Assembly: GCF_024502345.1 (NCBI RefSeq)
Contig: NZ_JALDNN010000003.1
Length of the DNA stretch: 64,000 bases
Direction: 5' to 3' (one strand)
Source of the DNA: Escherichia coli
GTDB lineage: Bacteria > Pseudomonadota > Gammaproteobacteria > Enterobacterales > Enterobacteriaceae
Translations under genes and position numbers: made by a program
Notes under the pieces: generated by a model
Seen by the model: the letters and a program-made list of their open reading frames with translations, nothing else
Told to the model about the DNA's origin: nothing
Databases searched by the model: none
Shown: in pieces, positions 1 to 64,000 of the stretch
Layout: every line of letters begins with the position of its first letter
Numbering within the stretch: the first letter of the stretch is position 1

Positions 1-17
1 GTATTCGGAATTCCATT

Positions 18-1074
18 GGCTTTGTTGAATAAATCAGATTTCGGGTAAGTCTCCCCCGTAGCGGGTTGTGTTTTCAGGCAATACGCACGCTTTCAGGCAT
101 ACCTGCTTTCGTCATTTTGTTCAGCGCTCGTACCAGGGCCATAGCCTCTGCAACCTGACCATCGTAGTCACGCAGTGTCAGTGAACCCCCGAACAGCTGT
201 TTTACCCGGTACATCGCCGTTTCCGCTATCGAGCGACGGTTGTAATCTGTTGTCCATTTCCACCGCGCATTACTCCCGGTCATTCGCTGATTAGCCACTG
301 CACGGTTACGGTCTGCATATTCACCGGGCCAGTAACCCGCACCTTTTCGGGGAGGGATAAGCGCGCTGATTTTCTTACGCCGCAGTTCATCGTGACATAG
401 CCGGGTATCGTAAGCGCCATCGGCGGCGGCTGACCTGATTTTCCGGTGGGTTTGCCGGATTAACCCGGGGAAGGCCTCTGAGTCCGTAACGTTGTTCAGC
501 GACAGGTCAGCGCAGATGATTTCATGTGTTTTACTGTCAACGGCGAGATGCAGCTTACGCCAGATACGGCGGCGTTCCTGGCCATGCTTTTTGACTTTCC
601 ACTCGCCTTCACCGAAGACCTTCAGCCCGGTGGAATCAATTACCAGGTGTGCGATTTCACCCCGGGTGGGCGTTTTGAAACTGACATTAACCGACTTTGC
701 CCGCCTGCTGACACAGCTGTAATCCGGGCAGCGTAGCGGAACGTTCATCAGAGAAAAAATGGAATCAATAAAGCCCTGCGCAGCGCGCAGGGTCAGCCTG
801 AATACGCGTTTAATGACCAGCACAGTCGTGATGGCAAGGTCAGAATAGCGCTGAGGTCTGCCTCGTGAAGAAGGTGTTGCTGACTCATACCAGGCCTGAA
901 TAGCTTCATCATCCAGCCAGAAAGTTATGGAGCCACGGTTGATGAGGGCTTTATTGTAGGTGGGCCAGTTGGTGATTTTGAACTTTTGCTTTGCCACGGA
1001 ACGGTCTGCGTTGTCGGGAAGATACGTGATCTGATCCTTCAACTCAGCAAAAGTTCGATTTATTCAACAAAGCC
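18..1074 (-). mobile_element. IS903-group (IS5 family) insertion sequence, 1057 bp
   Basis: 18-bp terminal inverted repeats GGCTTTGTTGAATAAATC at 18-35 and, as reverse complement, at 1057-1074 enclose one transposase ORF. Length and protein match my memory of IS903/IS102. The flanking 9-mers differ (aattccatt vs gattttgga), so there is no target duplication. Confidence 0.9.
74..997 (-). CDS. IS903-type DDE transposase (307 aa from the GTG start; the ORF track extends to 1042)
   Basis: The translation (V)AKQKFKITNWPTYNKALINRGSITFWLDDEAIQAWYE...MTKAGMPESVRIA is recognisably the IS903 transposase. Confidence 0.9.
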   Translation of the reverse strand: MAKQKFKITNWPTYNKALINRGSITFWLDDEAIQAWYESATPSSRGRPQRYSDLAITTVLVIKRVFRLTLRAAQGFIDSIFSLMNVPLRCPDYSCVSRRAKSVNVSFKTPTRGEIAHLVIDSTGLKVFGEGEWKVKKHGQERRRIWRKLHLAVDSKTHEIICADLSLNNVTDSEAFPGLIRQTHRKIRSAAADGAYDTRLCHDELRRKKISALIPPRKGAGYWPGEYADRNRAVANQRMTGSNARWKWTTDYNRRSIAETAMYRVKQLFGGSLTLRDYDGQVAEAMALVRALNKMTKAGMPESVRIA

Positions 1075-1224
1075 GATTTTGGAATTTCCCCTACCATAAT
1101 CTGGTAGCTACACATTCACTCGCAGAGATTAATCGCTTTAACATAATTAGTGCCAGCACTGAGTCCTTTAAAATTATAAATCCATGTTCTATCCATAACG
1201 TCGTGCCATTGCTCCTTTCGGTGT

Positions 1225-1506
1225 TCACTGCAAACGGGAGCAGGAATTCCGTTGCAGTTCTTCGGCCGCCTGCTGTTGCAGCACGACCATCACTCTGCTG
1301 AGCATTGTCAGCGCCTGGGAAGGGGAACCGCCAAACGTCAATTTGATTTCGTTGGTGGTGTGGTGCTGTTCCAGGTCGAGAATATTTACTTCCACGTCTG
1401 CGCCCTTCTCATCCTTAGCCGTACAATGAATGCTGACCCGGGTCACCGGGTCCTTAACTGTCTGCAATGGTTTCTTCGTGCTGATGTTGATTGCGGTATT
1501 CTTCAT
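1225..1506 (-). CDS. hypothetical protein, 93 aa, distal gene of the ParB-like-1 module
   Basis: ORF on the same strand, 65 nt downstream of the ParB-like gene. No recognisable motif. Confidence 0.5.
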   Translation of the reverse strand: MKNTAINISTKKPLQTVKDPVTRVSIHCTAKDEKGADVEVNILDLEQHHTTNEIKLTFGGSPSQALTMLSRVMVVLQQQAAEELQRNSCSRLQ

Positions 1507-1571
1507 TGCCCTGTTTCTCCTTGACCAGTGGTGGTAACCGACCCTACCGGGTGGCGGGGTCAGTCAGGAAA

Positions 1572-2777
1572 TCATGCCTGGCCCTTGTTCTGCTTTTCAG
1601 CATGTTTACGCAGGTACTGCGTCAGATCGCCGTGAGCTTCACAAATGGCATTCATCTCGTCATTGGTCAGCACCAGAGTGTAAGTATCGTCGCTGAGGTT
1701 CTTAGCGGCCCGTTGTTTAGCTTCTTCCGCAATACGCGAAAACAGCGGGATTGCCGTGTCCGCAATCGTCGTCACGGTCTTTTTGTTCAGTACGCTGGAG
1801 ACCGACACAGCTTTAGGCTCTGGCGTTTTGACCGGGTCTTTCATCTGCGGTGCCGGGGTCCTTTCCGGGGTCGGCTCCGGGTTAGTGCCCGCACTCCCGT
1901 CCACCAGCTGCGGTGGGGTGGTCTCATCGTTAGTACCTTCGCCGGACGTTTGTTCAGTCACGGTGGTTTCCGGGGGGGTCGCATTTGCGTCCGGCACGAT
2001 GGCTGCTTTCGGCTTCATCGCTGCATCAATGTTGCCAGCTTTGACGAATTTCAGGGTTTTGGCCGTCGCCTTACCATAAACATCAATGGCTTTGGTGATG
2101 TTGTTGACCGCTTCATCGCCGCTGTAAAGGTATTCATCCAGCGCGACATACATACTCACTTCACCCTTCACCAACATGGCCTGGAGGGCTTCAGGCAGAT
2201 CCAGGACGCGAACCATCTGACGCAGGTGCTGTTCGGTTTTACCGCGACGCTTCGCCAGTTCAGCGAACGTTTTGGGTTCTTCCGCGTCTTCAACCATCCG
2301 TTTGATGGAGAGCGCCTCAGCTACGACAGACAGAGCCAGATTTGAGTTACCGTCCAGCGTAAACTGCTCGGCACTGGCGCGGCTACCGCGAAACTCCTCG
2401 CATCGAATTAACGTGATCAATTCACGCCCTTCATCTGCCAGCTCGATGTTTGCCATCGCGACGGCACGGATACGGCATGCTCCCTGGCGCAGGACCGGAC
2501 GGCCATTCAGAATCTGTACGACAATAGCTTGTACGCTTAAAGGATCGATCTTGTAGGACTCTTTCAGGCTGTTCAGGTGGGCTACCACGTCAGGTAATGA
2601 GTAGTAACTCTCCCCAATGCCAGCAGTACGGGTGTTAAACCCCTCTTCCTCTTCGACCACTGCCGGGTTAATGACTAGACCATTGCTTTTGCGTGCGCCG
2701 TTACCGGTACGCTCCAGGTAGGTGCGCAGGCTGATATCGTTGTTAGCGGTTTTTACATCATTTTCGACAGTGGACAT
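1572..2777 (-). CDS. ParB/Srx-fold (KorB-like) DNA-binding protein, paralog 1, 401 aa
   Basis: GFNTR...YYSLPDVVAHLNSLKESY...RQGACRIRA (ParB box-like GxxR region) followed by an HTH-like segment. It is clearly homologous to the ORFs at 41183-42346 and 45571-46647. No ParA gene is adjacent. Confidence 0.8.
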   Translation of the reverse strand: MSTVENDVKTANNDISLRTYLERTGNGARKSNGLVINPAVVEEEEGFNTRTAGIGESYYSLPDVVAHLNSLKESYKIDPLSVQAIVVQILNGRPVLRQGACRIRAVAMANIELADEGRELITLIRCEEFRGSRASAEQFTLDGNSNLALSVVAEALSIKRMVEDAEEPKTFAELAKRRGKTEQHLRQMVRVLDLPEALQAMLVKGEVSMYVALDEYLYSGDEAVNNITKAIDVYGKATAKTLKFVKAGNIDAAMKPKAAIVPDANATPPETTVTEQTSGEGTNDETTPPQLVDGSAGTNPEPTPERTPAPQMKDPVKTPEPKAVSVSSVLNKKTVTTIADTAIPLFSRIAEEAKQRAAKNLSDDTYTLVLTNDEMNAICEAHGDLTQYLRKHAEKQNKGQA

Positions 2778-2826
2778 GGTGCCTTCCTTTTAGTTTTCGT
2801 TTAGGGTGTTTGTTCGCTACAAAACA

Positions 2827-2862
2827 ACAATACCAGGTTCGATTCATTTCCTAATAACCTGA
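2827..2862 (-). promoter_or_regulatory. putative sigma70 promoter of the TTATTAG family (TCAGGTTATTAGGAAA - N - TATTGT)
   Basis: The sense-strand motif TCAGGTTATTAG is shared with five other sites. There is a 16-nt spacer to a -10-like TATTGT, about 45 nt upstream of the ParB-like-1 start. Confidence 0.45.
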
Positions 2863-2866
2863 GGCG

Positions 2867-2887
2867 AAAAAAAAGTAACTTTTTTTC
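2867..2887. promoter_or_regulatory. expanded variant of the GAAAAGTWACTTTTC box (G-A8-GTAAC-T7-CC)
   Basis: Near-perfect palindrome centred on GTAAC, about 95 bp upstream of the ParB-like-1 start. Confidence 0.5.
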
Positions 2888-2986
2888 CGGGGGTTATAGT
2901 ACGCGATCCGTCCGTTTTAAATTCTCGCTAAGGAGGGCAAATTTCACTTTAGTGTGAAAAGCGGGTACATAAAGCAGGAATATGTC

Positions 2987-3001
2987 GAAAAAGTTACTTT
3001 C
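2987..3001. promoter_or_regulatory. GAAAAGTWACTTTTC-type box (2 mismatches) with a CCCGGTTGCC extension
   Basis: The sequence gaaaaagttactttcccggttgcc has the same right-hand extension as the box at 20951. Confidence 0.5.
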
Positions 3002-3260
3002 CCGGTTGCCTGAAAAAATGCCGTTGCAGCAAACACAAGGTGTGAACACCCCCCCCGCCCCGGCGGCTCCGGGCAAAGGAGTATCCGATGAAGCTTTCCC
3101 GGCAGACCACAAATGATACGGCTGTAATCGAAGGCACCCGCAGATTACCGACCATATCGCCTCCCAGCGAGCCACCGAAGCCAAAAAAGACGGCATGAAT
3201 TTTAATGCAGGCGTTGAGCTTGCATCTAAAAGGAACTGTGCAACGAGGACAAACATTACC

Positions 3261-3461
3261 ATGATTGAACACCGCACAGAGATGCGCCAAACGGCCATTA
3301 AATCGCTTCAGGAAGCCGAAGAAGCATTGACGGCACTGGCTATGTCCTATGAGCTACAGCCCGATGATAAGGCCAGTTCGTGTCATCCACGGACCGGTAC
3401 TCTCTCCACGGCCAGCCAGGTACGGAAATTGCGCCGTGTCGTCGAAAAGCAGAAAACTTGA
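3261..3461 (+). CDS. hypothetical small protein, 66 aa (the ORF track starts at 3195)
   Basis: ATG at 3261 lies 11 nt after GAGGA. The ORF is followed by a good plus-strand hairpin with a T-run at 3540-3567. No homology is recognised. Confidence 0.35.
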   Translation: MIEHRTEMRQTAIKSLQEAEEALTALAMSYELQPDDKASSCHPRTGTLSTASQVRKLRRVVEKQKT

Positions 3462-3539
3462 AATTCGACAAGGCGGCGGGTAGCTATTTCCTGCATGTAC
3501 AAACTAACAAGGGTTTAGCCGACGATAGAAAGGAAAAAA

Positions 3540-3567
3540 GGGTTTCCCCGACCGGAGAAACCCTTTT
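3540..3567 (+). terminator. rho-independent-type terminator
   Basis: Stem GGGTTTC / GAAACCC around a 10-nt loop, followed by TTTT and preceded by an A-run, so it could act in both directions. Confidence 0.55.
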
Positions 3568-3606
3568 CTAAAGGTGCCATTAGCTTGCTGGCCCACATTC
3601 TGAAAT

Positions 3607-3626
3607 GAGGGGGGTCGCCCCCCCTC
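3607..3626 (-). terminator. GC-rich hairpin at the 3' end of the hok transcript
   Basis: 8-bp stem GAGGGGGG / CCCCCCTC with a 4-nt loop, immediately downstream of the hok stop. Confidence 0.45.
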
Positions 3627-3632
3627 TTTCAG

Positions 3633-3791
3633 CTACTTACCGGATTCGTAGTCCATCACAGCCGACACTTCCCGTGTACCGTCTTTCAGCCTCAGTTCGC
3701 AGAGCGAATTGCGCGTAAGCCAGGTGAATATCAACAGCGTAAGACATACTATCAATACGCACAAAACAACGGGTTGGTTCGGCAGTTTCAT
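3633..3791 (-). CDS. hok: Hok-family membrane toxin (type I toxin-antitoxin), 52 aa
   Basis: [52 protein letters not shown] has the same length and near-identical architecture as R1 Hok. The ORF-track entry 3633-3935 is an in-frame upstream extension (mok-like leader region). Confidence 0.9.
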
Positions 3792-3839
3792 GGCCTTCTT
3801 CTCCTTGCATTTAAGCGGGTAAGAGGCTACTCTGAATGT

Positions 3840-3899
3840 GACTAGCATACAGGGGCCTCGGGTTAATTTGAAAAAATTACTCGGGGCTTTCTGCTTTTT
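3840..3899 (+). ncRNA. sok: candidate Sok-like antisense RNA
   Basis: Antisense to the hok leader. TTGCAT (3805-3810), a 17-nt spacer and TACTCT (3828-3833) precede a long imperfect hairpin at 3856-3886 and a T-run ending near 3899. The ends are inferred, not measured. Confidence 0.4.
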
Positions 3900-4148
3900 A
3901 CCACAGTCAAACAGTGAATCTGCTGGCTGGGGCAAAAGCCTCCAGCACCGAGGTTATTATACCACCCCGCCCCTTTTAAACGAACAGATCGTTCTCCTAA
4001 ATATTTAATAAGTAAGTATTTCAGGTTTTGCTGCTTCGCAGGCTGTAACAGCAGGTGTCTGACGTAATAACTGATTAAACAGACGGATTCGAATCTCAAC
4101 ACTCAACGACGCCAGCTCGCCTGTTCCCCCGCTTCTTTCCGGCTGTAA

Positions 4149-4754
4149 TCAGTCCGTTTTCGTACCAGCGATCAGTGACAAACGGTGAGCACGAACACTA
4201 CTGTGCCGGAGGCTGTCCGGGTAATGGGCGATTTTCTCCAGTTCCTCATCGAGGCGGGTATACGTCAGCCTCCTGATTTTCAAGATTTCCTTGTGAAGCC
4301 AGCGTTTGATAAAGGGATTGCCGGAAAGCAGTACCAGGTCTGCATCCTCCACTTCATCAAAAAGCCAGACGGGTTTTGCCGGAGTAAGGCGGTAGAGCCA
4401 GGTGCGGGAAAACTCCCCCGTTGCAATCAGAAACCAGACAACCATGCCAAGTGCGAACTCGATGACCAGCATCAGGGTAAACTGAATATCCCGGACGTCA
4501 GGCTCTCCGGTAAAGCTCATTAGGCGGTCGCCAGTTGCCAGACGCTGAATAATACAGACCAGCATCAGCAGAGCCAGTAACAGCGCCATGAGCAGCCCGC
4601 CGTTCACTTCAAAAGTAGCTTTCTGGACGCGATCAGGCGGCACCTGCTTACGGTAGCGGCCGACCACATCACCAATCATTACCCTGATGGCTATGCGTTC
4701 TTCATCGACCGTTGTTTCGGTAAATCCGGACGGGCCCGTTTCTGTTTGATTCAT
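4149..4754 (-). CDS. hypothetical membrane protein, 201 aa
   Basis: Long ORF with two hydrophobic segments (LLMALLLALLMLVCII and FTLMLVIEFALGMVVWFLI). Confidence 0.6.
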   Translation of the reverse strand: MNQTETGPSGFTETTVDEERIAIRVMIGDVVGRYRKQVPPDRVQKATFEVNGGLLMALLLALLMLVCIIQRLATGDRLMSFTGEPDVRDIQFTLMLVIEFALGMVVWFLIATGEFSRTWLYRLTPAKPVWLFDEVEDADLVLLSGNPFIKRWLHKEILKIRRLTYTRLDEELEKIAHYPDSLRHSSVRAHRLSLIAGTKTD

Positions 4755-4967
4755 GTACCCTCTCCTCTCTCTGAAAAATAATGGTAAGACGCAAGCTGAT
4801 CATACCAGGTGAGCAGGAGTGGTTTTGTCGGTTAAAGGCTGGAAAAAAACGGTTAAAAAAAGAGGGAAATGACAGCAAGAAGGTGGGATGCAGTAAGCGG
4901 CTTTGGTTCCCTCCGGTTCTGTGGGGAGGAAACGGCCAGAACAGCAGACCGATACGATGGGCGGGCG

Positions 4968-5249
4968 CTATTTTGTATCCAGAATTCGTGCCTTTTCTTC
5001 CCGCGTCGCCAGTCGGGCACTTCCGGAACGGTCGCGGATCAGCAGTGGCTTTTCCTTTTTCCAACCAGTGATAGCCGTTTCCCCGAAACGACGCGGTGCA
5101 TTGCCATTCCAGCTGGCAATCACGTGATTATCGTGTACTTCCTTGATGACGACAGAATGAAGAGTCACCGTCTTAATGGTGGTGTTTCCCATTTTGGTCC
5201 GGGAGAGTGACCAGACGGTCATCCCCACCTCCAGCTGACTGAGTTTCAT
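4968..5249 (-). CDS. hypothetical protein, 93 aa
   Basis: Start moved to the ATG 5 nt after GGAG. The ORF-track start at 5279 has no RBS. Confidence 0.5.
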   Translation of the reverse strand: MKLSQLEVGMTVWSLSRTKMGNTTIKTVTLHSVVIKEVHDNHVIASWNGNAPRRFGETAITGWKKEKPLLIRDRSGSARLATREEKARILDTK

Positions 5250-5380
5250 CTTTACTCCGGTAATATCGGGATACATCATTAAACGACGTGGAGACGTAGG
5301 TTAGCATAAGCACTCACAGCGGATACTGCCGCCAGATAACAGGGTGAGGTATCCGCCATGAGCAGTCTTTACGGCTGGCG

Positions 5381-5551
5381 TTATTCGGCCAGGGCGCGGG
5401 TAATAGACGCACGCTGACGCTGGCGCTCAGCCTTACGCTGGCTGCGGCGATATAGCGGCTTCGCGGCAGCGTAGCGACAATCTTCCGGGTGGTACCAGCA
5501 ACAGCCGCAGGGCTCAGGCTGGGGTTTTCCGGCAAGTCCGAATGGTTTCAT
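5381..5551 (-). CDS. possible small Cys-rich basic protein, 56 aa (below the ORF-track cutoff)
   Basis: My own translation is MKPFGLAGKPQPEPCGCCWYHPEDCRYAAAKPLYRRSQRKAERQRQRASITRALAE. AAGGTG lies upstream of the ATG. It competes with the track ORF 5314-5535 in another frame. Confidence 0.3.
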   Translation of the reverse strand: MKPFGLAGKPQPEPCGCCWYHPEDCRYAAAKPLYRRSQRKAERQRQRASITRALAE

Positions 5552-5592
5552 AATGTCACCTTTTAAATGGAATAATGTTCAGGTCCCGTCCA

Positions 5593-5916
5593 TCAGGCCA
5601 CGGGTTCATTAATGAAGCGGCGTTGCATAAACAGGTACAGATAACCCTCTGGCGAGAACATACAAAGATTCTCGGTAATACAGGCATCGAGGTACTTCGT
5701 GTCGCCAAGGAGTCGCTTAATGACAGCCAGCTGGTTAGCCGCAGACTGAATCAGCGGATAGCCATTCACGGCACGATGAATACCTGAGTGGAATAACGAA
5801 CGAGCCTTTCCAATCTTTTCCCGGGTTGCGTCCATTTCCATATCGATAACAGACTGACGCGCAACATTAATAGCATTGCCGGATAACTCCGCGAAGCTAA
5901 CCAGAGGCTTATTCAT
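5593..5916 (-). CDS. hypothetical protein, 107 aa
   Basis: ORF with GGAAGGAG upstream of the ATG. No motif recognised. Confidence 0.55.
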   Translation of the reverse strand: MNKPLVSFAELSGNAINVARQSVIDMEMDATREKIGKARSLFHSGIHRAVNGYPLIQSAANQLAVIKRLLGDTKYLDACITENLCMFSPEGYLYLFMQRRFINEPVA

Positions 5917-6101
5917 AAAAAACTCCTTCCAGGTATGTGAGCTTATTATATCAATACGGACTTTGCCCCAAACAACCCGACTCGAAATATTTTGGAAATT
6001 ACTCTAATAACTAAAAATGGCACCCGGAAAATAGAATGAATTTATTTTAAGCTTGCCGAACATGGCTGGCGGCGGAATTAAATTTGGGTAATGACTCCAA
6101 C

Positions 6102-6605
6102 TTATTGATAGTGTTTTATGTTCAGATAATGCCCGATGACTTTGTCATGCTGCTCCACCGATTTTGAGAACGACAGCGACTTCCGTCCCAGCCGTGCCAG
6201 GTGCTGCCTCAGATTCAGGTTATGCCGCTCAATTCGCTGCGTATATCGCTTGCTGATTACGTGCAGCTTTCCCTTCAGGCGGGATTCATACAGCGGCCAG
6301 CCATCCGTCATCCATATCACCACGTCAAAGGGTGACAGCAGGCTCATAAGACGCCCCAGCGTCGCCATAGTGCGTTCACCGAATACGTGCGCAACAACCG
6401 TCTTCCGGAGCCTGTCATACGCGTAAAACAGCCAGCGCTGGCGCGATTTAGCCCCGACGTATCCCCACTGTTCGTCCATTTCCGCGCAGACGATGACGTC
6501 ACTGCCCGGCTGTATGCGCGAGGTTACCGACTGCGGCCTGAGTTTTTTAAATGGCGGAAAATCGTGTTGAGGCCAACGCCCATAATGCGGGCGGTTGCCC
6601 GGCAT
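6102..6605 (-). CDS. insB: IS1 InsB frame (expressed as the InsAB' frameshift fusion)
   Basis: Canonical InsB sequence that overlaps insA in the -1 frame. Confidence 0.9.
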
Positions 6606-6799
6606 CCAACGCCATTCATGGCCATATCAATGATTTTCTGGTGCGTACCGGGTTGAGAAGCGGTGTAAGTGAACTGCAGTTGCCATGTTTTACGGCAGTG
6701 AGAGCAGAGATAGCGCTGATGTCCGGCAGTGCTTTTGCCGTTACGCACCACCCCGTCAGTAGCTGAACAGGAGGGACAGCTGATAGAAACAGAAGCCAC
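6524..6799 (-). CDS. insA: IS1 InsA
   Basis: [43 protein letters not shown]... is the canonical InsA sequence. Confidence 0.95.
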
Positions 6800-6952
6800 T
6801 GGAGCACCTCAAAAACACCATCATACACTAAATCAGTAAGTTGGCAGCATCACCGAAAATAAAATAGAGAGAGTTTTCAATCCGCATGACTTTAAAAAAG
6901 ACAATTTTTAGAAATAAGCCGGATAAAAAAATAGCTTTATCCGGCACTCATA

Positions 6953-7903
6953 TTACAACCAGTTCTTCCGCTTAAAGTACAGATACGGTGCCAGGCCCGC
7001 GAGGATCATAAAGATAATCGCGGCAGGGTAGCCGAAGCTCCACTTCAGTTCTGGCATAAACTCAAAGTTCATGCCATAGCTGGAAGCAACGAGCGTCGGC
7101 GGCAGGAATACCACGGATACCACCGAGAAGATTTTGATGATGCGGTTCTGCTCGATGTTGATAAAACCCATTGCCGCCTGCATCAGGAAGTTCACCTTCT
7201 GGAACAGGGATTCGTTATGCGGCAGCAGGGATTCGATATCTCGCAGGATTTCACGCGCCTGCTCCAGTTGCCCACCCGGTAAACGCGCTTTACGCACCAG
7301 GAAGTTGAGCGCGCGCTGGGTATCCATCAGACACAGGCGAACTTTCCAGCCGATATCTTCCAGTTCCGCCAGCGTGGAGAGCGCCTCGTCGTACTCATCG
7401 CCCTGATGCCCTTCCATAATCACCCGGCTCAACTGCTCCAGGTCGCTATAGATATTTTCAATTTCATCTGCCAACTGTTCGATTTTGGTTTCGAACAGAT
7501 CCAGCAGCAACTCGTAGGCGTTACCGTCTACCATCGACTGGCTACGGGCACGCATACGATACAGACGAAAAGCGGGCAGTTCACGCTCACGCAGAGTAAA
7601 CAGACGACCATCACGGATGGTAAATGCCACAGTGGAGTTACCGGCGTGATCTTCCGCATCTTCAAAGAAGAAGAAGGAGTGAATATGCAGGCCGTCGTCG
7701 TCTTCAAAGAAACGTGCCGATGCTTCGATGTCTTCCAGTTCCGGGCGGGTTGCCAGGCTCTGGCCAAGTTCAGATTGTAAGCGCAGTCGCTCGTCGTCGT
7801 CCGGTTCGACAAGATCAATCCATACTGCATTTACAAGGGGTTGTGACTCTTCGACTTCCAGCCGGGTCAGTCGGTTATTTTCCAGTTGAAATGCGCTCAG
7901 CAT
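6953..7903 (-). CDS. corA: CorA magnesium/cobalt transporter, 316 aa, chromosomal type
   Basis: [38 protein letters not shown]...[13 protein letters not shown]...YFKRKNWL matches E. coli/Salmonella CorA, including the GMN motif. The native start is at 7903; the ORF track extends to 7918. Confidence 0.95.
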
Positions 7904-8302
7904 GACCGGGACTCCCAATGCTTAAAATATCGGACAGTTCGGTGGGCACACAGAAACAAATTGGGTTTCAGACCATTAAACAGCCTGACTCAGCGCGACG
8001 GGAAAAATTGAGGTCGCTGACAACCGCTAAGGCTATCAGCAAAAAGGGATAGCCTTAGGAGTTGATCCTGGATGACAGGATAGTGAGCCAGTATCTACTG
8101 GGTGTGTCCAAGGCGAATGTCCTCTTAGAGTGATCGTGCGCGCATGTTACGCCAGCAAAATTTTGCCGTCAACACGCAACAGAACACCACAGAACAATAG
8201 TTGAACTTCGCGCTTTTTGGTACTCGTCAAGGTCGCTAACAGGATAAAAAAATCCCACATCCAGGACCTATAATGGCGCATCAGCTACTCATTGGTAAAG
8301 GA

Positions 8303-8551
8303 ATGATCACCTTGAATCTCAAACGGATTTTTCTCGCCCTCACCTTACTTCCCTTGTTTGCTGTTGCCGCTGATGATTGCGCACTCTCAGATCCGACGCT
8401 GACCGTACAGGCGTATACCGTTAATCCTCAAACAGAGCGGGTGAAAATGTACTGGCAAAAAGCCAATGGCGAAGCGTGGGGAACGTTACATGCTCTGCTG
8501 GCGGATATTAATAGTCAGGGTCAGGTGCAGATGGCGATGAACGGCGGCATC
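8303..8551 (+). pseudogene. 3'-truncated signal-peptide gene divergent from corA (probably the chromosomal corA neighbour, yigE-like)
   Basis: MITLNLKRIFLALTLLPLFAVAADD...MAMNGGI then runs into unrelated AT-rich DNA at about 8551, where the 9-mer ttaaatttg begins. Confidence 0.5.
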
Positions 8552-8586
8552 TTAAATTTGACGGTTTTTGATATAAAATATAGAAA

Positions 8587-8613
8587 GAAGGAGGTTTTCT
8601 GAATACCTCCTTC
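8587..8613 (-). terminator. hairpin terminator of the long minus-strand gene string
   Basis: Perfect 9-bp stem GAAGGAGGT / ACCTCCTTC with a 9-nt loop, 9 nt past the stop of the 8622-8828 gene. Confidence 0.55.
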
Positions 8614-8621
8614 ACTGGCGC

Positions 8622-8828
8622 TCAGTTCGAGAATACGTTAACGCTGTACCGTTTACCGAGCACCTCGGCAGTGGTATCGACAATTTTCTGAATATCATCG
8701 GCAATCGCGGGTTTACTGAATGCGACGGTGTGCAGTTCACCAGCCTGTTCCGCCGTCGCACCATCATGAAAGCGGCTGGCATCGTAAAGCTGGACCCGGA
8801 GTGTCCGGGTATAATCGACATGGCCCAT
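8622..8828 (-). CDS. hypothetical protein, 68 aa
   Basis: ORF with AGGAGAGGAA upstream. It competes with 8612-8821 in another frame. Confidence 0.45.
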   Translation of the reverse strand: MGHVDYTRTLRVQLYDASRFHDGATAEQAGELHTVAFSKPAIADDIQKIVDTTAEVLGKRYSVNVFSN

Positions 8829-8862
8829 TATTCCTCTCCTGTTCAGTCAGGCGCTATACGCG

Positions 8863-9087
8863 TTAATAATCACTTTCTTCCGGTTGCGGCTGGGTGACAA
8901 ACTGGTACTTCACCCCATTAGGGACGCCAACGGCTTTTGCTACAGATTCACACAGCAGCGACAGGTCATTCAGAGTCATCGGATATTCGATATCGACGGA
9001 ATATAAGGCCCCGGCGTTCTCGGCCTCTTCGATATTTTTATACTGGGCACTGAAAATGGCTATGGTAGAGATTTCAAGGTTATGCAT
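8863..9087 (-). CDS. hypothetical acidic protein, 74 aa, paralog of 14964-15188
   Basis: Shares the block EYPMTLNDLSLLCESVAKA and the overall length with the 14964-15188 ORF. Confidence 0.65.
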   Translation of the reverse strand: MHNLEISTIAIFSAQYKNIEEAENAGALYSVDIEYPMTLNDLSLLCESVAKAVGVPNGVKYQFVTQPQPEESDY

Positions 9088-9104
9088 GAGTCAGTCCTTG
9101 TTAA

Positions 9105-9130
9105 TAAAAAAGAAGCCACCGTAAGGTGGC
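9105..9130 (-). terminator. rho-independent terminator
   Basis: GCCACC-GTAA-GGTGGC hairpin followed, on the minus strand, by a T-run. It lies just downstream of the 9141-9347 gene. Confidence 0.6.
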
Positions 9131-9140
9131 TGAATAAAGG

Positions 9141-9347
9141 TTAATGGACCTGGCTGGCCTTTTTTTCCGCGTTCTTGTTGTAATCAACGCGGGCAATAAC
9201 GACGGCAGCGGCCAGGAGTGCAGCGAGACCGCCGTAGAATACTGGTCGGGAGATATCGACGAACATATCGCTCAGGTTATCAACGCCGAGGAGAAATACG
9301 CAGATAATGACGATAAAGCGAACAGGTTTGCTGTAGAACAATTTCAT
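9141..9347 (-). CDS. small membrane protein, 68 aa
   Basis: Two hydrophobic helices (FIVIICVFLLGV and GGLAALLAAAVVIA). Confidence 0.55.
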   Translation of the reverse strand: MKLFYSKPVRFIVIICVFLLGVDNLSDMFVDISRPVFYGGLAALLAAAVVIARVDYNKNAEKKASQVH

Positions 9348-9546
9348 CAGGAGCTATCCTTCTGGGGTGAAATGACACCAGCATTACACCATATCAGATG
9401 CCAATTTTTTTTCGGTAACGGGCCTATTTTGACAAGAAAAAAGACACATCAGGGAGGCAATGACGAGAGTATTTTCGAGGTGCCTATGGCCTGTCACTTC
9501 CTGAACTCAGGAAAAGAACGATGCTGTAGAACACAATCGAAATATA

Positions 9547-9561
9547 GAAAAGTAACTTTTC
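9547..9561. promoter_or_regulatory. perfect GAAAAGTWACTTTTC box
   Basis: Reads GAAAAGTAACTTTTC. Intergenic, about 200 bp upstream of the 9347 start. Confidence 0.6.
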
Positions 9562-9742
9562 CACCGACGATATGTCCGGCGGCAAGTTATTCTTATGCAG
9601 GGCACAAATCAGTGAATTGGGTTCCGCGCGGGAAAGTCAAAAAAACTTGCATGTCGTTCCGGATGCCAGGCGACGTAGCACATAGATTTGGGCCTGTGTA
9701 AGCGGGGAGCTGGGACGTTTTGTGTCTGCCATAATGTTCCTT

Positions 9743-10003
9743 TTATAACGAGGGCTGTCCGGCTGACAGATTAGCGGACAGACCTGAAAATAACGTGCAT
9801 ATCCAGCACCTGGCTGAATCCCTGAGCGAGGCAAATGCCTTTACTCTTCCCCCTCCGACAACAACAAAAATGCGTTGAGCTTCCTCTTCGGCCTGTTCAT
9901 CAGTCATGCTTTTCTCGCGGATGTGCGAAGTAAACAGGCTCCAGTTTGCAGCGATAAAATCACGTACTTGATGCATTTCCGAATTCTCAGCGTCAATAAC
10001 CAT
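9743..10003 (-). CDS. hypothetical protein, 86 aa
   Basis: ORF in the same-strand gene string. No motif recognised. Confidence 0.45.
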   Translation of the reverse strand: MVIDAENSEMHQVRDFIAANWSLFTSHIREKSMTDEQAEEEAQRIFVVVGGGRVKAFASLRDSARCWICTLFSGLSANLSAGQPSL

Positions 10004-10091
10004 TTTTAGTGTCCTGTGTCTTAAATAAGGTCCGCCCTGTTAATAGATCAGGGACGGACTGTTTAAGCGAGATAGCCAGCCTGTGCCGTGG

Positions 10092-10583
10092 TTATCCATT
10101 CACCAGAGTGATTTTTGTGGGGGATACTTTGATACTAAAAGCATTAAATTTCTTTTTAAGAGCGAGTTCAAACCACGCCACCGGGATAGAGACCGAACTA
10201 TCATCGCCGCCCAATGCCTCCTCTGCCTCGTCATACCATTCATCATCAACAGACGGATTCATCCCACGGGCATAGACAACCGTATCACGGGAAACAGGGG
10301 TTCCATCCAGAGATGCATTGGTAATCAGATAGACGCCATGATCTTTTACCAGAAGGATCTGTGGAGTCAGGCGGGCCGGGTCAATGTGTTTGGATGATGG
10401 CCAGAAAATTCCCCCCGTCTGGTTCATTTCCACTTCTGTTTTGCCCTCTTCGTTGAGAGGAGTACCGCCGGGGTAATTTGACGGTTCAAAAAGCTGTTCA
10501 ATGGTTGCATTGAACCGTTCCGCCGAGCGGAGTTCTTCGAGGAGCTTTTTTACCCCAGCAATTTCGAATGTTAATGTGGTCAT
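10092..10583 (-). CDS. hypothetical protein, 163 aa (resembles the DUF3085-type proteins common on conjugative plasmids)
   Basis: Start set at the ATG 9 nt after GGAG. The ORF-track start at 10598 overlaps the upstream stop. Confidence 0.6.
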   Translation of the reverse strand: MTTLTFEIAGVKKLLEELRSAERFNATIEQLFEPSNYPGGTPLNEEGKTEVEMNQTGGIFWPSSKHIDPARLTPQILLVKDHGVYLITNASLDGTPVSRDTVVYARGMNPSVDDEWYDEAEEALGGDDSSVSIPVAWFELALKKKFNAFSIKVSPTKITLVNG

Positions 10584-10587
10584 AAAC

Positions 10588-10896
10588 TTATTCTCCATCC
10601 GTAGTCAGCATCAGATATCGGGTGGCCAGTAGCAACTCTTTGACGTCAGCAGTTGAAACCTCCCCTTTGCCTTCTACCGCGTCCTGCAAACGCTGACGCG
10701 TCGCCTGAATCGTCTCTGACGACAGTGACGCCAGTTTGCTCAATACAGCGTTAGCTTTTTCCACAGCGGGATACAGGGACTCTGAGGTGGTATTGTCTAC
10801 ATCGTTATCGAAAAACAGGTCAGACTCCATATTAATATTGTCTTCGAGCCAGCTGGTAAGAATATCAAGTAAAGACATAACTTTATTAATCTGCAT
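10588..10896 (-). CDS. hypothetical protein, 102 aa
   Basis: Start set at MQINKVMSLL. The longer track ORF (to 11088) would read through the predicted promoter at 10925-10960. Confidence 0.5.
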   Translation of the reverse strand: MQINKVMSLLDILTSWLEDNINMESDLFFDNDVDNTTSESLYPAVEKANAVLSKLASLSSETIQATRQRLQDAVEGKGEVSTADVKELLLATRYLMLTTDGE

Positions 10897-10924
10897 TTTT
10901 CTCGCCCTCGGTTGATGTAATTCA

Positions 10925-10960
10925 AATATAACAAACTGTCTCGTCTGGCTAATAACCCAG
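10925..10960 (-). promoter_or_regulatory. putative promoter of the TTATTAG family (TTATTAGCCAGA, TTAGCC-N16-TATATT)
   Basis: Conserved motif with a 16-nt spacer to the -10 hexamer, about 30 nt upstream of the 10896 ATG. Confidence 0.5.
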
Positions 10961-11104
10961 AATGAAAAAAATAAGCGATTTATTAGATAGGACTGAATTA
11001 AATTTAAATGGAGTGCAGCCGGACTCAGTTTAAAAACACTCCGCGCTAAAGGCAGAAAAAAGCCTTCCGAAAGGGAAGGCTTATGCACTACATCAGGAAA
11101 AGAA

Positions 11105-11485
11105 CTATCGCTGCTTCTGGAGCGCGATATACGCTGCGAAAACAGCTACCAACACCGTCATGAAGTAAACTAGATATGAACCAGATTGCCAGACATTAAC
11201 GCCAAAAAACGATATTAATTTTCCGTCCGGGATAACAGAAAAAATCAGGTTCCAGAATCCAACCAGAACGACCTGAGAGATAATCATTTTACCAAGCGCT
11301 CCCAGTTCATGAGCCGCATACATTGCAGCCATGACAAATGTCAGAGCTACCACAAGCAGCGCAGACAAAGCCACAACCGAAATGCTCAGGCCGACGGATG
11401 TAAACAGAATGGCATCTTTAAAAGTCAGACCTGTAAAACCCCAGATCAGAATGGCTAAAATGAAAAACATAAGGATAAATTTCAC
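11105..11485 (-). CDS. integral membrane protein, 126 aa
   Basis: Four hydrophobic segments across the ORF. Confidence 0.6.
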   Translation of the reverse strand: MKFILMFFILAILIWGFTGLTFKDAILFTSVGLSISVVALSALLVVALTFVMAAMYAAHELGALGKMIISQVVLVGFWNLIFSVIPDGKLISFFGVNVWQSGSYLVYFMTVLVAVFAAYIALQKQR

Positions 11486-11570
11486 TAGAATTGCGTCCCT
11501 CTTTCGGTGGCAGAGTGTCGGTCAGGATGCCTGTGGCGAGGCAACTACAGACAGAATTTAACACAAAAAA

Positions 11571-11855
11571 TTAATTACAAATCCGTTCACAGGCCTGTTT
11601 CAATGATTCTTTGGTATGGCTATGTGCGGCCTGATTTAACAATGCCCGGATGTGTAGTTCATCATGACCGTCAGCTACAAAGAGTTTGATTTTACTTTCA
11701 AGGCGGCTCATGGCTTCGTAGAGTTTTGCCTCTTTATTGTTCTTCATAAAGCGAAGAATGTAATCCGCAATAATATGCTCTGGTGGCGTTTTAATTTCAC
11801 GGCAGCGATTGCTTGTCATGAGTTTTTCCTCAAGTTTGTGGCAAAATGGCACCAT
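11571..11855 (-). CDS. hypothetical protein, 94 aa
   Basis: The ATG lies one nucleotide (G at 11856) after the upstream TGA stop (TGAGATG), suggesting translational coupling. The track ORF extends to 12002. Confidence 0.45.
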   Translation of the reverse strand: MVPFCHKLEEKLMTSNRCREIKTPPEHIIADYILRFMKNNKEAKLYEAMSRLESKIKLFVADGHDELHIRALLNQAAHSHTKESLKQACERICN

Positions 11856-11856
11856 C

Positions 11857-12078
11857 TCATTTAAGCCACCCTTTTCCGGTTGTATAATTAATTTGACCTG
11901 CTTTACACAGCGCCAGCAAACGGCGATCAAGAATATGCGACGGTTGCGGATTGCTTTCCCCGGCTGCAATCCGGTGACACTCTGCTTTGATCTCTCCGGC
12001 AAATAATGTCGAGAACGGCGTAGGAACTGGGGTAAGAATTTCGTTGAGTGCCCTGTCCAGCGCCAGATACTTATCCAT
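11857..12078 (-). CDS. hypothetical protein, 73 aa
   Basis: Start set at the ATG 7 nt after AAGGA. The track ORF extends to 12177. Confidence 0.45.
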   Translation of the reverse strand: MDKYLALDRALNEILTPVPTPFSTLFAGEIKAECHRIAAGESNPQPSHILDRRLLALCKAGQINYTTGKGWLK

Positions 12079-12253
12079 ATTCATGTCCTTGCAGGTAATT
12101 GAATGGATGGGATTTAAATTTATTATACTGAATCGAGTTACTAAACTAATATCCTTCAGGATGAAGAAAGGAATCATCCACCTTCAGTATGTATTCGACA
12201 TATAGGACACGTCTCTAAAATTTTTCGCGTTTTCGCGATTTACACCGACAGGC

Positions 12254-12607
12254 CTACCAGTCACCACCTTCGATATGAAGTTGCGTCGCAGAAACAGCCA
12301 CCATTTCCTGCATTGGCTGGTCATGCTTGTTATGACTACTCCCAAGCAGTAGGCTCACCTTGCCGTTAGCGGAATAAAACATAGCATCAGGAAAATGCTC
12401 TCTGACTTCCCCCAGCAATGTGTGCATCGACTGAGTCAGTCGGTAGAATCGACGTGCGGCAGTCGGCATTGCATCATCAAGGAGATCTCCGGCGTCGCCG
12501 TCCCCGCTGTTTATGAAACTCAGTACCTTATCTTCGTCCATTCGAACCTCTTTTTCAGTCATGTCATATATATCCATTGAGATATCTGTCAGCCTGAGCA
12601 ACGACAT
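12254..12607 (-). CDS. hypothetical acidic protein, 117 aa
   Basis: ORF in the same-strand string. No motif recognised. Confidence 0.5.
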   Translation of the reverse strand: MSLLRLTDISMDIYDMTEKEVRMDEDKVLSFINSGDGDAGDLLDDAMPTAARRFYRLTQSMHTLLGEVREHFPDAMFYSANGKVSLLLGSSHNKHDQPMQEMVAVSATQLHIEGGDW

Positions 12608-12622
12608 CAGGCTGACCTTCGC

Positions 12623-13231
12623 TCACCCGGTAATAACGATGGCCTGTTCCAATTGTGGCTGGCGATCCCCCCGCAGCGCTACCGACTCCTGGAGGCGTGC
12701 GGAAGGCATCGTCATTGCCTTAAACCCCTCATCCCGCGAACGCACCAGCATCCCCCACGAATGGGTTTCACAGACATCGTTCTCGAAATTGGGTTCGGTC
12801 GACAGCAGTGATTCCATCTTCGGTTCGATGTGTACCGGCGCAATGTTTTTATAAACAGGGTGAACACGACACTGTTCAGACGCTTGTGCTCGGTAGCTCC
12901 CTTGCGCCAGCAGCACGTCATGGGAAACCAGGTCATAATCTGTATCTTCGACAAAAGTCTTCAGGGTGTGCGTTATTTTGCCGAATCCTTCGATATTCCA
13001 GACGGACACCATCGTAAACTCTTCAAACGCACGGGGACTTTTGACCAAAAATCCATTCAGCGCCCTACGCCCCTTCAGCATCCCCACCAGGTATTGCTTG
13101 TTGGGATAAGGGCGCATCGCAACAAGGTCATTACCAGTCAGGCGTAGCGACAGTTCCGGGACGCTTACGGAATCCAGCGTGCAAAGATTTCCCATCGGAT
13201 GCAGGATTTTTGGTACAAGGTGCAAAAACAT
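12623..13231 (-). CDS. hypothetical protein, 202 aa
   Basis: Strong RBS (GAGGAG) 7 nt upstream of the ATG. Confidence 0.6.
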   Translation of the reverse strand: MFLHLVPKILHPMGNLCTLDSVSVPELSLRLTGNDLVAMRPYPNKQYLVGMLKGRRALNGFLVKSPRAFEEFTMVSVWNIEGFGKITHTLKTFVEDTDYDLVSHDVLLAQGSYRAQASEQCRVHPVYKNIAPVHIEPKMESLLSTEPNFENDVCETHSWGMLVRSRDEGFKAMTMPSARLQESVALRGDRQPQLEQAIVITG

Positions 13232-13261
13232 CGGTATTCTCCTCGTTTATTAAGCCTTCAA

Positions 13262-13798
13262 TTATTGTGCCGTCGCCTGATGTATTTCGAACCAGAAGAC
13301 AACCGGCTTTTCCGTGACTTCAATTAACCCAAATCGCTCTGCGGTTCTGAAGTTGACGCTGTATGCCCTGGCGCGTTCTACCTGGCGGCTTATTTCTTTC
13401 CTCATGCCTTCAACACTTAATGCACCTTTAAAGAGATTGCAGGGGGCGCAAGCCGGAAAAAGATTTTCGATTGCATGCAGTTCAGGGTGCATGACCTTAC
13501 CGGTACTTCGAGCCCGGTGTGTCACTCGACTTCCAGCGGGGGCTCTGACCATTTCAAAATCCCGCCTCACCGGTTCAACATGATCGGCATGCCAGCCTTT
13601 TTCCGGCAAAGGACAGCCGCAGTAGGCACACCGACCGCCAAATTTCAAACGCAGTTCGGCTCGTTGCTCTTTGGATATTTTATTTTTTGGTTTTGAAAAT
13701 CGCCCATCATCAGATTCAACCTTCGGGAGGAGTTCTGAAAAATTGGGTAATTCGATTACTGCGCCTTTGTTATTTAGAACTTTCACCGGACCTCCCAA
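13262..13798 (-). CDS. HNH endonuclease-family protein, about 175 aa
   Basis: CAYCGCPL...WHADHVEPV...NLFPACAPCNLFKG is an HNH/Zn-ribbon pattern. The start is TTG at 13798 or GTG at 13786. Confidence 0.7.
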   Translation of the reverse strand: MGGPVKVLNNKGAVIELPNFSELLPKVESDDGRFSKPKNKISKEQRAELRLKFGGRCAYCGCPLPEKGWHADHVEPVRRDFEMVRAPAGSRVTHRARSTGKVMHPELHAIENLFPACAPCNLFKGALSVEGMRKEISRQVERARAYSVNFRTAERFGLIEVTEKPVVFWFEIHQATAQ

Positions 13799-13816
13799 CC
13801 ATATTAAGACGATTTT

Positions 13817-14128
13817 TTATTTATTTTCCTGAATTAGTTTTCGAATTTTAATCAGGTGTGGTCGGCTTAATTTGCATAGCTGTTCGGTCGCGGCATCCAG
13901 AGTGGGAAATACATGGGCCTCATTAATATCCAGTGTCCAGTATTTCGCTTTACCTTCTCCCAGATCAGATTCAAAGTAATTCCGCTTTACCCCAATCTGC
14001 TTTGGTCTTCCATTAATTCTGACGATTTCATGCCGCTCGTCGAAGATAAAACCCTCTCCGACCAACGTCAGGAGGACAAAAGGGCCCTCGGCCTTTTGCG
14101 TACCCAGCGAACTCATCTCATTATTCAT
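13817..14128 (-). CDS. hypothetical protein, 103 aa
   Basis: ATGA start/stop overlap with the upstream ASCH gene, and a GGGAGG RBS. Confidence 0.6.
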   Translation of the reverse strand: MNNEMSSLGTQKAEGPFVLLTLVGEGFIFDERHEIVRINGRPKQIGVKRNYFESDLGEGKAKYWTLDINEAHVFPTLDAATEQLCKLSRPHLIKIRKLIQENK

Positions 14129-14823
14129 ACGACCTCCCCGGTAATACGCTTAAAGTTGACGACCCAGACCCACGGGTTGGCCTGCCAACTGTCCTCGCCG
14201 TACGTGTTTTTCCAGAGGCTGCGGAAGCCAAGAAAGTGCTTATCGCCAAGAACACAACATTCTGTTGGTGCGCCTTCAGCTTTGGCATCTTCCTCGCTGA
14301 TGGTATTTAACCGCTCTACCCGCAAATCGGTAATTTCCAGTGCAATACGGCTGGCCCAGCGAGGCATATGGATTGAAGGTGTCCACGCACCTTCGAACTT
14401 CATATTTTCGGTACGAGGCTTCCAGTCGGCCTCATCAGGGATCGACCACAGCCCATAATCCCCCGACCGCTGTTCGCAGCTCGCCCGGTAAATGCGGGCT
14501 GCTTCAGTCCTGTCCATCACGATGTTGTCATTCCAGTCCACCGCGCACGCATCTTCATTCCCGAGCAATGAAAACGCCTCACGGACCGTAATGCGGTCGC
14601 CAACTACGCCGTACGGACAAGGCCGAAGCGCCGAGTATGGCTGGGTCCCTGTTGGAAGCCACCAGTCATGCGTGTGCCCGCGATGTCGCGGTGTTTGCGC
14701 AGGCCTTATAGACCATTCATCCGAACTATATTGAGGCTTTATAATCCGCCGCGTCTGTGTTTTCTGATCTGCCAGAATTGCCCGGACCATTTCATCATTA
14801 AAAAGCATTCCACGAGTCTTCAC
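14125..14823 (-). CDS. ASCH-domain (PUA-like fold) protein
   Basis: The N-terminal signature MLFNDEMVRAILADQKTQTRR is typical of phage/plasmid ASCH proteins. The GTG start at 14823 lies 8 nt after AAGGAG; ATG alternatives are at 14856 and 14808. Confidence 0.65.
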   Translation of the reverse strand: MKTRGMLFNDEMVRAILADQKTQTRRIIKPQYSSDEWSIRPAQTPRHRGHTHDWWLPTGTQPYSALRPCPYGVVGDRITVREAFSLLGNEDACAVDWNDNIVMDRTEAARIYRASCEQRSGDYGLWSIPDEADWKPRTENMKFEGAWTPSIHMPRWASRIALEITDLRVERLNTISEEDAKAEGAPTECCVLGDKHFLGFRSLWKNTYGEDSWQANPWVWVVNFKRITGEVV

Positions 14824-14963
14824 TGTGCTGACTCCTTTCACACATGGTTCACACATTGAGAGGCCTATCCCTCTTTATCAGCCAGGCATACCGAAACTGT
14901 CGGTAGTTTTACGGGAACGGGCAACTGCCCCCCTACCTGATAAAGTGGTGTTCTCCCCCAAAA

Positions 14964-15188
14964 TTAATCGTATTCCCCATCCACTACCGGCTCAGTCGTA
15001 ATTTCATATTTCACTCCGCCGGGTACATCCAACGCTTTAGCGACGGACTCACACAGCAATGACAAATCATTCAGGGTCATTGGGTATTCAACTTCCAGGC
15101 TGTGCAGTGCATTGGCGCTGGCAGCAGCAGCCTTGTCAGCATGACAGGCATTAAAAACGAAAACGGTGGTTTTTTCTTGAATAGGCAT
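14964..15188 (-). CDS. hypothetical acidic protein, 74 aa, paralog of 8863-9087
   Basis: Shares the EYPMTLNDLSLLCESVAKA block with 8863-9087. Confidence 0.65.
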   Translation of the reverse strand: MPIQEKTTVFVFNACHADKAAAASANALHSLEVEYPMTLNDLSLLCESVAKALDVPGGVKYEITTEPVVDGEYD

Positions 15189-15274
15189 AGTGCAATCCTC
15201 TGAATAATTAGCCCTGTGATCAGGGCGGTTTTTGATTAAATTTAAATGTTCGTTTTCAATAATTAGTGAATCTG

Positions 15275-15739
15275 TTAATCGGGTTGTGACTTATCATTTT
15301 CTCCAACCGAAGTGCTGTCGAGAAATGACCATTCTTGTTTGGGGCTTTTATATAATGCACTAGCCTCAGTACTCATCCACGACTCACAGGCTTTATAAGT
15401 CATGCCTTCCTCTCTAACGCGGTCCTTAAAATACGCCCAGGCTTGCAGATCAAGCGGCTGATACTCTTTCAGCGACTGGTCAAGCCTTTCCTTCCAGATT
15501 TTCTTCCGATGAGTAAAATGAGGAAAAGCCAGGAATGCATAACTACCTGCAACAAAAAAAAAGAACAGGAGTCCGCCCCATAGAGAATGTTTGAAAAACA
15601 CCAGTCCTGGGAAAATCCATGCCACAATGGCAACAAATAAAAGAAGGTGCTCCTTCCCAGTAGGTTTATTAAAATGCCAGGAAATTGCAATACACTTTAA
15701 TTTACTAAAGTGATTTTGTTTCTCCTTAATATCGGTCAT
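15275..15739 (-). CDS. membrane protein, 154 aa
   Basis: AAGGA RBS, and two hydrophobic helices in the N-terminal half. Confidence 0.6.
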   Translation of the reverse strand: MTDIKEKQNHFSKLKCIAISWHFNKPTGKEHLLLFVAIVAWIFPGLVFFKHSLWGGLLFFFFVAGSYAFLAFPHFTHRKKIWKERLDQSLKEYQPLDLQAWAYFKDRVREEGMTYKACESWMSTEASALYKSPKQEWSFLDSTSVGENDKSQPD

Positions 15740-15784
15740 ATATCAGTCCTTACTTATAAAAAAATGGTTATTATTAGTCTGATG

Positions 15785-15799
15785 TAAAAGTTACTTTTC
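15785..15799. promoter_or_regulatory. GAAAAGTWACTTTTC box (1 mismatch, TAAAAGTTACTTTTC)
   Basis: 46 bp upstream of the 15739 start and 120 bp downstream of the dndC-like stop. Confidence 0.55.
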
Positions 15800-15921
15800 A
15801 AAACAGTCCCTTTAACGAATTCCGCACCTGCGCTCATTACAACACACACCATTCGGCGCTTTTTCCGTTAACGGGGCTATTTTCACGTTTTTTGCACGTA
15901 TGTCTGATTTTGCTGGTGGGC

Positions 15922-18297
15922 TCACGCCAGCAGGCGGACCATACGTTTCAACAGAGGCCTTAACAACGCCGCCGTCCTCTCCCGGCATTCATCCACATGC
16001 CGGAACCCCGTCTTTTTCGAAGACTGGGGGCCGGATAACATCCGCAGCTCCCAGATGACTTCCCGTAAGGTTCCTTCGCGCTCCGGCGAAATACACCCGG
16101 CTAATGTCTCCAGAAAGCGTTTTCTTACGGCCCGGTAATACAGACGTTCTTCCGGTTGCTGTGACGAAATCCGCAGGTTACAGAGGGTCAGGACAGCGTC
16201 AAGAGTCCTTGCCTTCAGTTCGTCTCCCGTCCGGGCCAGATGTAGCTGTTGTTCTGTCTCCAGTTGCGTCGTTATCCACCCCCCCAGAGGGGTTTTGTTG
16301 TAGGTGTGCAGTGCCACACAGGCCGCAACACAACACCAGAAGCGCAGTTTCTGCCGCTGCCCCCGCAGTTTGCGGGCTACGAGCAAGCGATAATCGCTGT
16401 CGGTCAGGATCTTGAAACGGCGGCTGGCGAGCAGAGACGGCAGCGGCGTCTGGTCGTTAATGCCAAGACGTGAATAGGCCTGCCCGCGTTGAGCGAGTCG
16501 ATGGTACACCGCACCTTTCCCCCGCGAAATTCGGACGGCGCCGTATCTAAGCAGGTACTGTGCCGCCGCCACAGGGGTAAACTCACCGTCAGACACACGC
16601 TGGCGTAATCCGTCATATTCATGCCAGATAATCCAGGATGCCGTGTCTTCATCGACCGTCAGCTCATCCTCTTCTTCGAATGCAACGATGTTCAGGCCTT
16701 CCCCGCTACTCATCAGACTGCGGGAAGCTCGCTCATCCTCCCGACCGTCAAAATAGGCTATTTCGGATGACGGATCGGACAGCCCGTCAAATGACGTCCC
16801 GATACGGCCTTCCGGCAACTTCATCCAGCGTGGTGCTGGCATCGGCGTGCGGGGTACTGGTTGCATAGCTGGCTCATCGTCGAGAAGATCCAGTGCCCCC
16901 CCTTCCCACACCTGGCGGTAAAGTTCAATGGCACGAAATGGGCGCGGGTTAAAGCAATGCAGTGACCAGAGAAAGTCGATATGCAGCACGTTAGCCTCCT
17001 GCACCAGTCGAAACTGCGGCTCCGACATGCGGCGGTTATGCGCGGTATCTTCGATCTCGCCTGAAAGTAACTTTTCATGCACCGCTGCGGCCCGCTGAGC
17101 CTCCACGTAATCGAGGCTGCAACAGATATGGAACAGTCTTTCGGTCAGGGACGACGAGAACACATTGGGCTGAAGACGCACATACCCGCCCTCAAACACT
17201 TTGCGTCCGATATAATCCCGAAGGCTCCAGTCGTACTGAATTTTGGTCAGGAAACGCTGAAGGCGGTTGAGACCAGCCTGGTAGCCGTACTTCTCAGGGT
17301 CAGTGCGGAGTAAGGTTTCCATCGAGTGATCAATGCCGACGGCGCAGCATAGCGAGCATCCATAGCGAGCGCCGCAGGCAGAAGACCGGACAGTGGATTT
17401 CTCCGGCGTCCAGATACATTCCCCGGTCGCGTCTTTGTAAAGCGTGGCGAGGCTGAAGTTGTCCGGCAAAAAGCTTGGCAGCGGAAATCGCGCCAGAGAA
17501 CCACAGGCCATCAGAAATGACCAGATATCCTGTGCCCGCCACTCTTTCACCGGGTACAGTTCGCCGCCGTGCTCCGTGAGCGAGACGCTGTCCGCCTGCC
17601 CGCCCATTCTTAGGATGTTGTCTGCCCGACGGGCGCTCTCATCATCGCGGGAACCCAGCATCAGGCACACTTTGTTGCGGACAGAAGCAGGTGCATTTTT
17701 CAGATAACGGGCTTTGGCCTGGCGCAGTGGAGAACGCTTTAGATCTGTAGCGCATTGACGCGTAGAAGAATTTGTCCAGGTTGGAAGTCCACGCCCGGTC
17801 AGAATGCGTCCGACCCAGCTCTGGGTCATGGACGGGCGGGCCACAAGGACGGTCAAAGGCAGTTCTTGTTCGGCAATAAAGGCTCTGAGCTGGCTGAGAA
17901 CCTGCGTGGCCTGATGATGCATCTCAGGGTTTTCAATCAGGGTGTCAGACATCTGAATGAAGTGGTGCTGGCTGACGTTCGACCCGTTTCGTACTGCACG
18001 GATCAAGGCCATAAGGAACAAGTGCAGTAGCGAGTGAGAGTCTTTCCCGCCGCTGTAGCCGACGCACATGGTCCAGCCTTCGGTAATCGCATGATAAATG
18101 GCACTGGTTGCCGTCGTCACGCGCGAAGCGAGACTGATCGGCTCACCGGCATCAGTATAATTCAGATCCGCATCGGTCTTCAGTGTCTGCCAGACATCGC
18201 CCCATTTATCCTGCGTCAGAATGGCAGCGTTAGCCGCCTCAGAAAATTGAATTTCTGAGGGTAATTCAAGGAATGTTTCTTTCATTTCGATATACAT
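15922..18297 (-). CDS. DndC-like PP-loop ATP pyrophosphatase (PAPS-reductase superfamily) with a long unknown C-terminal extension, about 791 aa
   Basis: PP-loop motif CVGYSGGKDSHS plus the cysteine cluster CGARYGCSLCCAVGIDHSME, as in DndC. The start is set at the ATG 6 nt after AGGA; the track ORF starts at 18351. Confidence 0.7.
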   Translation of the reverse strand: MYIEMKETFLELPSEIQFSEAANAAILTQDKWGDVWQTLKTDADLNYTDAGEPISLASRVTTATSAIYHAITEGWTMCVGYSGGKDSHSLLHLFLMALIRAVRNGSNVSQHHFIQMSDTLIENPEMHHQATQVLSQLRAFIAEQELPLTVLVARPSMTQSWVGRILTGRGLPTWTNSSTRQCATDLKRSPLRQAKARYLKNAPASVRNKVCLMLGSRDDESARRADNILRMGGQADSVSLTEHGGELYPVKEWRAQDIWSFLMACGSLARFPLPSFLPDNFSLATLYKDATGECIWTPEKSTVRSSACGARYGCSLCCAVGIDHSMETLLRTDPEKYGYQAGLNRLQRFLTKIQYDWSLRDYIGRKVFEGGYVRLQPNVFSSSLTERLFHICCSLDYVEAQRAAAVHEKLLSGEIEDTAHNRRMSEPQFRLVQEANVLHIDFLWSLHCFNPRPFRAIELYRQVWEGGALDLLDDEPAMQPVPRTPMPAPRWMKLPEGRIGTSFDGLSDPSSEIAYFDGREDERASRSLMSSGEGLNIVAFEEEDELTVDEDTASWIIWHEYDGLRQRVSDGEFTPVAAAQYLLRYGAVRISRGKGAVYHRLAQRGQAYSRLGINDQTPLPSLLASRRFKILTDSDYRLLVARKLRGQRQKLRFWCCVAACVALHTYNKTPLGGWITTQLETEQQLHLARTGDELKARTLDAVLTLCNLRISSQQPEERLYYRAVRKRFLETLAGCISPEREGTLREVIWELRMLSGPQSSKKTGFRHVDECRERTAALLRPLLKRMVRLLA

Positions 18298-18473
18298 ATT
18301 ATTTCCTGAATTTGGCTTTCGCTGTATTGTCGCGATATTTATTAAATCCATTTAATATCTTCAGCGCAATATGTGAAGCTAAAAATAGTTAAATTGAAAT
18401 CATGCCAATTTAATTAAATAACACTGAACAAATAAAATTACGCGGCAATAAATATATTATGTTCTCCACGCTC

Positions 18474-18920
18474 TCACGAATACTGCTGGGTAATTAAAAC
18501 CGTCGCATTTGATTCCAGCTCTGCCAACGGAATTAGGGGCGTATTGAGCATCATGTCATCGCCGCAATGACGGGGTACAGCCGTCAGATGAAATGATTCT
18601 TTCATGACCCGGATGGAAGTTGTTTCCGTGCGGCAGGAGGGCATTACGTCCCGGAGCATCGTTTCCTGTCCGCTGCTGTCACTTTCAATAAACGCAGCCT
18701 GCGACATGAGAACCTCAATGTCCTCTTCCAATGTTTCGGACCAGTGGCAGTCATAGAAGAAAAACTCGGCGGCGTACAAATCATTTTCTTTCACGTATGC
18801 CGCCAGTTCACGGATACGCTTAGCCAGCGACGTATCAATGGAAAAGAAGACGCTTTGCGGGACATCACTCGCAAATTCATTGATGCAGCTAGCGGACAAA
18901 ATCAGGATTTTATTGGTCAT
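18474..18920 (-). CDS. hypothetical protein, 148 aa
   Basis: Start at MTNKILIL with GGAG upstream. The track ORF extends to 18986. Confidence 0.5.
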   Translation of the reverse strand: MTNKILILSASCINEFASDVPQSVFFSIDTSLAKRIRELAAYVKENDLYAAEFFFYDCHWSETLEEDIEVLMSQAAFIESDSSGQETMLRDVMPSCRTETTSIRVMKESFHLTAVPRHCGDDMMLNTPLIPLAELESNATVLITQQYS

Positions 18921-18967
18921 TTTCAGCTCTCCATGCCACCGGCTGTTCCGGTGGCAATCAGGGATTA

Positions 18968-19774
18968 TCAGGCAGTCACGGGGCACAATTCGTCAAGTGA
19001 AGGCAGTAATTTGCTCAGGCTTTCGTACACGACGGGCATCAATTCAGTGACGCTGTGAAGCGCCATGCTGGTATTGTCTTCTTCGCTGAGAATGATAACT
19101 CCATCCTCACCAGGATTGTCGGGCGTGCTCTCGTCAGAGGCCAGGCGGTGGCGTGCAACGTCATAAGCCGATTCTGATTTTTTGCAGCTCATCAGATAGC
19201 ATTGAGTGTATGTGTATTCGTGGTTGTACTGGTTCACTTTCACCAACGCATACTGAACACCGGCATCATGAGCTTCGTTCATCAGGCGAGAAAAATTAAA
19301 GCCTTCTTCGTAGTGGTGTGTATCTTTAGTCACCACAATAGTCGCACCGCCGAACTCGTTTTCGCGTGGTCGGTCGCAGACGAAAGCGGCATTGATTGTG
19401 ACCATCTCAGGCAGGTTAAACACCGACAACACGGCAGTTGTTACCGCGATAGCGTGGTCGAGGTTAATGCTTTCATCATGGCAGATTGCCAGGCCTTTAC
19501 CGGTGATTTCCGCTTTGAGTTCCAGCTCGTAATTGTCTTCTGGTGACTCCGACTGACCAAAAGTCGGCTCAAACGGATCGCACTCCGGGTGGTTCTGAAT
19601 AATACCCAGGACAAGCAATTCAGTGAGGGAACACTCTGAAACCGGTTTAGACAGCAAGTGTTCACCTTCCGCCACATCCGTGTCTGTAACATACGCAATC
19701 GCGTCCAGTGCCATCTGTGCCTGTTCCTGTGAACAGAGAATTGTGAAGGATGCCTGAGTGTAATTGTTCGCCAT
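18968..19774 (-). CDS. hypothetical, visibly acidic protein, 268 aa
   Basis: Long ORF with AAGGAG upstream. No motif recognised. Confidence 0.6.
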   Translation of the reverse strand: MANNYTQASFTILCSQEQAQMALDAIAYVTDTDVAEGEHLLSKPVSECSLTELLVLGIIQNHPECDPFEPTFGQSESPEDNYELELKAEITGKGLAICHDESINLDHAIAVTTAVLSVFNLPEMVTINAAFVCDRPRENEFGGATIVVTKDTHHYEEGFNFSRLMNEAHDAGVQYALVKVNQYNHEYTYTQCYLMSCKKSESAYDVARHRLASDESTPDNPGEDGVIILSEEDNTSMALHSVTELMPVVYESLSKLLPSLDELCPVTA

Positions 19775-19961
19775 TGCATAACTCCTTATTTAATTAAATG
19801 TGATTGCTGTCTGTGAATAGATAATATCAAAACAGATACCTGCACCTAATAACCAATAATGAAATATGTTCGAAATTTTTATAGAGCAGACAGCGCCATA
19901 TTTAATAATCCAACTTTTATTCTGGATACGGTGTAAAATAAATATACGGGAAAACAAAAAA

Positions 19962-19976
19962 CCGCCACAAGGGCGG
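19962..19976 (-). terminator. rho-independent terminator
   Basis: CCGCC-ACAAG-GGCGG hairpin followed on the minus strand by TTTTTTGTTTT, downstream of the 20002-20265 gene. Confidence 0.55.
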
Positions 19977-20001
19977 AATTTATTAGACGGGAAAGATTTG
20001 G

Positions 20002-20265
20002 TTATACGGTATGTGTCAGGGAGGAAGCAATGAGCCTGTCTGGTAACAGTGATTGTAGGGACGCAGACGAAATAACAAGCACCTGATCCAAGTGCGCTAT
20101 ACCTTCGTCGATATGTTGCTGGAATGCCGCTTCAGCTTCACCGCAGGAGTCCGCTTCGACCAGCATCACCTCTTCCTCATCATCAAACATCATGCGGCCT
20201 GAGATAATATACAGTCGGCTTAAGTCCGGGGTATTTACAGCGATGCCCTGTTCGTTAATCATCAT
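20002..20265 (-). CDS. hypothetical acidic protein, 87 aa
   Basis: ORF with GGAGAAA upstream of the ATG. Confidence 0.5.
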   Translation of the reverse strand: MMINEQGIAVNTPDLSRLYIISGRMMFDDEEEVMLVEADSCGEAEAAFQQHIDEGIAHLDQVLVISSASLQSLLPDRLIASSLTHTV

Positions 20266-20321
20266 TTTTCTCCGCCTTCAATTTTTAAATTTGTCAGTTC
20301 TGCTACGTGTAAAAAACAGCA

Positions 20322-20654
20322 TCAGCCCTGTAAACCCGGACAGGTATCAACGTAGCTCATTGGTTTGCCGATCGCGGCGCTCAGGCGAAGGATTTCGCCG
20401 ATGGAGACGTACCGAAGCATTTCCGAACGCCCGTGTTTCTGGTATTCATCCACCGACATAGTGCGCCAGTCCTTGTGCGGTGCGGTTTTGCACAACTGCC
20501 AGTTGTCGGCAGTGGTCGGGCGACGCAGGACATATACACCCAGCGAAGGCGTGAGGCCACTGCCGAATGCCTGCTCCACCACAATACGTACTTCAGAGCC
20601 GTCGGGGCGTTTCAGTGTCTGAGTAATTTTAGTAATGAGCTGTTCGGATTCCAT
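20322..20654 (-). CDS. hypothetical protein, 110 aa
   Basis: ORF with a TTATTAG-family promoter 40-70 nt upstream. Confidence 0.55.
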   Translation of the reverse strand: MESEQLITKITQTLKRPDGSEVRIVVEQAFGSGLTPSLGVYVLRRPTTADNWQLCKTAPHKDWRTMSVDEYQKHGRSEMLRYVSIGEILRLSAAIGKPMSYVDTCPGLQG

Positions 20655-20693
20655 ACTATTAACCTCGACCGTCAGTTGGGTTGCTGTAGGGAT

Positions 20694-20725
20694 ATTTTAC
20701 CAAAGTCGGCTCTCTGGCTAATAAG
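20694..20725 (-). promoter_or_regulatory. putative promoter of the TTATTAG family (CTTATTAGCCAGA, TTAGCC-N16-TAAAAT)
   Basis: Conserved motif with a 16-nt spacer to a good -10 hexamer. Confidence 0.5.
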
Positions 20726-20950
20726 TAAGAAGTGATTTTTTTCATTCATTGAAGTTTCTTTCATATGGAATGAATATTAATTATTTAAACTGACTCGGCC
20801 TATTTTAATTATTATTAATCAGGGTATTTAATGTGCAAATTGGCAGGGCGCTGAATTACCGGGCATCCATTGCCCGGACAGTTTATTAAAAAAAACTGAT
20901 AATGCCCCGCCGGAGAATTACGCCAATTCCTGTGAAGGCATGGTCTGGCT

Positions 20951-20965
20951 GAAAAGTTACTTTTC
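20951..20965. promoter_or_regulatory. perfect GAAAAGTWACTTTTC box with a CCCGGTTGCC extension
   Basis: The sequence is GAAAAGTTACTTTTCccggttgcc, and the site is intergenic. Confidence 0.6.
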
Positions 20966-21153
20966 CCGGTTGCCCTGCCTTGATCCCGTATCGTTTATAC
21001 CGGTCTGCTCTTACATCCTACCTGGGCAGCAGCTGGCTACGGTGATCGGGTATTAAAATAGAACCGGTCTGTTTTACCGCAGATTCAACGCCCCGCACCT
21101 AGCGTAAAATCGCCTTTCCCGGATGCCCTCCTTAGTCGTCCGGCACGATGGCG

Positions 21154-22324
21154 CTACTCCCAGCGATAAGGGGTAAAATAGTCCTCGTTAACAGCAAGAA
21201 ATTCGGTCAGGGAATGCATCGCCTTCGTGTCATATGCCGTCACAATAAAACGGTATCCGTCCACCGTTTCGATGTAGCTGATCCCCCGTGGCGTGCAACT
21301 GGATTTCACAACTTCCGCCGTCATCATAAACTGCCCTTGCGGGAATTCCGGTGACAGGTAGATAAAGCCAGTGGTGGCTGATGACGGGTTGGCATTCATC
21401 AGCACGCTGTTAAATTGCTTTCCGTGCCGCGCCGGAATCAACGCGCTCCCCGCTGTCGCCTGAGTCATCAACTGGCGGATCAGGGTTTCCTCTTTATCTG
21501 AGCTGTAGGCGCGAACATCATTTTCAGCCCCGGAGCGTGAGTAGACGCCGACATGAGCAAGACGTCGGTACTCGTTACGCATATAGGCATGACAGGATGC
21601 ACCGGCTCGCCCCTGAAGAGTGACGCCAAAGTCTTCACATAACATCAGTACCTGGCGCAGGTTTTTGTCATAGACCGTGGCAGAGAGCGCCAGGTTATAG
21701 CTGATGAATGTCAGCTCAAAAACCCGGGTATGTGCGTCACTAAGGTGTGCCTCCATGCGGATCACTGGTTTCTCCGTCATTGGAAACGGCGTACCGGCCA
21801 AGCAGTACGAGGTAACATCGCTAAAACACTCGTCGATCACACTGGCAATGACCGTATCGGCGTCAATGACAGCCGGAGCTGGAACATAAATCTGAAACTG
21901 TCCTTCAGTGCCCGGTTGGATCAGGACGGGGTATAGACGCGGGGAATTGAGTTGTTCGCAGTCGGCATTGATCAGTTCTGTCCAACCGGGTTTTCCGGTG
22001 GGAGCATCAAGGCGAAGACCCAGGTTATCGCAGAAGTCGACGATCTGGCGGGAGTGCTCCACCATCACTGCCCCGGAGAGTGTCAGACCGTGCGTAACCA
22101 TCTGCATCTCACTCGTCCGGGTCTGGGAGTTCTGGGACCAGGGCTGTAATGAAAGCGTCGTCCGACTTAAGGAGGGAATGATGGTTTCATTCAGAGGTTC
22201 AATAAGCTGGCAATGCGCATACAGCCGGGTGGCGAGGAAGTCAAATATGAAGCTTGCCTGTTGTTTTGTGCTGGCCTGAATATAAAACATCGCATCCATG
22301 CCTGAATCCCGGGATGAAATACCG
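21154..22324 (-). pseudogene. IS1-interrupted gene for a roughly 394-aa protein of unknown function
   Basis: The reading frame continues across the IS1. The original first codons, ATG AAA CTT TTC GGT ATT TC, lie at 23112-23093. The 9-bp duplication gaaataccg sits at 22316-22324 and 23093-23101. Confidence 0.75.
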
Positions 22325-22379
22325 GGTGATGCTGCCAACTTACTGATTTAGTGTATGATGGTGTTTTTGAGGTGCTCCA

Positions 22380-22655
22380 GTGGCTTCTGTTTCTATCAGC
22401 TGTCCCTCCTGTTCAGCTACTGACGGGGTGGTGCGTAACGGCAAAAGCACCGCCGGACATCAGCGCTATCTCTGCTCTCACTGCCGTAAAACATGGCAAC
22501 TGCAGTTCACTTACACCGCTTCTCAACCCGGTACGCACCAGAAAATCATTGATATGGCCATGAATGGCGTTGGATGCCGGGCAACAGCCCGCATTATGGG
22601 CGTTGGCCTCAACACGATTTTACGTCACTTAAAAAACTCAGGCCGCAGTCGGTAA
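22380..22655 (+). CDS. insA: IS1 InsA
   Basis: Canonical InsA sequence. Confidence 0.95.
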
Positions 22656-23077
22656 CCTCGCGCATACAGCCGGGCAGTGACGTCATCGTCTGCGCGGAAA
22701 TGGACGAACAGTGGGGATACGTCGGGGCTAAATCGCGCCAGCGCTGGCTGTTTTACGCGTATGACAGGCTCCGGAAGACGGTTGTTGCGCACGTATTCGG
22801 TGAACGCACTATGGCGACGCTGGGGCGTCTTATGAGCCTGCTGTCACCCTTTGACGTGGTGATATGGATGACGGATGGCTGGCCGCTGTATGAATCCCGC
22901 CTGAAGGGAAAGCTGCACGTAATCAGCAAGCGATATACGCAGCGAATTGAGCGGCATAACCTGAATCTGAGGCAGCACCTGGCACGGCTGGGACGGAAGT
23001 CGCTGTCGTTCTCAAAATCGGTGGAGCTGCATGACAAAGTCATCGGGCATTATCTGAACATAAAACACTATCAATAA
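22574..23077 (+). CDS. insB: IS1 InsB frame
   Basis: Canonical InsB sequence. A few substitutions distinguish it from copy A. Confidence 0.9.
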
Positions 23078-23120
23078 GTTGGAGTCATTACCGAAATACC
23101 GAAAAGTTTCATTTTTTACC

Positions 23121-23417
23121 TTAATGGATGAGCGATTTATAATCATGCGCCGACAGGTGGACGTTATGTACGCCATCGTTCCACTCAAAGAATAGCCGAT
23201 ATTTTGAATTAACTCGAATGGAAGAATACCGGTTTGCGGTCATTCTTAAGCGTTCGTACCGCAAACTACCAGATAACAATTCGCGTTCGTTTTTAACATT
23301 ATTTAACGTTTCCAGTCTGCATGAAATCGCATTAATCAGTTCAGCAGGAATGCCTGCCGTGGATTTTCCATTACGGAAAAACTTTTCCAATCGCCTGTCT
23401 TTAAATGAATGGATCAT
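23121..23417 (-). CDS. HigB-like (COG3549 'killer protein', RelE superfamily) toxin homolog, 98 aa
   Basis: MIHSFKDRRLEKFF..G...GIPA....I..RL...........L....S.RVN..YRLFFEW..G....V.L..HDY follows the HigB pattern. The usual HPLKGDR segment is replaced by ERLRMTANR. Confidence 0.6.
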   Translation of the reverse strand: MIHSFKDRRLEKFFRNGKSTAGIPAELINAISCRLETLNNVKNERELLSGSLRYERLRMTANRYSSIRVNSKYRLFFEWNDGVHNVHLSAHDYKSLIH

Positions 23418-23480
23418 ATTTTCCTCCGTAACGAAATGAGTTTAAATAAATAAGAATTAAAAAAGCCTAAATCTAATTTA

Positions 23481-23948
23481 TTACATCCCGAGGATTCTGG
23501 CTGCGACCGTCAGTTGTTTATCACTTAATGGAAATTTGCGTGATAACGTCGACTTCAGGCTGTTCAAAAAACTGTTCTCGCCGTCTTGCTGCGTGATGGC
23601 GTCCACCAGTTCTTGGTGGTTCTGACACCAGAGGTTGAACGCGGAAGTCTTTGATTGAACAGCACGTTGACGCTCTGCTGCCTGAGCGGCTGAGATCTTG
23701 CGAGCAGCTTCTGGGTATATGCGATACAGTGCAGTCAGGGTGTAACAGGTACGGGTAGTGACCAGGCTATAGCCAGTGGCATTACAGGCAATACAGCGGC
23801 TCTTATAAAAGTGATTGCGTTCGCCACGTCCATTGCATTTATTGCAAGTAACACGGTAAATATATTCCCCGGTGCCTTTTACTGAATCAATACACTTAAT
23901 CTTAGCGTTATCGATTGCCATTCCGCTACGGTCAAAGTATTTATCCAT
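23481..23948 (-). CDS. protein with a DnaJ-type CxxCxGxG zinc-finger pair, 155 aa; paralog of 44649-45356
   Basis: Contains CNKCNGRGE...CIACNATGYS. The C-terminal region resembles that of the 235-aa ORF. Confidence 0.6.
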   Translation of the reverse strand: MDKYFDRSGMAIDNAKIKCIDSVKGTGEYIYRVTCNKCNGRGERNHFYKSRCIACNATGYSLVTTRTCYTLTALYRIYPEAARKISAAQAAERQRAVQSKTSAFNLWCQNHQELVDAITQQDGENSFLNSLKSTLSRKFPLSDKQLTVAARILGM

Positions 23949-23977
23949 TTTTGATTCCTCAGGTTTGGTCTGAAGTA

Positions 23978-24013
23978 ATAATGACAGATTGGCCTCGCTG
24001 GCTAATAACCTGA
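23978..24013 (-). promoter_or_regulatory. putative promoter of the TTATTAG family (TCAGGTTATTAGCCAGC, TTAGCC-N16-CATTAT)
   Basis: The 17-nt motif is identical to the one at 25671-25687. It lies about 50 nt upstream of the 23948 start. Confidence 0.5.
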
Positions 24014-24661
24014 ACGAACGTTTTTTGAAAATAAATCAGGAAGGATGATTGAGATGATTTATATATGCAGGATTCAATTTTAATGGAGGGTATTTTCAGA
24101 ATTATCTGTTTACAAAAAACGAAACAAATCCTAATGAGGCATTTATTGCATCACAATAAAAGTGATTGCTTTTCACTCATTTGAGTAGCGATGCTTAAGT
24201 ATTTATCCGTTTTAAGGTATAACAGCAGCGTGATACGACTCAGGGAATGCCTGTCCGTCACCTTAATGATGCTTTACTTCCGGTTGCCGAAACAGTCCAT
24301 ATGGCTGACATGTATTACACGCACGGTCTAACGCAGTTCCGGGGGGTGGCACAGCGGCGTGATGCCGCTTTAATCTGGAAAACGCAGGCATCTACTGGTG
24401 CCTCAGGATCGCGGCACTCGCAAGCTGAAACACCAGAGCCTGTTCGTCTTCCGGCTGTATCGCTCGTCCCCGTCTACAAAACCCGTCTCATCCGCAGGTA
24501 TCGCTGGCGCACTCCCAGACGGTTAGAGGCTTTCGGGAACTGCCTGGGTCAAAGAACACCGGCGTTCAGGTAGCTGTTGAAATGGACATCTACACGTTTT
24601 TGTTCAAGTGATTCAGTTGTGGTGAGGGCATAACGGGTAATGCCCTCCCGTGAAGCCCTGA

Positions 24662-24676
24662 GAAAAGTTACTTTTC
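24662..24676. promoter_or_regulatory. perfect GAAAAGTWACTTTTC box
   Basis: Reads GAAAAGTTACTTTTC, about 70 bp upstream of the 24747-24778 promoter candidate. Confidence 0.6.
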
Positions 24677-24746
24677 CAGGATTAATGCAGTCTGGCTTTT
24701 AATATAAATTCAGGGGATATTTTTTAAAAAAAATACCTGTCGTCAA

Positions 24747-24778
24747 CTTATTAGAAAAGTAAGTCAAAATGCTAGAGT
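24747..24778 (+). promoter_or_regulatory. putative promoter of the TTATTAG family (CTTATTAGAAAAG, TTAGAA-N16-TAGAGT)
   Basis: Same TTATTAG core and 16-nt spacing as the other sites, 30 nt upstream of the 24808 ATG. Confidence 0.45.
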
Positions 24779-24807
24779 GTTCTCATTCAAAAAGAGGAGA
24801 ACTAACC

Positions 24808-25584
24808 ATGCCAAAATATTTGTTACCTGCCGAGCTTGCGGAAATTGTTTGTGGATTACTGGTGCAACCAGCATTATTGAATGAATTAAAAACACCAGCC
24901 ACGCATAAAGCATTTATGCAGGACATCGGCGAGCTGGTGGCGAAACATTGCGGCGGTCAAATTGACGGCGTGATCATGCCTGAGGTACGCGATGAAGACA
25001 GCCAGGCCGATTACCTGACATCTCCAGATGAAACCCCTTATATTGTTGTCTCTCCTGGCCAGGACATGCACTCCCTCACAGATAACGTCTGGCGTCATCA
25101 TGCCCGGGATGGCTGGCTTGACCATATCAAAGGCAGTGTCGAAGAAAGCCCTGATGAACTGCCGACCCACAAAGAGTGCGCTGTACGCCGCTACACCCTC
25201 CAGCGTCTGCTCCTTCAGGAAGAAACCAGCCATGCTAATCTGCCAGTACAGGTGGTGCGGATGTGTGAGTACAGCACCGACGATGTTGAGCAGACCGATT
25301 CTTCAGCAGAGTTTAACGTCACAATGGCGCTCGGTGGTCATGCCATGCTGGCAGTAAAAGATACAGATTCCCGTCTGGTGATGGCCCTGACACTCTTGAT
25401 TGAAAATGGAGTTCCCTCTGTCCACGTTAATGCGGGTGACACTGATCCTTCAGTTCTGCACATCCGGGCAGCTCACGGTGGTCTGGTTCTTTCAACCGAC
25501 TCCCTTAATCATGATTTCAGTATTTCGCCCTCTGACCAGTATACCTACGGACGCCCTGGATTATTATTGAAAGCCGCCTACTGA
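24808..25584 (+). CDS. hypothetical protein, 258 aa, tandem paralog A
   Basis: AGGAG lies 8 nt upstream of the ATG. Homologous end to end with 25734-26510, for example LAEIVCGLLVQPALLNEL vs LATIITALLVKPELLGEL. Confidence 0.7.
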   Translation: MPKYLLPAELAEIVCGLLVQPALLNELKTPATHKAFMQDIGELVAKHCGGQIDGVIMPEVRDEDSQADYLTSPDETPYIVVSPGQDMHSLTDNVWRHHARDGWLDHIKGSVEESPDELPTHKECAVRRYTLQRLLLQEETSHANLPVQVVRMCEYSTDDVEQTDSSAEFNVTMALGGHAMLAVKDTDSRLVMALTLLIENGVPSVHVNAGDTDPSVLHIRAAHGGLVLSTDSLNHDFSISPSDQYTYGRPGLLLKAAY

Positions 25585-25670
25585 TTTATTAATTCAAAAT
25601 CCGTCATTATTATTTACCCCCATTTTTCGCCCCTAACTTATGGGGCGAGTATATTTTAAAAAACTTTCTT

Positions 25671-25706
25671 TCAGGTTATTAGCCAGCAAACTAGAACTGG
25701 TAGAAT
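25671..25706 (+). promoter_or_regulatory. putative promoter of the TTATTAG family (TCAGGTTATTAGCCAGC, TTAGCC-N16-TAGAAT)
   Basis: Conserved motif with a good -10 hexamer, 28 nt upstream of the 25734 ATG. Confidence 0.55.
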
Positions 25707-25733
25707 TAATTCATCAGAGAAAAGGGGACTATC

Positions 25734-26510
25734 ATGGCTAAATTAATTTCGACGCGTGAACTGGCAACAATTATTACTGCATTACTGGTAAAACCAGAAT
25801 TACTGGGCGAGCTGGATTCCCCAGAAAAACATCGCGCCCTGATGGAAGATCTGGGGCGTGTTGTGGCAGAGCATTGTGGCGGTAATGTCACTGAAATCGC
25901 ACTACCGGAGACCGATGGTACGGCTGCTGAAGGCGCGTTGCAGAATGGCCAGCCCGTCCGCTATCTGGAAACCAAAGAAAGCTCTCCGTATCTCATCGTA
26001 CACCCTGACGCCTCACTGCCGTCGGTGACGCAAAACGTCTGGATGCACGCTGATCATGATGGCTGGGAAGAGCATTTCAACGGAGAGACCGATGCCCTGA
26101 CTCCAGAGATGAGCGAGCAGTTCCGCCAGCAGGTTTATGCACTGCTGACGCCGGAATCCCATACCACCTCTTCAGAAATGAGACTGACTTTGCAGGACTG
26201 GCAACTGGGTGAAGCCGAGATCCCAGAAGAAGACTGTCAGCCCTACCAGGTGAAGGTGTTAGCAGAAAATAAAAACGTTCAGTGCGAAGTGACGAATGAA
26301 ACCGGCACCACGTGTTTCGGCCTCATTTTGGAGATCGACCGTGGTGTACCGACGCTGCACATTGATACGGGCAGTGATTCACTGCTGCACATTCACGCGG
26401 CACATGACGGCCTGGTTCTGACACCGGATGCACCGAGCCACAGATTTGAAGATGCTCCTGTAGATCGCTTTTCTTATAACAGCCCGTCCCTGTTGGTGCC
26501 TGGGGTGTAA
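25734..26510 (+). CDS. hypothetical protein, 258 aa, tandem paralog B
   Basis: See 24808-25584. GGGGA RBS. Confidence 0.7.
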   Translation: MAKLISTRELATIITALLVKPELLGELDSPEKHRALMEDLGRVVAEHCGGNVTEIALPETDGTAAEGALQNGQPVRYLETKESSPYLIVHPDASLPSVTQNVWMHADHDGWEEHFNGETDALTPEMSEQFRQQVYALLTPESHTTSSEMRLTLQDWQLGEAEIPEEDCQPYQVKVLAENKNVQCEVTNETGTTCFGLILEIDRGVPTLHIDTGSDSLLHIHAAHDGLVLTPDAPSHRFEDAPVDRFSYNSPSLLVPGV

Positions 26511-26574
26511 CCAGGCAAACTGCCCAGCGGTATTTTGGCCCCGGGTAAAATTATTCAGAACAGGAGTCAGGCAG

Positions 26575-26697
26575 ATGGGCGATGTTGCCACACTACCACC
26601 GAAAATTAACGATGGCGTACTTCGACGCTGGAATGCTCGCGATAAAGCGGATAAAGAGGCGCTGGCCGACTATGGCGTTAGCGTGAAGGAGGAGTGA
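26575..26697 (+). CDS. possible small protein, 40 aa (below the ORF-track cutoff)
   Basis: My own translation is MGDVATLPPKINDGVLRRWNARDKADKEALADYGVSVKEE. CAGGAG RBS. Its 3' end carries the AAGGAGGAG RBS of the next gene. Confidence 0.35.
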   Translation: MGDVATLPPKINDGVLRRWNARDKADKEALADYGVSVKEE

Positions 26698-26698
26698 A

Positions 26699-27040
26699 TT
26701 GCGCGAATTACTTGGAATGGCAGGTGCAGAACATCAAGCCTCCGTAATGTATCAAACGTTCGGACACCTCGACGCGAAGCTAGGCGAAAAGCATAAAGGT
26801 CACTTCGTTTTTATCAACGGCCAGCACGGCGATCTGTGCGTTGTGCATAGTGAATTTTCATCCTTTGACGAAGGTCCAGGCTATTTCAGTGACCGTGCCG
26901 ACTTCATCTGGGAATTAGTTAAAAACGACGGCCCATGCTCTAAGGTCGGGATTTACCGATTTGACGGCGAATACGCGCTTCCTAAGCGCCGGAATGGGAG
27001 AAGATTTTCAGGAAGCGTAACGTGCCTGCAAGCATTCTAA
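26699..27040 (+). CDS. hypothetical protein, 113 aa
   Basis: TTG start 5 nt after AAGGAGGAG. Confidence 0.5.
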   Translation: MRELLGMAGAEHQASVMYQTFGHLDAKLGEKHKGHFVFINGQHGDLCVVHSEFSSFDEGPGYFSDRADFIWELVKNDGPCSKVGIYRFDGEYALPKRRNGRRFSGSVTCLQAF

Positions 27041-27140
27041 TTCCGTGCTGCATGAGCGCCGACAGGTCTTCCGTACAACGGGAGGCGGCACAGTTCGCGT
27101 GCAACCATCCCCACACAATAACTCGACTGAGTACATAATA

Positions 27141-27404
27141 ATGACGAACGCTAACGCAAATGACGGGAAGACCAGCCCGGTATTACCCACTCTCGAACAG
27201 GTCTATGCTCTGCTCAAGGCCAACTATAAACCCGCACGATTTGCTGATCGGGATGGGGAAATCTGGGGGCATGAGTATTCATGGAACTTGGCAAGATCCA
27301 GTTTGCAAGACCTGGAGAAATACGGGAAATCATATGTATCCAAGCATTCCGACCGGATGGGCGATGGATTCAGTTTTGGTCCTGACCTGGTCATTATTCG
27401 CTGA
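27141..27404 (+). CDS. hypothetical protein, 87 aa
   Basis: ATG-started core of track ORF 27045-27404. The RBS is weak. Confidence 0.4.
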   Translation: MTNANANDGKTSPVLPTLEQVYALLKANYKPARFADRDGEIWGHEYSWNLARSSLQDLEKYGKSYVSKHSDRMGDGFSFGPDLVIIR

Positions 27405-27455
27405 CATACGCACGGAAGTGAGTAAGATGGCTGGCTGCGCCGGAGAACTAGAGTA

Positions 27456-27635
27456 ATGAAGGGTAAAAATATCGTGGCTCGTGTCGTGCGGGAAGCGGCC
27501 TATAAGTGGGAAACTCGCCACCAATTGCAGCAGGCGTACAATTCAGCGAGTGACGTGGGAAAAGTTCCCAGACATTCCGGTTCCGCATCTGATTTACGCC
27601 AGACGCTGTCATTTTTAATTCTTTGTAGGGCATGA
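27456..27635 (+). CDS. possible small protein, 59 aa (below the ORF-track cutoff)
   Basis: My own translation is MKGKNIVARVVREAAYKWETRHQLQQAYNSASDVGKVPRHSGSASDLRQTLSFLILCRA. GGAG lies upstream. Its TGA overlaps the next ATG (ATGA). Confidence 0.4.
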   Translation: MKGKNIVARVVREAAYKWETRHQLQQAYNSASDVGKVPRHSGSASDLRQTLSFLILCRA

Positions 27636-28336
27636 CGATGAAAAACACAGTAATACCGACGGTGACTGAAAACGAGATGGGAGAGGTGATCACCCGCCAC
27701 TCGGCTTACGGACTGGTATCAGTAAGCCGCACGTCCACGACGGGACAGCGCCTTTATGCCTCCGACCTCAGTCATAAAGAGGTAGTCACGATGACCTTCA
27801 GTGAATCAGAGCAGATTGAACGCGACGGTGTGATCCGTCATCGACTGGCGGAAGGCCGACGCCGCTCACCGCTCCTGCAAGTCAGTCTGTCTCCGGCGCA
27901 GTGGGCCACGATGATCACATCGTTCGGAATGAGTGACGGCGTGCCGTGTACCATTAACAGCCTGATTCGCGGCGATTATGAGCGGCAGCCGGAGATTGGC
28001 TATATTGAGTCGACACGCGAACGATACGAACGGCAGATCCGGGAAGCCGCTGAGCGTGAAATGGCGAAATTGCATGAAAAGCTGGAAGTGCTGCGTTTGC
28101 TGGCGGTAAAAGGCAAGGCTGGAAAGCGTGAGCTTGACGAAGCCTATCAGTCGCTGTTAAGCGTAATCAATAACTTGCCGGTCAATCTGGCCTTCACCAA
28201 CCAACTCATTCAGGAATCCATGGTGAATATCGTCTCACACGGCAAGGCCGAACTCGAAGCCACCGCCATGGGCGTAGCCGCTCGTCTGGGTATGAAAGAA
28301 ATGAGCAGCCTTGCCTCGCTGGAAGAGAAGAAGTAA
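27632..28336 (+). CDS. hypothetical protein with a coiled-coil-like C-terminal half, 234 aa
   Basis: Long ORF, last gene of the plus-strand string. Confidence 0.6.
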   Translation: MTMKNTVIPTVTENEMGEVITRHSAYGLVSVSRTSTTGQRLYASDLSHKEVVTMTFSESEQIERDGVIRHRLAEGRRRSPLLQVSLSPAQWATMITSFGMSDGVPCTINSLIRGDYERQPEIGYIESTRERYERQIREAAEREMAKLHEKLEVLRLLAVKGKAGKRELDEAYQSLLSVINNLPVNLAFTNQLIQESMVNIVSHGKAELEATAMGVAARLGMKEMSSLASLEEKK

Positions 28337-28368
28337 CCGGTGCGCCCGCCCGTAAATCATGAAATGCA

Positions 28369-28788
28369 CTAACGTCCATACCTGCTGCACACATACGCGG
28401 CACACAGCTCAACGGCCAGCGCATACCGCGTTGACATAAACCGTAAACACTGAAGTGCGTCGTCCTGTCGGGGACATTCTACGTGGTTTTCTACGCCCCC
28501 CCCTTCTCTCTTCTGCGGCTCACAGAACTTCAGGAATTGCTGGTGGGCAGTCTCCAGGACGTTTTCCAGTAACCGGCTGTGGTCAGCGTCATATCCCTTC
28601 AGCAGGCGTTCCAGTTCTGCCATAGCGAGTGCAGGTGGTAACCAGATGACGCCAAGCAGCAAAAACTGGCTCTGCATTCGAATTTCATGGCGATCTGGCT
28701 TCAGACCCTCTGCCCGGGAAGCGCAATAATAAATCCTCTCCAGGGGAGCTACACGCGTGATAAGAGGTTTCTCAGCAATTTCTGACAT
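28369..28788 (-). CDS. hypothetical protein, 139 aa
   Basis: ORF downstream of the Ig-like gene and its terminator. No motif recognised. Confidence 0.5.
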   Translation of the reverse strand: MSEIAEKPLITRVAPLERIYYCASRAEGLKPDRHEIRMQSQFLLLGVIWLPPALAMAELERLLKGYDADHSRLLENVLETAHQQFLKFCEPQKREGGGVENHVECPRQDDALQCLRFMSTRYALAVELCAAYVCSRYGR

Positions 28789-28844
28789 GCGACTAAATCA
28801 GCCTGTTTCGTTTCTTTCTGATTATGTTAAGACACTATGAAAAA

Positions 28845-28861
28845 GCCCCGTAATACGGGGC
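28845..28861 (-). terminator. rho-independent terminator
   Basis: GCCCCG-TAATA-CGGGGC hairpin followed on the minus strand by TTTTT, 15 nt after the stop of the 794-aa gene. Confidence 0.7.
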
Positions 28862-28875
28862 CGGTTCGGAGGCAG

Positions 28876-31260
28876 TTACTGGATTTGCGGCAGCTCGATC
28901 ATGAAGCTTGATTCACCGACATTGCCGCTGGTGGCCGGGAAGATGGGGATCAGGACGCCATCACCCTGCCCGAAATCTATCGTGATGTCTTTCGAATCCC
29001 CGGGTACGACGGCCACCCCATTCATACTGACCGCAAAGGCCGCATCTTTGCGGACCGTCAGCGTGCCGGTTTGTGCTCCAGTGATCAGCGAACCATCTTT
29101 TTTCCGGATGCTATTGGTACGCAGATACGCCAGCGGCTGGTTATCTGATGTCTTCAGTCCCATGCCCACGGCCAGCGTCTTGATGGTATTAAATTCAATC
29201 AGGTTGTTCGGTACATAGCGGAACCGGCTGGTCTTTGTGGTGGCGTTTCCAGCTTCATCCATAGCTACGACAGTCAACAGGTAGGAACTCGCGTCGTCTG
29301 TCGCGGGGAAGATACGCGGGTAGTTCAGTCCATATTTGTCGGTTCCCTGGCTGTACCAGCCTACGCTGACTTTATCTGACGTGGGTCCGCCGCTCAGCGT
29401 AATGTTCTTCAGAGAAGCTTTAGTCATGTCATCGCTCAGGGTGATCACCAAGTTTTCCAGTCCTTTGACAAGCGATCCGTCAGCTGGTTTTCCTTCAAAG
29501 ATGATACCGACGACTGGCGGCGTCACGTCATGCAGGATGGTGCTCGATAGCTTCAGTTCAGCCGTGTTGTTGTAGGTGTCCGTCGCAGCACCCGTTGCAG
29601 TGTATTTCCCGGAAGGTAACTTACTGTAGTCAAACGTCACTTGCTTCAGCTGGTAGTTCAGGACTGCGACGCTTTTCGGCGACAGGGTTGTGACTTTATT
29701 ACTGGTATCCTTCAATGAGAGGTTGAAAATGTTGGTGGCCCACATATAGGTGGTCCAGTCGTTAGTTACGTCGCTGTCAGTCACCAGCATAACGACTGTT
29801 TTATCTAGTGGGTTGGAAACAATACTGTTGATGACAGGAGGATTCATATCCCAGTAGGTATAGAAATGCGACTGAAGTCCACCAAGATTAGCGTAAGTAC
29901 CGGTCCCTTTCATATGAATTTGGTACGGACTATAGCCTTTACCGCTCGTCTTACAGTAATCCATGCTGACTAGACAACTGCTCTCCCCCACTGCAACATT
30001 GCAGCTACCAAGACCTATGATAGTGGCGGTTTGCACATACGGGCGTGGTTCAACGTTAACACGGCCCATATCAACGCAATCCGGTCCAGTGAACCTGACA
30101 ATGTCGGTCGGTGTCCAGGAATTGCCTTTTTTGAAATGAAACTGCCCGGATAAATAACGTGGAGCTTCCGGCACACCGCTGCCGAGAGTAAATTTCAGTG
30201 TACTATAATTGATAGTATTGTTCAGACCAGCCTTGGTAAACCGCTCGTAGTAAACATAGGTCTCTGGGTAACTCACCGTGACTTCAGTATAAAAGTAGGT
30301 GCTGTCAGAATTAGTAATCTGATCGATCCAGCCAAAATCAGTCCCGTTAAAATTTGTTGAGTCCGATTTAAGGCGTTTGAACCGGAATTTTACCGGGTTT
30401 TCATAAATGGTCATGCCAGGAACATAATCTTCCCAGACGCCTGTTTTCGCATTCCGCACCTGATGTTGAATGTAGCTGGGTATTGTACGATCAATACCAG
30501 AGCGATGTGATGTTTCTGTCCAGTTCCCGGCTTTGTCATAAACCCGAAAACCTACGGTGTAATATGCCGGACTGACGGGCGCAACCGTGCTTCCTGCCGC
30601 CACCGCCGCCAGTGCCTGGACCACCCCCGTGAGTGCATTCAGCTGAGCATTTACAGTCCGGCGGACACCGCTGCTGTCAATAGCAAACCACTCCGCTTTA
30701 TCCAGTCCTGACCTCGCATCAGAGACGTTCGATAACGAAATGGCCTGGGTTGCGGTCCTGTCGCCGAAAATATCCAGACTTCCGTACTGAAAACCAGCCC
30801 TGAGCCACTGCATCGGATCTGGTAGAACGGGAGGAGTGATATCGATGCTGAAAGAGTAGCTGGTTGTCGCCACGACATTCGACTTATTGTCGAGTGTTTC
30901 GGATTTAAGAGAAAAAGTACCCTCGCCCAGTACCGGCAGTGTCATGGACTTGCCGTAGTACTCACTACCATCAGCGGCAGTGATCCTGTCGGCCACTGTC
31001 ACCAGGCCGGTGACACTCTGGAACATCTGCACATTATCGGATGAACGTGTCACGGTAACGCGCTCGTAGCGGTCGAGACCAGATATCAGATTCAGCGTAA
31101 TTGCGCTGCCCGGGTTGAGATACTCTCTGGTGGGTTCAGCATTCACTTTCGTGCCGCGTGTGTCGGTATACGAATAGTTGTAAAGCTGAGCCTGGCTGTA
31201 AAGCGGGAACAGCAGTGCCGTATAGACGGCGACAATCAACGGACGTCGGCAAAATTTCAT
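28876..31260 (-). CDS. large secreted bacterial Ig-like (Big) domain protein, 794 aa (RSP-family of IncHI plasmids)
   Basis: Signal peptide MKFCRRPLIVAVYTALLFPLYSQA. The N- and C-terminal regions are shared with 36154-38610 (AQ.Y.YSYTDT...LNLISGLDRYERV.VTR and a C-terminal GESSFMIELPQIQ-type end). Confidence 0.8.
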   Translation of the reverse strand: MKFCRRPLIVAVYTALLFPLYSQAQLYNYSYTDTRGTKVNAEPTREYLNPGSAITLNLISGLDRYERVTVTRSSDNVQMFQSVTGLVTVADRITAADGSEYYGKSMTLPVLGEGTFSLKSETLDNKSNVVATTSYSFSIDITPPVLPDPMQWLRAGFQYGSLDIFGDRTATQAISLSNVSDARSGLDKAEWFAIDSSGVRRTVNAQLNALTGVVQALAAVAAGSTVAPVSPAYYTVGFRVYDKAGNWTETSHRSGIDRTIPSYIQHQVRNAKTGVWEDYVPGMTIYENPVKFRFKRLKSDSTNFNGTDFGWIDQITNSDSTYFYTEVTVSYPETYVYYERFTKAGLNNTINYSTLKFTLGSGVPEAPRYLSGQFHFKKGNSWTPTDIVRFTGPDCVDMGRVNVEPRPYVQTATIIGLGSCNVAVGESSCLVSMDYCKTSGKGYSPYQIHMKGTGTYANLGGLQSHFYTYWDMNPPVINSIVSNPLDKTVVMLVTDSDVTNDWTTYMWATNIFNLSLKDTSNKVTTLSPKSVAVLNYQLKQVTFDYSKLPSGKYTATGAATDTYNNTAELKLSSTILHDVTPPVVGIIFEGKPADGSLVKGLENLVITLSDDMTKASLKNITLSGGPTSDKVSVGWYSQGTDKYGLNYPRIFPATDDASSYLLTVVAMDEAGNATTKTSRFRYVPNNLIEFNTIKTLAVGMGLKTSDNQPLAYLRTNSIRKKDGSLITGAQTGTLTVRKDAAFAVSMNGVAVVPGDSKDITIDFGQGDGVLIPIFPATSGNVGESSFMIELPQIQ

Positions 31261-31510
31261 TTCGGTTCTCCTGGTTGGCCAGAAAATTTTACCTGAATCG
31301 TTTTCTTCGCCCGGGCGCTAAGAGGGGTAATTGTTCAGTAAAACATCGTCCGTTTGTGTGCTTTTTGCCAGATTTAATCGGCAGGCCTGCGGGAAATACC
31401 CCATCCCAATGTCCGTTTTAGGCTGATTAATTCCCCAGAAATCCCCCCCTTAACGGAAAAATCCGCAGGGCAGACGTTTAAAATAGCAACAACTAAAAGG
31501 GGAATACTGA

Positions 31511-33129
31511 ATGAAAAATCAGGCTATAGCTTTGGCTATGGCTATGCTCGGAGTCTCAGTTCCGGCATCTGCTCAAATTTATGAATCCATCTTCACAGAT
31601 ACCAATGGTATTGAAGTTCACGCCCCCTCAACCCGGCTGTTGCTGAATCCGGCCTCACCGGTAACCCTGACGCTCATTGCCGGTCTTGACCGTTATGTGA
31701 ATGTCAAAATCACCAGCGCCACCGGCACGCAACTGCTGAACACCACTACTACGCGCACCAGCGTATCCGACCGTCTGAAGGCCGGAGATGGCAGCGAATT
31801 TTACGGAAAAAAAGTAACTTTACCGGTGCTTGGCGAAGGCAGGTCGGTTGTGCAGGTCAGTATTCTGGATCTGAATCAGTCCGTTGTAGCCACCTACAGC
31901 TACAACTGGCTGGTAGACACCACACCGCTGTCTGTTAATGCCCTCACAGGCAACGCCGCCTATGGATCAACTGCGGGTAGCGTCTGGAAAATGGGGCTGG
32001 AGGCCACGGGGCAGTTTGATTTTACCTCAACCAATGTCACGGACGTAAATGGCATCGAGAAAGGTATGTTTTATGTCTATCACAGTAACGGCAGTCTGTT
32101 CAGTACGACGCAGATGTAGTACGACGTGACTGGTCAGAAGATGTATCACACTTACTCAAAAAACTCGGTCAAAGGCGCGGGTATTCCCGACAGCAATCTG
32201 GATGAAGATTTCACGGCCAAGGTAGTCATTTATGACAACGCAGGAAACACCCGAACCCTTCCGTTGCAGCTCTTTCGATATGATAACTATCTGGGCGGTC
32301 CGAGATCCGCAAAGCTCCGCCAGCGTGGTGCCAGGGGTTTCCGGATATCCGGCCTATTCAGCTGGGATGACCGTTAATGAGAATCCGATTCATCTTGTAT
32401 ATCGCGTGCCAAAGTCCAACTATCGGTCATATGCCGAGGGCGGCCTGCTATTCTATAACCTGTATTCTTCCCCGACCGAGATTGCGACGGACAGCACCTA
32501 TACCTACGTTGAAATGATCCTGCCCTAGTACGGTGGTATACGGGCTGGAGAATATCCGTATAGCTCTGGCGGATAACCTGACAACACCCCGGATCACCCG
32601 TCTTCAGATAACCGGAGGGCCAACGGCAGATAACGTTGAGCTCACGTGGTCACCTGCTGGCACGAACGTTTATGCGCCAGAATATCCAAGGCTGTTCCCC
32701 TCATTCGAGCCTTCCGAAAACTATGCGCTTAGCGTGACGGTCTCCGACAGTCAGTCGAACAGCAAAACTTATACCCAGAAATTCAGCTACCTCCTGAATA
32801 ACCTAGTGCAGTTGCATAACCTGCGAACCTTATCCGTCAGTTCAGCACTCAAAACGTCGTTAAATGAGCCTCTTGCTTATCTGTCAACCAACGTGTTGCG
32901 TAAGTCCAACGGTGAGATTGCAAAAGACGTCCAGAGTGCGACGCTAACGGTACGTAAAGACGCTGCCTTCGGTATTAAGTTCAACGGCGTGCAGGCCGCG
33001 CTTGGTGAATCTGTAGAGGTGAAAATTGATATGGGGCTCGGTGATAACCTTTTAGTACCTATATACCCTGCTGAAAACGGCAAAGTGGGTACATCCGAGT
33101 TCATGATCCAGATCGATGAGCTGAAGTAA
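31511..33129 (+). pseudogene. decayed third member of the Ig-like protein family
   Basis: Four consecutive ORF pieces (31511-32119, 32126-32377, 32232-32528, 32533-33129) align in order with the 834-aa paralog. There is an in-frame TAG at 32117, a frameshift near 32290, and about 250 codons missing at about 32525. Confidence 0.8.
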
Positions 33130-33164
33130 TGAGAATGGGCCGTCGGTAGTACTGGCGGCTTAAC

Positions 33165-33179
33165 GAAAGTAACTTTTTC
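33165..33179. promoter_or_regulatory. GAAAAGTWACTTTTC-type box shifted by 1 nt (GAAAGTAACTTTTTC)
   Basis: Intergenic, between the Ig-like pseudogene and the Rep region. Confidence 0.45.
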
Positions 33180-33381
33180 TGTAAGGGTTGAAGTGTGCTT
33201 CTGATGTTTTTAGAACGGATCGGAATTTACTCACATTTTGATCGTGATGATTCAATACGTGACAGAGCATAGTTATCAACAGGATAGAATAATAATAAAG
33301 ATCAATAGAGGATCAATAGCAGATCAAAAAGGAATAACGATCCTCGCAGCCCAGTGATAGCGGGCCTCTCAGCGGATCAGC

Positions 33382-33484
33382 ATCCACTGTACAGGGGGAG
33401 AAATACACTATGTCGGGTAATCCATCCACTGTACCGGGCGCATAATCCACTATACCGGGTAGATTCGATACACTATAGCGGGTA
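33382..33484. repeat. four iteron-like repeats (ATCCACTRTACCGGG) upstream of rep
   Basis: Copies begin at about 33382, 33424, 33445 and 33466. They are the inverse orientation of the downstream iterons. Confidence 0.75.
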
Positions 33485-33520
33485 GGATGTAGATCTTATG
33501 CACAAAACGGATCTCCCAAT

Positions 33521-34402
33521 ATGTCCAGTAATAACAACAAGTTATCTCTCGTCATTGAAGAGTCCCTAAAAGATTCAGGGGAAGTTATACAACTCTTTCC
33601 CACATTAAAACAGACCATTCAACCGAAAGTTTTACTCCGCCTAGGTGTGTTTGTGCCGACTTTGAAATCTACGGACAAGGGGGGGAGGAAGAGCCATCAT
33701 ATCGATGCCACTGAGCCGCTATCAAGGTTATCTATTGTAGAGGGTGAAGGTTACAGCCAGATCCAAATCTACGGGCCGCGTCTCGATATGGATACCGATT
33801 TCAAATCATGGTGTGGGATCGTTTATGCGTTGTCTAACCGGCCGCTTGATTCAGAAGGTCAGCTGGAGCTGAATTTTCCGGAGTTTGCAAAATTTTGTGG
33901 GTTTGATACCAAGCGCATTGATAAACAACTGAAAGAGCGCTTTGATGCTTCGCTGACGCGTATAGCCCGGACCAACATTTCATTTATTAAGAAAATACCC
34001 GGTACAGATGATCAGATAACGATAAACATGCACCTGGTGGAATCGACGTATTACGACAGTTCCACGGGAAAAATCATCATCAAGCCAAATTCGAAGCTCA
34101 ATACGCTGTATCGCGTCGACGGTAAAACCCGACTCTACCTGAAGACATTGCAAAAACTGGCCCGTAAGGAGTCCGCACAGGCCCTGTACCTGTATCTGGC
34201 TGAGCTGCCGAGCACCTTTTACCGCATCGGATTCGATCGGCTTCGTGGACGACTCCAACTGTCATCACACCTCGGTAACCAGAATGCCACGGTTAAAAAG
34301 GCGCTGGGCCAGCTTAAAGAGATCGGTTTTCTGGAATACTCCATAGACAAAGAAAACGGCGATTACGTACTGAATATTCTAAAGAGAAACATGAAGCCAT
34401 GA
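33521..34402 (+). CDS. iteron-type replication initiator (RepHI1-type), 293 aa
   Basis: Homologous to the second initiator at 47182-48057 (LLRLGVFVPT / LLRLSVFTPV; DFKSWCGIVYA / DFKCWLGCIMA; ESAQALYLYL / EAAQSLYIYF) and flanked by iterons. I cannot tell from sequence alone whether it is RepHI1A or RepHI1B. Confidence 0.85.
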   Translation: MSSNNNKLSLVIEESLKDSGEVIQLFPTLKQTIQPKVLLRLGVFVPTLKSTDKGGRKSHHIDATEPLSRLSIVEGEGYSQIQIYGPRLDMDTDFKSWCGIVYALSNRPLDSEGQLELNFPEFAKFCGFDTKRIDKQLKERFDASLTRIARTNISFIKKIPGTDDQITINMHLVESTYYDSSTGKIIIKPNSKLNTLYRVDGKTRLYLKTLQKLARKESAQALYLYLAELPSTFYRIGFDRLRGRLQLSSHLGNQNATVKKALGQLKEIGFLEYSIDKENGDYVLNILKRNMKP

Positions 34403-34448
34403 CCGATGCCGGATAATGCACCTGCCTGCCGCGTGGGTGGCTGCGTTA

Positions 34449-34921
34449 CCCGGTATAGTGGACATTCTTCTCCTTTCCACTCTGCTTTACCCGGTACAAT
34501 GGATCTCCACTACACCGGGTAGTGTCAGGCCTAAAATTACGATGCAGCCCCTCCTCTTCAGCCTTACACTGAATATTTAGTGTGTTTTTTCACCAAAAAT
34601 GTGATCTATACCCGGTACAGTGGAGTCACAGAAATGTGATCCGTACCCGGTATAGTGGATGAGAACTACTGCTAATCGGTTACCGGGAATGTGGTGGTAC
34701 TGGGTGGAAAGGTTTACCCGGTATAGTGGATCGTGGCAGTGTCATCTTTCCGGATAGCATGACGTCACGGTTAGGAAACCGTACCCGGTATAGTGGATAG
34801 CGAATGGTGTACAACCCTGTTAACGTGATGATGCTGAAGTGAAAGTTTAACCCGGTTTAGTGGAGCGACTTAAAGCGCGTACCAGTAGCTGATGGGGGAG
34901 CAGCACCCGGTACAGTGGAGG
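34449..34921. repeat. origin iteron array, about 9 copies of CCCGGTAYAGTGGA
   Basis: Copies near 34449, 34490, 34507 (inverted), 34611, 34646, 34716, 34784, 34851 and 34906. Confidence 0.8.
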
Positions 34922-34987
34922 GGCGGATATCGTCGTAAAGGTCTTAACTAAAAGATGACCATTCAGTCGCAGCATTAAAGAAATATA

Positions 34988-35503
34988 TCATCGAGTCTCA
35001 GGGGTTTTAAGCCGGTAGACACCCTTCCACCAGGAGTCGAAAGACAAGCTATCATCGCAGCGCATAAATATGCCGTTATGCTTGGTGACAACGCTAAGAT
35101 AGCCTTTATTTTTCCCGCAGATCTTCTCAAAAGACTCTGTTGCTTTAATAAAATTTTCACCATCCGTGATGGCCGGAGAATCCAGTTCCTTCGCCAGCCA
35201 TGCCGGATAGCTGTCCGCATTAACCCATACAAGGCGTTCAACAACTGAAAAGAAGACGCCGACAAGGCCAATCGTCCAAAGCGTAATAACTAGTAAACGC
35301 AAAATTCGTAAGGCTATAAATTTTGAGTGCTGTAGAGGCGAAACGATAAAAGGCAGTGAGATCATGACTGTTAGTGAGACTGATGCCGCCAGCAAGGTGT
35401 ATAACAATGACCATGATTTAACATAGGCGGAAAAAGCGATCATTAAACAAATCAGAATGATGAGCGGTGCATTGCTTTTCATCATGCCCGTGCTAATTTT
35501 CAT
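34988..35503 (-). CDS. integral membrane protein, 171 aa
   Basis: Four hydrophobic helices in the N-terminal two-thirds. Confidence 0.55.
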   Translation of the reverse strand: MKISTGMMKSNAPLIILICLMIAFSAYVKSWSLLYTLLAASVSLTVMISLPFIVSPLQHSKFIALRILRLLVITLWTIGLVGVFFSVVERLVWVNADSYPAWLAKELDSPAITDGENFIKATESFEKICGKNKGYLSVVTKHNGIFMRCDDSLSFDSWWKGVYRLKTPETR

Positions 35504-35703
35504 TCTTTTGGGGCTCCATTTTGTACGAGTTTTGAGAGACTGCGTTTGTAATCATCCGCTGCCTTAGAAAAGTTACCGTCATTCTGTACCGGCGTAAAGC
35601 GAATGCCAAAAAACGCCTCAATGACGGAGGAAAGCGTCACTATCGGTCCTGACGAGGCATGGGCTTTTCGCTCCCGAGCCTCACGCTCCGCAAAGTGGAT
35701 CAC
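35500..35703 (-). CDS. hypothetical protein, 67 aa
   Basis: 4-nt overlap with the downstream membrane-protein gene. Confidence 0.4.
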   Translation of the reverse strand: MIHFAEREARERKAHASSGPIVTLSSVIEAFFGIRFTPVQNDGNFSKAADDYKRSLSKLVQNGAPKE

Positions 35704-35825
35704 CGGTCCCCTAGAAAATGAGAGTGAGTCATGGGAAGACCAGTCTGTTTATAGCCACAGTAGTTAAACGCACCCCGCCAGTCCGTCGCTGTTTGACATC
35801 ATGGCCGCGAATTAGGTTAACGTCG

Positions 35826-35948
35826 CCCGGTATAGTGTAATCCCAGGCTGAACCTGTGTTTGCAGCTGGTGGCCCTGCATCCATCACCATGACAGGCGCT
35901 GGCCGCAGGAATCGCGTGCCGGATGAAGGGTATCCACTATACCGGGTG
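35826..35948. repeat. two outlying iteron copies in inverted orientation
   Basis: CCCGGTATAGTGTAA at 35826 and ATCCACTATACCGGGTG at 35932. Confidence 0.6.
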
Positions 35949-36153
35949 AATGATATGTTGATCCACGCTGACGGGTAGTTTTATGAGCAAACCCGCAGCG
36001 AGTGGCAGGCCTGTGTCATTCGCAGTTTTACTGATGGGACGGAAGGTTATCCACAAAAACGGTGAATAACCCTGTGACCGGAATCTGGATAATCATCATT
36101 GCGGCGACAACAACAGAAAGAAGTGGCCCGGACTTGGCCACCCTACCCTGCTT

Positions 36154-38610
36154 TTACTTCAGTTCCTCTATATTCAGCATAAATTCAGAAGTTCCAACGA
36201 CGCCGGAAGTCGAAGGAAAAATAGGGAAGCTGCGGCTGTCACCCAGACCCAGATCCAACTGAACATTTTTGCTCTCCCCAGGAGCTGCGGAAACCCCATT
36301 CACCGTGACGCCGAAGGTTGCATCCTTACGCACCGTCAGTATCGCGTCCTGTTTCCCGGTTGCGATAGACCCGTCCTTCTTACGCAGCTGGCTGGCATAA
36401 AGAACCGCCAGCGGTGTGTCATCGGACGTTTTCAGCGCGGTACTAACGGAGATGGTCTTAAGGTTTTCCAGACGAACCAGGTTGTTCGGCAAGTAACTAA
36501 ATTCGACGGCGCTTTCTTTAACGTTGTTCATCTCGTCTTTGGCCTGCACGGTAAGCGTGTAAGTTTCGCCGTCGTTAAGTGAAGGAAAGATCTTCGGGTA
36601 ATTCGGGGCATAAAGATTATTTCCGAGGTTTACCCACGACAACTCAACAGCATCAGATACCGGGCCACCGCGAAGCGTCATTCGCGTTAAAGAGGGCTTG
36701 GTCAGGGTATCTGCGAGCTGAATACGAATGTTCTCCAGTCCATACACCGTTACACTGCTGGTGATAGGTTTGGTTTCGTAGCTGATACTGATGGACGGCG
36801 GCGTGTTATCGACCGTCACAGTCTTATAGTCCAGACTACCCGTATTGTTGAACGAATCCTGGGCGTTGAGCTGCACGTTATAGCTGCCCTCCGGGATTAG
36901 TTTCAGGTTGAACTCGTATGTATAATTCCCGGTTGCTGTGTTACGCCCCGTTAGTGTTCCGGTCACATTGATATCCGCGTTATTGCGGGATTTGTCGGAC
37001 AGCCACACCCGGCTCAGTTTAACGGTATCGAAATACGATCCGTCTCCCGGCTGGTTGATGTAAACCTGAAGGATGTTGGTCGTATCATTGTAGTCATAGC
37101 CAGTGACCGAAGGCCCCAGCGTATGCCAGACGACGTTTTCCCAGATAGGCATGAAGAAGGTGGATTCTGTTGTGGAACGTACCTCATAACCACTATGCAG
37201 ATAGCCGGTGGTGCCGTTTGTAATCGCCTGTGTCAGGGCGACGGTACACGACGTTGACCCGGCAGGGATGTTGCAGGTGGCACCGCCAGTAATTTTTTGG
37301 TCGTAGGGCCTTGCCTGCACATTGAAACGGATCTTGGTCAGGTTCACCGGCATATCTGAAGCCTTGAAGTATTTCCAATTGACGCTGTTAAACCAGGTAC
37401 CATCGGACATCTGTCGCTCAATCGCCGGACTCCCCCATGCAGGACTTTTTACCGAAGCCGGGTCCCAGTTCAGCCAGGAGGCGTATTGCGTCAGATCGCC
37501 TCCGGACCATTGGTACGTGTTCACTGGGCGATAGTAGTTTATATCCAGAGCGCCCTGGGGAAGCTTCACCTCGACGTACACATAGGTCGTGTCTTCTGAA
37601 ATAACCTGAGCACCGCCATAATTGTTAAGAATGGTGATGCCGCCGTTACGGTATGGCTTCCAGTTGGTTCGGGGGATACGGATGACCATACGGTATGGGT
37701 TTTCGAGTACAGATAGCCCCCGAACAAACGGGACGTACCCTGAAGAGATCCCCGGGACCACACTCGTACTGACGCGTGAGTCATGAACCGCAAAGGGGGT
37801 GTATTCACCTATCTGGTCATCAAATAAAAAGCGCTGCGGCGGAATATTCAGCGTGTTTCCGGCTTTATCTGTGATGATAAAATTGAAGGTAAATTCTTCA
37901 TTGAGATCGCTGGTGGGCATACCGGGTTGAGTGACCGCGTCCTTGATCCAGGGGTAAAAGGCACGTTTTGCCGCCGTATCGTAACTGAGTGTGTTGTCGG
38001 ACACGACTGTGCCATTTCCGCGCTTGATGACCAGACGGATCTTGTCTATGCCATTCGCATCATCAACTCCATCAGCAAAGATGGAAAACTGGCCAGATCC
38101 TCCGCGCCCAAGCCCCCAAACTGGCCCACTCAGGACCATTTCATAGCCTGCGTTCTGGCTCGGGTAGATGCTGGTATACTTTGGCGCTGTAGTGTCGATT
38201 GTGAAATGATACGTTGAAGAGCTGACGACAGCCTGCTGGAGATCCAGGGTATCGTTGATGACGGTGAAGGCCCCTTCACCGAGTGCGGGTAACGCCAAGT
38301 CCTTTCCGTAATATTCCGTGCCGTCTGCGGCAACAATGCGATCTGCGACGCTTATCTTTCCTGTCACTGCGGAATACATGACCTTTTTGTCACTGTCCCT
38401 GGTCACACTCACTCGTTCGTATCGGTCAAGGCCGGAGATCAGATTCAGGGTCATTGTGCTTGCCGGATTAAGGTAGCTCTGCGTGGCAGGCTTAAGCGTC
38501 TTTGCCAGCTGATTGGTGTCAGTATACGAATAGCTGAAAATCTGAGCCGCCGCCGGATAAACTGAAGCTATGGCCGTGGCAATGATACAGCCTGTCAGAA
38601 TTTTACGCAT
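36154..38610 (-). CDS. large secreted bacterial Ig-like (Big) domain protein, 818 aa (RSP-family)
   Basis: Start at MRKILTGCIIATAIASVYPAAAQ (GGGAG RBS; the track ORF starts at 38658). Paralog of 28876-31260. Confidence 0.8.
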   Translation of the reverse strand: MRKILTGCIIATAIASVYPAAAQIFSYSYTDTNQLAKTLKPATQSYLNPASTMTLNLISGLDRYERVSVTRDSDKKVMYSAVTGKISVADRIVAADGTEYYGKDLALPALGEGAFTVINDTLDLQQAVVSSSTYHFTIDTTAPKYTSIYPSQNAGYEMVLSGPVWGLGRGGSGQFSIFADGVDDANGIDKIRLVIKRGNGTVVSDNTLSYDTAAKRAFYPWIKDAVTQPGMPTSDLNEEFTFNFIITDKAGNTLNIPPQRFLFDDQIGEYTPFAVHDSRVSTSVVPGISSGYVPFVRGLSVLENPYRMVIRIPRTNWKPYRNGGITILNNYGGAQVISEDTTYVYVEVKLPQGALDINYYRPVNTYQWSGGDLTQYASWLNWDPASVKSPAWGSPAIERQMSDGTWFNSVNWKYFKASDMPVNLTKIRFNVQARPYDQKITGGATCNIPAGSTSCTVALTQAITNGTTGYLHSGYEVRSTTESTFFMPIWENVVWHTLGPSVTGYDYNDTTNILQVYINQPGDGSYFDTVKLSRVWLSDKSRNNADINVTGTLTGRNTATGNYTYEFNLKLIPEGSYNVQLNAQDSFNNTGSLDYKTVTVDNTPPSISISYETKPITSSVTVYGLENIRIQLADTLTKPSLTRMTLRGGPVSDAVELSWVNLGNNLYAPNYPKIFPSLNDGETYTLTVQAKDEMNNVKESAVEFSYLPNNLVRLENLKTISVSTALKTSDDTPLAVLYASQLRKKDGSIATGKQDAILTVRKDATFGVTVNGVSAAPGESKNVQLDLGLGDSRSFPIFPSTSGVVGTSEFMLNIEELK

Positions 38611-38785
38611 GTGATACTCCCGGGATGTATTTGCCCCTATTTTACGAAATCTTTTCACCTGGGCTTGCTGGTTAGCCGGGGTATTTCACGGCATAAAACT
38701 TTTAAATGTTGCCGTGATAGCAATGTTGTCGGGTCAGAACAAAACGAAAGTTAAGGCAACTTCAACAGGGCTGATTACGGTGGAA

Positions 38786-38800
38786 GAAAAGTAACTTTTC
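38786..38800. promoter_or_regulatory. perfect GAAAAGTWACTTTTC box
   Basis: Reads GAAAAGTAACTTTTC, about 175 bp upstream of the Ig-like gene start. Confidence 0.6.
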
Positions 38801-39055
38801 TCTTGAGAAGAAATAGGAAAAGCAGAAATTAGGACGATTAAATGAGGTGAAATGTCAGCAACAGGCGATGATTGTCCATCATCGTAAGGGAGGGTACAGG
38901 GTGCCGCTGCCTTACTGGCATCATGTTGATGTCCAGCTCTTCATACCCGTTTGTACCTTAGCCGGAACTGTTGTTCAGTACAGGTAAAAGTTGTAATAAC
39001 TCCCCGCTCACTGCCGGGGAGTCATTTTAAATCAGCACGGCGCCATCAGAATAGA

Positions 39056-39232
39056 TTAGCTTTCAAACCAGGGCGAATCGGCAGAGTTCGCAGATTCTTC
39101 ACTTTGCTGTGACTCCCCCAGAAATTGCACTTCACGTACTGGTTTACTTTTCCCCAGGCTCCGCTGGAAATCATCCATCACAAACTCAATATCATCACGG
39201 TCCTCAGGCAAGACAGGCGAACTTTTGGACAT
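39056..39232 (-). CDS. possible small acidic protein, 58 aa (below the ORF-track cutoff)
   Basis: My own translation is MSKSSPVLPEDRDDIEFVMDDFQRSLGKSKPVREVQFLGESQQSEESANSADSPWFES. AAGGAAAG RBS. It starts 14 nt after the methyltransferase stop. Confidence 0.45.
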   Translation of the reverse strand: MSKSSPVLPEDRDDIEFVMDDFQRSLGKSKPVREVQFLGESQQSEESANSADSPWFES

Positions 39233-39246
39233 AGTCTTTCCTTCAG

Positions 39247-40923
39247 TTAAAAGCGTTCTGCATACAGAACGCGGACGGAGACGGCAGTGTTGTCAAACTC
39301 ATTATCGAAGGTATCCATCCACTCGGTCCTGAACCCCTCGCCCAGCAGGTTATCGATCCCCTGAAGGGACAGAGGCAGGACGGCAGCTAAACGCCCGCCG
39401 GGAACCAGATGAGACGCAGCGGCCAGCAGATGCAGCTTAGCCCGGTTGTCAGCAAAAGGAGGGTTCATCACCACGCAATCAAATTTCTGAATCTGATTCG
39501 CCGCCGACCAGGCCAGAAAATCGGCTTCCGTGGTCTCGTAACCTTTAGCCCGGGAGACCAGACAATTCAGTGTATCCAGTTCGATGCCGGTTACGTTGAC
39601 ACTTTTCGGGAAACATTGAAGCAAATCCCCGTGCCCAATATTGGGCTCCAGCAGCCGTTCCCCCTCCCCGGCCGCAATAATGGATGCGACGTATTCACTG
39701 AGTCGCGCCGACGACGGATAAAACTGGTGGGATTTAATATCAGGCATGGCGCCCATATGTCCGATGAAGCGCATCACTTCGGTCGGGTCATAATCAAACG
39801 TCACATGGTAGCTTGTCACTCGGGCACCGAGAAATCGCAGAACATCCGCGTTCACCTGCCGCGTTTTATCAGCGTTCTCACCGGCATAGCCGAGCGATGT
39901 CCAGCTGGACCATTCCTTTTCATTCTGGGTAAAATCCAGCTCTGCAAGCTGCATCCGTGAATGAAAATCGATGCAGCGTTTCAGTGCCGGGAACTCCTGC
40001 AACGTCGCTTTGGTATGGGCCACGCGTTCAGCAGGCAGAGCCAGAGGGACGATGGCAGCAAGAATGTTGTTAAGCCGTTCGGCGATATCAGGATGCACAT
40101 CAATGTGCATCGATCCGTTTTTGTAGACCCGAAAACGAATACTGTTGCCATCCAGGCTGATCCAGTTTCTGAATCCAACATGACCAACCATATTCTCAAC
40201 CATTTTTTTCGTGTCATAGACCGGTTTAACTGTTTCGCCCCGGAAATAAGAACAGATCACCCGCAACTCCGAAAGTGGCATGAGGCCGGATTCTTTAAAC
40301 TCAACCTTCAGTTTTACCCATTTGTCTTTCACGCCTTCACATACGCCGGAGGTGATCATGCGAGTAGAGAAGCCAAATGCTTTATTGGTTTTGTGTTGAC
40401 GGCTTAATGACTGAAAGACGGCATAGACACGATCTTTAATGAACTGATGCCGGTCATTGAGCAACGCGACAACCGTGGTAACAACAGCATCGAGTGTAAA
40501 ATCAGGGATCTCCTGAGGAGGAAGGTGGTAACGGTCAGCAGTAAACTGCTTATCCCATTCTTTCTTCTTTTCGTCAGACATCACAGACAGTACATCGGTC
40601 AGGGCCATGACCCTCTTCCAGTATTCTGAACGCAGCGCGTTTTCTGCGTAGCTGGCATCCGCTTCTGAAATGAGATGATTGTATCCGGAGAGGTATGAAT
40701 AGAGCTTCTGATTCCCGCATTTCAGGAACTGAGCGGACATGGACCTCAGTAAGCTAAGCTCATCGTTATATGATTCGACCTGCCTGTTAATGACATCGAG
40801 CTCTTCCCGCATTTCGGGCAGGAAGTTATCGTCGTTAATAAGGAGGCCAGTATGAGGCATATAAGCAACCAGAGAACTCCCAGGGGCACCCATTGGCAGG
40901 GAATCAGATTCAACAGCAGACAT
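39247..40923 (-). CDS. N6-adenine DNA methyltransferase with a long N-terminal domain (DUF4942-like architecture), about 558 aa
   Basis: The C-terminal region has an AdoMet motif I-like LEPNIGHGD and catalytic VMNPPF. The start is set at the ATG 9 nt after AAGGA; the track ORF starts at 41001. Confidence 0.75.
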   Translation of the reverse strand: MSAVESDSLPMGAPGSSLVAYMPHTGLLINDDNFLPEMREELDVINRQVESYNDELSLLRSMSAQFLKCGNQKLYSYLSGYNHLISEADASYAENALRSEYWKRVMALTDVLSVMSDEKKKEWDKQFTADRYHLPPQEIPDFTLDAVVTTVVALLNDRHQFIKDRVYAVFQSLSRQHKTNKAFGFSTRMITSGVCEGVKDKWVKLKVEFKESGLMPLSELRVICSYFRGETVKPVYDTKKMVENMVGHVGFRNWISLDGNSIRFRVYKNGSMHIDVHPDIAERLNNILAAIVPLALPAERVAHTKATLQEFPALKRCIDFHSRMQLAELDFTQNEKEWSSWTSLGYAGENADKTRQVNADVLRFLGARVTSYHVTFDYDPTEVMRFIGHMGAMPDIKSHQFYPSSARLSEYVASIIAAGEGERLLEPNIGHGDLLQCFPKSVNVTGIELDTLNCLVSRAKGYETTEADFLAWSAANQIQKFDCVVMNPPFADNRAKLHLLAAASHLVPGGRLAAVLPLSLQGIDNLLGEGFRTEWMDTFDNEFDNTAVSVRVLYAERF

Positions 40924-41182
40924 AGCACCAGTCCTTTTTGAAGGGTTTATCTGATACCAGGATAACAACCTTGAACAAAAAGCTAATAGGTTGGCTGACA
41001 TGAAAATGGAGAAATTAACACTGCGGAAAGTCAGAAAGACAGATGTGGTTTTAATCAGAAGAAACGGGCCGGAGACAGGACAAAAAAACCCCTACATAGT
41101 AGGGGCAACGGGGGGAGAGCCTGGGTGGCTCGCTCTAAAATATCGTACTTCTTATTGTAGGCTTCTCACACTCTGAAATAAT

Positions 41183-42346
41183 TCATTTAAGCCTGTGCTG
41201 GGGGGGGGGGGCGGATTGCGGTTCTCCGCCATTTTTATCGTTTTTCTTGGTTTTGTAAGTCACTTTTTCCCCTTTCAATCGGGCTTGCCGATTTTCGGCC
41301 CGGCGAAGCTGCTTGTTTTCTGATTCCGTAATCTCACTTTGCAGGTTCTTGAGCATCTCCAACATGCTCCGGTTCAGCGTAAAGGTAATTTCTTCATCTT
41401 CGCTGGAGTCGGTCACCTCCGGCAACTCGATATCACCGAGTTTCTGCAATAGACTCGTCGTAATGAGTTTGACCCCTTCGACGGCTTTTGTAGCGAGAAC
41501 TGGTGGAACACGTGCGGGTTTAAAATCGGAAGGGACAACACGGATCTGCCCGCGTGGCGTTTTCTTAATCTGGATACCGCTTGAATCAGCCTTTTCAAGG
41601 TCTGCGATCATCTTTTCGATCCGCGCAACAGCTTCCGTTTCACCGAACTCATCGATAAGGGACAGGACTGCTACATAGGAAATGGCATCGGCATGGATCA
41701 GTTTTTTGAGATAGACACAGCAGCCGGTCAAGCGAATAAGAGCAGCAATGGTGGTATTACTTTTTCCCTCACGTTCGGCAATACGGTCAAGCGACCATCC
41801 ACCCAGCGCCTGAAGACGTCGGTAGGATTCACCCAAAGCCACAGGAGAAAGAGCTAGGCCACGGTTTCCGTCAATCGTTGTCAGTTCGCAGCTGATCTCA
41901 TCGGCTTTCATCTCGATGCAAAGAATGGTGAGGTTAGAATGCCCTTCTGCCACAGCCATCAAAGCAGCCTTTAAACGGCAATGTCCCTGGCGAACGTACG
42001 GAATGCCGTCTTTGATCAGAACGCGGATAGGGTCTACGTAATCACCCCGGATGTACGCATTCTTGATGTTATTGAGATGATCGGCGACTTCTGGCAACTG
42101 GTAATAAGCTTCCCCCATTCCCATCTCACGGGAGTTGAATCCTTCCGTGATTTGAACCACGGTTGGGCTGATAGCCCATGCTTTCTGTTCAGTGACTTCA
42201 TTACAAAGGTCAGGGTTCGCGTCGCGGAACTGCTTCATACCACTGACGAATCGGCCGGAACCGGTCACTGTTGAAAAAGACACGAGTGGGGATTTAAAGA
42301 CCCGTGAGTTAGTTTGCTGTTGGGAATCAGTCATCAGATCACTCAT
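41183..42346 (-). CDS. ParB/Srx-fold (KorB-like) protein, paralog 2, 387 aa
   Basis: GFNSREMGMGEAYYQLPEVADHLNNIKNAY...RQGHCRLKAA plus an HTH-like region. Homolog of 1572-2777 and 45571-46647. Confidence 0.8.
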   Translation of the reverse strand: MSDLMTDSQQQTNSRVFKSPLVSFSTVTGSGRFVSGMKQFRDANPDLCNEVTEQKAWAISPTVVQITEGFNSREMGMGEAYYQLPEVADHLNNIKNAYIRGDYVDPIRVLIKDGIPYVRQGHCRLKAALMAVAEGHSNLTILCIEMKADEISCELTTIDGNRGLALSPVALGESYRRLQALGGWSLDRIAEREGKSNTTIAALIRLTGCCVYLKKLIHADAISYVAVLSLIDEFGETEAVARIEKMIADLEKADSSGIQIKKTPRGQIRVVPSDFKPARVPPVLATKAVEGVKLITTSLLQKLGDIELPEVTDSSEDEEITFTLNRSMLEMLKNLQSEITESENKQLRRAENRQARLKGEKVTYKTKKNDKNGGEPQSAPPPQHRLK

Positions 42347-42705
42347 AGATACTCCGTTGAATTCTTTTTTGTCATACCTTTCATCTGTGCGTGAATACTA
42401 CCGGAAAAAAAAATCTCACTTTTTCGTTAAAAAGGTACTTTTTGGGTCTATTCCGAATTGAACGAGGAAAATTGTTCTGGCGATCAGAACAAAAAGAAAA
42501 AATAAATCAAATAAAACAGATGGTTATGGTTAATTCGTAAAGGATAAACTTTTTTCTGAGAAGTGAAAAAAAATTAAAAAATGTGTCGAAATGACAATCT
42601 CGTTAACAAAAGCCACGTTTTTTCCTGCTCATACCTTATTGGTAGCAATCCGCCTTTCGGTACCATAAGTGTGGCATACCGATAAAGCTGAACGGAGAAG
42701 ACTCG

Positions 42706-43530
42706 TTGCGAAAACATACACCAATCATCAAATGGGCGGGGGGTAAAACCAAACTGATGCCGTTCCTCAGTAAGCACTTCCCACATGATAAGAGCCGACG
42801 CTGGGTTGAACCGTTTATCGGCGGTGGCGCCGTGTTTCTGAACATGTTTGCCACCGAGGCTCTCCTGGCAGACAGCAACCCGGACCTAATCAATCTGTAC
42901 CGCAACATACAGCGAAATAAACCGGCATTCATCAGAGAAGTGCAGCTGCTGGCGGAAAGGCATTTTGAAGAAGAGGATTACTACGTGCTGCGGAATACCT
43001 TTAACAGCACCAGTTTTGATGATGCCCCGCTACAACGAGCAGCCATTTTCTACGCGATGAATCGACTCGGATATAACGGTCTGTGTCGTTACAACTTGAA
43101 GCGAAAGTTCTCAGTTCCATGGGGAAAGCGATACCAGTTCAGTCTGGATATCCAGAAGGTTGATTACCTCTCATTCAGGCTTTCGAGCGTTGAATTGAAA
43201 ACCGCAGATTTTGGTCAGACGCTGGAGTTTGCAGGTGGTGGTGACCAAATATATTGCGATCCGCCATATGACAAAATCAGTAAAACCAGCTTTGTAAGCT
43301 ATGATGGTATACCGTTCGATAAGAGCGCACATGTTAAACTGGCGGATATGCTGGTGGATGCTAATCGTAAAGGGGCCTCAGTGGCCATATCCAACAGCAT
43401 GACTCCCTTTACGCTGGAGCTCTATGAAGAACGCGGTTTTGATATTCATACTCACAACGCTTATCGGTCTGTCGGCAGTCAATCAAAGTCGCGTAAGAAG
43501 GAAATAGAAATTCTGGCCGTCCTTCGTTGA
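42706..43530 (+). CDS. dam: Dam-family DNA adenine methyltransferase, 274 aa
   Basis: PIIKWAGGK near the N-terminus and the catalytic DPPY. TTG start 9 nt after GGAG. Confidence 0.85.
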   Translation: MRKHTPIIKWAGGKTKLMPFLSKHFPHDKSRRWVEPFIGGGAVFLNMFATEALLADSNPDLINLYRNIQRNKPAFIREVQLLAERHFEEEDYYVLRNTFNSTSFDDAPLQRAAIFYAMNRLGYNGLCRYNLKRKFSVPWGKRYQFSLDIQKVDYLSFRLSSVELKTADFGQTLEFAGGGDQIYCDPPYDKISKTSFVSYDGIPFDKSAHVKLADMLVDANRKGASVAISNSMTPFTLELYEERGFDIHTHNAYRSVGSQSKSRKKEIEILAVLR

Positions 43531-43544
43531 GCGGCGATCAGTAG

Positions 43545-44366
43545 TTAGTCGATCGGGCTTATCCATTCCTCGAAGCTCAGCACTTCGGAATGGTCACGGC
43601 TGGCATAGGGAATAAACTGAAGCTCTTCAATTGATCGCTCCCCTCTCTTACCTTCGCATATAAACGATATGAACCCCTGATCTGCAAGTTGGGTAAGGAC
43701 ATTCATGATTCGTACGTTCACTGTATGCAACTGAAGATCATTCACGATATCGGTAATTTTGTGTGAATGGCGCCGGGACTTTCGCAAATAATCAAAGATG
43801 ACAAACTGGGCATTCCGTCGCTTCAATAATTTTTCCGTCATAAATTCCTGAATTAATCCCCCCAGCAACATCAGGAACGGACGAAGTACCCCAGGGAACG
43901 TTAACGTATAAGACTGCGATGTTTTGACCAGAGTGAAGGACGTCAGGAAGCTGAAGTTTAGTCGCTTCTTTGAATACGGGACATAAACAGCCAATGTCGT
44001 AGACAAGTAAGTAAGCAATTCTTCCAGATGAGCGCGTGTGATCATGACCGTCTTATCGCTATTACGAAGACCGTGATAATCAATAAATGCCACTCTGGCA
44101 CGACTCAGCCACTCGTGAATGCTTATGGATACAGTGAACGGTGCGTTTTCATCGGCAGAAATGACGCCGTGCTCAGCGAGTTGGTTATGGATAAGCATAG
44201 ACAGCTGGTAAAATGGAAAACGGCAGGATGGATGACACTGTAGGCCAGTTAGCGTTAGCTTTGCATTATCCAAGTCATCGAGCGGAAAAGTAACTTTTCG
44301 GGAAATAATTTTTGCTGACGTTCTTGCTGACTTGCGGATGAACCCAAGTCCAAGATCATTTTGCAT
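43545..44366 (-). CDS. hypothetical protein, 273 aa
   Basis: GGAG RBS 7 nt upstream of the ATG. It contains a perfect palindromic box in codons 23-27. Confidence 0.6.
   Translation of the reverse strand: MQNDLGLGFIRKSARTSAKIISRKVTFPLDDLDNAKLTLTGLQCHPSCRFPFYQLSMLIHNQLAEHGVISADENAPFTVSISIHEWLSRARVAFIDYHGLRNSDKTVMITRAHLEELLTYLSTTLAVYVPYSKKRLNFSFLTSFTLVKTSQSYTLTFPGVLRPFLMLLGGLIQEFMTEKLLKRRNAQFVIFDYLRKSRRHSHKITDIVNDLQLHTVNVRIMNVLTQLADQGFISFICEGKRGERSIEELQFIPYASRDHSEVLSFEEWISPID
44285..44299. promoter_or_regulatory. perfect GAAAAGTWACTTTTC box, intragenic
   Basis: Reads GAAAAGTAACTTTTC, 67 nt inside the 273-aa ORF. Confidence 0.5.
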
Positions 44367-44648
44367 ATATCACTCCGTTTTAACAAAATCTCCTTAACCT
44401 ATATGTTAAGAAGAGACAAAAAATTAAAAAATATAATTAATAAGATTATCATTTTTAATTTAAAAGATTAGTTAATAACGGGTGTTGAATTTAAAATAAA
44501 TCGGCTTATTTTCGGAGTGTAAAACCGGGTAAAAACCCGATGCGTGAGCAACAGATTTGACGTGAGTGAGTCGGCACGACAGTGCAGAAAGCCGGTGGCT
44601 AATGTAAAAACGGCCTGTATTTGGGAGTTCCGGTCACTAGACACCAGG

Positions 44649-45356
44649 CTATGCTGTTAATTTAAACACAGTCAGTAATGCGTAGGGCACTGAGTCAAAG
44701 TAGTGGATCTTTCTCACTTTTCCCGAAAGATGATAGCTATGCCCCAATAAAACGTGATCCTGAACATTACCAGTCAACGCGAATCCATCATTCTGCTTTT
44801 TGCCTGTAAAAGTAAAAAAATAGCTATGAGAACCTTTTGAAAACGCAGCTCGCACTTCTGTAAAAATAATATCAAAACTAACTACATCACCAATGTTGAA
44901 AGAATGTTCAATTGGAAAACCGGCGTTTTCTGAAAAAGCTTCAGAAACAGGCTGGTATGTCGAGTAGAAAGACTCCAACTGACGGACTGTTAAAAAGAGA
45001 TTGTTGTTTAACTGCTGTGCAATGCTTGCTGCAAACTTAGAATTGTCAGCTTGCAGCAATGCTAACTGCTCGCTGTGCCTACGTTTCCAGGCTTCAAGAT
45101 CGGGATTGCAGCGAAGTTCCGGGATAGTTTCAAGGAATTCAATGCACTCTTTCAGTACCAGCTTTTCCTCTGTGGCTGGAGACGTTTTGGAGCCATTGCA
45201 TGTCACACAGACGGCGTTCGCAATCTTTCCAGTCCCTCCGCATTCAAAGCACTCACGGGTGATAACGGCGTAATAGTGTCCATCTTTACCGTAGATAGGC
45301 TTTACGGATGATGGCAGTAAATAACCATCCTGAGTAAAAAAAAGAGAATGTTTCAT
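44649..45356 (-). CDS. protein with a DnaJ-type zinc-finger pair, 235 aa; paralog of 23481-23948
   Basis: Contains CFECGGTGK...CVTCNGSK. 4-nt overlap with the upstream 66-aa ORF. Confidence 0.6.
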   Translation of the reverse strand: MKHSLFFTQDGYLLPSSVKPIYGKDGHYYAVITRECFECGGTGKIANAVCVTCNGSKTSPATEEKLVLKECIEFLETIPELRCNPDLEAWKRRHSEQLALLQADNSKFAASIAQQLNNNLFLTVRQLESFYSTYQPVSEAFSENAGFPIEHSFNIGDVVSFDIIFTEVRAAFSKGSHSYFFTFTGKKQNDGFALTGNVQDHVLLGHSYHLSGKVRKIHYFDSVPYALLTVFKLTA

Positions 45357-45553
45357 TTTTTAAGGTTCTCCAGTCGAGCCTCCACGAGCTGTAAAGCGTC
45401 AGTTACCTTCTGTACGTATTGATCGTGCCCTTCTTCAAAATGATCAAAACGCTTTCCAGCCTTGATCTCTTCAATGTTGCGATCGAGTGTGCCTTTTGTA
45501 ATAAGTAGATCGTTATAAGTATTAATTACAGTAAACTGTGCAATCTTGTCCAT
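45353..45553 (-). CDS. hypothetical protein, 66 aa
   Basis: Lies between the ParB-like-3 and zinc-finger genes on the same strand, with tight spacing. Confidence 0.5.
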   Translation of the reverse strand: MDKIAQFTVINTYNDLLITKGTLDRNIEEIKAGKRFDHFEEGHDQYVQKVTDALQLVEARLENLKK

Positions 45554-45570
45554 AAACGGTCCTTAGCATT

Positions 45571-46647
45571 CTACTCACTTGTTAACAGGTCACGAATTTC
45601 ATGCAGTTCTGTAACCTTAGATTTTGGAATGATGATAGCAGTATTTTCATCATTCAGAAGGCTTAATAAAAGCTGGAGTTTTGCTTCATCTAGAGTGATC
45701 TTTACACTTTCCGTTGTCTTTGTGATGGAAGTGCTGCTGATGTTCGTAAATAAATTGGAATGTTGTCCGTCGAAAATTAATTCGGTGAGTTTATTACTGT
45801 CGTTTAGTGCTGGCCGTACAGTATCAATCAGCCCGATAAATTCAGTTTTTAAGCGTTCAGTTTTTTTATGAGAAAGCCGTTTAATACCCAATGAACTGCG
45901 AGTGATGGATTTTGTTTTAACTTCCTTAGGAATAACATGAACAGGGAGTGTTTCCGGGTTATCTAGTTTCTCATCGTTTGATGATGTTTGAACGCTTGAT
46001 GTCTTAGATAAAACAGGTTCTGGTTCAGTTGATGGTACTAAAAGAGAACACGATTCCAAATGTGCAAGGACTTTTGCATGGTCATTGGAATACTTCAACA
46101 TGATCTCAATCGCGAGTGTTTTTTTAATCAGGTTTAGACTGATTAAACGTTGTAGTTCTAAAGGCATATCAAGGATTTTAAGCTGGTTACGAATAGCAGT
46201 GCTAGACCGTTGATAGCGCATAGCAAGGGATTCAACGGTAGAGCCAAGCTTCAGCGCCTCTGCCAGTGCATAAGCTAAGGCTACGGGATTAAGACCGTTA
46301 TTCCTATTCCCATCAAGGTTCTCCAGGTATTCTTCACTTTTATTCTTATAGTTCATAACAACTACTGAAATGAGCTGAATATCAGCTCCTTCCGCAAGAG
46401 CAAGAGATAGTGCTCTGTAACGGCAATGCCCCTGCCTTACAACGTAATTGGAGTCTTTCTTAACAACCTTAATTAAATCGACTCGTCTGCCCTCTTTATA
46501 GGCTTGTTTAATAGAAACAATGGTCGATTTTACTGGTTCCTGTTCATAACAAAGTTCACCAATTACCGCTTCACGTGGATTGAATCCAGATTCGATAAAA
46601 AGTGCTTTAGGACTGATCTCAATAATCTGATAGTCGCAGTGATTCAT
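45571..46647 (-). CDS. ParB/Srx-fold (KorB-like) protein, paralog 3, 358 aa
   Basis: GFNPREAVIGELCYE...RQGHCRYRALSLA plus an HTH-like region. AAGGAGG RBS. AT-rich codon usage, unlike paralogs 1 and 2. Confidence 0.8.
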   Translation of the reverse strand: MNHCDYQIIEISPKALFIESGFNPREAVIGELCYEQEPVKSTIVSIKQAYKEGRRVDLIKVVKKDSNYVVRQGHCRYRALSLALAEGADIQLISVVVMNYKNKSEEYLENLDGNRNNGLNPVALAYALAEALKLGSTVESLAMRYQRSSTAIRNQLKILDMPLELQRLISLNLIKKTLAIEIMLKYSNDHAKVLAHLESCSLLVPSTEPEPVLSKTSSVQTSSNDEKLDNPETLPVHVIPKEVKTKSITRSSLGIKRLSHKKTERLKTEFIGLIDTVRPALNDSNKLTELIFDGQHSNLFTNISSTSITKTTESVKITLDEAKLQLLLSLLNDENTAIIIPKSKVTELHEIRDLLTSE

Positions 46648-47044
46648 ATAACCTCCTTTTTATTACATGATACATTAATTGACTCAGTTTCAAATAACCC
46701 AAAAGCAAAAAACAATTAATTCGGTGCTTGACTGTAATTTTAGTTATGAAGGAATTAGGCCATTTTAATTTAAAATTTTTAAATCTGAATGGTTTGAAAT
46801 TAATATATCTTAAAAGCTTCAGATTGATTGATACTTCTTCCGGCTGCATTCCCTACTTGGCTAGAGTCCGAACCTGAACTTTTTAGGTCAGAGTTGGTTA
46901 ACAGACGGAATTTATCCACGTTTTCCACAAGTTAGATCAATTCTTTAGATCAAGAGAGATCAAGAGAGTACAAAAAAGATCACAGGTTCCGTAAATGACT
47001 GATTTTATTATGGAATAAGCATGATCAGGCATTCAGGTGCATGT

Positions 47045-47130
47045 AAAAAGCATTTGATTGAATAAGAAAAGCATTTACTTGAATTGAAAAGGCATTTAGT
47101 TTAATGCGAGAAAAGCATTTGCACGAATAA
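47045..47130. repeat. four closely spaced iterons (AAAAGCATTTR) in the rep promoter region
   Basis: aaaagcatttgattgaat / aaaagcatttacttgaat / aaaaggcatttagtttaat / aaaagcatttgcacgaat, with a period of about 22 bp. Confidence 0.75.
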
Positions 47131-47181
47131 TCTATTCACATCTAAATGTATCAAGGGATAAACCATGGTGGGTAAATTTAA

Positions 47182-48057
47182 ATGAGTGATAACAATGAGG
47201 TAACACATCCTTTTGATGTGACCAACACGGAGACAGGGAAGACTTATCAACTGAGTCCAAACTCTTCGAAATCGGTCCAACCCATTGCTTTACTGCGCTT
47301 AAGTGTTTTTACCCCGGTGGGAACTAAAGAGAAGCGATACAGAAATTTTGAGGTTGACGCTTCTGATGAGTTGTCGAGCATGGAGCTGGCCCGTTCAGAA
47401 GGATACGATGACATTCGGATCACTGGTCTTAAGCTTTCGATGTCAACCGATTTTAAGTGTTGGCTCGGTTGCATAATGGCGTTCAGCAAATATGGTTTCG
47501 CTTCCGATAAAATCACATTGTCATTCAATGAGTTTGCAAAAATGTGTGGTATCAGTTCTACAAACATAAACAAGCGAACTCGCTCACGATTTCAGGAGGC
47601 GCTAGCAAACCTAGCTTCCGTTGTGATTTCTTTCCGTGATTCAAAAACTGAACGTTTTACTGTCACGCACCTTGTGCAGAAAGCAGTGATTGATCCTAAG
47701 AAGGACACCGTAGAGTTGGTGGGCGATCCCTCAATGTGGGAGCTTTACCGGTATGATCATAAAACCTTACTTAGTTTGCAGGTGCTTTCGGTTCTCGCTA
47801 AAAAAGAGGCAGCACAAAGCCTGTACATATATTTTGAGGCGATGCCTGCCGGTACGTTATTCGTAAGCATGAAGCGTTTGCGTGAGCGACTTCTGTTGAC
47901 GACTCCTGTACGAACTCAAAACCAGATCATCAGGAAGGCGATGCTGGAGTTAAAATCAATAGGATATCTTGAATATCAAGAGGTTAAGAAAGGTAGAGAT
48001 ATCCAGTTCCAGATTTTTAAAAGAAGTCCAAAACTTGCTCTGGCAAAACACAGTTGA
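47182..48057 (+). CDS. iteron-type replication initiator (RepHI1-type), 291 aa
   Basis: Homolog of 33521-34402, flanked by its own distinct iterons. Confidence 0.85.
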   Translation: MSDNNEVTHPFDVTNTETGKTYQLSPNSSKSVQPIALLRLSVFTPVGTKEKRYRNFEVDASDELSSMELARSEGYDDIRITGLKLSMSTDFKCWLGCIMAFSKYGFASDKITLSFNEFAKMCGISSTNINKRTRSRFQEALANLASVVISFRDSKTERFTVTHLVQKAVIDPKKDTVELVGDPSMWELYRYDHKTLLSLQVLSVLAKKEAAQSLYIYFEAMPAGTLFVSMKRLRERLLLTTPVRTQNQIIRKAMLELKSIGYLEYQEVKKGRDIQFQIFKRSPKLALAKHS

Positions 48058-48530
48058 TGCTCCGGGTATAGTACGCACAAAAGTTACTTTGGATGTAATG
48101 AGGAGTATGGGCATTCATCCAAATGCTTTTTAATGTTTCTCCGGATTTGAACACCCTTCCCTGTTTCCAAACTTCCTATCATTTCTGATACCCGGGTTCT
48201 TCTGGTATTCGTTCGAATGCTTTTCAGAAAAAATCATGCTTGCTAGTTGAGACAACGTAACCTATTCATTTTGCTAGTTTAATAAGACTCATTCATACAT
48301 ATGCCTTTAACTACACTACCCTCCATCGTGTTGTATTGGGCTTTAAACGCAAATCCCTATACTCCTTGTGCCACTCGGCGTATTTACAGTTCCTTAACGC
48401 CTGCAAACGACTGGGATATGAGCCTGGTCGACGGCATTTTATGAATATGCAGGCCAATGAAGGACCTAGAGAAATAACATAACATTCTGATAATAAATGA
48501 AAATTACTCAAATTGGATATCAAGGAGATG

Positions 48531-49141
48531 AAAAGCATTTGTTTCAATGGAGAGCAAAAAAGTGCCTTTTGTATAAAAGCATTTGCTCCAATGGCGGCAG
48601 AAAAGTGCCTTTTGTATAAAAGCATTTGCTTCAATGGCGGCAGAAAAGTGCCTTTTGAAAAAAGCATTTGTATGAATGCTGCGGTGAAAGTTGCTTTTGG
48701 TCGGGAAGCAGGGCTCGCAAGGGACAGTGTAAGGTGCCTTTTTTCGAAAAGCATTTGCACGAATAGGAGAATGCAAGTTGCCTTTGGTCGGAAAGCATTT
48801 GAATGAATGGGGAAGTGTAAGTTGCCTTTGGTTGGAAAGCATTTGCATGAATGAGTCCCTGATAGGTGTCTTTGTTTGAAAAGCATTTGCATGAATGGAT
48901 TCAGAAGAAGTGACTTTTACGATAAGCATTTGAATGAATGGGCACCGCAGACGCGCATTCCCCAATCAGCATTTGAATGAATGAGCTCCGCAGTTTTGCT
49001 TTCATCGAACAGCATTCGTATGAATGTGCTCCGCAGAGGTGGCTTTCATTGAAAAGCATTTGTATGAATGGGGGATACATAATCCTTGTGGGTGAAAAGC
49101 ACTCGCATCAATGGGGGAAAAGTGACTTTTGGAATGTCATC
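48531..49141. repeat. origin iteron array, about 14 units with a period of 41-44 bp (AAAAGCATTTGYATGAATGG plus an AAAAGTGCCTTTT-type spacer)
   Basis: Unit starts near 48531, 48575, 48618, 48659, 48747, 48791, 48835, 48879, 48923, 48967, 49010, 49052 and 49095, plus one degenerate unit near 48703. The array ends in GAAAAGTGACTTTTG at 49127-49141. Inverted single iterons lie at 48111-48130 and about 48212-48229. Confidence 0.8.
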
Positions 49142-49410
49142 CTTACCGTGTCCTTTGTTAAATATCTGGCTGGATGAATGCCATAAAAATGGTAAAGGGG
49201 CAGACGATGCCCCTCTTCCCTATTTGGCATGTTAATTAAACGCACCTTCTTTAATCCGATTACATGCGGGATTCTTTTCTGACATTCGATGGCTAAAAAA
49301 ACACCAAGCGCAATTAAGTCAAAAAAAAGGTGGTTAACAGAAAAATGAAAGAAAAATAAAAAGTATTATGCCAATGCGTTTTCGTGAATTCAAATCAACA
49401 CGGAGTAATT

Positions 49411-49764
49411 ATGGAACTGACATTGAATACTAACGTTGAAAGAGGAAAAACTAACGCTTTTGCATTTTTGAAGTCCAAACATGCAAAAGTGCCTTTGTTT
49501 ATTCTCTTGGTTTTAGCAAATTGCAGTTTTGCGTACGCGGGTTCCGATGATGGAGCCTTCGGCGATATCTGGGCCTACATGAGCGAAGCCTTGACTGGTG
49601 CGCCGGGTAAAATCATCGCGTGCGGCATGTTGTTCTCGGTGGCTTATTTCGGCGTTGTAAAACCTAACCTTGGTTTGGCGCTGGTATCAGCATTAATGAT
49701 GCTGGTTATGGCAAACGGTGAAAAAATTATCAGCTCGTTCCTGGATGCTGGTATTCCTCTGTGA
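49411..49764 (+). CDS. trhA: conjugative pilin precursor, 117 aa
   Basis: First gene of the trh operon. It has a long leader ending ...CSFAYA and two hydrophobic helices. GGAG lies 7 nt upstream of the ATG; the track ORF starts at 49384. Confidence 0.75.
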   Translation: MELTLNTNVERGKTNAFAFLKSKHAKVPLFILLVLANCSFAYAGSDDGAFGDIWAYMSEALTGAPGKIIACGMLFSVAYFGVVKPNLGLALVSALMMLVMANGEKIISSFLDAGIPL

Positions 49765-49815
49765 TTTGTTAGAACAATAACAATGAGGGGGATATTCCCC
49801 CTCTCTGGAGTTTTT

Positions 49816-50133
49816 ATGACAAGCCAGTACGAGATACCGCCACATACATATCGCTTTCCATACAGAATAAATATGCCGTTACTAATTCTATTCTGGGATG
49901 CAAAGCAATTGGGTATAACATTCGTGACTATCGCGAGCGGTAATATTTTTGATTTCTTTATAACTTCGGTAGTTGTGGCGGTGGTGTTCTGGTTTGCATA
50001 TAAGAAAGCAGCAGAGGAAGGGATTAGAGGAAAACTAAAACACAAACTGTGGTGGTACGGCTTTTTTCCTGGAAAATCGGTGTTTAGTAGTCGTTACTTT
50101 ACCGATCCATTTATCAGAAACCTCTATTCTTGA
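49816..50133 (+). CDS. trhL: TraL/VirB3-like mating-pair-formation protein
   Basis: YRFP motif followed by hydrophobic helices. Position after the pilin gene. GGAG RBS. Confidence 0.7.
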   Translation: MTSQYEIPPHTYRFPYRINMPLLILFWDAKQLGITFVTIASGNIFDFFITSVVVAVVFWFAYKKAAEEGIRGKLKHKLWWYGFFPGKSVFSSRYFTDPFIRNLYS

Positions 50134-50144
50134 TGGAGCTAAGA

Positions 50145-50930
50145 ATGAAACTTCTCAGCAGGTTAAAAATTCCATTCATTAAAAATTCCAGTAATGGCGA
50201 TTTTGATAACAAGGATGAGACTTCGCAAAAAGGAGGTGAAGAAGTAAAAGGAAGTTTTCTGGATTCAAAAGCACGCTTTAGTAAAGAAATTGAAGGTTCT
50301 GAAATTGGAATTACATATAGTGCATTGATTAAACGCGACGAAAAACTCCTACGTGTGAATACAGTTGCAATGATCATTATTGGGGTTCTGGTTGTAAAAA
50401 ATCAATTTCTCACTGATCCTGTGACTATAGTGCTACCGCCAAATATGACGGAAGAAGTCAAAGTTGTTGGAAATAAAGCCTCAGAATCATATAAAACGCA
50501 GTGGGCCTTATTCTTTAGTACTTTGATTGGAAACATAAACCCAACAAACATCGGTTTTGTTACAACAACTATATTGGATGCGCTTTCTCCGGATTTACAG
50601 GCAAAGACCCGGGAATCACTACAGCAGCAAACCAATATAATGCAGGCTCGTGGTGTAGAGCAGTCATTTAAGCCGATCGATATGTATTACGACACCAAAA
50701 ATGACATGGTCTATGTCTGGGGAACAAAGTCAACTCGTTTGATTAATGTTCCGGACAAAACTGAATCATCCAAATGGACGTTTGAATGGGTCCTGGGAAT
50801 GAAAAATGGACGACCGCGCATAGCCTATGTGAACCAGTATTCAGGTACACCAAATATTAAGAAAATTACAATCAACGGCAAAGAACAACTGGCAACACTC
50901 GATAATCCGCCGCCGTCAATAGGTAACTAA
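50145..50930 (+). CDS. trhE: TraE-like mating-pair-formation protein
   Basis: Single N-terminal TM segment and conserved gene order. GGAG lies 6 nt upstream of the ATG at 50145. Confidence 0.7.
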   Translation: MKLLSRLKIPFIKNSSNGDFDNKDETSQKGGEEVKGSFLDSKARFSKEIEGSEIGITYSALIKRDEKLLRVNTVAMIIIGVLVVKNQFLTDPVTIVLPPNMTEEVKVVGNKASESYKTQWALFFSTLIGNINPTNIGFVTTTILDALSPDLQAKTRESLQQQTNIMQARGVEQSFKPIDMYYDTKNDMVYVWGTKSTRLINVPDKTESSKWTFEWVLGMKNGRPRIAYVNQYSGTPNIKKITINGKEQLATLDNPPPSIGN

Positions 50931-50932
50931 TT

Positions 50933-52165
50933 ATGACTTCAAAAAAGGTTTTTCACTGCACCGCGATTACAGCAGTGATTTTGCTGGCAACTTCGAATGT
51001 GGTATTTGCTGAAGACTATCAGTTACCGGCGACAGTAAATAATCCGGTAGTTATGCCTGTCGGGGCCGATGAATTTCAGAACGGTGTGAAAAATGCGATA
51101 ATTAAAGACACTGGCACTACGACTGAGACCGTACAAGCAACAAAACCGACAACTGCTCTGCCAAGTCTTTCACCTGCAAGCAGTGCTTCTCCCGCAGTCA
51201 ATGAAATAACCGGGGCGTTGTCAAATAACCCTACTCTAGCTGGTTACCAGCAACAGGTTAAATCAGGAAATTTTGATAGTTACGGAAGACCAGCAGGGAA
51301 AGAACCTCAACAAAATGCACAAAGTACCGGGTCCCCTTCAAAGGCAGATGAACTTTATGTTGAAGCACGTAATCGCTATAAAGAAGTACAACGAGTAAAC
51401 GTTCCGCCTGGTGGCAATATTGTACTCCCGGTTTCTCGGGGGCTGCAAAACAGAATTTCGACTTCATTTAAAAATGCATCTGTAAGTACTTCAACGCCAG
51501 CTGATGAAGCCAGTATTTTCGTTAATGGCGGGGATGTTTTTATTTCAACAAATACAGATAAGCCTATAGGAATTATGCTTTCAGAAGATTCAGTTCCTGA
51601 ATCTACTTATAACCTGACACTGGTTCCACTGGATGTACCAGGGGCGATGATTTCAGTAACAACTTCTTTGAGCCCGACAATGCAGGCAAAACGAGAAACT
51701 TCTCTTGATAAACAAAATTATGATGAGATGCTGGCACGCTCACAATCAGAAGAGTTGACTCCTTCAGACCCTCGGCAGGATGACCATAAACAGCGGATCA
51801 TTGATTTGTTGACTCCGGTTGCACTGGGTGAGGTTCCTTCTGGTTTCAGTTTACAAGAAGACCGCTTGTCACGCATACCAAGCTCAGAGCAGTCCCCATG
51901 TAATTTCAATATGTACGCCAAGTTAGGTCAAAGACTGGTGGGATCTCGGGAATTGATAGATGTCGTTCTTGTTAAGAATGATAAGCCTTACGGACAGGTA
52001 GTGGCTGATCAGCAATGTATAACTGAAGGCGTGGTTGCAAGCGCTCTATTCGATAAAGCATTCCTTCAGCCCGGGGAAGAGACCGAACTTTATATTGTGC
52101 GGGATAAATTATTTAAAGAGCGTCAGACTCGTGTTACTACGCGCCCAAGCCTGATTAAAAGATAA
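50933..52165 (+). CDS. trhK: TraK-like periplasmic/outer-membrane ring protein, 410 aa
   Basis: Signal peptide, and position between the traE-like and traB-like genes. Confidence 0.7.
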   Translation: MTSKKVFHCTAITAVILLATSNVVFAEDYQLPATVNNPVVMPVGADEFQNGVKNAIIKDTGTTTETVQATKPTTALPSLSPASSASPAVNEITGALSNNPTLAGYQQQVKSGNFDSYGRPAGKEPQQNAQSTGSPSKADELYVEARNRYKEVQRVNVPPGGNIVLPVSRGLQNRISTSFKNASVSTSTPADEASIFVNGGDVFISTNTDKPIGIMLSEDSVPESTYNLTLVPLDVPGAMISVTTSLSPTMQAKRETSLDKQNYDEMLARSQSEELTPSDPRQDDHKQRIIDLLTPVALGEVPSGFSLQEDRLSRIPSSEQSPCNFNMYAKLGQRLVGSRELIDVVLVKNDKPYGQVVADQQCITEGVVASALFDKAFLQPGEETELYIVRDKLFKERQTRVTTRPSLIKR

Positions 52166-52166
52166 T

Positions 52167-52607
52167 ATGAGAAAAGCTACTTTTCTTACAGTGATCTCGT
52201 TTGGTTTAGTTGTCTTTTTGGGTACCAGTTATTACTACCAAACTAAGTATATCCCGAAAGGCACCGTGAATATATTTCCTGATGTCCACCGACAGGGTGA
52301 GATCGTTGATGATGCCTTTGAGAAAAGCACGATTGTTATAAGCGACCCAACGCTTGCGGATAAATTTGTTGGAAGTTCAACCGAGTCTGTCGGTCGGCAT
52401 GAAGTTAATGTAATAAAAGAATTGGGCACGCAAAATAATGGTTCGAAATTTGTTCATGATGAGTCTGATAAATCAGGTTTGACGGTTGGAGATAAATGGC
52501 CTAGGGCTGGTGAACCTTATATCGTGCCTCAGATGACAGAATACGAGCGGAATTTGAAAGTTAAGCGATTCCAGCAACCAAAGAATGGAGTTAATAATGG
52601 ACATTAA
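52167..52607 (+). CDS. exported protein of unknown function in the tra operon, 146 aa
   Basis: N-terminal signal/TM segment MRKATFLTVISFGLVVFLG. Tightly packed in the operon. Confidence 0.6.
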   Translation: MRKATFLTVISFGLVVFLGTSYYYQTKYIPKGTVNIFPDVHRQGEIVDDAFEKSTIVISDPTLADKFVGSSTESVGRHEVNVIKELGTQNNGSKFVHDESDKSGLTVGDKWPRAGEPYIVPQMTEYERNLKVKRFQQPKNGVNNGH

Positions 52608-53955
52608 AAAGGCCTGGGAAAATAAAACTGTCAGAATCTCAGTAATTGGTGCTGCATTGATGGTATTGATTGTTGTCATCAGTCAATCAATCTTTACCAC
52701 ACCAGTTAAAAAAGAGAAGAAAACCCAGAAAAAAGATATGCAAACTGGATTCCTTATTGATGATTCACAAATGAACAAGCTGAGTAATGAGGAAAGCCAG
52801 AAGACTTATAACGAAATGGTAAGGCAGAACCGTATTGACCAGAACGCTGCCAAGGCTGACCGTGACAAAGCTGAAAAGGCTCAGCAAGAAAACAAAGCAC
52901 AGATAGCCAGTCTTGCTTCGCAAGTTCAGCAACTCACTACGCAGTTGACTGAAATGCAGACCTCAAGAAATGGTAATCGCAATCTCGATGCAGGCGGACC
53001 ACGCAACAACGTCAATGAACAAGCCCCAGCAAAGCCATACCAGCTTAATCCAAATGCAGCGGTGAACGGGGTTAGTTCTGGATACGCACCTATATCTCCG
53101 ACCCGAAACAGTCCAATGCGGACAATAACACAGAGTTCAATTAAGACAAACGGCACTGATGGTGTCATTCAGGTGATGCCGATATCAGAGAACCGGATCA
53201 GAGAGGGGCGCGAGGTTGTTGCGGGAAGTGAAAAGGCCCCAACGCGAACTATTCGCGGCGATGGGACTGCACCTGTTGATAGTAAAGCTCGTCATGCGGC
53301 CCGTAAGGATGAAATGTTTCTTCCAGCGACGTCAATTATTACTGGGGTGCTAATTACCGGGCTGGAAGCTCCAACGAGTTTGTCCTCTAAAGCAGAACCG
53401 ATGCCGGTTACCATGCGCATTAAAAAAGACATCATCATGCCTAACAATTACACGATGGATTTGCGTGATTGTAATTTATTGGGTTCTGCTGTGGGGGATC
53501 TGGCATCTCAGCGTGCGTACATTAGGGCAACCTCCATATCGTGTGTCAACTCGAAAGGAAAAGCATTCGACGTAATAGTGGAAGCTTATGCGGTTAGTGA
53601 AAATGACGGGAAAAATGGCATTCGTGGGAATCTGATAAGCAGAAATGGAAATGCGATTGCAGGTTCTGCGTTTGCAGGAGGGCTGTCAGCATTGGCGGGG
53701 AGTCTGAGTCCATCAAAGGTGTCTTCGCTTAATATAGATCCAAACTCTACGGCACAATACCAATCGCCAAACATAGGTGCATTAGGAGCGCTGGCCGGAG
53801 CCGGTGCAGCTCAGGGGGGTCTAAACCGTCTTGTGGACTACTATACGTCAATAGCTGAGCAGCAGTGGCCAATTGTAGAAATTAGCCCAGGGCGCCCAAT
53901 TACTTTTGTCGTTCAAAAAGGGGCGACAATACCTACAAACCTGACAAGCCGCTGA
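52597..53955 (+). CDS. trhB: TraB/VirB10-like mating-pair-formation protein, about 452 aa
   Basis: N-terminal TM segment, a coiled-coil/proline-rich linker and a conserved C-terminal domain. GGAG lies 6 nt upstream of the ATG at 52597. Confidence 0.75.
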   Translation: MDIKKAWENKTVRISVIGAALMVLIVVISQSIFTTPVKKEKKTQKKDMQTGFLIDDSQMNKLSNEESQKTYNEMVRQNRIDQNAAKADRDKAEKAQQENKAQIASLASQVQQLTTQLTEMQTSRNGNRNLDAGGPRNNVNEQAPAKPYQLNPNAAVNGVSSGYAPISPTRNSPMRTITQSSIKTNGTDGVIQVMPISENRIREGREVVAGSEKAPTRTIRGDGTAPVDSKARHAARKDEMFLPATSIITGVLITGLEAPTSLSSKAEPMPVTMRIKKDIIMPNNYTMDLRDCNLLGSAVGDLASQRAYIRATSISCVNSKGKAFDVIVEAYAVSENDGKNGIRGNLISRNGNAIAGSAFAGGLSALAGSLSPSKVSSLNIDPNSTAQYQSPNIGALGALAGAGAAQGGLNRLVDYYTSIAEQQWPIVEISPGRPITFVVQKGATIPTNLTSR

Positions 53956-53963
53956 GAATAATT

Positions 53964-54476
53964 ATGGAAAATAACAACGACAATGAATCACCAAAAAAGA
54001 GTGAGTCTGCTGATAGCTTAAATATCGACGCGGCTAAACCGGTTGGGGGTATACGTACTACCAAAAAAGTAACTTTAGAGATCGATATCGAGAAAACTCT
54101 TAAGTATCTGATGGTCGCAGGCCTGGCAGTTCTTATCGTGATCTATGGATACAAGGGTGGACGTTTTGTATATGACAACTTCAAAGCAATGTCGCAACCG
54201 GCCTACCAGATTGCCGTGCTGGATATGCAAACTTTAAGAAAAGTATTTAATAAGCAAAATCCGGTGTTGGATTCGCAGCAATCCAAAACTAACTTTGAAA
54301 ATTATTTTAAGGCATTAATGAAGGTTTACCGTGAACGTGGCTATTTGGTTATTGATGCATCCTTGGCAGTAACTATTCCAGAGAATGTTGAAATAGTCTC
54401 TTATATCGACCTTGGTGGAAGTTTTGGTGAGGTACAATCTCTTCCAGGCGAACCTAAAGAAAGTGAGATTCGATAA
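53964..54476 (+). CDS. membrane-anchored tra-operon protein of unknown function, 170 aa
   Basis: Single TM segment (YLMVAGLAVLIVIYGY). Confidence 0.6.
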   Translation: MENNNDNESPKKSESADSLNIDAAKPVGGIRTTKKVTLEIDIEKTLKYLMVAGLAVLIVIYGYKGGRFVYDNFKAMSQPAYQIAVLDMQTLRKVFNKQNPVLDSQQSKTNFENYFKALMKVYRERGYLVIDASLAVTIPENVEIVSYIDLGGSFGEVQSLPGEPKESEIR

Positions 54477-55334
54477 TTGAAAAAGTTACTTTTGTCTCTG
54501 CTGATTTCCATTACCTCAGCGTGCCCGCCGCTTACTCTGGCTGTTGAAAATGTATTAAACAATCGTGATGCCGCTGCGTTAATGGAAAAGGCAAAAGAAG
54601 GTGGAGTATCAACGAAACCTTTAGACGGTGTATTGGCGAAAATGAAAAGCTATAAGCCTAAAGATGCTATTTACATCCCTACTGGCGGTCTTTATTTGTT
54701 CCAGGATGAACGTTCTCAGTTGATGGCGGTGACCACTGACGGACGGTATACAATCACGGGGGGGAGCGTCATGGACATTCTTCAGAGAAAGTCAGTGTTA
54801 TCAGTAGAGGATATACGAAAGTCGTTCTTTATTAATTTAGACGACGCCCCTTTCCCTCTTGAAACTGTGGCATCGATACCTTTAGGAAACCCAAAACTCA
54901 AACGTCAAGCGGCAATATTTATTACGCTTGATTGTGACGGTTGTCAGGATTTAATAAAGAAATTCTATGATGAACGCGAAAAGTATCGGGTCGATATAGT
55001 TTTAATCCCCTCCCCCGGCGAGCCAAAGCAGGAATTGCGTCAATTATGGTGCAGTAAAGAAAAAGGCAAAGTGAATGATCTTGATATCTTGCGTTGGCTT
55101 ATGGGTAATAAGGCCGATATAGAAAAACGACTCCTGACGAAAGAAGAGGCAGAAGCATGTCCGGCTGAACCGTTAGTCGCGTCATTAATGCTGGCTGGCA
55201 TTTATAAATTACAGGGAGTCCCCTCAGTTGTAAGACAGGATGGACTCGCTGGTAATGGCATACCGAAAGATTTTGATTACTGGTTAAAACAAAGTGTCGA
55301 ACCCTTACTCAAAAACCCATTTGATACTAATTAA
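54477..55334 (+). CDS. periplasmic thioredoxin-fold DsbC-like thiol:disulfide interchange protein, 285 aa
   Basis: Signal peptide plus a CxxC active site in FITLDCDGCQDL. F-like T4SS loci commonly carry such a gene. Confidence 0.7.
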   Translation: MKKLLLSLLISITSACPPLTLAVENVLNNRDAAALMEKAKEGGVSTKPLDGVLAKMKSYKPKDAIYIPTGGLYLFQDERSQLMAVTTDGRYTITGGSVMDILQRKSVLSVEDIRKSFFINLDDAPFPLETVASIPLGNPKLKRQAAIFITLDCDGCQDLIKKFYDEREKYRVDIVLIPSPGEPKQELRQLWCSKEKGKVNDLDILRWLMGNKADIEKRLLTKEEAEACPAEPLVASLMLAGIYKLQGVPSVVRQDGLAGNGIPKDFDYWLKQSVEPLLKNPFDTN

Positions 55335-55343
55335 GGTAATGAA

Positions 55344-56294
55344 ATGAACATTAAAAAAGTTATTTTCAGCGCTCTGGTTGTTGGTTCATCTTCATACCTG
55401 GCGGGTTGTACTATTGGCAGCGCAGAATCTGAATGCCCGGGAATTGAAAAAGGAGTTATTTGTAAAGGCCCGCGTGAAGTTATGGAACTGACGAACAATC
55501 GTGATGATCTCTCCGGCCTTGGGGAGGAAGAGGCTAATTCGGGAAAGGGGAAATCGGCTGTCAATGACAGCCAGTACCCTGCCCAACTAACGCCGCCTGG
55601 CGCAGTGCAGTACCCCAAGTCGTCTGTACTTGTTAATAAGCCAGTGACATACACAACGACGGAAGTAAAACCGGTTGGACAGCTCCCGGTGATGTATGAT
55701 CAGACATTAAAAATGGGGGCGCCAACTTCAACAATTGGACCACGGCCAATCAGCGGGAATCCTGTTAATTCTAATGTACGGATGACAACGAGTTACAACT
55801 CAAATGGGTCATCCGTTAACCCCTTTTTGCATCCGTCTGCTGAAGTCGTGAAAAAAACAACTCAGGTTGTTACTCCCGCGCCTGCTCCGCGCTATGTAGC
55901 ACCAAATTCTGATATCAATGCAAGTAAAGACCTTTATTCCATTAACAATGGACAGCCAGTAAACCCTACGCTCAGCTCTGGGCAGGTACAGCAATACCGT
56001 ACACAAGGTTACAAACAGGCAGTCGTTGCACCAGAGCCTCTTGCTGTGCTTCAGCAAGGCCGCGTCATGAGAATCACCTTTGCACCATATACGGATGATA
56101 ATGACGCGCTAAATCTGCCTGGCTTTGTTTATGTGAATGTCAAACCGCAAACTTGGATTGCGGGCAAAAATTCAACATCAAATCCGGCACGAATTGTTCC
56201 ATTGGAAGTCCAGGATGCGGCTCGTGAAAATATGCAACAGCAACAGCGAGCAACGAAAGCAGTTTCGTCAAACGGTATTGTGAGACAACTCTGA
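55344..56294 (+). CDS. trhV: TraV-like outer-membrane lipoprotein, 316 aa
   Basis: Lipobox SYLAGC at residues 17-22, and position immediately before the traC-like gene. Confidence 0.75.
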   Translation: MNIKKVIFSALVVGSSSYLAGCTIGSAESECPGIEKGVICKGPREVMELTNNRDDLSGLGEEEANSGKGKSAVNDSQYPAQLTPPGAVQYPKSSVLVNKPVTYTTTEVKPVGQLPVMYDQTLKMGAPTSTIGPRPISGNPVNSNVRMTTSYNSNGSSVNPFLHPSAEVVKKTTQVVTPAPAPRYVAPNSDINASKDLYSINNGQPVNPTLSSGQVQQYRTQGYKQAVVAPEPLAVLQQGRVMRITFAPYTDDNDALNLPGFVYVNVKPQTWIAGKNSTSNPARIVPLEVQDAARENMQQQQRATKAVSSNGIVRQL

Positions 56295-56302
56295 GGTCAC
56301 GA

Positions 56303-58984
56303 ATGAGATCAGCTAACGTCTATAATAAAGAATTAAGCCGTCATCAGTTAGGTGGATTTATTCCCGTGTATGATCAGATTCCGGGTACACATTATTTTCT
56401 ACTTGACGGAAACCGACTCGGTTTTATGTTTATCTGTAGTCCGTCGCCCGGTGTCTTTGATAATCAGCAGGATGTGTTAACTGAATTATTTAAAATGGAC
56501 TTCCCAGCTGACACCATCTGTCAGACCTCATTAACTGCGCTGCCAGACTTGATCTTGCACTTAAGTGCCTGGTCTGCCGTTCGTGGTGGTCGAATGGAAG
56601 GTCATGATAAGCTTAAGGGGGATTTACTCACTGCATATCAACTGGATTATTATGACCGAAGCCTGAATGAACCTTTGAAGCCGGACCACGATAAATTGAT
56701 GCTTCGAGATTTTCAGGTCTGGATTTCCTTTTCAATTCCATTGAAGTCAGCACTTCCTTCTGAAATAGAAAAGACTCGCATTGATGCGCTTTACTCTGAC
56801 TTAATCAGTAAGTTGAATACAGTAGGCCTTTTCCCACACAAAGTTGGTGCTGAAAATTGGCTTTATTGCATGGATAAGTTATTGCATCCGGGAAAAACAT
56901 CGCGTTGGTCTGAAGGTCATGTTGAAGCTAGCACCATGAGACGCCTAAACGAGCAGATCAATGTACCGGGTCGAAAATATACAGTGACAGAGAATCATTT
57001 CTCATCTACAACGCAGAGCAATGATATTTCTGAGCATCGTTATTTCAAACAATTATCAGTAGTGAAGTTTCCAGAATTTGTAAACTTTGGCTGCATGTAT
57101 GAACTTGTAGTTAATTGGTTGAATGGACGTAAAACGATCTTTAGCCCTTTCATGATAACCCAGACTGTCCATTTCGCCGATCCTTTAAAATTATCAAGAG
57201 AAAACGTCAGATATAAGGCAATTACTAACAAACAAGCCAGTATTCCAACAGTTTTGACGTTTTGTCCAAGATTAAAGGATATGGATAATGATTACATGAC
57301 GATAACACGCGAACTGGAAGATGGGGCTCGCCTCCTACACAGTTATCTGACATTTACTGTAATGGGGAATTCAGCAGTTGATGTTCAGTCTGCCGCAGAC
57401 CAGTTAAAATCATTTTATCTGGAAAGTCGTGTTAATGTTGCTGATGACTCGTACATAGTATTTCCCTCATTTGTTTCAAGCCTGCCGATGTGTAATGACC
57501 CAAAGACAATACTAGAACTGGATCGTTTTGAGGTCGTGAGTAATACTGGTGCTGCGCACATGACCCCCATATTTGGTCCTTGGAAAGGTAATACGGACAG
57601 ACCCGTACTTAACCTTGTCTCACGAGAAGGACAGCTGTTGGGGCTGGATATCTTCAAGACTTCTGCCAGCTATAACATGGTCGTTGGTGCAACGTCTGGT
57701 GCTGGTAAATCATTCTGGGTCGCATACATCATTAATAATTATCTAGGCGCAGGTCCGCGTTCTAATAATCTGATCCATTATCGAGATACTTTTGAGGGAT
57801 TCAAAAACAATTCTTATGATGCATTTGACCCTGATGGAGCCCAGATTTTCGTAGTTGATGTCGGACGCTCATACCAAGGTATTTCGGAACAATATACTAA
57901 TAGTCAGTTTATAGACTTTGGGAAAAAGCCTGATTTTACGCTAAATCCATTCGCATTTTTGACTGATGTGACTGTTGGAGAGCGTGTTTTTGATGAAGCA
58001 CCTGTCTTTAATGACGATTCAAATAATCATGATGATGATAAGGATAAAGTAGCCCAGACCATTATGGTTCTAAACCAGTTAAAAATAATGGCATCTGAAA
58101 AAGGAAATATTGACGATTTTCAACAATCGGTCATGCTGCAACTGATTAGTGAAGAATATAACGAATCACGCAAAGTTGGACGTACAGGCTCTATTACTGG
58201 ATTTGCGCGACGCTGTTCTAACCATGAAGATAAGCGTATTAAAGATATCGGTGACCAGTTGGGGCAATGGTGTGAAGGAGGGATTTATGGGAATCGCTTT
58301 ACAGAAAATCTCCCGCCAATAAATTTTGATAGCCGGTTTATTGTTCTGGAACTTGAAGAATTGAAGGGGACCCCACACCTTCAGACTGTCGTTCTGATGT
58401 CGATTATTCAGGCCGCTCAGCATGCAATGTTTATCAAGAAAGACGGACGCCGCCGGTTGTTCATACTTGATGAGGCATGGGAGTATATCCGTCCGGACAA
58501 TGCTTCAGGTTCCAGTAATCATTCAAATCAATTTTTCTCCTCTTTCCTTGAGGCCGCTTGGCGCCGATTCAGGAAAACGAACTGTGCCGGTATTTGTATT
58601 ACTCAATCCTTTGAAGATTACTTCACCTCATCGGTTGGTCGCGCACTAACGGCTAACTCGCCGTGGAAGATCATCATGAAGCAGGAAAAGGAAAGTATTG
58701 AAGCCATGAAGGTGAACAACTACTTCTCCACAACTGATGCGGAATATGAGCGTATGAAAAATATTCGAACGGTAAAGCGTGCATTTTCCGAGATGCTCGT
58801 ACGATTCGAAAATTTCCAGGAGATATGTCGCCTCTATGTAGATAGAAAAATGGAGCTTTGCTTTACGACTGACAGCACCGATCGTGGAAAACTATGGGAA
58901 ATCCAAAGCCGACTTGATTGCTCTTACGGCGAAGCAATTGAGATTCTGTACGAACAGGAAGTTGCGAGCAAATCAGCTGCCTGA
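56303..58984 (+). CDS. trhC: TraC/VirB4-like conjugation ATPase, 893 aa
   Basis: Walker A motif GATSGAGKS and a Walker B-like RRLFILDEAW. Size and position are typical of TraC. Confidence 0.9.
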   Translation: MRSANVYNKELSRHQLGGFIPVYDQIPGTHYFLLDGNRLGFMFICSPSPGVFDNQQDVLTELFKMDFPADTICQTSLTALPDLILHLSAWSAVRGGRMEGHDKLKGDLLTAYQLDYYDRSLNEPLKPDHDKLMLRDFQVWISFSIPLKSALPSEIEKTRIDALYSDLISKLNTVGLFPHKVGAENWLYCMDKLLHPGKTSRWSEGHVEASTMRRLNEQINVPGRKYTVTENHFSSTTQSNDISEHRYFKQLSVVKFPEFVNFGCMYELVVNWLNGRKTIFSPFMITQTVHFADPLKLSRENVRYKAITNKQASIPTVLTFCPRLKDMDNDYMTITRELEDGARLLHSYLTFTVMGNSAVDVQSAADQLKSFYLESRVNVADDSYIVFPSFVSSLPMCNDPKTILELDRFEVVSNTGAAHMTPIFGPWKGNTDRPVLNLVSREGQLLGLDIFKTSASYNMVVGATSGAGKSFWVAYIINNYLGAGPRSNNLIHYRDTFEGFKNNSYDAFDPDGAQIFVVDVGRSYQGISEQYTNSQFIDFGKKPDFTLNPFAFLTDVTVGERVFDEAPVFNDDSNNHDDDKDKVAQTIMVLNQLKIMASEKGNIDDFQQSVMLQLISEEYNESRKVGRTGSITGFARRCSNHEDKRIKDIGDQLGQWCEGGIYGNRFTENLPPINFDSRFIVLELEELKGTPHLQTVVLMSIIQAAQHAMFIKKDGRRRLFILDEAWEYIRPDNASGSSNHSNQFFSSFLEAAWRRFRKTNCAGICITQSFEDYFTSSVGRALTANSPWKIIMKQEKESIEAMKVNNYFSTTDAEYERMKNIRTVKRAFSEMLVRFENFQEICRLYVDRKMELCFTTDSTDRGKLWEIQSRLDCSYGEAIEILYEQEVASKSAA

Positions 58985-59602
58985 CGTTTTAAGTTACTGG
59001 TTACCTCATTTTGTTTTGACTGAGGTATCCAGTACGTCTTTGAAGTAAATAGTTTTTAGCTGTCATTGCCTGCCCTCCCCCGAAATAATAGCCCGGGTTA
59101 AGAATATCTAGCTCGGATTAAGTCCTCTCAAACCGTCATACATGAAATTCGATTCCTTTTTCATTCTTCTTTTGAAGGTGAATGAATATGATGAAATTTA
59201 CTCCAGAATTATTCTCCCTACCAGGCTTTTGCTGTGAAGTTAATCAGATCAGGTATTATGTTTTGGGTACAAGAACCAACCAAGGTGGGTGTGGTTTTTG
59301 TATGGCAGATGCAAACATCGTTTTTACGGTTATAATAAATAACCATTATATAGATGAATTTATCGTTTTTTCTTTTAAGTCTTTGAAATAATTGGATCTA
59401 ATATCTAGATGATGGTTGTATAAACTATACGTTAATTAGATTTGAGAATGCAACTGTGATGCGATGCGTAGATATTATTAAGGTGAGTGGTTTGTTAAAA
59501 CAACCAAAAAAACAAGTAAGATCAGGTCTTATCTCCATAATAACTTAACCATCTAACTTTCTGGTTGGAATAAGAAACCATTTTAAGCTTATTCAATAAC
59601 GA

Positions 59603-59950
59603 AATTTAACCACTTGAATCGACTGACCATGGAGGAAAGCTGGTCGTGTCCCGTGGCATTTAACCCCCTTAATCGCCAGACCATGGAGGAAAGCTGGTTG
59701 CTTACCGTGGCATTTAACCCCCTTAATCGCCAGACCATGGAGGAAAGCTGGTCGTGTCCCGTGGTATTTAACTCCCTTAATCGCCAGACCATGGGGGGAA
59801 GCTGGTCGGGTACTGTGGCATTTAACCCCTTAATCGGCAGACCATGGAGGGATTATTGCCGGGTACCAGGCCATTTAACCACTTACTCGTCTGTACACGA
59901 TGGGATGCTGGTCGCGTAGCGCGGAATTGCTCCCCTATTCACCAGTTCTT
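59603..59950. repeat. tandem repeat block 1, about 6.4 units of 53-54 bp
   Basis: Units start near 59603, 59657, 59711, 59765, 59819 and 59872. The core is CATTTAACCCCCTTAATCGCCAGACCATGG. The last two units are degenerate. Confidence 0.9.
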
Positions 59951-60563
59951 TGCTAAAGGAAAGCCAGTCTAAAAGGTTTTCCGGCCAAAACTTTTTTTGT
60001 TTCACTACAGTTATTCGTCCTTCCGTTCAGCGTGATAAAATATACAAAAACGTAGAGGTAACCCATAAAAGTAAAAGAGCTTATAGACCAGCTTAAAAGG
60101 CTCGACCCGGATGCGTATGTAGTAGTTGCTGGATTTGAAAACCAGTGTACTGGACACGTGGCTGAAGCAGATACCATTAAAGAATGCATGACAATTCCTG
60201 TACGAGCGGACAGCATGTCAGGTGACCGTACGCTTGCAAAAGATGGATCACCTTCAGTCTAGTTGAGGGGGGGAGATGACTACCGCACGGAATACTTCGT
60301 TAGTGCAATAGACGACACGGATGAATTGGCCTAATTATACGAATTGCCAAAAAACTCTCTTATTGTCAATTGGGGGTATGGGCAATTCATATTGATTGCC
60401 AAATATTTTTTGGGTATTCGGGATGTCCTAACAACAGGATTTGCCGAATACCCTATTTTTTTGCCAAATATTTCGTCATTCTAAGTCGAGATCCAGGCCG
60501 AATATCTTTTAATCTAATCCACTCAATAGACAGATTCTGGTGGGATACTTATTGTGTACCGTC

Positions 60564-62525
60564 GTATTAAACCCACTTAACCGCTAGGGCGTCACGTTGT
60601 CCTGTCTGCAAGCCGAGGCAATTTCCCCTTTAGCCAATGACCACGGTGCCTGCTGGTCGGGTACCGTGGGATTTAACCCCCATAATCGCCAGACCATGGA
60701 GGCAAGCTGGTCGGGTACCGTGGCATTTAACCCCCTTAATCGCCAGGCCATGGGGAGGCTGGTCGCGTAGCGTGGCATTAAACCCTTTAATCGCCAGGAC
60801 ATGGGGTCATGCTGGTCAGGTACCGTGGTATTTAACTCCCTTATTCGCCAGACCATGGGGAATGCTGGTCGCGTATCCTGGCATTTAACCCCCTTAATCG
60901 CCAGAGCATGGCGGGAAGCTGGTCGGGTACCGTGGGATTTAACCCCCTTAATCGCCAGACCATGGAGGAAAGCTGGGCGTGTCCCATGGAATTTAACCCC
61001 CTTAATCGCCAGACCATGGAGGAAAGCTGGTCGTGTCCCGTGGCATTTAACCCCCTTAATCGCCAGGCCATGGGGAGGCTGGTCGCGTAGCGTGGCATTA
61101 AACCCTTTAATCGCCAGGACATGGGGTCATGCTGGTCAGGTACCGTGGTATTTAACTCCCTTATTCGCCAGACCATGGGGAATGCTGGTCGCGTATCCTG
61201 GCATTTAACCCCCTTAATCGCCAGAGCATGGCGGGAAGCTGGTCGGGTACCGTGGGATTTAACCCCCTTAATCGCCAGACCATGGAGGAAAGCTGGGCGT
61301 GTCCCATGGAATTTAACCCCCTTAATCGCCAGACCATGGAGGAAAGCTGGTCGTGTCCCGTGGCATTTAACCCCCTTAATCGCCAGGCCATGGGGAGGCT
61401 GGTCGCGTAGCGTGGCATTAAACCCTTTAATCGCCAGGACATGGGGTCATGCTGGTCAGGTACCGTGGTATTTAACTCCCTTATTCGCCAGACCATGGGG
61501 AATGCTGGTCGCGTATCCTGGCATTTAACCCCCTTAATCGCCAGAGCATGGCGGGAAGCTGGTCGGGTACCGTGGGATTTAACCCCCTTAATCGCCAGAC
61601 CATGGAGGAAAGCTGGGCGTGTCCCATGGAATTTAACCCCCTTAATCGCCAGACCATGGAGGAAAGCTGGTCGTGTCCCGTGGCATTTAACCCCCTTAAT
61701 CGCCAGGCCATGGGGAGGCTGGTCGCGTAGCGTGGCATTAAACCCTTTAATCGCCAGGACATGGGGTCATGCTGGTCAGGTACCGTGGTATTTAACTCCC
61801 TTATTCGCCAGACCATGGGGAATGCTGGTCGCGTATCCTGGCATTTAACCCCCTTAATCGCCAGAGCATGGCGGGAAGCTGGTCGGGTACCGTGGCATTT
61901 AACCCCCTTAATCGCCAGGCCATGGGGTGGCTGGTCGCGTAGCGTGGCATTTAACCCCCTTAATCGCCAGGCTATGGGGAAGCTGGTCTCGTAGCGTGGC
62001 ATTTAACCCCCTTAATCGCCAGGCTATGGGGAAGCAGGTCGCGTAGTGTGGCATTTAACCCCCTTAATCGCCAGGCCATGGAGAAGCTGTTCGCGTAGCG
62101 TGGCATTTAACCTCCTTAATCGCCAGGCTATGGGGAAGCTGGTCTCGTAGCGTGGCATTTAACCCCCTTAATCGCCAGGCTATGGGGAAGCAGGTCGCGT
62201 AGTGTGGCATTTAACCCCCTTAATCGGCAGGCCATGGAGAAGCTGGTCGCGTAGCGTGGCATTTAACCCCCTTAATCGCCAGGCCATGGGGAAGCTGGTC
62301 GCTTAGCGTGGCATTTAACCCCCTTAATCGCCAGAGCATGGCGGGAAGCTGGTCGGGTACCGTGGCATTTAACCCCCTTAATCGCCAGGCCATGGAGGAA
62401 TGCTGGTCTCGTACCATGGCATTTAACCCCCTTAATCGCCAGGCTATGGGGTAATGCTGGTCGGGTACCGTGGGATTTACCCCCCTTATTGCCACATCTA
62501 TGGAGTGATCCTGCTATGTCGGAAG
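60564..62525. repeat. tandem repeat block 2, about 37 units of 52-54 bp (candidate partition/incompatibility repeat field upstream of parA)
   Basis: The same unit family as block 1, head to tail without spacers, with degenerate units at both edges. Confidence 0.9.
60724..61897. repeat. higher-order repeat: a 320-bp block of six subunits (52+53+53+54+54+54 bp), 3 full identical copies plus a 4-subunit partial copy
   Basis: Block starts at 60724, 61044, 61364 and 61684. Sequence lines and the ORF-track translations (135-aa and 111-aa ORFs spaced exactly 320 bp apart) are identical between copies. Confidence 0.9.
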
Positions 62526-62659
62526 ATTGGTATTGTTGATACTTAAGAGGCTTTTGGAAGACTTCAATGAACTGCCAATTGAAATTCAATAATGCAGATA
62601 TTCCAAAATCTAAGAAAAGAATACAGAACGTTAGCGTAATAATAGAATTAAGGTTACTA

Positions 62660-62716
62660 TTAAACGCATAACGCTAAAGTATACGCATTATGCGTAAAGT
62701 TTACGTATATACGTTT
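62660..62716. promoter_or_regulatory. palindromes in the parA promoter region (candidate ParA autoregulation operator)
   Basis: TACGCATTATGCGTA (62682-62696) and ACGTATATACGT (62703-62714), with related ACGCATAACG upstream, 40-90 bp before the parA ATG. Confidence 0.45.
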
Positions 62717-62751
62717 AATTTCACTATTTAGGTAAAAGGGATCGGAAGAGA

Positions 62752-64000
62752 ATGAATCTAATTGATAAGATCGCCCTTGTCGGTCAACGCATGAAGAGCG
62801 AGCAGATCTCTCTGAAAGAGTCATTATTGGTCTCTTCGAGGGTTTCGGTATCGGATGATAGTGTAGACGGTGTTGATCGCCTAATCTATAACCACTGCTT
62901 GAATAAAAAAAATCTGTCAGATTTTTTTGGTAAATCTCGCGTAACTTTTAACAAAATCTTAGCGGATCTTGAAGAAAAAGAACTGGTTGGTGCTCCTATC
63001 TACCAGAACAAAAACCATCTCTATACCCGCTGGGATGTCCAGAAAATAATGGATGCTCTGAACTATCCTCGATATAGCGACTACTACTGTAGCCGTACAA
63101 TCGTAACGCAGAACCATAAGGGTGGTACGGGGAAGAGTACAACTTCAGGCGTTCTTGCAGTTGCGGCAGCACTTGATTTGCATCTAAACGCGCGAATACT
63201 GTTGATCGAATGGGACCCACAAGGGTCTATTGGAAGCGGGATGATCCAGAGCGTAGCGGAAGATGATGTTTTCCTGACTGCTATTGACGCCATCTTAGGG
63301 GTTTACGAAGAAGACTCAGATTACAGAAAATATCTTGATTTAGGGTACTCGGAAGAACAAATTATTGAAGGTATGCCTTTTTCAACACACCTTCCGAATC
63401 TTGATGTTATTACCGCATTCCCTACAGATGCACGTTTCAAAGATAAATACTGGCAGTGTTCCAGAGAAGAACGAACTGAGTTATTACTACGTTTTAAAGA
63501 GGTAATCCTGCCGGTCTTGAAGAGCAAGTACGACCTGATCATTATCGATACTCCACCAGAAGATTCGCCAATCACATGGGCAGCGGATGAAGCTGCTGAT
63601 GGCATTTTGGTTGCCGTTTCACCTCGTGAGTATGATTATGCCTCAACAACTGATTTCATGTTGACGCTCAGTGAGCGATTCAAACAATCGCCGAGCAAGG
63701 GCGAAAATCTAAGCTGGTTCAAAGTGTTGGCAGTGAATGTCGACGATAAGAGTCCCTATGAAAAGATTGTCCTGGATAAACTGGTAAGGACAGTGCAGGA
63801 ACTCTTTATGTCTGCAAATATCAAAAACTCAGAAGCGTTTAAAGCCGCAGCTTCTAGGGGTAGAACCGTATTGGATATTAAAAAATCAGAAGAGCTCTGC
63901 TCTCCCAAACAGCTTGATGTTGCCGAAGAATCCGTGATGGCGGTCTACCAGCAATTTATTAATGAGATTAAGAGTTTTTCAGTGAAGCAAGGGGGTAATG
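62752..64000 (+). CDS. parA: type Ia ParA partition ATPase, 3'-partial (runs off the window)
   Basis: My own translation is MNLIDKIALVGQRMK...TQNHKGGTGKSTTSGVLA (deviant Walker A)...LIIIDTPPE (Walker B). The roughly 110-aa N-terminal extension is typical of P1/F-type ParA/SopA. It is absent from the ORF track because it has no stop codon in the window. Confidence 0.9.
   Translation, partial: MNLIDKIALVGQRMKSEQISLKESLLVSSRVSVSDDSVDGVDRLIYNHCLNKKNLSDFFGKSRVTFNKILADLEEKELVGAPIYQNKNHLYTRWDVQKIMDALNYPRYSDYYCSRTIVTQNHKGGTGKSTTSGVLAVAAALDLHLNARILLIEWDPQGSIGSGMIQSVAEDDVFLTAIDAILGVYEEDSDYRKYLDLGYSEEQIIEGMPFSTHLPNLDVITAFPTDARFKDKYWQCSREERTELLLRFKEVILPVLKSKYDLIIIDTPPEDSPITWAADEAADGILVAVSPREYDYASTTDFMLTLSERFKQSPSKGENLSWFKVLAVNVDDKSPYEKIVLDKLVRTVQELFMSANIKNSEAFKAAASRGRTVLDIKKSEELCSPKQLDVAEESVMAVYQQFINEIKSFSVKQGGN

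Follow-up and report, generated by a model that had tools for sequence, protein, structure and literature searches.

Here, we report that the TTATTAG sites in a 64,000-nucleotide stretch of Escherichia coli DNA (hereafter, the window, meaning the whole stretch analysed) very probably form a genuine promoter family whose box is under selection. On balance, the sequence comparisons point to sigma-70 extended -10 promoters specific to IncHI1 and IncHI2 plasmids, in which the box would serve as the docking site for a plasmid repressor; the assignment of the IncHI1/IncHI2 box reader as a repressor is in itself tentative, and we would not claim even chances for it. At least eight operons of unknown genes are predicted to share, probably, one plasmid regulator.

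Members of the family and their common architecture

The window is backbone DNA of an IncHI1 (R27-type) resistance plasmid with 99.8% identity to R27/pHCM1, and the promoter-headed operons sit in the variable region between the RepHI1B/Ig-like gene cluster and Tra1. All six sites of the first-pass annotation were recovered with the same strands, coordinates and sequences. The 16-nt spacing it described between TTAG(C/G/A)(C/A) and a -10-like hexamer holds as well (15 nt when counted between TTATTAG and TG), as does the position of the start codon after the -10, which we measured as 27–49 nt. This six-site observation is correct but understated, i.e., there are more members and more shared features. 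Two clear members, 19852(-) and 5975(-), and a weak one, 12152(-), are added here (Table 1), and features missed at first reading, i.e., an extended -10 (TGnTAnnnT), an A/T tract of UP-like character and, some 7 nt past the -10, a C-A as putative start, are found in all six of the original sites. Each family promoter is the head of a short operon bounded by terminators, and the products are mostly acidic proteins, function not known. The 155-aa zinc-finger operon also includes a 393-aa gene, which an IS cuts off here.

Table 1. Family promoters and associated elements in the window
Feature	Position	Strand	Box	TG and -10	Start codon	Remarks
ParB-like-1 promoter (401 aa)	2827..2890	-	CAGGTTATTAGGAAA, 2861-2847	TGg 2835-2833; TATTGT 2832-2827	ATG 2777	
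13-bp palindrome at ParB-like-1 promoter	2871-2883					AAAAGTAACTTTT; about -57
107-aa gene promoter	5945..5979	-	CGGGTTGTTTGGGGC	TGa; TATAAT	5916	degenerate member; 5975(-): gggTTGTTTGggg, 15 nt, TGaTATAAT
DUF957 (102 aa)/DUF3085 operon promoter	10925..10985	-	TGGGTTATTAGCCAG, 10959-10945	TGt; TATATT 10930-10925	10896	A/T tract
Weak candidate 12152(-)	12122..12156	-	AAGGATATTAGTTTA, ATATTAG	no TG; perfect TATAAT		small ORF downstream
268-aa/148-aa/DndC-like 791-aa operon promoter	19821..19880	-	TTGGTTATTAGGTGC, 19856-19842	TGaTATTAT; TATTAT 19826-19821	19774	19852(-): ggTTATTAGg, 16 nt (others 15)
Bidirectional terminator-like hairpin	19962..19976	.				parts 87-aa gene from 268-aa promoter
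110-aa/87-aa unit promoter	20694..20745	-	TTACTTATTAGCCAG, 20728-20714	TGg; TAAAAT 20699-20694	20654	
155-aa zinc-finger and RelE/ParE-family toxin gene promoter	23978..24035	-	CAGGTTATTAGCCAG, 24012-23998	TGt; CATTAT 23983-23978	23948	
Paralogue A promoter (258 aa)	24720..24778	+	CAACTTATTAGAAAA, 24744-24758	TGc; TAGAGT 24773-24778	24808	A/T tract
Terminator-like hairpin of paralogue A	25626-25649	+				paralogue B promoter directly after
Paralogue B promoter	25626..25706 (including hairpin)	+	CAGGTTATTAGCCAG, 25672-25686	TGg; TAGAAT 25701-25706	25734	A/T tract

The composite TTATTAG-N15-TGNYANNNT has six matches against 0.01 expected, a number reached in none of 100 shuffles, and GGTTATTAGCCAG with up to two mismatches has seven against 1.15 expected. 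By itself, the heptamer TTATTAG occurs 12 times versus 7.6 expected, i.e., it is not significantly enriched. The sites score 36–69 bits with two position weight matrices (PWMs), the 155-aa zinc-finger promoter being the highest, versus a best of 13.6 bits among 20 shuffled windows. Against the same shuffle maximum, 5975(-) scores 26.8–27.5 bits; 12152(-), at 15.8 bits, lies just over it and is at most a possible weak member, which we hold with low confidence.

An information profile was built on 19 sites from three plasmid lineages. In this profile the box, cAGG-TTATTAG-CCag, occupies -41 to -27 with its centre at -34, where the -35 hexamer would stand. The peaks are TTATTAG (18–19 of 19 sites per position), TG (16–17 of 19), and A-11 and T-7 (19 of 19), so the invariance of the heptamer equals or exceeds that of the most conserved -10 positions; conservation also reaches 5' of any possible -35 hexamer, and the C-A at the expected start position is conserved. 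The spacer between box and TG is not conserved, and the distance from box to -10 is constant in 17 of 19 promoters. The only +1 spacing, at 19852(-), is itself conserved between lineages, recurring in the IncHI2-type orthologue (L023). The asymmetry of the box is invariant (T at -37 and G at -31 in 18–19 of 19 sites), and a box without its accompanying -10 was never seen. As in sigma-70 extended -10 promoters, TG stands at -15/-14 in 8/8 clear window members. There is no usable -35, as a canonical two-hexamer promoter scan misses every member. About 8–22 nt upstream of the box (about -60 to -45) lies an A/T tract of the AAAAwnTTTC type, found at every site; of the 19 profiled sites, 10–16 show an A run at -55 to -50 and 14–15 a T run at -48/-47. 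This register is about 2 nt off the published UP consensus, AAAWWTWTTTT / AAAAAA at -40 to -60, and in one case the tract doubles as a terminator tail. A Shine-Dalgarno sequence precedes the ATG downstream, and terminators lie between units. At the level of sequence, the proposal of a promoter family is supported by the extended -10, the UP-like tract, the C-A, the Shine-Dalgarno sequences, the terminators and the same architecture across three lineages.

Conservation within the IncHI group

A wider search, suggested by the first-pass annotation, located the family in R27, in a lineage of 81% identity and in IncHI2. All members in R27 lie within 63–96 kb, with none in 1–50 kb, and among 185,579 species genomes scanned, only IncHI1/HI2-type sequences contained the family. 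In a pNDM-MAR-type IncHI-like plasmid, of which 40 kb were examined, it was not found, even before the homologue of the 155-aa gene. The box is retained at orthologous promoters in both the 81% lineage and IncHI2, including that of the 155-aa zinc-finger operon. In the IncHI2 orthologues (coding identity about 66%), box and -10 are kept while the upstream DNA is unalignable; the DUF957/DUF3085 promoter is one such case. The ParB-like-1 layout recurs in IncHI2 as palindrome, CTATTAGgaaa and TGgTATTGT, and the same promoter type precedes genes that the 81% lineage and IncHI2 have but the window lacks. This retention of the box in IncHI2 suggests that the operons are probably under one shared plasmid regulator. 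The idea that the box goes beyond what sigma-70 needs and may be the site of a common regulator gains support from phylogenetic footprinting.

What may read the box

In the explanation we favor, RNA polymerase would be recruited via the UP-like tract and the extended -10, with a -35 element not needed. The box would be the common docking site of one IncHI-encoded protein, tying at least eight operons into one regulon. This protein would be a repressor occupying the region of sigma-70 domain 4, and the promoter set would fire on entry to a new cell and then be damped after plasmid establishment. A UP-like tract, TGn and a good -10 should be strong unaided, which speaks for a repressor. The published R27 arrays (PMC7366339, Table S4) also bear on this point. 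To assign array ORF numbers to genes, we counted from two anchors, IS10 and flmA; R0050-R0075 are placed by this count only. By this count-based mapping, expression is seen from promoters with weaker boxes (about 2200 units for ParB-like-1, about 1200 for the 107-aa gene and about 3000 for DUF3085), and the block with the best boxes, made up of the paralogues together with the 155-aa operon, has the score 'not expressed' (PMC7366339), a pattern that fits a repressor. Please note that probe effects on these arrays are large, with tenfold differences between neighbouring genes of one operon, and that H-NS silencing could explain the silent block. Domain scans of 19 window proteins (Pfam, NCBIfam, PHROGs) detected a DNA-binding domain only in ParB-like-1 and gave no candidate repressor for the box, which speaks against a repressor. 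Likewise, the asymmetry, the constant -10 distance and the lack of any box away from a -10 are equally good or better for an activator, a sigma partner or another element that is read along with RNA polymerase.

The main rival, unlikely overall in our estimate, is that the promoters are activator-dependent: the box would be a surrogate -35 for a plasmid-encoded activator or sigma-70 partner, and the operons would be off unless the factor is made, e.g., during transfer. Such a scheme is akin to that of phage T4 middle promoters, in which a MotA box centred near -30 works with a sigma-70 -10, and a class II activator would be compatible with it as well. The constant box distance with its conserved exception, the invariant asymmetry, the strict company of the -10, the missing -35 and the seeming silence of the best-box promoters in donor cultures are all consistent with it. 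However, UP-like tracts and a near-consensus extended -10 normally give activator independence, weaker-box members are clearly expressed in steady state, and the served genes yielded no activator domain, whether MotA/AsiA-like or other.

It is quite unlikely that no dedicated factor is involved, i.e., that the box is a lineage-specific weak -35 (TTAGCC, 16-nt spacing) with neighbouring bases, ancestral and kept for promoter strength. TTAGCC does equal TTGACA at three of six positions with an allowed spacer, and the 24008(-)/25676(+) pair is 75% identical over 60 nt. However, the strongest conservation is in TTATTAG and reaches cAGG, both upstream of any -35 hexamer and outside the known contacts of sigma-70 with the -35. 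In invariance, the heptamer matches or surpasses the best -10 positions. Since extended -10 promoters can do without a -35, such strict conservation between lineages of 66% identity would be unexpected. Paralogous members, moreover, have unrelated spacers and flanks.

A recombination or module-shuffling signal is very unlikely; here the cassette would be a short homology patch for module swaps among IncHI plasmids, with a secondary promoter role, as in the promoter-stem-loop cassettes (PeSL) of T4-type phages. The first-pass annotation had also offered a copied promoter cassette marking module boundaries, and this stands in part. Lineage-specific extra modules each bring the same promoter, and where a 6.1-kb indel separates the window from the 81% lineage, its beginning lies 18 nt upstream of a box and its end at a 13-bp palindrome; homology of the 110-aa/87-aa promoter region to that lineage ends at 20742, 18 nt before the box. 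Recent copying did not hold up: apart from 24008(-) and 25676(+), spacers and flanks are unrelated, and therefore the members are not recent copies, while the likeness of that one pair indicates that some duplication has occurred. Against the recombination reading, the conserved bases (about 15 + 9) are too short for efficient homologous recombination, a single boundary was examined, and the fixed -10 spacing and the 27–49 nt to the start codons are explained by promoter function, not recombination.

Relation to known systems and significance for IncHI plasmids

No published description of a TTATTAG promoter motif was found in the literature, and several known systems resemble the family in part. 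The IncN (pKM101/R46) CUP with ArdK/ArdR likewise has a repeated promoter unit before small operons (ardA, ardB, ccg), forming one regulon in the establishment region. Its copies, however, are near-identical over more than 150 bp, whereas the family here shares only about 15 + 9 bases and has no -35. In R46, the upstream regions agree almost perfectly over about 170 bp and include a canonical TTGACT -35. An IncN CUP repeat was ruled out, as there is no long repeat here and no PWM match of at least 8 bits in R46. The IncP KorA/KorB and IncW (R388) networks are similar in that short sites over the -35/-10 of many backbone promoters answer to few plasmid repressors; those operators, however, are 12–13-bp palindromes for dimers, whereas the IncHI box is asymmetric and at one fixed -10 distance. 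A KorA/KorB-type palindromic operator was ruled out, GGTTA-T-TAGCC being symmetric at only 8/10 arm positions with the asymmetric positions invariant; the separate 13-bp palindrome AAAAGTWACTTTT of the same plasmid is closer to a KorB-type site than the box is.

T4 middle promoters (MotA box with sigma-70 -10) and PeSL likewise have an asymmetric box replacing the -35 at a fixed distance, often with an extended -10, ahead of numerous small ORFan genes in a variable region. Here, however, the box has an unrelated sequence, no MotA/AsiA homologue was detected (no such domain in the 19 window proteins scanned), and the host element is a conjugative plasmid. A T4 MotA-type middle promoter (TTTGCTTTA-like box near -30) was ruled out, since the IncHI box differs and is centred at -34. 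The Frpo/ssi promoters of plasmid leading regions are also early establishment-gene promoters on conjugative plasmids, but the Frpo type needs a long single-stranded DNA hairpin; a Frpo single-strand promoter was ruled out, DNA folding of seven sites being no better than shuffled (z -1.1 to +0.4). Nor do the sites qualify as lambdoid Q-loading promoters, which are defined by a Q-family antiterminator encoded nearby and a -10-like pause element within the initially transcribed region.

A bolder and improbable extension is a two-layer IncHI1/HI2 code. In the first layer, the -35-replacing box cAGGTTATTAGCC would be read by a new plasmid RNA polymerase partner and would switch on at least ten operons of acidic establishment or anti-defence proteins. 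In the second, the palindrome, which has about 42 copies per plasmid and is present across the IncHI lineages examined, would be read by one of three ParB-like paralogues in the KorB manner. Both layers would converge at the ParB-like-1 promoter.

Among the traits carried by IncHI1 and IncHI2 plasmids are multidrug resistance in typhoid Salmonella and mcr-1 in E. coli, and about two-thirds of the genes on these plasmids are without known function. To our knowledge, work on IncHI regulation has dealt almost exclusively with the transfer genes (HtdA, TrhR/TrhY, H-NS/Hha). The shared box would place eight to ten or more operons, made up of unknown genes, in one regulon, and many of these genes have small acidic products. 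The 15-bp box may serve as bait for finding the regulator, and it is also a useful marker when promoters and gene modules of the IncHI group are annotated.

Architecture and significance of the box promoters

The first-pass annotation had described six promoters, serving ParB-like-1, DUF957 (102 aa), a 110-aa gene, a 155-aa zinc-finger gene and paralogues A and B, that share the heptamer TTATTAG (hereafter the box; in its wider form cAGG-TTATTAG-CCag, at -41 to -27, where a -35 element usually stands), and a site-by-site sequence check found all six as described. The family is real and larger than first reported: its claim of at least six modules is borne out by scans that add 19852(-), 5975(-) and the marginal 12152(-), named by window position and strand (see the table). 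The promoters lie 27-49 nt ahead of the first start codon of their unit, close to the 28-50 nt proposed. The spacing described as fixed is identical in 17 of 19 pooled sites, but the spacer of 19852(-) is 16 nt instead of 15 nt.

The heptamer by itself is not enriched in the window (12 copies versus 7.6 expected). The composite TTATTAG-N15-TGNYANNNT has 6 matches versus 0.01 expected, GGTTATTAGCCAG with two or fewer mismatches has 7 versus 1.15, and position-weight matrices (two were used) score the six sites at 36-69 bits, the top score of 20 shuffled windows being 13.6; the composite counts and matrix scores together rule out a chance origin. Three features were absent from the first account: when the sites are aligned on the heptamer, every one carries a TG one base 5' of the -10, i.e., an extended -10; an A/T tract of the AAAAwnTTTC type is located ~8-22 nt upstream of every box; and a C-A falls ~7 nt past the -10, at the expected start position. 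A conventional TTGACA/TATAAT scan detected no family member, which means that a usable -35 hexamer is absent.

Features of the window and of R27
Feature	Position	Description
Added member	19852(-)	ggTTATTAGg, 16 nt, TGaTATTAT; serves the 268-aa gene
Added member	5975(-)	gggTTGTTTGggg, then TGaTATAAT; serves the 107-aa gene
Candidate member	12152(-)	marginal
Terminator-like hairpin	25626-25649	between neighbouring units
Terminator-like hairpin	19962-19976	between neighbouring units
Palindrome AAAAGTWACTTTT	2871-2883, 9548-9560, 15786-15798, 20952-20964, 24663-24675, 38787-38799, 44286-44298, 54481-54493	window copies
Palindrome, one mismatch		nine window copies
Family members in R27	63082(-), 64010(-), 64750(+), 67257(+), 68129(+), 84156(+), 89136(+), 92256(+), 94688(+), 95551(+)	94688(+) aggTTATTAGccag...TATAAT; 95551(+) aggTTGTTAGcc
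Left-end element	15-1077	36-nt inverted repeats at its ends; 322-aa ORF inside
IS1-type copies	6082-6854, 22325-23097	inverted 773-nt copies, 99% identical, IS1-type in appearance
20-bp repeats	34444-34920	CCGTACCCGGTATAGTGGAT
43/44-bp repeats	47045-49070	AAAGCATTTG
Tandem arrays	59526-62538	52-54-bp units

Distribution among IncHI plasmids and module boundaries

Over window 23400-26600, identity is 99.8% with pHCM1 (Salmonella Typhi CT18) and other IncHI1 plasmids, ~81% with a second lineage (represented by L002) and ~66% with IncHI2 plasmids; a close relative, pLAO65, is of type MOBH / MPF_F. The window is antiparallel to R27 (NC_002305), running from ~95 kb down to ~24 kb, which places the promoter family in the poorly characterised backbone from the RepHI1B / Ig-like gene cluster to Tra1.

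The motif search of the rest of the plasmid and its relatives, proposed in the first-pass annotation, found members in R27, in L002 and in the IncHI2 plasmids L008 and L036, restricted to IncHI1/HI2-type DNA. Within R27 they keep to one region: the first 1-50 kb (Tra2, partition genes, RepHI1A) holds none, and three regex matches elsewhere are unlike the family. Two R27 promoters, 94688(+) and 95551(+), are missing from the window, where the left-end element stands at their counterpart. In one genome per species from 185,579 species, the pattern GGTTATTAGCCAG-N11-TGNYANNNT matched 25 loci; all 11 enterobacterial ones are IncHI1/HI2-type orthologous promoters at 57-61 bits, and the remaining 14 score 21 bits or less. 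The IncN plasmid R46 has no family promoter, nor do the 40 kb examined of an IncHI-like Klebsiella plasmid (pNDM-MAR type), which has a homologue of the 155-aa gene at 28% identity.

L002 carries the box and its spacing at every orthologous promoter and also ahead of two genes missing from the window. The IncHI2 sites above background (seven in L008, two or three in L036) include orthologues of the 155-aa, DUF957, 110-aa, paralogue and ParB-like-1 promoters, and the longer spacing of the 268-aa gene promoter recurs in its IncHI2-type orthologue. In orthologous upstream alignments the box and the -10 are islands of identity; for DUF957 and the 110-aa gene, the DNA upstream of the box is unalignable. 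The pooled profile (19 sites, three lineages) has each position of TTATTAG in 18-19 of 19 sites, TG in 16-17, A-11 and T-7 in all 19, and a spacer that is nearly information-free. In four family members (window 2833-2837; L002 17704(-) and 18196(-); L008 13874(-)), the extended -10 lies inside a Dcm methylation site, CCTGG (for example aaCCTGGTATTGT), an overlap that may be a coincidence.

The suggestion that the promoter is a copied cassette marking module boundaries stands in part. Paralogous members have dissimilar spacers and flanks except for one pair (75% over 60 nt) and hence are not recent copies, but the extra genes of other lineages do carry the same promoter type. Window 20743-20951 (209 bp) replaces a 6.1-kb block of L002 (12218-18333), one edge of which is 18 nt upstream of the box of the 110-aa gene and the other falls precisely on a palindrome copy, AAAAGTTACTTTT. 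The block encodes a toxin-antitoxin pair of RES/Xre type and a DNA methyltransferase; it also has small ORFs, of which two possess TTATTAG promoters of their own. An exchange of units promoter-first would be consistent with this single indel, which does not establish it.

Genes served and neighbouring repeats

The units served are ParB-like-1; the 107-aa gene; DUF957 / DUF3085; the 268-aa, 148-aa and 791-aa genes (the 791-aa product has a DndC-like PAPS-reductase domain); the 110-aa and 87-aa genes; the 155-aa zinc-finger gene together with genes for a RelE/ParE-family toxin and a 393-aa protein; and the two 258-aa paralogues. One IS1-type copy (22325-23097) sits between the toxin gene and the 393-aa gene, separating the latter, whose 5' end is changed, from the 24008(-) promoter. 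The products (genes within window 1225-27040) are mostly small, acidic and without family assignment, with pI of 4.1-5.2 (DUF957 4.2, DUF3085 4.7, 268-aa 4.3, 148-aa 4.4, 87-aa 4.1, paralogues 4.5-4.8); the 155-, 110- and 107-aa proteins are basic. DNA mimics and anti-defence proteins typically have such a profile.

Distinct from the box is the 13-bp palindrome AAAAGTWACTTTT, with 17 copies in the window versus 0.16 expected, 42 in R27 and 24 in 40 kb of the pNDM-MAR-type plasmid. At least 9 of the 12 placeable copies are intergenic. In IncHI1 and IncHI2 alike, one lies near position -57 of the promoter of ParB-like-1, and another is ~100 bp upstream of a gene annotated 'DNA-binding protein' (WP_001281654.1), which is R0042, 'partition protein', by ORF-order mapping. 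The palindrome has the look of a dispersed operator of the KorB/parS type, serving one of three ParB-like paralogues; it is not described in the literature searched. As for other repeats, the tandem arrays match in position the unannotated parA-trhC gap of R27, and the AAAGCATTTG and CCGTACCCGGTATAGTGGAT repeats resemble, by position, iterons of the two RepHI1 replicons.

Reading of the box and direction of control

A promoter with an extended -10, above all one that also has an UP element, can do without a -35, so sigma-70 requirements do not account for the strict conservation of the fifteen bases from -41 to -27, in agreement with the earlier view that the upstream extension of the motif exceeds them. 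We infer that the box is read by a dedicated protein, and we favour a repressor because the core promoter elements look strong unaided. The published R27 microarrays also agree, with ORF numbers assigned by count, taking the IS10 copies (R0076, R0085) and flmA (R0101) as anchors: clear signals belong to weaker-box members, i.e., ParB-like-1 (R0104, ~2200 units), the 107-aa gene (R0098, ~1200) and DUF3085 (R0089, ~3000), and R0062-R0066, by this mapping the contiguous block with the best boxes, are classed there as not expressed (Table S4 of PMC7366339). This argument is weak, since R0050-R0075 are mapped by counting only and probes in one operon differ tenfold. Most genes with values in this part of the table rise 2- to 18-fold at 25 °C when htdA is mutated, which may be indirect.

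The main rival to a repressor is an activator or sigma appropriation, i.e., a factor that reads the box while working with RNA polymerase. The fixed distance between box and -10, the invariant asymmetry (the box is partly two-fold symmetric, GGTTA-T-TAGCC, yet the asymmetric positions are themselves invariant) and the lack of boxes away from promoters suit such a factor at least as well as a repressor. In anatomy the nearest parallel is the middle promoters of phage T4, which combine a sigma-70 -10 with a box set at a constant distance from it in place of the -35; there is neither sequence nor protein similarity to them.

Among 19 window proteins searched with Pfam, NCBIfam and PHROGs, ParB-like-1 is the sole one with a recognisable DNA-binding domain (HTH_ParB). 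Co-occurrence with the box is undiagnostic: both the ParB-like-1 and the 155-aa families are found in Klebsiella IncHI-like plasmids, of which the one examined is boxless over the 40 kb around its 155-aa homologue, so presence or absence singles out neither protein. Two zinc knuckles (CxxCxGxG) occur in the 155-aa protein, whose PHROG match to Q-like antiterminators is weak (E = 4e-4). It has homologues only in IncHI plasmids, IncHI-like Klebsiella plasmids included, and Q-like antitermination was dropped because the family promoters have no conserved pause element. We know of no host transcription factor or alternative sigma factor whose motif convincingly matches the box, and two sites show a SlyA-like similarity that the family as a whole does not conserve. 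A Frpo-type single-strand promoter is rejected, as single-strand folding of the sites does not surpass that of shuffled sequence (z -1.1 to +0.4).

A full-text literature search for GTTATTAGCC and the palindrome gave nothing relevant, the sole match being an unrelated chromosomal hha primer, and nothing relevant was found on IncHI promoter regulation; the family and its box motif are apparently undescribed. The logic is that of the IncP (KorA/KorB), IncW and IncN (CUP/ArdK) plasmid regulons. However, Kor operators are palindromes and the box is not, and the IncN CUP is a long repeated unit whose -35 is canonical, neither of which applies here; direct comparison with R46 rules out identity with the CUP. 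The family, in which an unusual asymmetric box replaces the -35, is best filed with plasmid regulon promoters, a known class.

Follow-up and report, generated by a model that had tools for sequence, protein, structure and literature searches.

A dispersed palindrome on IncHI plasmid backbones: a putative KorB-operator-like network and its candidate ParB-like binder

Introduction

Identical short palindromes dispersed over a plasmid backbone, in promoter-proximal, promoter-distal and intragenic positions, are known from the IncP plasmid RK2, where the ParB-fold global regulator KorB has 12 OB sites (TTTAGCSGCTAAA). KorB pairs with the ParA homologue IncC and thereby also serves as a partition protein. 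Other ParB-like proteins regulate transcription without a partition role, such as VirB, with its virS site (Shigella pINV), and BisD, with bisS (ICEclc), which controls transfer competence. Both are orphan ParB-fold proteins on mobile elements that use palindromic loading sites and act on promoters at a distance. On the Bacillus subtilis chromosome, Noc is a ParA-less ParB paralogue with many dispersed palindromes marking the replicon (~70 NBS). On the IncC/IncA plasmids, the ParB protein has 12-14 dispersed parS sites, with binding to 14 demonstrated by EMSA (PMC10954446).

Here, we analyse a 64,000-nucleotide stretch of Escherichia coli DNA (the window), which is an IncHI1 backbone of the R27/pHCM1 type. 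IncHI plasmids resemble IncC/IncA plasmids in being MOBH/MPF-F conjugative plasmids whose backbone palindromes are both intergenic and intragenic, and they share silencing by H-NS with pINV. They differ from RK2 in having 40-80 copies of a palindrome that is unrelated to OB in sequence. VirB and BisD, by comparison, have very few sites (two for bisS), and Noc differs in its chromosomal location, its function in cell division and its site sequence. In the searchable literature, we found no paper describing the dispersed IncHI palindrome or its binder.

A 13-bp core shared across IncHI backbones

A first-pass annotation of the window had proposed a 15-bp palindrome in five perfect copies (at 9547, 20951, 24662, 38786 and 44285), too many to be chance. 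All five lie at those coordinates, and the enrichment is real: 100 dinucleotide-preserving shuffles yielded none, and 13 sites occur at ≤2 mismatches against 0.21 expected. The 15-mer, however, is not the conserved unit. Comparing the window with whole IncHI plasmids reduces the motif to a palindromic 13-bp core, AAAAGTWACTTTT, present in the window in 8 perfect copies and 17 at ≤1 mismatch. It is the sole over-represented palindrome and shows no meaningful hairpin potential. Counts on whole plasmids, set against a third-order Markov expectation (≤0.05 perfect copies), extend the enrichment to three diverged plasmids, where it reaches 500-1000-fold:

R27: 25 perfect cores, 42 at ≤1 mismatch, 0.03 perfect expected
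R478 (IncHI2): 21 perfect cores, 47 at ≤1 mismatch, 0.05 perfect expected
Klebsiella oxytoca IncHI1B/FIB plasmid: 36 perfect cores, 77 at ≤1 mismatch, 0.04 perfect expected

The core also occurs in plasmids of Photorhabdus, Yersinia and Buttiauxella. The network is family-wide across IncHI backbones, not peculiar to the window, with one site per 3-4 kb.

Sites and their surroundings

The imperfect copies of the first-pass annotation exist, and its account of how the sites lie relative to genes is correct, but four of its coordinates were off: 2987 should read 2988-3002, 17061 should read 17062-17076, 33165 should read 33164-33178, and 49127-49141 should read 49117-49131. The copies at 33164, 42429, 48078 and 54064 have three mismatches to the 15-mer and one to the core. 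The three ParB-like genes of the window and the sites are as follows.

1572..2777, minus strand: ParB-like-1 (P1; R27 R0104), 401 aa, leading candidate binder
41183..42346, minus strand: ParB-like-2 (P2; R27 R0042), 385-387 aa, second candidate binder
45571..46647, minus strand: ParB-like-3 (P3; R27 R0037), 358 aa, unlikely candidate binder
2870..2884: perfect core inside G-A8-GTAAC-T7; proximal site, ~94 bp upstream of the ParB-like-1 start codon
2988..3002: 1 mismatch to core; distal site, ~212 bp upstream of ParB-like-1; flank CCGGTTGCC
9547..9561: perfect 15-mer, intergenic, ~200 bp upstream of a small minus-strand gene (9141-9347)
15785..15799: perfect core, 46 bp upstream of a 154-aa gene
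17062..17076: weak, 1 mismatch to core, inside a PAPS-reductase-family (dndC-like) gene
20951..20965: perfect 15-mer, intergenic, 297 bp upstream of a 110-aa gene; flank CCGGTTGCC
24662..24676: perfect 15-mer, ~93 bp upstream of an ORF starting at 24769
31809..31823: 1 mismatch to core, inside a disrupted Ig-like gene
33164..33178: 1 mismatch to core, intergenic, ~340 bp upstream of a second RepB-family initiator gene (33521)
38786..38800: perfect 15-mer, 176 bp upstream of an Ig-like gene (start 38610)
42429..42443: variant AAAAGGTACTTTT, ~84 bp upstream of ParB-like-2
44285..44299: perfect 15-mer inside a 273-aa ORF, codons 23-27, read as KVTF
48078..48092: 1 mismatch to core, 21 bp downstream of the repHI1A stop codon
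49117..49131: centre G, not W; ~280 bp upstream of trhA (AC transfer operon)
52171..52185: 1 mismatch, over codons 2-6 of htdO
54064..54078: weak, 1 mismatch to core, inside ORF 53964-54476; not alignable to R478
54480..54494: perfect core at the start of htdT, signal-peptide codons KKLLL

Many of these sites have counterparts in R478. The core is retained there at 2870 and 54480, and the site at 2988 corresponds to a perfect 15-mer with an identical flank CCGGTTGCC (L044 has this site too). The site at 15785, downstream of the PAPS-reductase-family gene, is syntenic with an R478 site at 236252, and the R478 orthologue of the 110-aa gene likewise has an upstream site. Within genes, the copy at 31809 is retained at the equal position of R478's intact Ig-like gene, 15/15 bases survive at 44285 with flanks 67% identical, and another 1-mismatch version occupies the position of 52171. 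The site at 17062 is not retained (three mismatches to the core in R478) and is probably non-functional. Upstream sites like that at 38786 accompany the Ig-like gene orthologues of R478 and the K. oxytoca plasmid, and the rep gene is followed by sites in both (at 985 in R478; five sites in K. oxytoca). The variant upstream of ParB-like-2 is retained unchanged in R478, with a perfect core at the equivalent Photorhabdus and Buttiauxella loci. Finally, trhA has upstream sites in all three lineages.

Selection on core and placement

When R27 and R478 are compared, core positions agree at 94% and flanking positions at 73% (p = 5e-20), a difference that holds within genes too; the central W interchanges freely. 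In R27, 21 of 42 sites are intergenic although only 20% of the DNA is non-coding (p = 2e-5), and 76 kb of R478 accessory DNA contains zero sites. Site positions are also conserved in related plasmids. Fifteen of the 20 R27 genes with an upstream site have one in R478 as well, compared with 6 of 114 genes without (p = 2e-11), and placement is kept in synteny even where the flanks can no longer be aligned. The intragenic copies lie in unrelated genes and use all three reading frames. Putative targets common to the three lineages are the ParB-like-1 gene, trhR, the oriT/H operon, trhA and an Ig-like gene.

Codon usage (as in MKKLLL signal peptides), AT-tract composition or duplicated repeats might have left such a motif as a by-product with no function, and three intragenic copies in R27 are indeed KKLLL codons at signal-peptide starts. 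We give this explanation next to no chance. It is already contradicted by the enrichment (>500-fold over third-order Markov), by a core far better conserved than its flanks, by the intergenic bias (half of the sites) and by the syntenic placement; moreover, the flanks are unrelated among sites, except for a four-site subset with the common flank CCGGTTGCC. Enrichment and conserved positions instead support the proposal of a mixed intergenic and intragenic network, in which the sites, dispersed and kept by selection, would serve as two-fold-symmetric protein-binding sites of the KorB-operator kind. Because it is dispersed over the conserved backbone of IncHI resistance plasmids and held by selection, the palindrome almost certainly marks where a plasmid regulator docks.

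Partition and the centromere reading

The palindrome had also been read as parS, and the window had been said to encode no partner ParA for its three ParB-like proteins. The latter is true only insofar as no parA adjoins any of the three genes, since the type Ia parA of the Par1 system lies in the window:

from 62752, running off the 3' end of the window: parA of Par1

This gene is preceded by a large tandem array, 54 bp in ~35 copies, with a conserved unit, ATTTAACCCCCTTAATCGCCA, common to the window and R478, and Par1 ParB is P1-type (PF08775). The palindrome was rejected as the Par1 centromere, given this array and the lack of any palindrome upstream of parA in three lineages. A dispersed set of true parS centromeres for Par1 ParA/ParB, as in IncC plasmids, is accordingly very improbable. 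It has a precedent in the IncC partition ParB, for which 14 dispersed palindromes serve as parS, and each of the three lineages does have one site 0.6-1 kb downstream of parB, but such a site is expected by chance at one site per 3-4 kb. Par1 has, however, its own array directly upstream of parA. In the Klebsiella lineage, Par1 ParB is 46% identical and a different, 66-bp array takes the place of the 54-bp one, yet the palindrome is unchanged. In addition, expression of parA and parB is reported to be independent of the plasmid-wide circuit. The IncC core, TTTCACATGTGAAA, overlaps the parA promoter, and EMSA shows that the partition ParB binds it, whereas neither the IncHI parA promoter nor the IncC locus examined contains the IncHI motif. 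R27 deletions lacking the ParB-like genes, described below, are stable, which also speaks against parS.

IncHI plasmids have two separate partition systems, unlike RK2. A further difference from KorB is that the IncHI candidates lack an adjacent ParA and their loss is tolerated.

ParB-like-1 as candidate binder

The first-pass annotation looked to the ParB-like proteins for the binder, and they remain the best candidates, owing to the modelled fold of ParB-like-1 and the conserved site cluster upstream of its gene. ParB-like-1 comprises a ParB N-terminal domain, an HTH, a Pro/Thr-rich linker and a conserved C-terminal helical domain. It matches Pfam HTH_ParB, TIGR00180 and PDB profiles of ParB, Spo0J and Noc; a Pfam scan of the ParB-like proteins gave no KorB-domain match. 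Its AlphaFold model (pLDDT >90 over residues 20-250) matches the KorB/ParB/Noc type: in Foldseek, KorB 8qa9 is best (E = 6e-8), followed by ParB and Noc, and the matches cover the N-terminal domain and HTH. Recognition-helix residues E182, Q183, H184 and R186 are ≥90% conserved in orthologues down to 44% identity.

A site pair or multi-site cluster upstream of the ParB-like-1 gene is retained in every lineage examined. The two-site arrangement occurs in IncHI1, IncHI2 and L044, and Yersinia has the proximal site. In the K. oxytoca plasmid, L044 and Yersinia (L042), the proximal site has the same A-tract/T-tract form and precedes the orthologue by 80-100 bp, and in Klebsiella lineages this region holds the densest cluster (6 sites in 750 bp). 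ParB-like-2 is the only other ParB-like paralogue in the K. oxytoca lineage, and its R27 gene (R0042) is highly expressed in microarrays (PMC7366339 supplement). ParB-like-3, a weak match to the Noc model, is an unlikely binder; it has no separate orthologue in the motif-rich K. oxytoca plasmid and no site upstream of its gene. Scans for DNA-binding domains covered ten backbone proteins that are unnamed or regulatory, of which P1-P3 alone matched, and ten more from the partition, transfer-regulator and Tus-like groups, of which Par1 ParB and Tus alone matched. The deposited annotation names no further backbone gene as a sequence-specific binder.

Several points count against ParB-like-1. In a lineage with P1 just 36% identical, the core is unchanged while the recognition helix retains only H184 and R186, and three paralogues with differing recognition helices face a single palindrome family. 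Box II in the IncHI proteins is GxCR instead of GERR, which makes CTP-dependent clamping uncertain; VirB and BisD have intact CTP-binding motifs. R27 Del7 (lacking the ParB-like-1 homologue and its sites) and Del1 (lacking ParB-like-2 and ParB-like-3) are viable and stable (PMC4853401, Table S2), so, barring redundancy among the paralogues, these proteins would not be essential KorB-like repressors of lethal genes. Nor would an upstream site alone prove autoregulation by ParB-like-1: in IncC, a dispersed parS adjoins an orphan parB-like gene (a ParB-like-1 homologue, 31% identity), though the proven binder is the partition ParB (PMC10954446).

An invariant core alongside plasmid regulators only 30-36% identical across lineages, and its presence in Photorhabdus, Yersinia and Buttiauxella plasmids, would also suit a chromosomally encoded Enterobacterales DNA-binding protein whose sites the plasmids accumulated. 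We consider this improbable. The sites follow the plasmid backbone, and accessory DNA in the same hosts has none; furthermore, a protein that diverges can have its specificity frozen by a large set of sites. The standard example is chromosomal parS, common to ParB proteins ~35% identical. We know of no host regulator consensus that matches the motif.

A more serious competitor, still unlikely, is that the palindrome is the box of TrhR/TrhY, the master regulators of IncHI conjugation, which HtdA counters, or of some other backbone protein whose fold is unknown, much as IncC plasmids and SXT elements have their AcaCD or SetCD boxes. In an htdA mutant, 139 of the 181 expressed R27 genes are derepressed, and a regulon spanning the plasmid would suit a plasmid-wide box (PMC7366339). 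The TrhR/TrhY-dependent H and AC operons have upstream sites in three lineages, all of which encode TrhR, TrhY and HtdA orthologues; these proteins have no Pfam, NCBIfam or PDB match (TrhR AlphaFold pLDDT 40). What disfavours TrhR/TrhY is the F operon, the best-documented TrhR/TrhY-dependent promoter, which has no site at ≤2 mismatches to the core in R27, R478 or the K. oxytoca plasmid. No site precedes the Z operon in R27, and the R operon, reported to be HtdA-independent, has a conserved site 75-81 bp upstream. A perfect two-fold palindrome also suits a homodimer better than a TrhR/TrhY heteromer, and half of the sites are intragenic.

Weighing these readings, we put at about even the chance that AAAAGTWACTTTT is the recognition site of a dimeric IncHI-backbone protein, most likely ParB-like-1, to which ParB-like-2 may contribute. 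We infer the identity of the binder, as well as any repression, activation, spreading or sliding along DNA.

Proposed role of the network

ParB-like-1 would dock at 40-80 backbone-only sites, about half of them 45-300 bp upstream of operons and the remainder intragenic. It may regulate its own gene through the conserved upstream site pair or cluster. Other genes under its control would include the trhR regulator gene, the oriT-proximal H operon, the trhA pilus operon and the Ig-like genes, along with many small genes of the hok/sok-bearing region, which consists of uniformly oriented small ORFs. Docked in this way, ParB-like-1 would serve IncHI plasmids as a plasmid-wide regulator or organiser, comparable to KorB on RK2 or ParB on IncC plasmids.

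A dispersed palindrome on the IncHI backbone

The first-pass annotation described five perfect copies of the 15-bp palindrome GAAAAGTWACTTTTC, and all five lie exactly where it placed them (none was found in 100 dinucleotide-preserving shuffles). The enrichment that it claimed also holds, with 13 sites at ≤2 mismatches in the window against 0.21 expected. Its imperfect copies are present as well, but the coordinates of a few were off by 1 nt and those of one by 10 nt (true start 49117, not 49127). The conserved unit is a 13-bp core, AAAAGTWACTTTT, to which outer G/C are preferred additions in IncHI1 and IncHI2 only.

The window is IncHI1 backbone with >99.8% identity to pHCM1, R27 and many E. 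coli and Salmonella plasmids, and corresponds to the minus strand of R27. Three complete plasmids were assembled for comparison: R27 (IncHI1), the IncHI2 reference R478 and the K. oxytoca IncHI1B/IncFIB plasmid NZ_CP064110, which represents the Klebsiella lineage. The motif count on these whole plasmids gave 21-36 perfect cores against ≤0.05 expected, in line with the enrichment claimed for the window.

Copies of the 13-bp core, with the number of perfect cores expected under a third-order Markov model
Window: 8 perfect; 17 at ≤1 mismatch; 0.007 perfect expected
R27: 25 perfect; 42 at ≤1 mismatch; 0.03 perfect expected
R478: 21 perfect; 47 at ≤1 mismatch; 0.05 perfect expected
K. oxytoca plasmid: 36 perfect; 77 at ≤1 mismatch; 0.04 perfect expected

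The 5-bp arms, AAAGT-N-ACTTT, occur 46, 54 and 91 times in the three plasmids. The palindrome is also found in IncHI-like contigs of Photorhabdus, Buttiauxella, Yersinia, Pseudocitrobacter and others. R27, R478 and the K. oxytoca plasmid hold no other over-represented dispersed palindrome. Immediately after the palindrome, some sites have a further stretch in common, CCGGTTGCC, on one side only; these could be composite sites for a second factor, or relics of promoter duplication.

Sites followed by the CCGGTTGCC flank
Window 2988-3011
Window 20951-20974
R27 142404
R27 155502
R478 217413
L044 (a further lineage) ~9780

Selection on the sites and their placement

Chance is excluded as the source of the sites. 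For 24 R27 sites the surroundings can be aligned to R478, and there the 12 specified core positions show 94.1% identity, against 72.6% in the 150-bp flanks (Fisher p = 5e-20). The central W exchanges A and T freely between plasmids, as expected of an uncontacted centre in a dimer site. Half of the R27 sites (21 of 42) fall outside annotated CDSs, which leave only 20.4% of the plasmid as non-coding (binomial p = 1.9e-5). The intragenic copies occur in all three reading frames and in unrelated proteins (encoding KVTF ten times, KKLLL three times and KSNF three times), so a protein motif does not explain them. Judged by this pattern of constraint, a two-fold-symmetric protein almost certainly binds the palindrome.

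Placement is conserved too. Where an R27 gene has a site ≤400 bp upstream, its R478 orthologue also has an upstream site in 15 of 20 cases, as compared with 6 of 114 for R27 genes without one (odds ratio 54, p = 2.4e-11), and positions are kept between the two plasmids even where the intergenic flanks fail to align. The Klebsiella lineage, though distant, has five targets in common with the other two: ParB-like-1, trhR, the mobI/H operon at oriT, trhA and an Ig-like gene. The accessory DNA of R478, on the other hand, has 0 sites over two stretches (~76 kb in total) that carry resistance, mer, sil, pco and Tn7-like genes. Comparing the plasmids thus shows a set of putative dimer-type sites that is confined to the backbone and conserved in placement at five regulatory nodes. 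The scatter that had been likened to that of KorB operators is real, with many copies of one short palindrome spread over the backbone, at promoters and inside genes.

An Ig-like gene at window 31511-33129 is in pieces (31511-32119, 32126-32377 and 32533-33129) where R478 has one 2.4-kb ORF; it looks like a pseudogene, and it retains a conserved copy of the palindrome. At R27 117434-117530, trhG and a HAD-domain gene converge, and two strong sites 82 bp apart occupy the gap between their 3' ends; all start codons are far away, and a promoter-operator role does not explain that pair. An IS1 copy sits between backbone genes at window ~22315-23100.

Explanations at the level of RNA or replication were also considered. 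A structured RNA or intrinsic terminator was rejected, as the sites form no stable hairpin better than shuffled sequence: minimum free energies are weak (-3.3 to -7.6 kcal/mol; z-scores -1.0 to +0.2 against shuffles), and Rfam has no matches at palindrome sites. Iterons or other Rep-binding repeats, which would be direct repeats at regular spacing beside a rep gene, were rejected because the dispersed sites are palindromes at irregular intervals; the true RepHI1A iterons are 43-44-bp repeats at window 48531-49070. Each of these iterons contains AAAAG-TGC-CTTTT (e.g. at 48600 and 48643), that is, the palindrome arms around another central triplet, a variant written AAAAGTGCCTTTT. Several palindrome copies lie just downstream of a rep gene in all three lineages. 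As for promoters, sigma-70 consensus scans found promoter-like sites to be fewer or no more numerous than in shuffles, with no consistent geometry relative to the palindrome.

Partition and the Par1 locus

The first-pass annotation likened the palindrome to parS and reported no partner ParA in the window. The latter was mistaken: the parA of a type Ia partition locus, Par1, starts in the window at 62752. Because the window ends 5 nt before its stop codon, this gene is absent from the ORF listing. No parA adjoins any of the three ParB-like genes, however.

Par1 features in the window
59604-59850: 4.6 further copies of the 54-bp repeat
60652-62488: tandem array of ~35 copies of a 54-bp repeat, directly upstream of parA
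62752-64000, plus strand: Par1 type Ia parA, running off the end 5 nt before the stop codon

The 54-bp array is also periodic at 266 and 320 bp, and its core, ATTTAACCCCCTTAATCGCCA, recurs upstream of the R478 parA at a 249-bp period. We take this core to resemble box A plus box B of the parS of P1 (the plasmid/phage). The Par1 ParB carries the P1-ParB C-terminal domain PF08775, and the array is probably the Par1 centromere of this P1-type ParB. In the Klebsiella plasmid, whose Par1 ParB is 46% identical, the array is a different one (27 copies of a 66-bp repeat). That is, the arrays upstream of parA differ where the Par1 ParB has diverged, and the palindrome is unchanged; the region upstream of parA is free of palindrome copies in all three plasmids (R27, R478 and the K. 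oxytoca plasmid).

R27 derivatives with published deletions of 5-7 kb are viable and match the wild type in stability (PMC4853401, Table S2). Del7 (90,001-96,150) takes out R0104, which encodes ParB-like-1, and both its sites, and Del1 (40,355-46,955) takes out R0037 to R0043; deletions each removing several, but not all, sites did not destabilize R27 (PMC4853401). Taken together, the Par1 arrays, the site-free region upstream of parA and the stable deletions leave the partition reading without support. The only deletion in the published series that was unobtainable, Del18 (R27 168601-175050), spans consecutive hypothetical genes that are paralogues of one another; a perfect intragenic site (172256) lies in one of them.

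ParB-like proteins as candidate binders

Twenty backbone proteins were scanned for DNA-binding domains against Pfam and ten against NCBIfam. Among the scanned proteins, matches were limited to the Par1 ParB, a Tus-like protein and three orphan ParB-like paralogues, and the deposited annotation names no other backbone gene as a sequence-specific binder.

Orphan ParB-like genes located by domain scans
Window 1572-2777: ParB-like-1 (R27 R0104)
Window 41183-42346: ParB-like-2 (R27 R0042)
Window 45571-46647: ParB-like-3 (R27 R0037)

When the three paralogues are combined into a profile, it hits solved structures of ParB, Spo0J and Noc, and the match covers the N-terminal domain and HTH (4umk, E = 1.3e-11). 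The AlphaFold model of ParB-like-1 is confident at residues 20-250, and its closest PDB neighbours are RK2 KorB (8qa9, E = 5.6e-8), then ParB and Noc. Its layout is that of ParB: the N-terminal domain and HTH are followed by a Pro/Thr-rich linker of low conservation and then by a helical C-terminal domain, which is conserved. In the ParB-like proteins, Box II reads G(A/H)CRxxA rather than GERRxRA, with Cys in place of the first Arg, and Box III shows only partial similarity to ENxxR. With GxCR instead of GERR, CTP-dependent clamping is uncertain.

Indirect evidence favours ParB-like-1 among the paralogues as the binder. A conserved pair of sites lies upstream of ParB-like-1 in IncHI1, IncHI2 and a lineage of 61% identity. 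The proximal site (A7-9-GTWAC-T6-8) is 80-100 bp from the start codon and is kept in a Yersinia lineage (46% identity); the distal one lies ~120 bp further upstream, with the flank GGCAACCGG. In Klebsiella plasmids the densest site cluster (6 sites in 750 bp) is also upstream of ParB-like-1. This circumstantial pattern is what autoregulation by ParB-like-1 would produce. Recognition-helix residues E182, Q183, H184 and R186 of ParB-like-1 are ≥90% conserved among orthologues down to 44% identity, and the Klebsiella protein (36% identity) retains H184 and R186 only. Searches of genome contigs and proteins for distant ParB-like-1 homologues with another palindrome upstream returned only IncHI-type elements, all with the same motif; two low-identity plasmid matches are mere IncHI fragments carrying ParB-like-2. 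About 1 kb upstream of ParB-like-1, amid small hypothetical genes all on one strand, lies a sok antitoxin RNA with a hok/flmA toxin gene (window 3789-3950, minus strand; Rfam RF01794, 89 bits).

The recognition helices of ParB-like-2 and ParB-like-3 differ from that of ParB-like-1. Some 85 bp upstream of ParB-like-2 lies a variant site of its own, AAAAGGTACTTTT, which is conserved without change between IncHI1 and IncHI2. A search for a second family of over-represented palindromes, as possible sites for the other paralogues, found none. Motif density is highest in the Klebsiella lineage, yet only ParB-like-1 and a gene like ParB-like-2 occur there, and so ParB-like-3 is dispensable. Recognition of the palindrome by a host factor is possible but unsupported.

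Relation to the TrhR/TrhY regulon

The main rival explanation is that the palindrome is the box of the conjugation activators TrhR/TrhY, in the manner of AcaCD or SetCD. HtdA counteracts these activators, and an htdA mutant derepresses 139 of 181 expressed R27 genes at 25 °C (PMC7366339); a plasmid-wide box would suit such a plasmid-wide regulon. The distribution of sites, however, is not that of a box upstream of all TrhR/TrhY-dependent transfer operons (F, H, AC and Z) and no independent ones (dependencies from PMC7366339). Of the dependent operons, F, whose promoter is the standard example of TrhR/TrhY dependence, lacks a site in all three plasmids (R27, R478 and the K. oxytoca plasmid), and Z lacks one in R27. 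The R operon, which is independent of HtdA, does have a site; it is conserved and lies 75-81 bp upstream of trhR. With sites missing from F and Z and present at R, the palindrome binder looks to act upstream of, or parallel to, TrhR/TrhY, rather than being identical with it. Database searches detected no family or solved relative for TrhR or TrhY, and neither resembles the ParB-like profile; the AlphaFold model of TrhR (6-sequence alignment) has a pLDDT of 40 and is unusable.

A possible regulatory network and its significance

An orphan KorB-like protein may dock at the palindromes and regulate promoters 45-300 bp away, and might do so from the intragenic copies too. Once docked, it may repress, counter H-NS silencing (as VirB does), or load and slide (as KorB or BisD do). 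Such a network would belong conceptually with KorB/OB, where one short palindrome is likewise dispersed at promoters and in genes, and with ParB/parS of IncC plasmids, where one of the dispersed parS sites lies beside an orphan parB-like homologue of ParB-like-1. KorB, however, pairs with an adjacent ParA (IncC) and serves partition, whereas the IncHI candidates have no adjacent parA and their deletions are stable. On IncC plasmids the proven binder is the partition ParB, and upstream of the ParB-like-1 homologue there is neither the IncHI motif nor an obvious palindrome of its own. Four things set the IncHI network apart from both systems: how many sites it has and how densely they lie (one per 3-4 kb), the lack of a ParA partner for the candidate binder, the presence of two bona fide partition systems alongside it, and the degenerate CTP motif of the candidate. 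Full-text literature searches found no account of the palindrome or of an IncHI operator network; an earlier mention in older papers on R27 partition or its genome is possible.

A broader reading, which we think improbable, is that of a plasmid-specific chromatin layer: from 40-90 loading sites, an orphan ParB-fold protein whose CTP motif is degenerate would coat or mark the whole IncHI backbone, but not accessory DNA. From its position above trhR and oriT, this protein would determine how H-NS silencing is balanced against thermoregulated conjugation, and it would be the missing DNA-level component of the plasmid-wide HtdA/TrhR/TrhY regulon. If true, this would be a form of whole-replicon control that is neither partition nor operator repression of the classical kind.

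IncHI plasmids are vehicles of multidrug resistance in typhoid Salmonella; mcr-1 and genes for carbapenemases are found on IncHI2 and related plasmids. The temperature-dependent transfer of IncHI plasmids relies on a plasmid-wide regulatory circuit, for which we know of no DNA targets defined so far. One 13-bp element is found at the promoters of trhR, of the oriT/H operon and of the pilus operon, as well as at those of Ig-like conjugation proteins and of dozens of backbone genes of unknown function. It offers a testable handle on this circuit, with R0104 and R0042 as named candidate proteins, as well as a sequence signature of IncHI backbone DNA and a possible target for blocking transfer or establishment. 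Should an orphan ParB-like protein prove to be the binder, this would be, to our knowledge, the densest ParB-type site network on a plasmid, and another reuse of the ParB fold for regulation.

Follow-up and report, generated by a model that had tools for sequence, protein, structure and literature searches.

A one-IS1 corA segment in an IncHI1 plasmid as the probable remnant of a two-ended IS1 compound transposon

The classical IS1 compound transposons are Tn9 and Tn1681, in which two IS1 copies mobilise the segment between them and make 9-bp duplications. Tn6062, an IS1-flanked betU element of IncHI1 plasmids, has a chromosomal transporter gene as its cargo. In the ISEcp1-blaCTX-M, IS1247 and IS91 units, varied and weak IRR-like sequences are used repeatedly, and the units differ in length and occur at many sites. 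As to the loss of IS copies, excision by slippage is the established classical route, and the IS30 and IS3 families are so far the main ones for which abortive copy-out excision has been inferred. Sekine in 1997 and Shiga in 1999 reportedly found IS1 circle junctions with a spacer of 6-9 bp.

Decay of Tn6330 (ISApl1-mcr-1-pap2-ISApl1) yields mcr-1 structures that are single-ended or devoid of the IS (Snesrud, McGann & Chandler 2018, PMC5821093). The deletions have a size near the IS length, show microhomologies of 2-4 bp and were ascribed to abortive copy-out (PMC5821093; bioRxiv 10.1101/2023.06.07.543989). For mcr-1, a hypothesis of single-ended mobilisation by way of a pseudo-IRR was raised and rejected (PMC5821093). 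IS1 itself forms circles, and its excision is stimulated by IEE (bioRxiv 10.1101/2023.06.07.543989). Tn6062 is mentioned in bioRxiv 10.1101/334409, and the presence of corA has been noted in the literature as variable among R27-like plasmids.

The window, a stretch of 64,000 nucleotides from Escherichia coli (contig NZ_JALDNN010000003.1), holds a 2.5-kb IS1–corA block. We consider it, with a probability of about 0.87, to be a decayed two-ended IS1 compound transposon that inserted in an IncHI1 plasmid and later lost one IS1. The block consists of the following features:

6078..6086, left target-site duplication TTAAATTTG (sequence match; single copy in empty-site plasmids)
6087..6854, minus strand, complete IS1 of 768 bp, the surviving corA-proximal copy (both ends and intact ORFs)
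6087-6109, outer end of IS1, IRR-type
6102-6605, minus strand, insB, intact ORF
6524-6799, minus strand, insA, intact ORF
6832-6854, inner end of IS1, IRL-type
6855..8551, passenger of 1,697 bp from the E. coli chromosome, probably caught between two IS1 insertions (homology to the native locus)
6855..6911, plus strand, last 57 bp of a DUF943-family gene, cut by the corA-side IS1
6953..7903, minus strand, intact corA gene of 316 codons for a magnesium/cobalt transporter (all related records carry the corA annotation)
8055..8111, minus strand, ysgD small ORF (placed by way of the R27 and parental-plasmid annotations)
8273..8551, plus strand, yigE', codons 1-93 of the 254 in the native gene, signal peptide included
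8551..8552, deletion scar; 777 bp lie between these two bases in the parental arrangement
8552..8560, right target-site duplication TTAAATTTG

A sequence-only reading had proposed that IS1 carried 1.7 kb of chromosome into the plasmid by means of a cryptic second end, and had placed copies of TTAAATTTG at 6078-6086 and 8552-8560. Both coordinates proved correct, and the two copies form a perfect 9-bp repeat bracketing IS1 and passenger. Chance alone predicts 1.4 copies of the motif per window, with which a third one at 20285 is in keeping; the probability of a 9/9 match at two pre-specified boundaries is ~4e-6. The IS1 tips read GGTAATGAC... at 6087 and ...GCAGCATCACC at 6854. Since its inner flank is GAAAATAAA, as the same reading had stated, this IS1 copy lacks a separate duplication; in all copies of the element that we examined, the IS1|GAAAATAAA junction is the same. 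At the other side, the open frame of yigE' runs on through 16 plasmid-derived codons to 8602. No IS1 end is present at 8551, and the unit in the window comprises one IS1 (6087-6854) instead of a bracket of two copies. Therefore, it is a derivative of a compound transposon, not an intact member of that class.

The passenger is homologous to a native E. coli locus with the order DUF943-corA-ysgD-yigE (L015), at 98.1% and exactly from 6855 to 8551/8552, so that the proposed origin of the 1.7 kb in the E. coli chromosome and its transfer by IS1 transposition are both borne out. In K-12 the homology is limited to 6953-8552, because a different gene lies downstream of corA there; roughly half of the E. 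coli genomes natively have the DUF943-family gene beside corA. Over its 1,697 bp the passenger differs by only 0-4 SNPs among the window, R27, the parental plasmids and other replicons, and the copies of the window and R27 are 2 SNPs apart. To represent the empty site, positions 5687-6086 were joined to 8561-8960, which gives an 800-bp query with one TTAAATTTG. This predicted site was found in 213 plasmid records of the plasmid collection (>=80% coverage, >=99% identity), and all matches listed are 100% identical across the full 800 bp. As the sequence-only reading had anticipated for sister plasmids, TTAAATTTG is present there in a single copy. The repeat is thus a genuine IS1 target-site duplication.

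The evidence on the right-hand boundary comes from two IncHI1 plasmids, pSD134209-1 and p2010C_3053-1, which carry a complete IS1–corA–yigE'…GGCGGCATC TATGATGAA–IS1 structure at the site of the window and with the same 9-bp duplication. In the parental records CP029690.1 (L008) and CP077527.1 (L025) the arrangement reads ccgt CAAATTTAA|IS1|GAAAATAAA..corA..GGCGGCATC TATGATGAA|IS1|CAAATTTAA ttccgcc, i.e. the same target duplication, here written CAAATTTAA, brackets the full two-IS1 transposon. Their second IS1 is complete and sits at the yigE end, 9 bp farther out than the end of the unit in the window. It follows that a real IS1 end once formed the right-hand terminus and was deleted afterwards. 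The missing 777 bp correspond to TATGATGAA plus IS1 or, equivalently, to ATGATGAA plus IS1 plus T. As expected for a decayed transposon, an intact parent thus exists at the same site, and a deletion of 777 bp, against 768 bp for IS1, ends near the IS1 tips. Comparison with the native locus and with K-12 identified TATGATGAA as the native continuation of yigE. Therefore, the two-IS1 form cannot descend from the short form. We had considered such a conversion and regard it as impossible, since TATGATGAA is native to yigE and there is nothing that could have supplied an IS1|CAAATTTAA junction.

The two-IS1 bracket recurs at five further loci (L002, L006, L007, L009 and L010). Among these, perfect 9-bp duplications flank the transposon in p4FM-mcr1 (CACCACCTC; L007) and in pATCC43845 (GCCGACGGC; L010). 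The yigE'-IS1 junction is found in ~400 of 5,426 complete E. coli genomes, and the two-IS1 element resides in many different chromosomal contexts. The corA element with two IS1 copies moves as a whole and generates 9-bp duplications; one insertion entered the intergenic TTAAATTTG of the IncHI1 backbone, and this state persists in pSD134209-1 and p2010C_3053-1. A literature search retrieved neither a Tn number nor a published description of an IS1-corA transposon. Apparently, the corA-carrying IS1 compound transposon is active, unnamed and widespread in E. coli.

R27 carries the unit at the same site as the window, and the two units are mutually inverted. The right-hand repeat of R27 is imperfect, with T in place of C. 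R27 is the parental structure short of exactly 777 bp (IS1 + 9): a simulated 777-bp deletion from the parent, at an offset of +1 or +2, recreates the R27 junction GGCGGCATC TAAATTTAA exactly. The window, worked out by hand from the parental sequence of L008 and L025, corresponds to a parent whose central segment has been turned round and which has lost the same 777 bp. The deletion endpoints lie at most 1 bp from the outer IS1 tip and 8-9 bp outside the inner tip, and the microhomology at the junctions amounts to 1-2 nt (CT in the window, A in R27). Moreover, diagnostic SNPs in the IS1 of R27 (e.g. 507A) are shared only with the IS1 copies of the parental plasmid. Both parental records, CP029690.1 and CP077527.1, have the R27 orientation, and neither the plasmid collection nor the E. 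coli genomes yielded the flipped parent needed for the lineage of the window. At a chromosomal site of the transposon (L003), which only ~3 genomes share, none of the copies is flipped.

Two direct routes from R27 to the window were tried and rejected. Inversion of the R27 unit in place by way of the palindromic AAATTT core predicts the junctions …AAATTTAA|GGTAATG and GGCGGCATC|TAAATTTG, which mismatch the window. Conversion of the R27 type by an intramolecular replicative inversion, with IS1 inserting into the adjacent duplication, and subsequent slippage between AAATTTA repeats predicts, when worked by hand, a junction that is one A short.

The most likely history, as read from these sequences, would be insertion, then a flip, and lastly loss of the IS1 on the yigE side in a transposase-linked process (abortive copy-out). 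Judging from the anatomy, the element may have arisen in the E. coli chromosome when two IS1 copies in inverted orientation settled on either side of a 1,706-bp DUF943'-corA-ysgD-yigE' segment ending in ...GGCGGCATC TATGATGAA. The compound transposon then inserted into the intergenic TTAAATTTG of IncHI1. The centre could have been turned round when the two inverted IS1 copies, of 768 bp each, underwent homologous recombination; such a flip would account for the opposite orientations of the unit in R27 and the window at one site. Finally, the yigE-proximal IS1 and 8-9 bp of adjoining yigE, 777 bp in total, were deleted in each lineage, after which the outer target duplication abutted ...GGCGGCATC directly. 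The deletion is plain from the sequences; we infer that the two losses were independent, and likewise their mechanism. The model has its cost in that the same IS1 is lost twice independently, with identical size. A pattern scan of species-representative genomes and metagenome contigs brought up no further loss elsewhere that would mark the endpoints as set by the mechanism. With respect to mechanism, the endpoints tied to the tips, the microhomology of 1-2 nt and the equal size in both lineages together point to a transposase-linked event. In such an event the IS1 ends would synapse, and one 3'-OH would attack the same strand a few bp beyond the other end, as in the circle or figure-eight step. 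The 3'-OH of the flank would then switch template onto the other flank and leave the IS uncopied. The outcome would be a corA segment that keeps one IS1, lacks the other end and is immobile as a compound transposon.

Tentatively, and at somewhat less than even odds, we regard the junctions of the window/pHCM1 type and the R27 type as natural footprints of the IS1 circle reaction, in which the donor was resealed from 8-9 bp outside one tip to the other tip with the loss of exactly IS1 + 9 bp; this would amount to abortive copy-out excision with near-deterministic endpoints in the IS1 family. If true, IS1 copies that have vanished could be diagnosed in general by a 777-bp scar. The yigE end and the IS1 IRL together form an inverted repeat with 8/9 matches (GGCGGCATC-N12-GATGCTGCC), which might bias the choice of the copy that is lost.

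The strongest competitor shares the descent from a two-IS1 parent and differs only in the mode of loss, i.e. transposase-independent illegitimate recombination or replication slippage through snap-back of the IS1 inverted repeats. The microhomology at both junctions would suit such a process, and the low basal excision of IS1 possibly takes this route (bioRxiv 10.1101/2023.06.07.543989). Slippage, however, normally works on flanking direct repeats, and none of useful length is present here. Two independent 777-bp events tied to the IS1 tips fit synapsed ends and would be hard to obtain from a homology of 1-2 nt. We therefore rate this mode of loss as unlikely, albeit a serious contender.

Considerably less probable is a history without a flip, in which the compound transposon entered one and the same 9-bp target twice, once in each orientation, and lost an IS1 after each insertion. 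Since the outer ends of the transposon are identical, two insertions and a flip leave the same sequence. The failure to find the flipped parent in the plasmid collection and the E. coli genomes agrees with two insertions, as does the preference of IS1 for AT-rich targets. Nevertheless, the identical 9-bp target would have to be struck twice in one backbone lineage, whereas recombination between inverted repeats of 768 bp is an ordinary event, and the passengers of the window and R27 are nearly identical.

The weakest alternative is the one put forward by the sequence-only reading, according to which IS1 copy A and a cryptic IR-like yigE sequence (GATGCCGCC...) moved the 2,465-bp unit directly from chromosome to plasmid and made the 9-bp duplication; it has a perfect duplication adjoining the unit and an existing empty site in its favour, but is strongly disfavoured and very improbable, because the second complete IS1 with the same duplication and site in two relatives would require an independent hit on an identical 9-bp target, the opposite orientation and imperfect repeat of R27 would require yet another, and the end of the short unit exactly 9 bp inside the parental IS1 position would remain an unexplained coincidence. 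The likeness of the right terminus to an IS1 end held up in part: 8 of its last 9 bp agree with positions 4-12 of the IS1 IRL (GGCGGCATC versus GGCAGCATC), yet this resemblance is real without being unusual, with a post-hoc estimate of ~0.03-0.06 for such a match near the boundary by chance. Over the full IS1 IR the candidate end reaches 9/23 in either register, a background score attained by ~15% of the passenger positions; its 8/9 core misses the register of the boundary by 3 bp, and the end lacks the terminal GGT. In species-representative genomes and metagenome contigs, the IS1+corA unit with the short end occurs at no other target site, and the only junctions of GGCGGCATC with non-native sequence are the two IncHI1 types. 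The pattern scan also returned unrelated chance 22-mer matches in other phyla. Given the two-IS1 parent at the same site and the out-of-register match, the claim of a surrogate second end found no support; for a remnant of a two-ended transposon, a cryptic end is unnecessary.

The locus illustrates how a single IS with a passenger and a surrounding duplication can be misread as one-ended transposition when it is, in all probability, the fossil of a two-ended compound transposon. It documents the empty, the complete and the decayed states of one insertion, the last in both orientations, in the clinically important IncHI1 plasmids (R27, pHCM1 and relatives), and shows a housekeeping Mg/Co transporter gene, corA, riding an IS1 compound transposon. 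As a clean case of compound-transposon decay outside mcr-1, marked by a 9-bp duplication, it is useful for the annotation of IS1 scars and offers a test bed for the abortive-transposition model in the IS1 family.

When compared with known systems, the locus is a new example of a known process and represents no new kind of element or mechanism. Outwardly, it resembles the ISEcp1-blaCTX-M, IS1247 and IS91 units in having a single IS, an adjacent passenger and a duplication round the whole; unlike them, it shows one boundary, one site, no credible IR and a demonstrated two-IS parent. With Tn9, Tn1681 and Tn6062 it shares, in its parental form, a segment mobilised by two IS1 copies with 9-bp duplications, but the passenger is corA-ysgD-yigE', and the window has the decayed one-IS1 form only. 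As in Tn6330, a compound transposon inserted with a target duplication, and the empty, complete and IS-deleted states are found at one site in related backbones. One flanking IS was lost in both systems, by a deletion tied in size to the IS length and with tiny microhomologies, and by analogy the passenger would be left immobilised. The systems differ in IS family (IS1 here, IS30 there) and in the arrangement of the flanking copies, which are direct in Tn6330 and inverted here, so that the central segment is able to flip. The duplication is unambiguous here, with 9 bp against 2 bp in Tn6330. The deletion comprises the IS plus 9 bp and is shifted 8-9 bp into the passenger, whereas in Tn6330 it is of about the IS length; and the passenger of Tn6330 is a resistance gene, that of the IncHI1 element a housekeeping cation transporter.

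The unit in the window consists of a complete IS1 and a chromosomal passenger lying between two copies of a 9-bp repeat:

6078-6086 (directly left of IS1) and 8552-8560: 9-bp repeat TTAAATTTG
6087-6854, minus strand: complete IS1 of 768 bp, insA and insB with intact frames, GGTAATGAC end at 6087 and ...GCAGCATCACC end at 6854
6855-8551: passenger, a chromosomal E. coli segment of 1,697 bp with the last 57 bp of a DUF943 gene, intact corA (316 codons), ysgD and yigE codons 1-93

A third copy of TTAAATTTG lies at 20285, and 1.4 copies per window are expected by chance; chance does not account for an exact 9-mer at both of two boundaries specified in advance. Since the inner flank of IS1 reads GAAAATAAA, the element lacks a duplication of its own. 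IS1, repeats and inner flank are all as described in the sequence-only reading. Homology to K-12 spans 6953-8552 (corA, ysgD and the 5' part of yigE, which in K-12 runs on as ...GGCGGCATC TATGATGAA AGC...). The 98 bp 3' of corA (6855-6952) are missing in K-12, yet native in 2,755 of 5,426 E. coli genomes, i.e. about half, where a DUF943 gene follows corA. Alignment to one DUF943-bearing E. coli chromosome gave homology over exactly 6855-8552 (98.1%), which fixes the end of the native sequence, a check that had been proposed, and defines the passenger as E. coli chromosome. The window corA has a private synonymous change at 7373 (ACG vs ACT, Thr177), absent from the IncHI1 plasmid R27, the parental plasmids and all other copies examined.

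The predicted empty site (5687-6086 joined to 8561-8960; 800 bp with a single TTAAATTTG) is present in 213 plasmid records, with 100% identity in every match listed. The carriers are IncHI1-type conjugative plasmids from Salmonella, E. coli, Klebsiella and others. The anticipated single-copy site thus exists; the 9-bp repeat is a genuine IS1 target-site duplication. The plasmid collection holds 213 empty, 27 R27-type and 14 window-type sites and one complete site; one more complete record came from the E. coli genome collection. Other IncHI1 plasmids (L011 and L013, 3501-4368; L012, 3501-4372), whose hosts are E. coli, Citrobacter and Salmonella, have a lone IS1 on one flank of the site only, joined on its far side to unrelated backbone, with the junction CATTACC/TTAAATTTGACGG or GGAATTAAATTTG/GGTAATG (slashes mark junctions). 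These forms look like the outcome of IS1-mediated deletion or inversion after the same ancestral insertion.

The complete state is found in pSD134209-1 (CP029690.1) and p2010C_3053-1 (CP077527.1), IncHI1 plasmids of different strains. Both read ...ccgt CAAATTTAA/IS1/GAAAATAAA…corA…GGCGGCATC TATGATGAA/IS1/CAAATTTAA ttccgcc..., where CAAATTTAA is the reverse complement of TTAAATTTG. The compound transposon therein is complete, with the same two backbone genes on either side and the same 9-bp duplication as the window. Because TATGATGAA is native yigE sequence and the IS1/CAAATTTAA junction has no other source, the two-IS1 state must be ancestral to the short form; the same two facts rule out the reverse derivation.

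R27 carries IS1 and the passenger at this site in the parental orientation. On the right the junction reads GGCGGCATC/TAAATTTAA, and the duplication there begins with T instead of C. A simulated deletion of 777 bp (ATGATGAA + IS1 + C) yields R27 exactly when applied to the parent, whose IS1 copies are the only ones to share the diagnostic variants of R27's IS1. In the window and in plasmid pHCM1 the unit is inverted relative to the backbone and the junction is GGCGGCATC/TTAAATTTG. This would be the product of the same 777-bp deletion if the central segment of the parent had flipped first, as homologous recombination between the inverted 768-bp IS1 copies would bring about. The best explanation requires that the same IS1 was lost twice, once in the R27 type and once in the window type. 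An in-place inversion via the palindromic core of the duplication did not reproduce the window. No flipped-orientation parent was found in the plasmid collection or the E. coli genomes, and at one chromosomal site of the transposon (L003), shared by only about three genomes, no natural flipping was seen.

In pHCM1 the IS1 at the site (L016 988-1722) measures 735 bp owing to a 33-bp internal deletion (window ~6460-6483). Each of the 14 window-type plasmids aligns in two pieces, ~33 bp short, which suggests a deletion common to them all, with pHCM1 as the one checked directly. Compared with 735 bp in pHCM1, the window copy is intact at 768 bp; the window may have branched off earlier, or conversion from a different copy may have restored its IS1. 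The window contains one more complete IS1 (22325-23092, opposite in orientation to the 6087-6854 copy), which is bounded by its own perfect 9-bp duplication, GAAATACCG, and is therefore a simple insertion.

The IS1/GAAAATAAA junction and the 1,697-bp segment (0-4 SNPs) also occur in an IncR plasmid, IncHI2 plasmids, an mcr-1 plasmid and E. coli chromosomes, where the segment extends by 9 bp (TATGATGAA) to a second, inverted IS1. Perfect 9-bp duplications surround the two-IS1 element at independent sites (CACCACCTC in p4FM-mcr1, GCCGACGGC in pATCC43845). The yigE'-IS1 junction is present in ~400 of 5,426 complete E. coli genomes (~7%), an upper estimate that takes in a few IncHI1 IS1-plus-flank matches; these genomes therefore have a second corA copy. 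To judge by these duplications and this spread, the element is an active IS1 compound transposon carrying corA, for which we found no name or description in the searched literature. Its chromosomal neighbours vary (mrk/fim, glcA, phage gpJ, gspC, a lipocalin gene; e.g. L003, L006). In IncR, IncHI1B-typed and IncHI2 plasmids it adjoins a betT-type choline transporter (L002 5763-7467, with a DUF2254 gene in addition; L009 6786-7470; L010, pATCC43845, 6782-7466), an arrangement resembling Tn6062, the IS1-flanked betU element of IncHI1 plasmids. The right-hand junction GCCGACGGC is common to L009 and L010 and the left junctions differ, a pattern suggesting that IS1 has shuffled neighbouring IS1-bounded modules.

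Both decayed junction types correspond to the removal of exactly IS1 + 9 bp. The deletion ends no more than 1 bp from the outer IS1 tip and, at the inner tip, 8-9 bp beyond the element, with a junction microhomology of only 1-2 nt (CT in the window, A in R27). Such a pattern would follow from synapsis of the two IS1 ends and attack of one 3'-OH on the same strand, a few bp beyond the opposite end (the circle or figure-eight step); we propose this as the probable route of the loss. The freed flank 3'-OH would then join the opposite flank, or switch to it as a primer, and the IS would not be copied. In IS1 circles, 6-9 bp of flanking sequence remain at the junction, a length that would fit the 8-9 bp offset. 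We infer a transposase-dependent reaction; slippage without transposase is the main rival at this level.

The sequence-only reading had instead proposed a cryptic IS1-like end in yigE as the second transposon end. Read inward from the boundary, this candidate matches the IS1 IRL at 9 of 23 positions in either register, a score reached or exceeded at ~15% of all passenger positions. In the register of its 8/9 core (GGCGGCATC vs GGCAGCATC, IR positions 4-12) the true end would fall 3 bp farther out, and the terminal GGT is absent; 8/9 matches to this 9-mer number 22 in the window versus 14 expected. In species-representative genomes and metagenome contigs, scans for the end of the segment running into non-native sequence revealed no junctions beyond the two IncHI1 types, and no third IS1 loss at another site. 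The 22-mer GATGGCGATGAACGGCGGCATC occurs exactly in contigs of Thermodesulfovibrionales, Geobacteraceae and various metagenomes (L017, L018, L019, L022; also L020, L023), none with homology to the IS1-corA unit; alike flanks in four of them suggest a conserved unrelated gene. In the parent (L008, L025), 12 bp separate the yigE end from the IRL core, and the two make up an inverted repeat with 8 of 9 matches, GGCGGCATC TATGATGAAGGT GATGCTGCC (window equivalent 8543-8551 plus the deleted 21 bp). The 777-bp deletion ends exactly at the outer edge of this repeat, a remaining coincidence with a chance probability of ~0.03-0.06 by our own post-hoc estimate; the repeat might have influenced the insertion point of the second IS1, or which IS1 was lost. 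Taken together, the weak end match, the scan result and the two-IS1 parent at the very same site leave little room for a cryptic end. Delivery of chromosomal corA by IS1 transposition and the target duplication stand, but the second end was that of a real IS1, since deleted.

The synapsed-ends model was put forward to explain how the mcr-1 transposon Tn6330 decays. Deletions there group around the IS length in size, the junctions share 2-4 bp of microhomology, and the idea of a pseudo-IRR behind the single-ended forms was rejected (PMC5821093; bioRxiv 10.1101/2023.06.07.543989). IS1 is counted among the circle-forming IS elements, and IEE stimulates its excision (bioRxiv 10.1101/2023.06.07.543989). 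Whereas Tn6330 deletions approximate the IS length, those at the IS1 site comprise IS1 + 9 bp with only 1-2 nt of microhomology. The unit is a new, well-documented instance of a known process, compound-transposon decay, in an IS family, IS1, different from that of the best-studied case.
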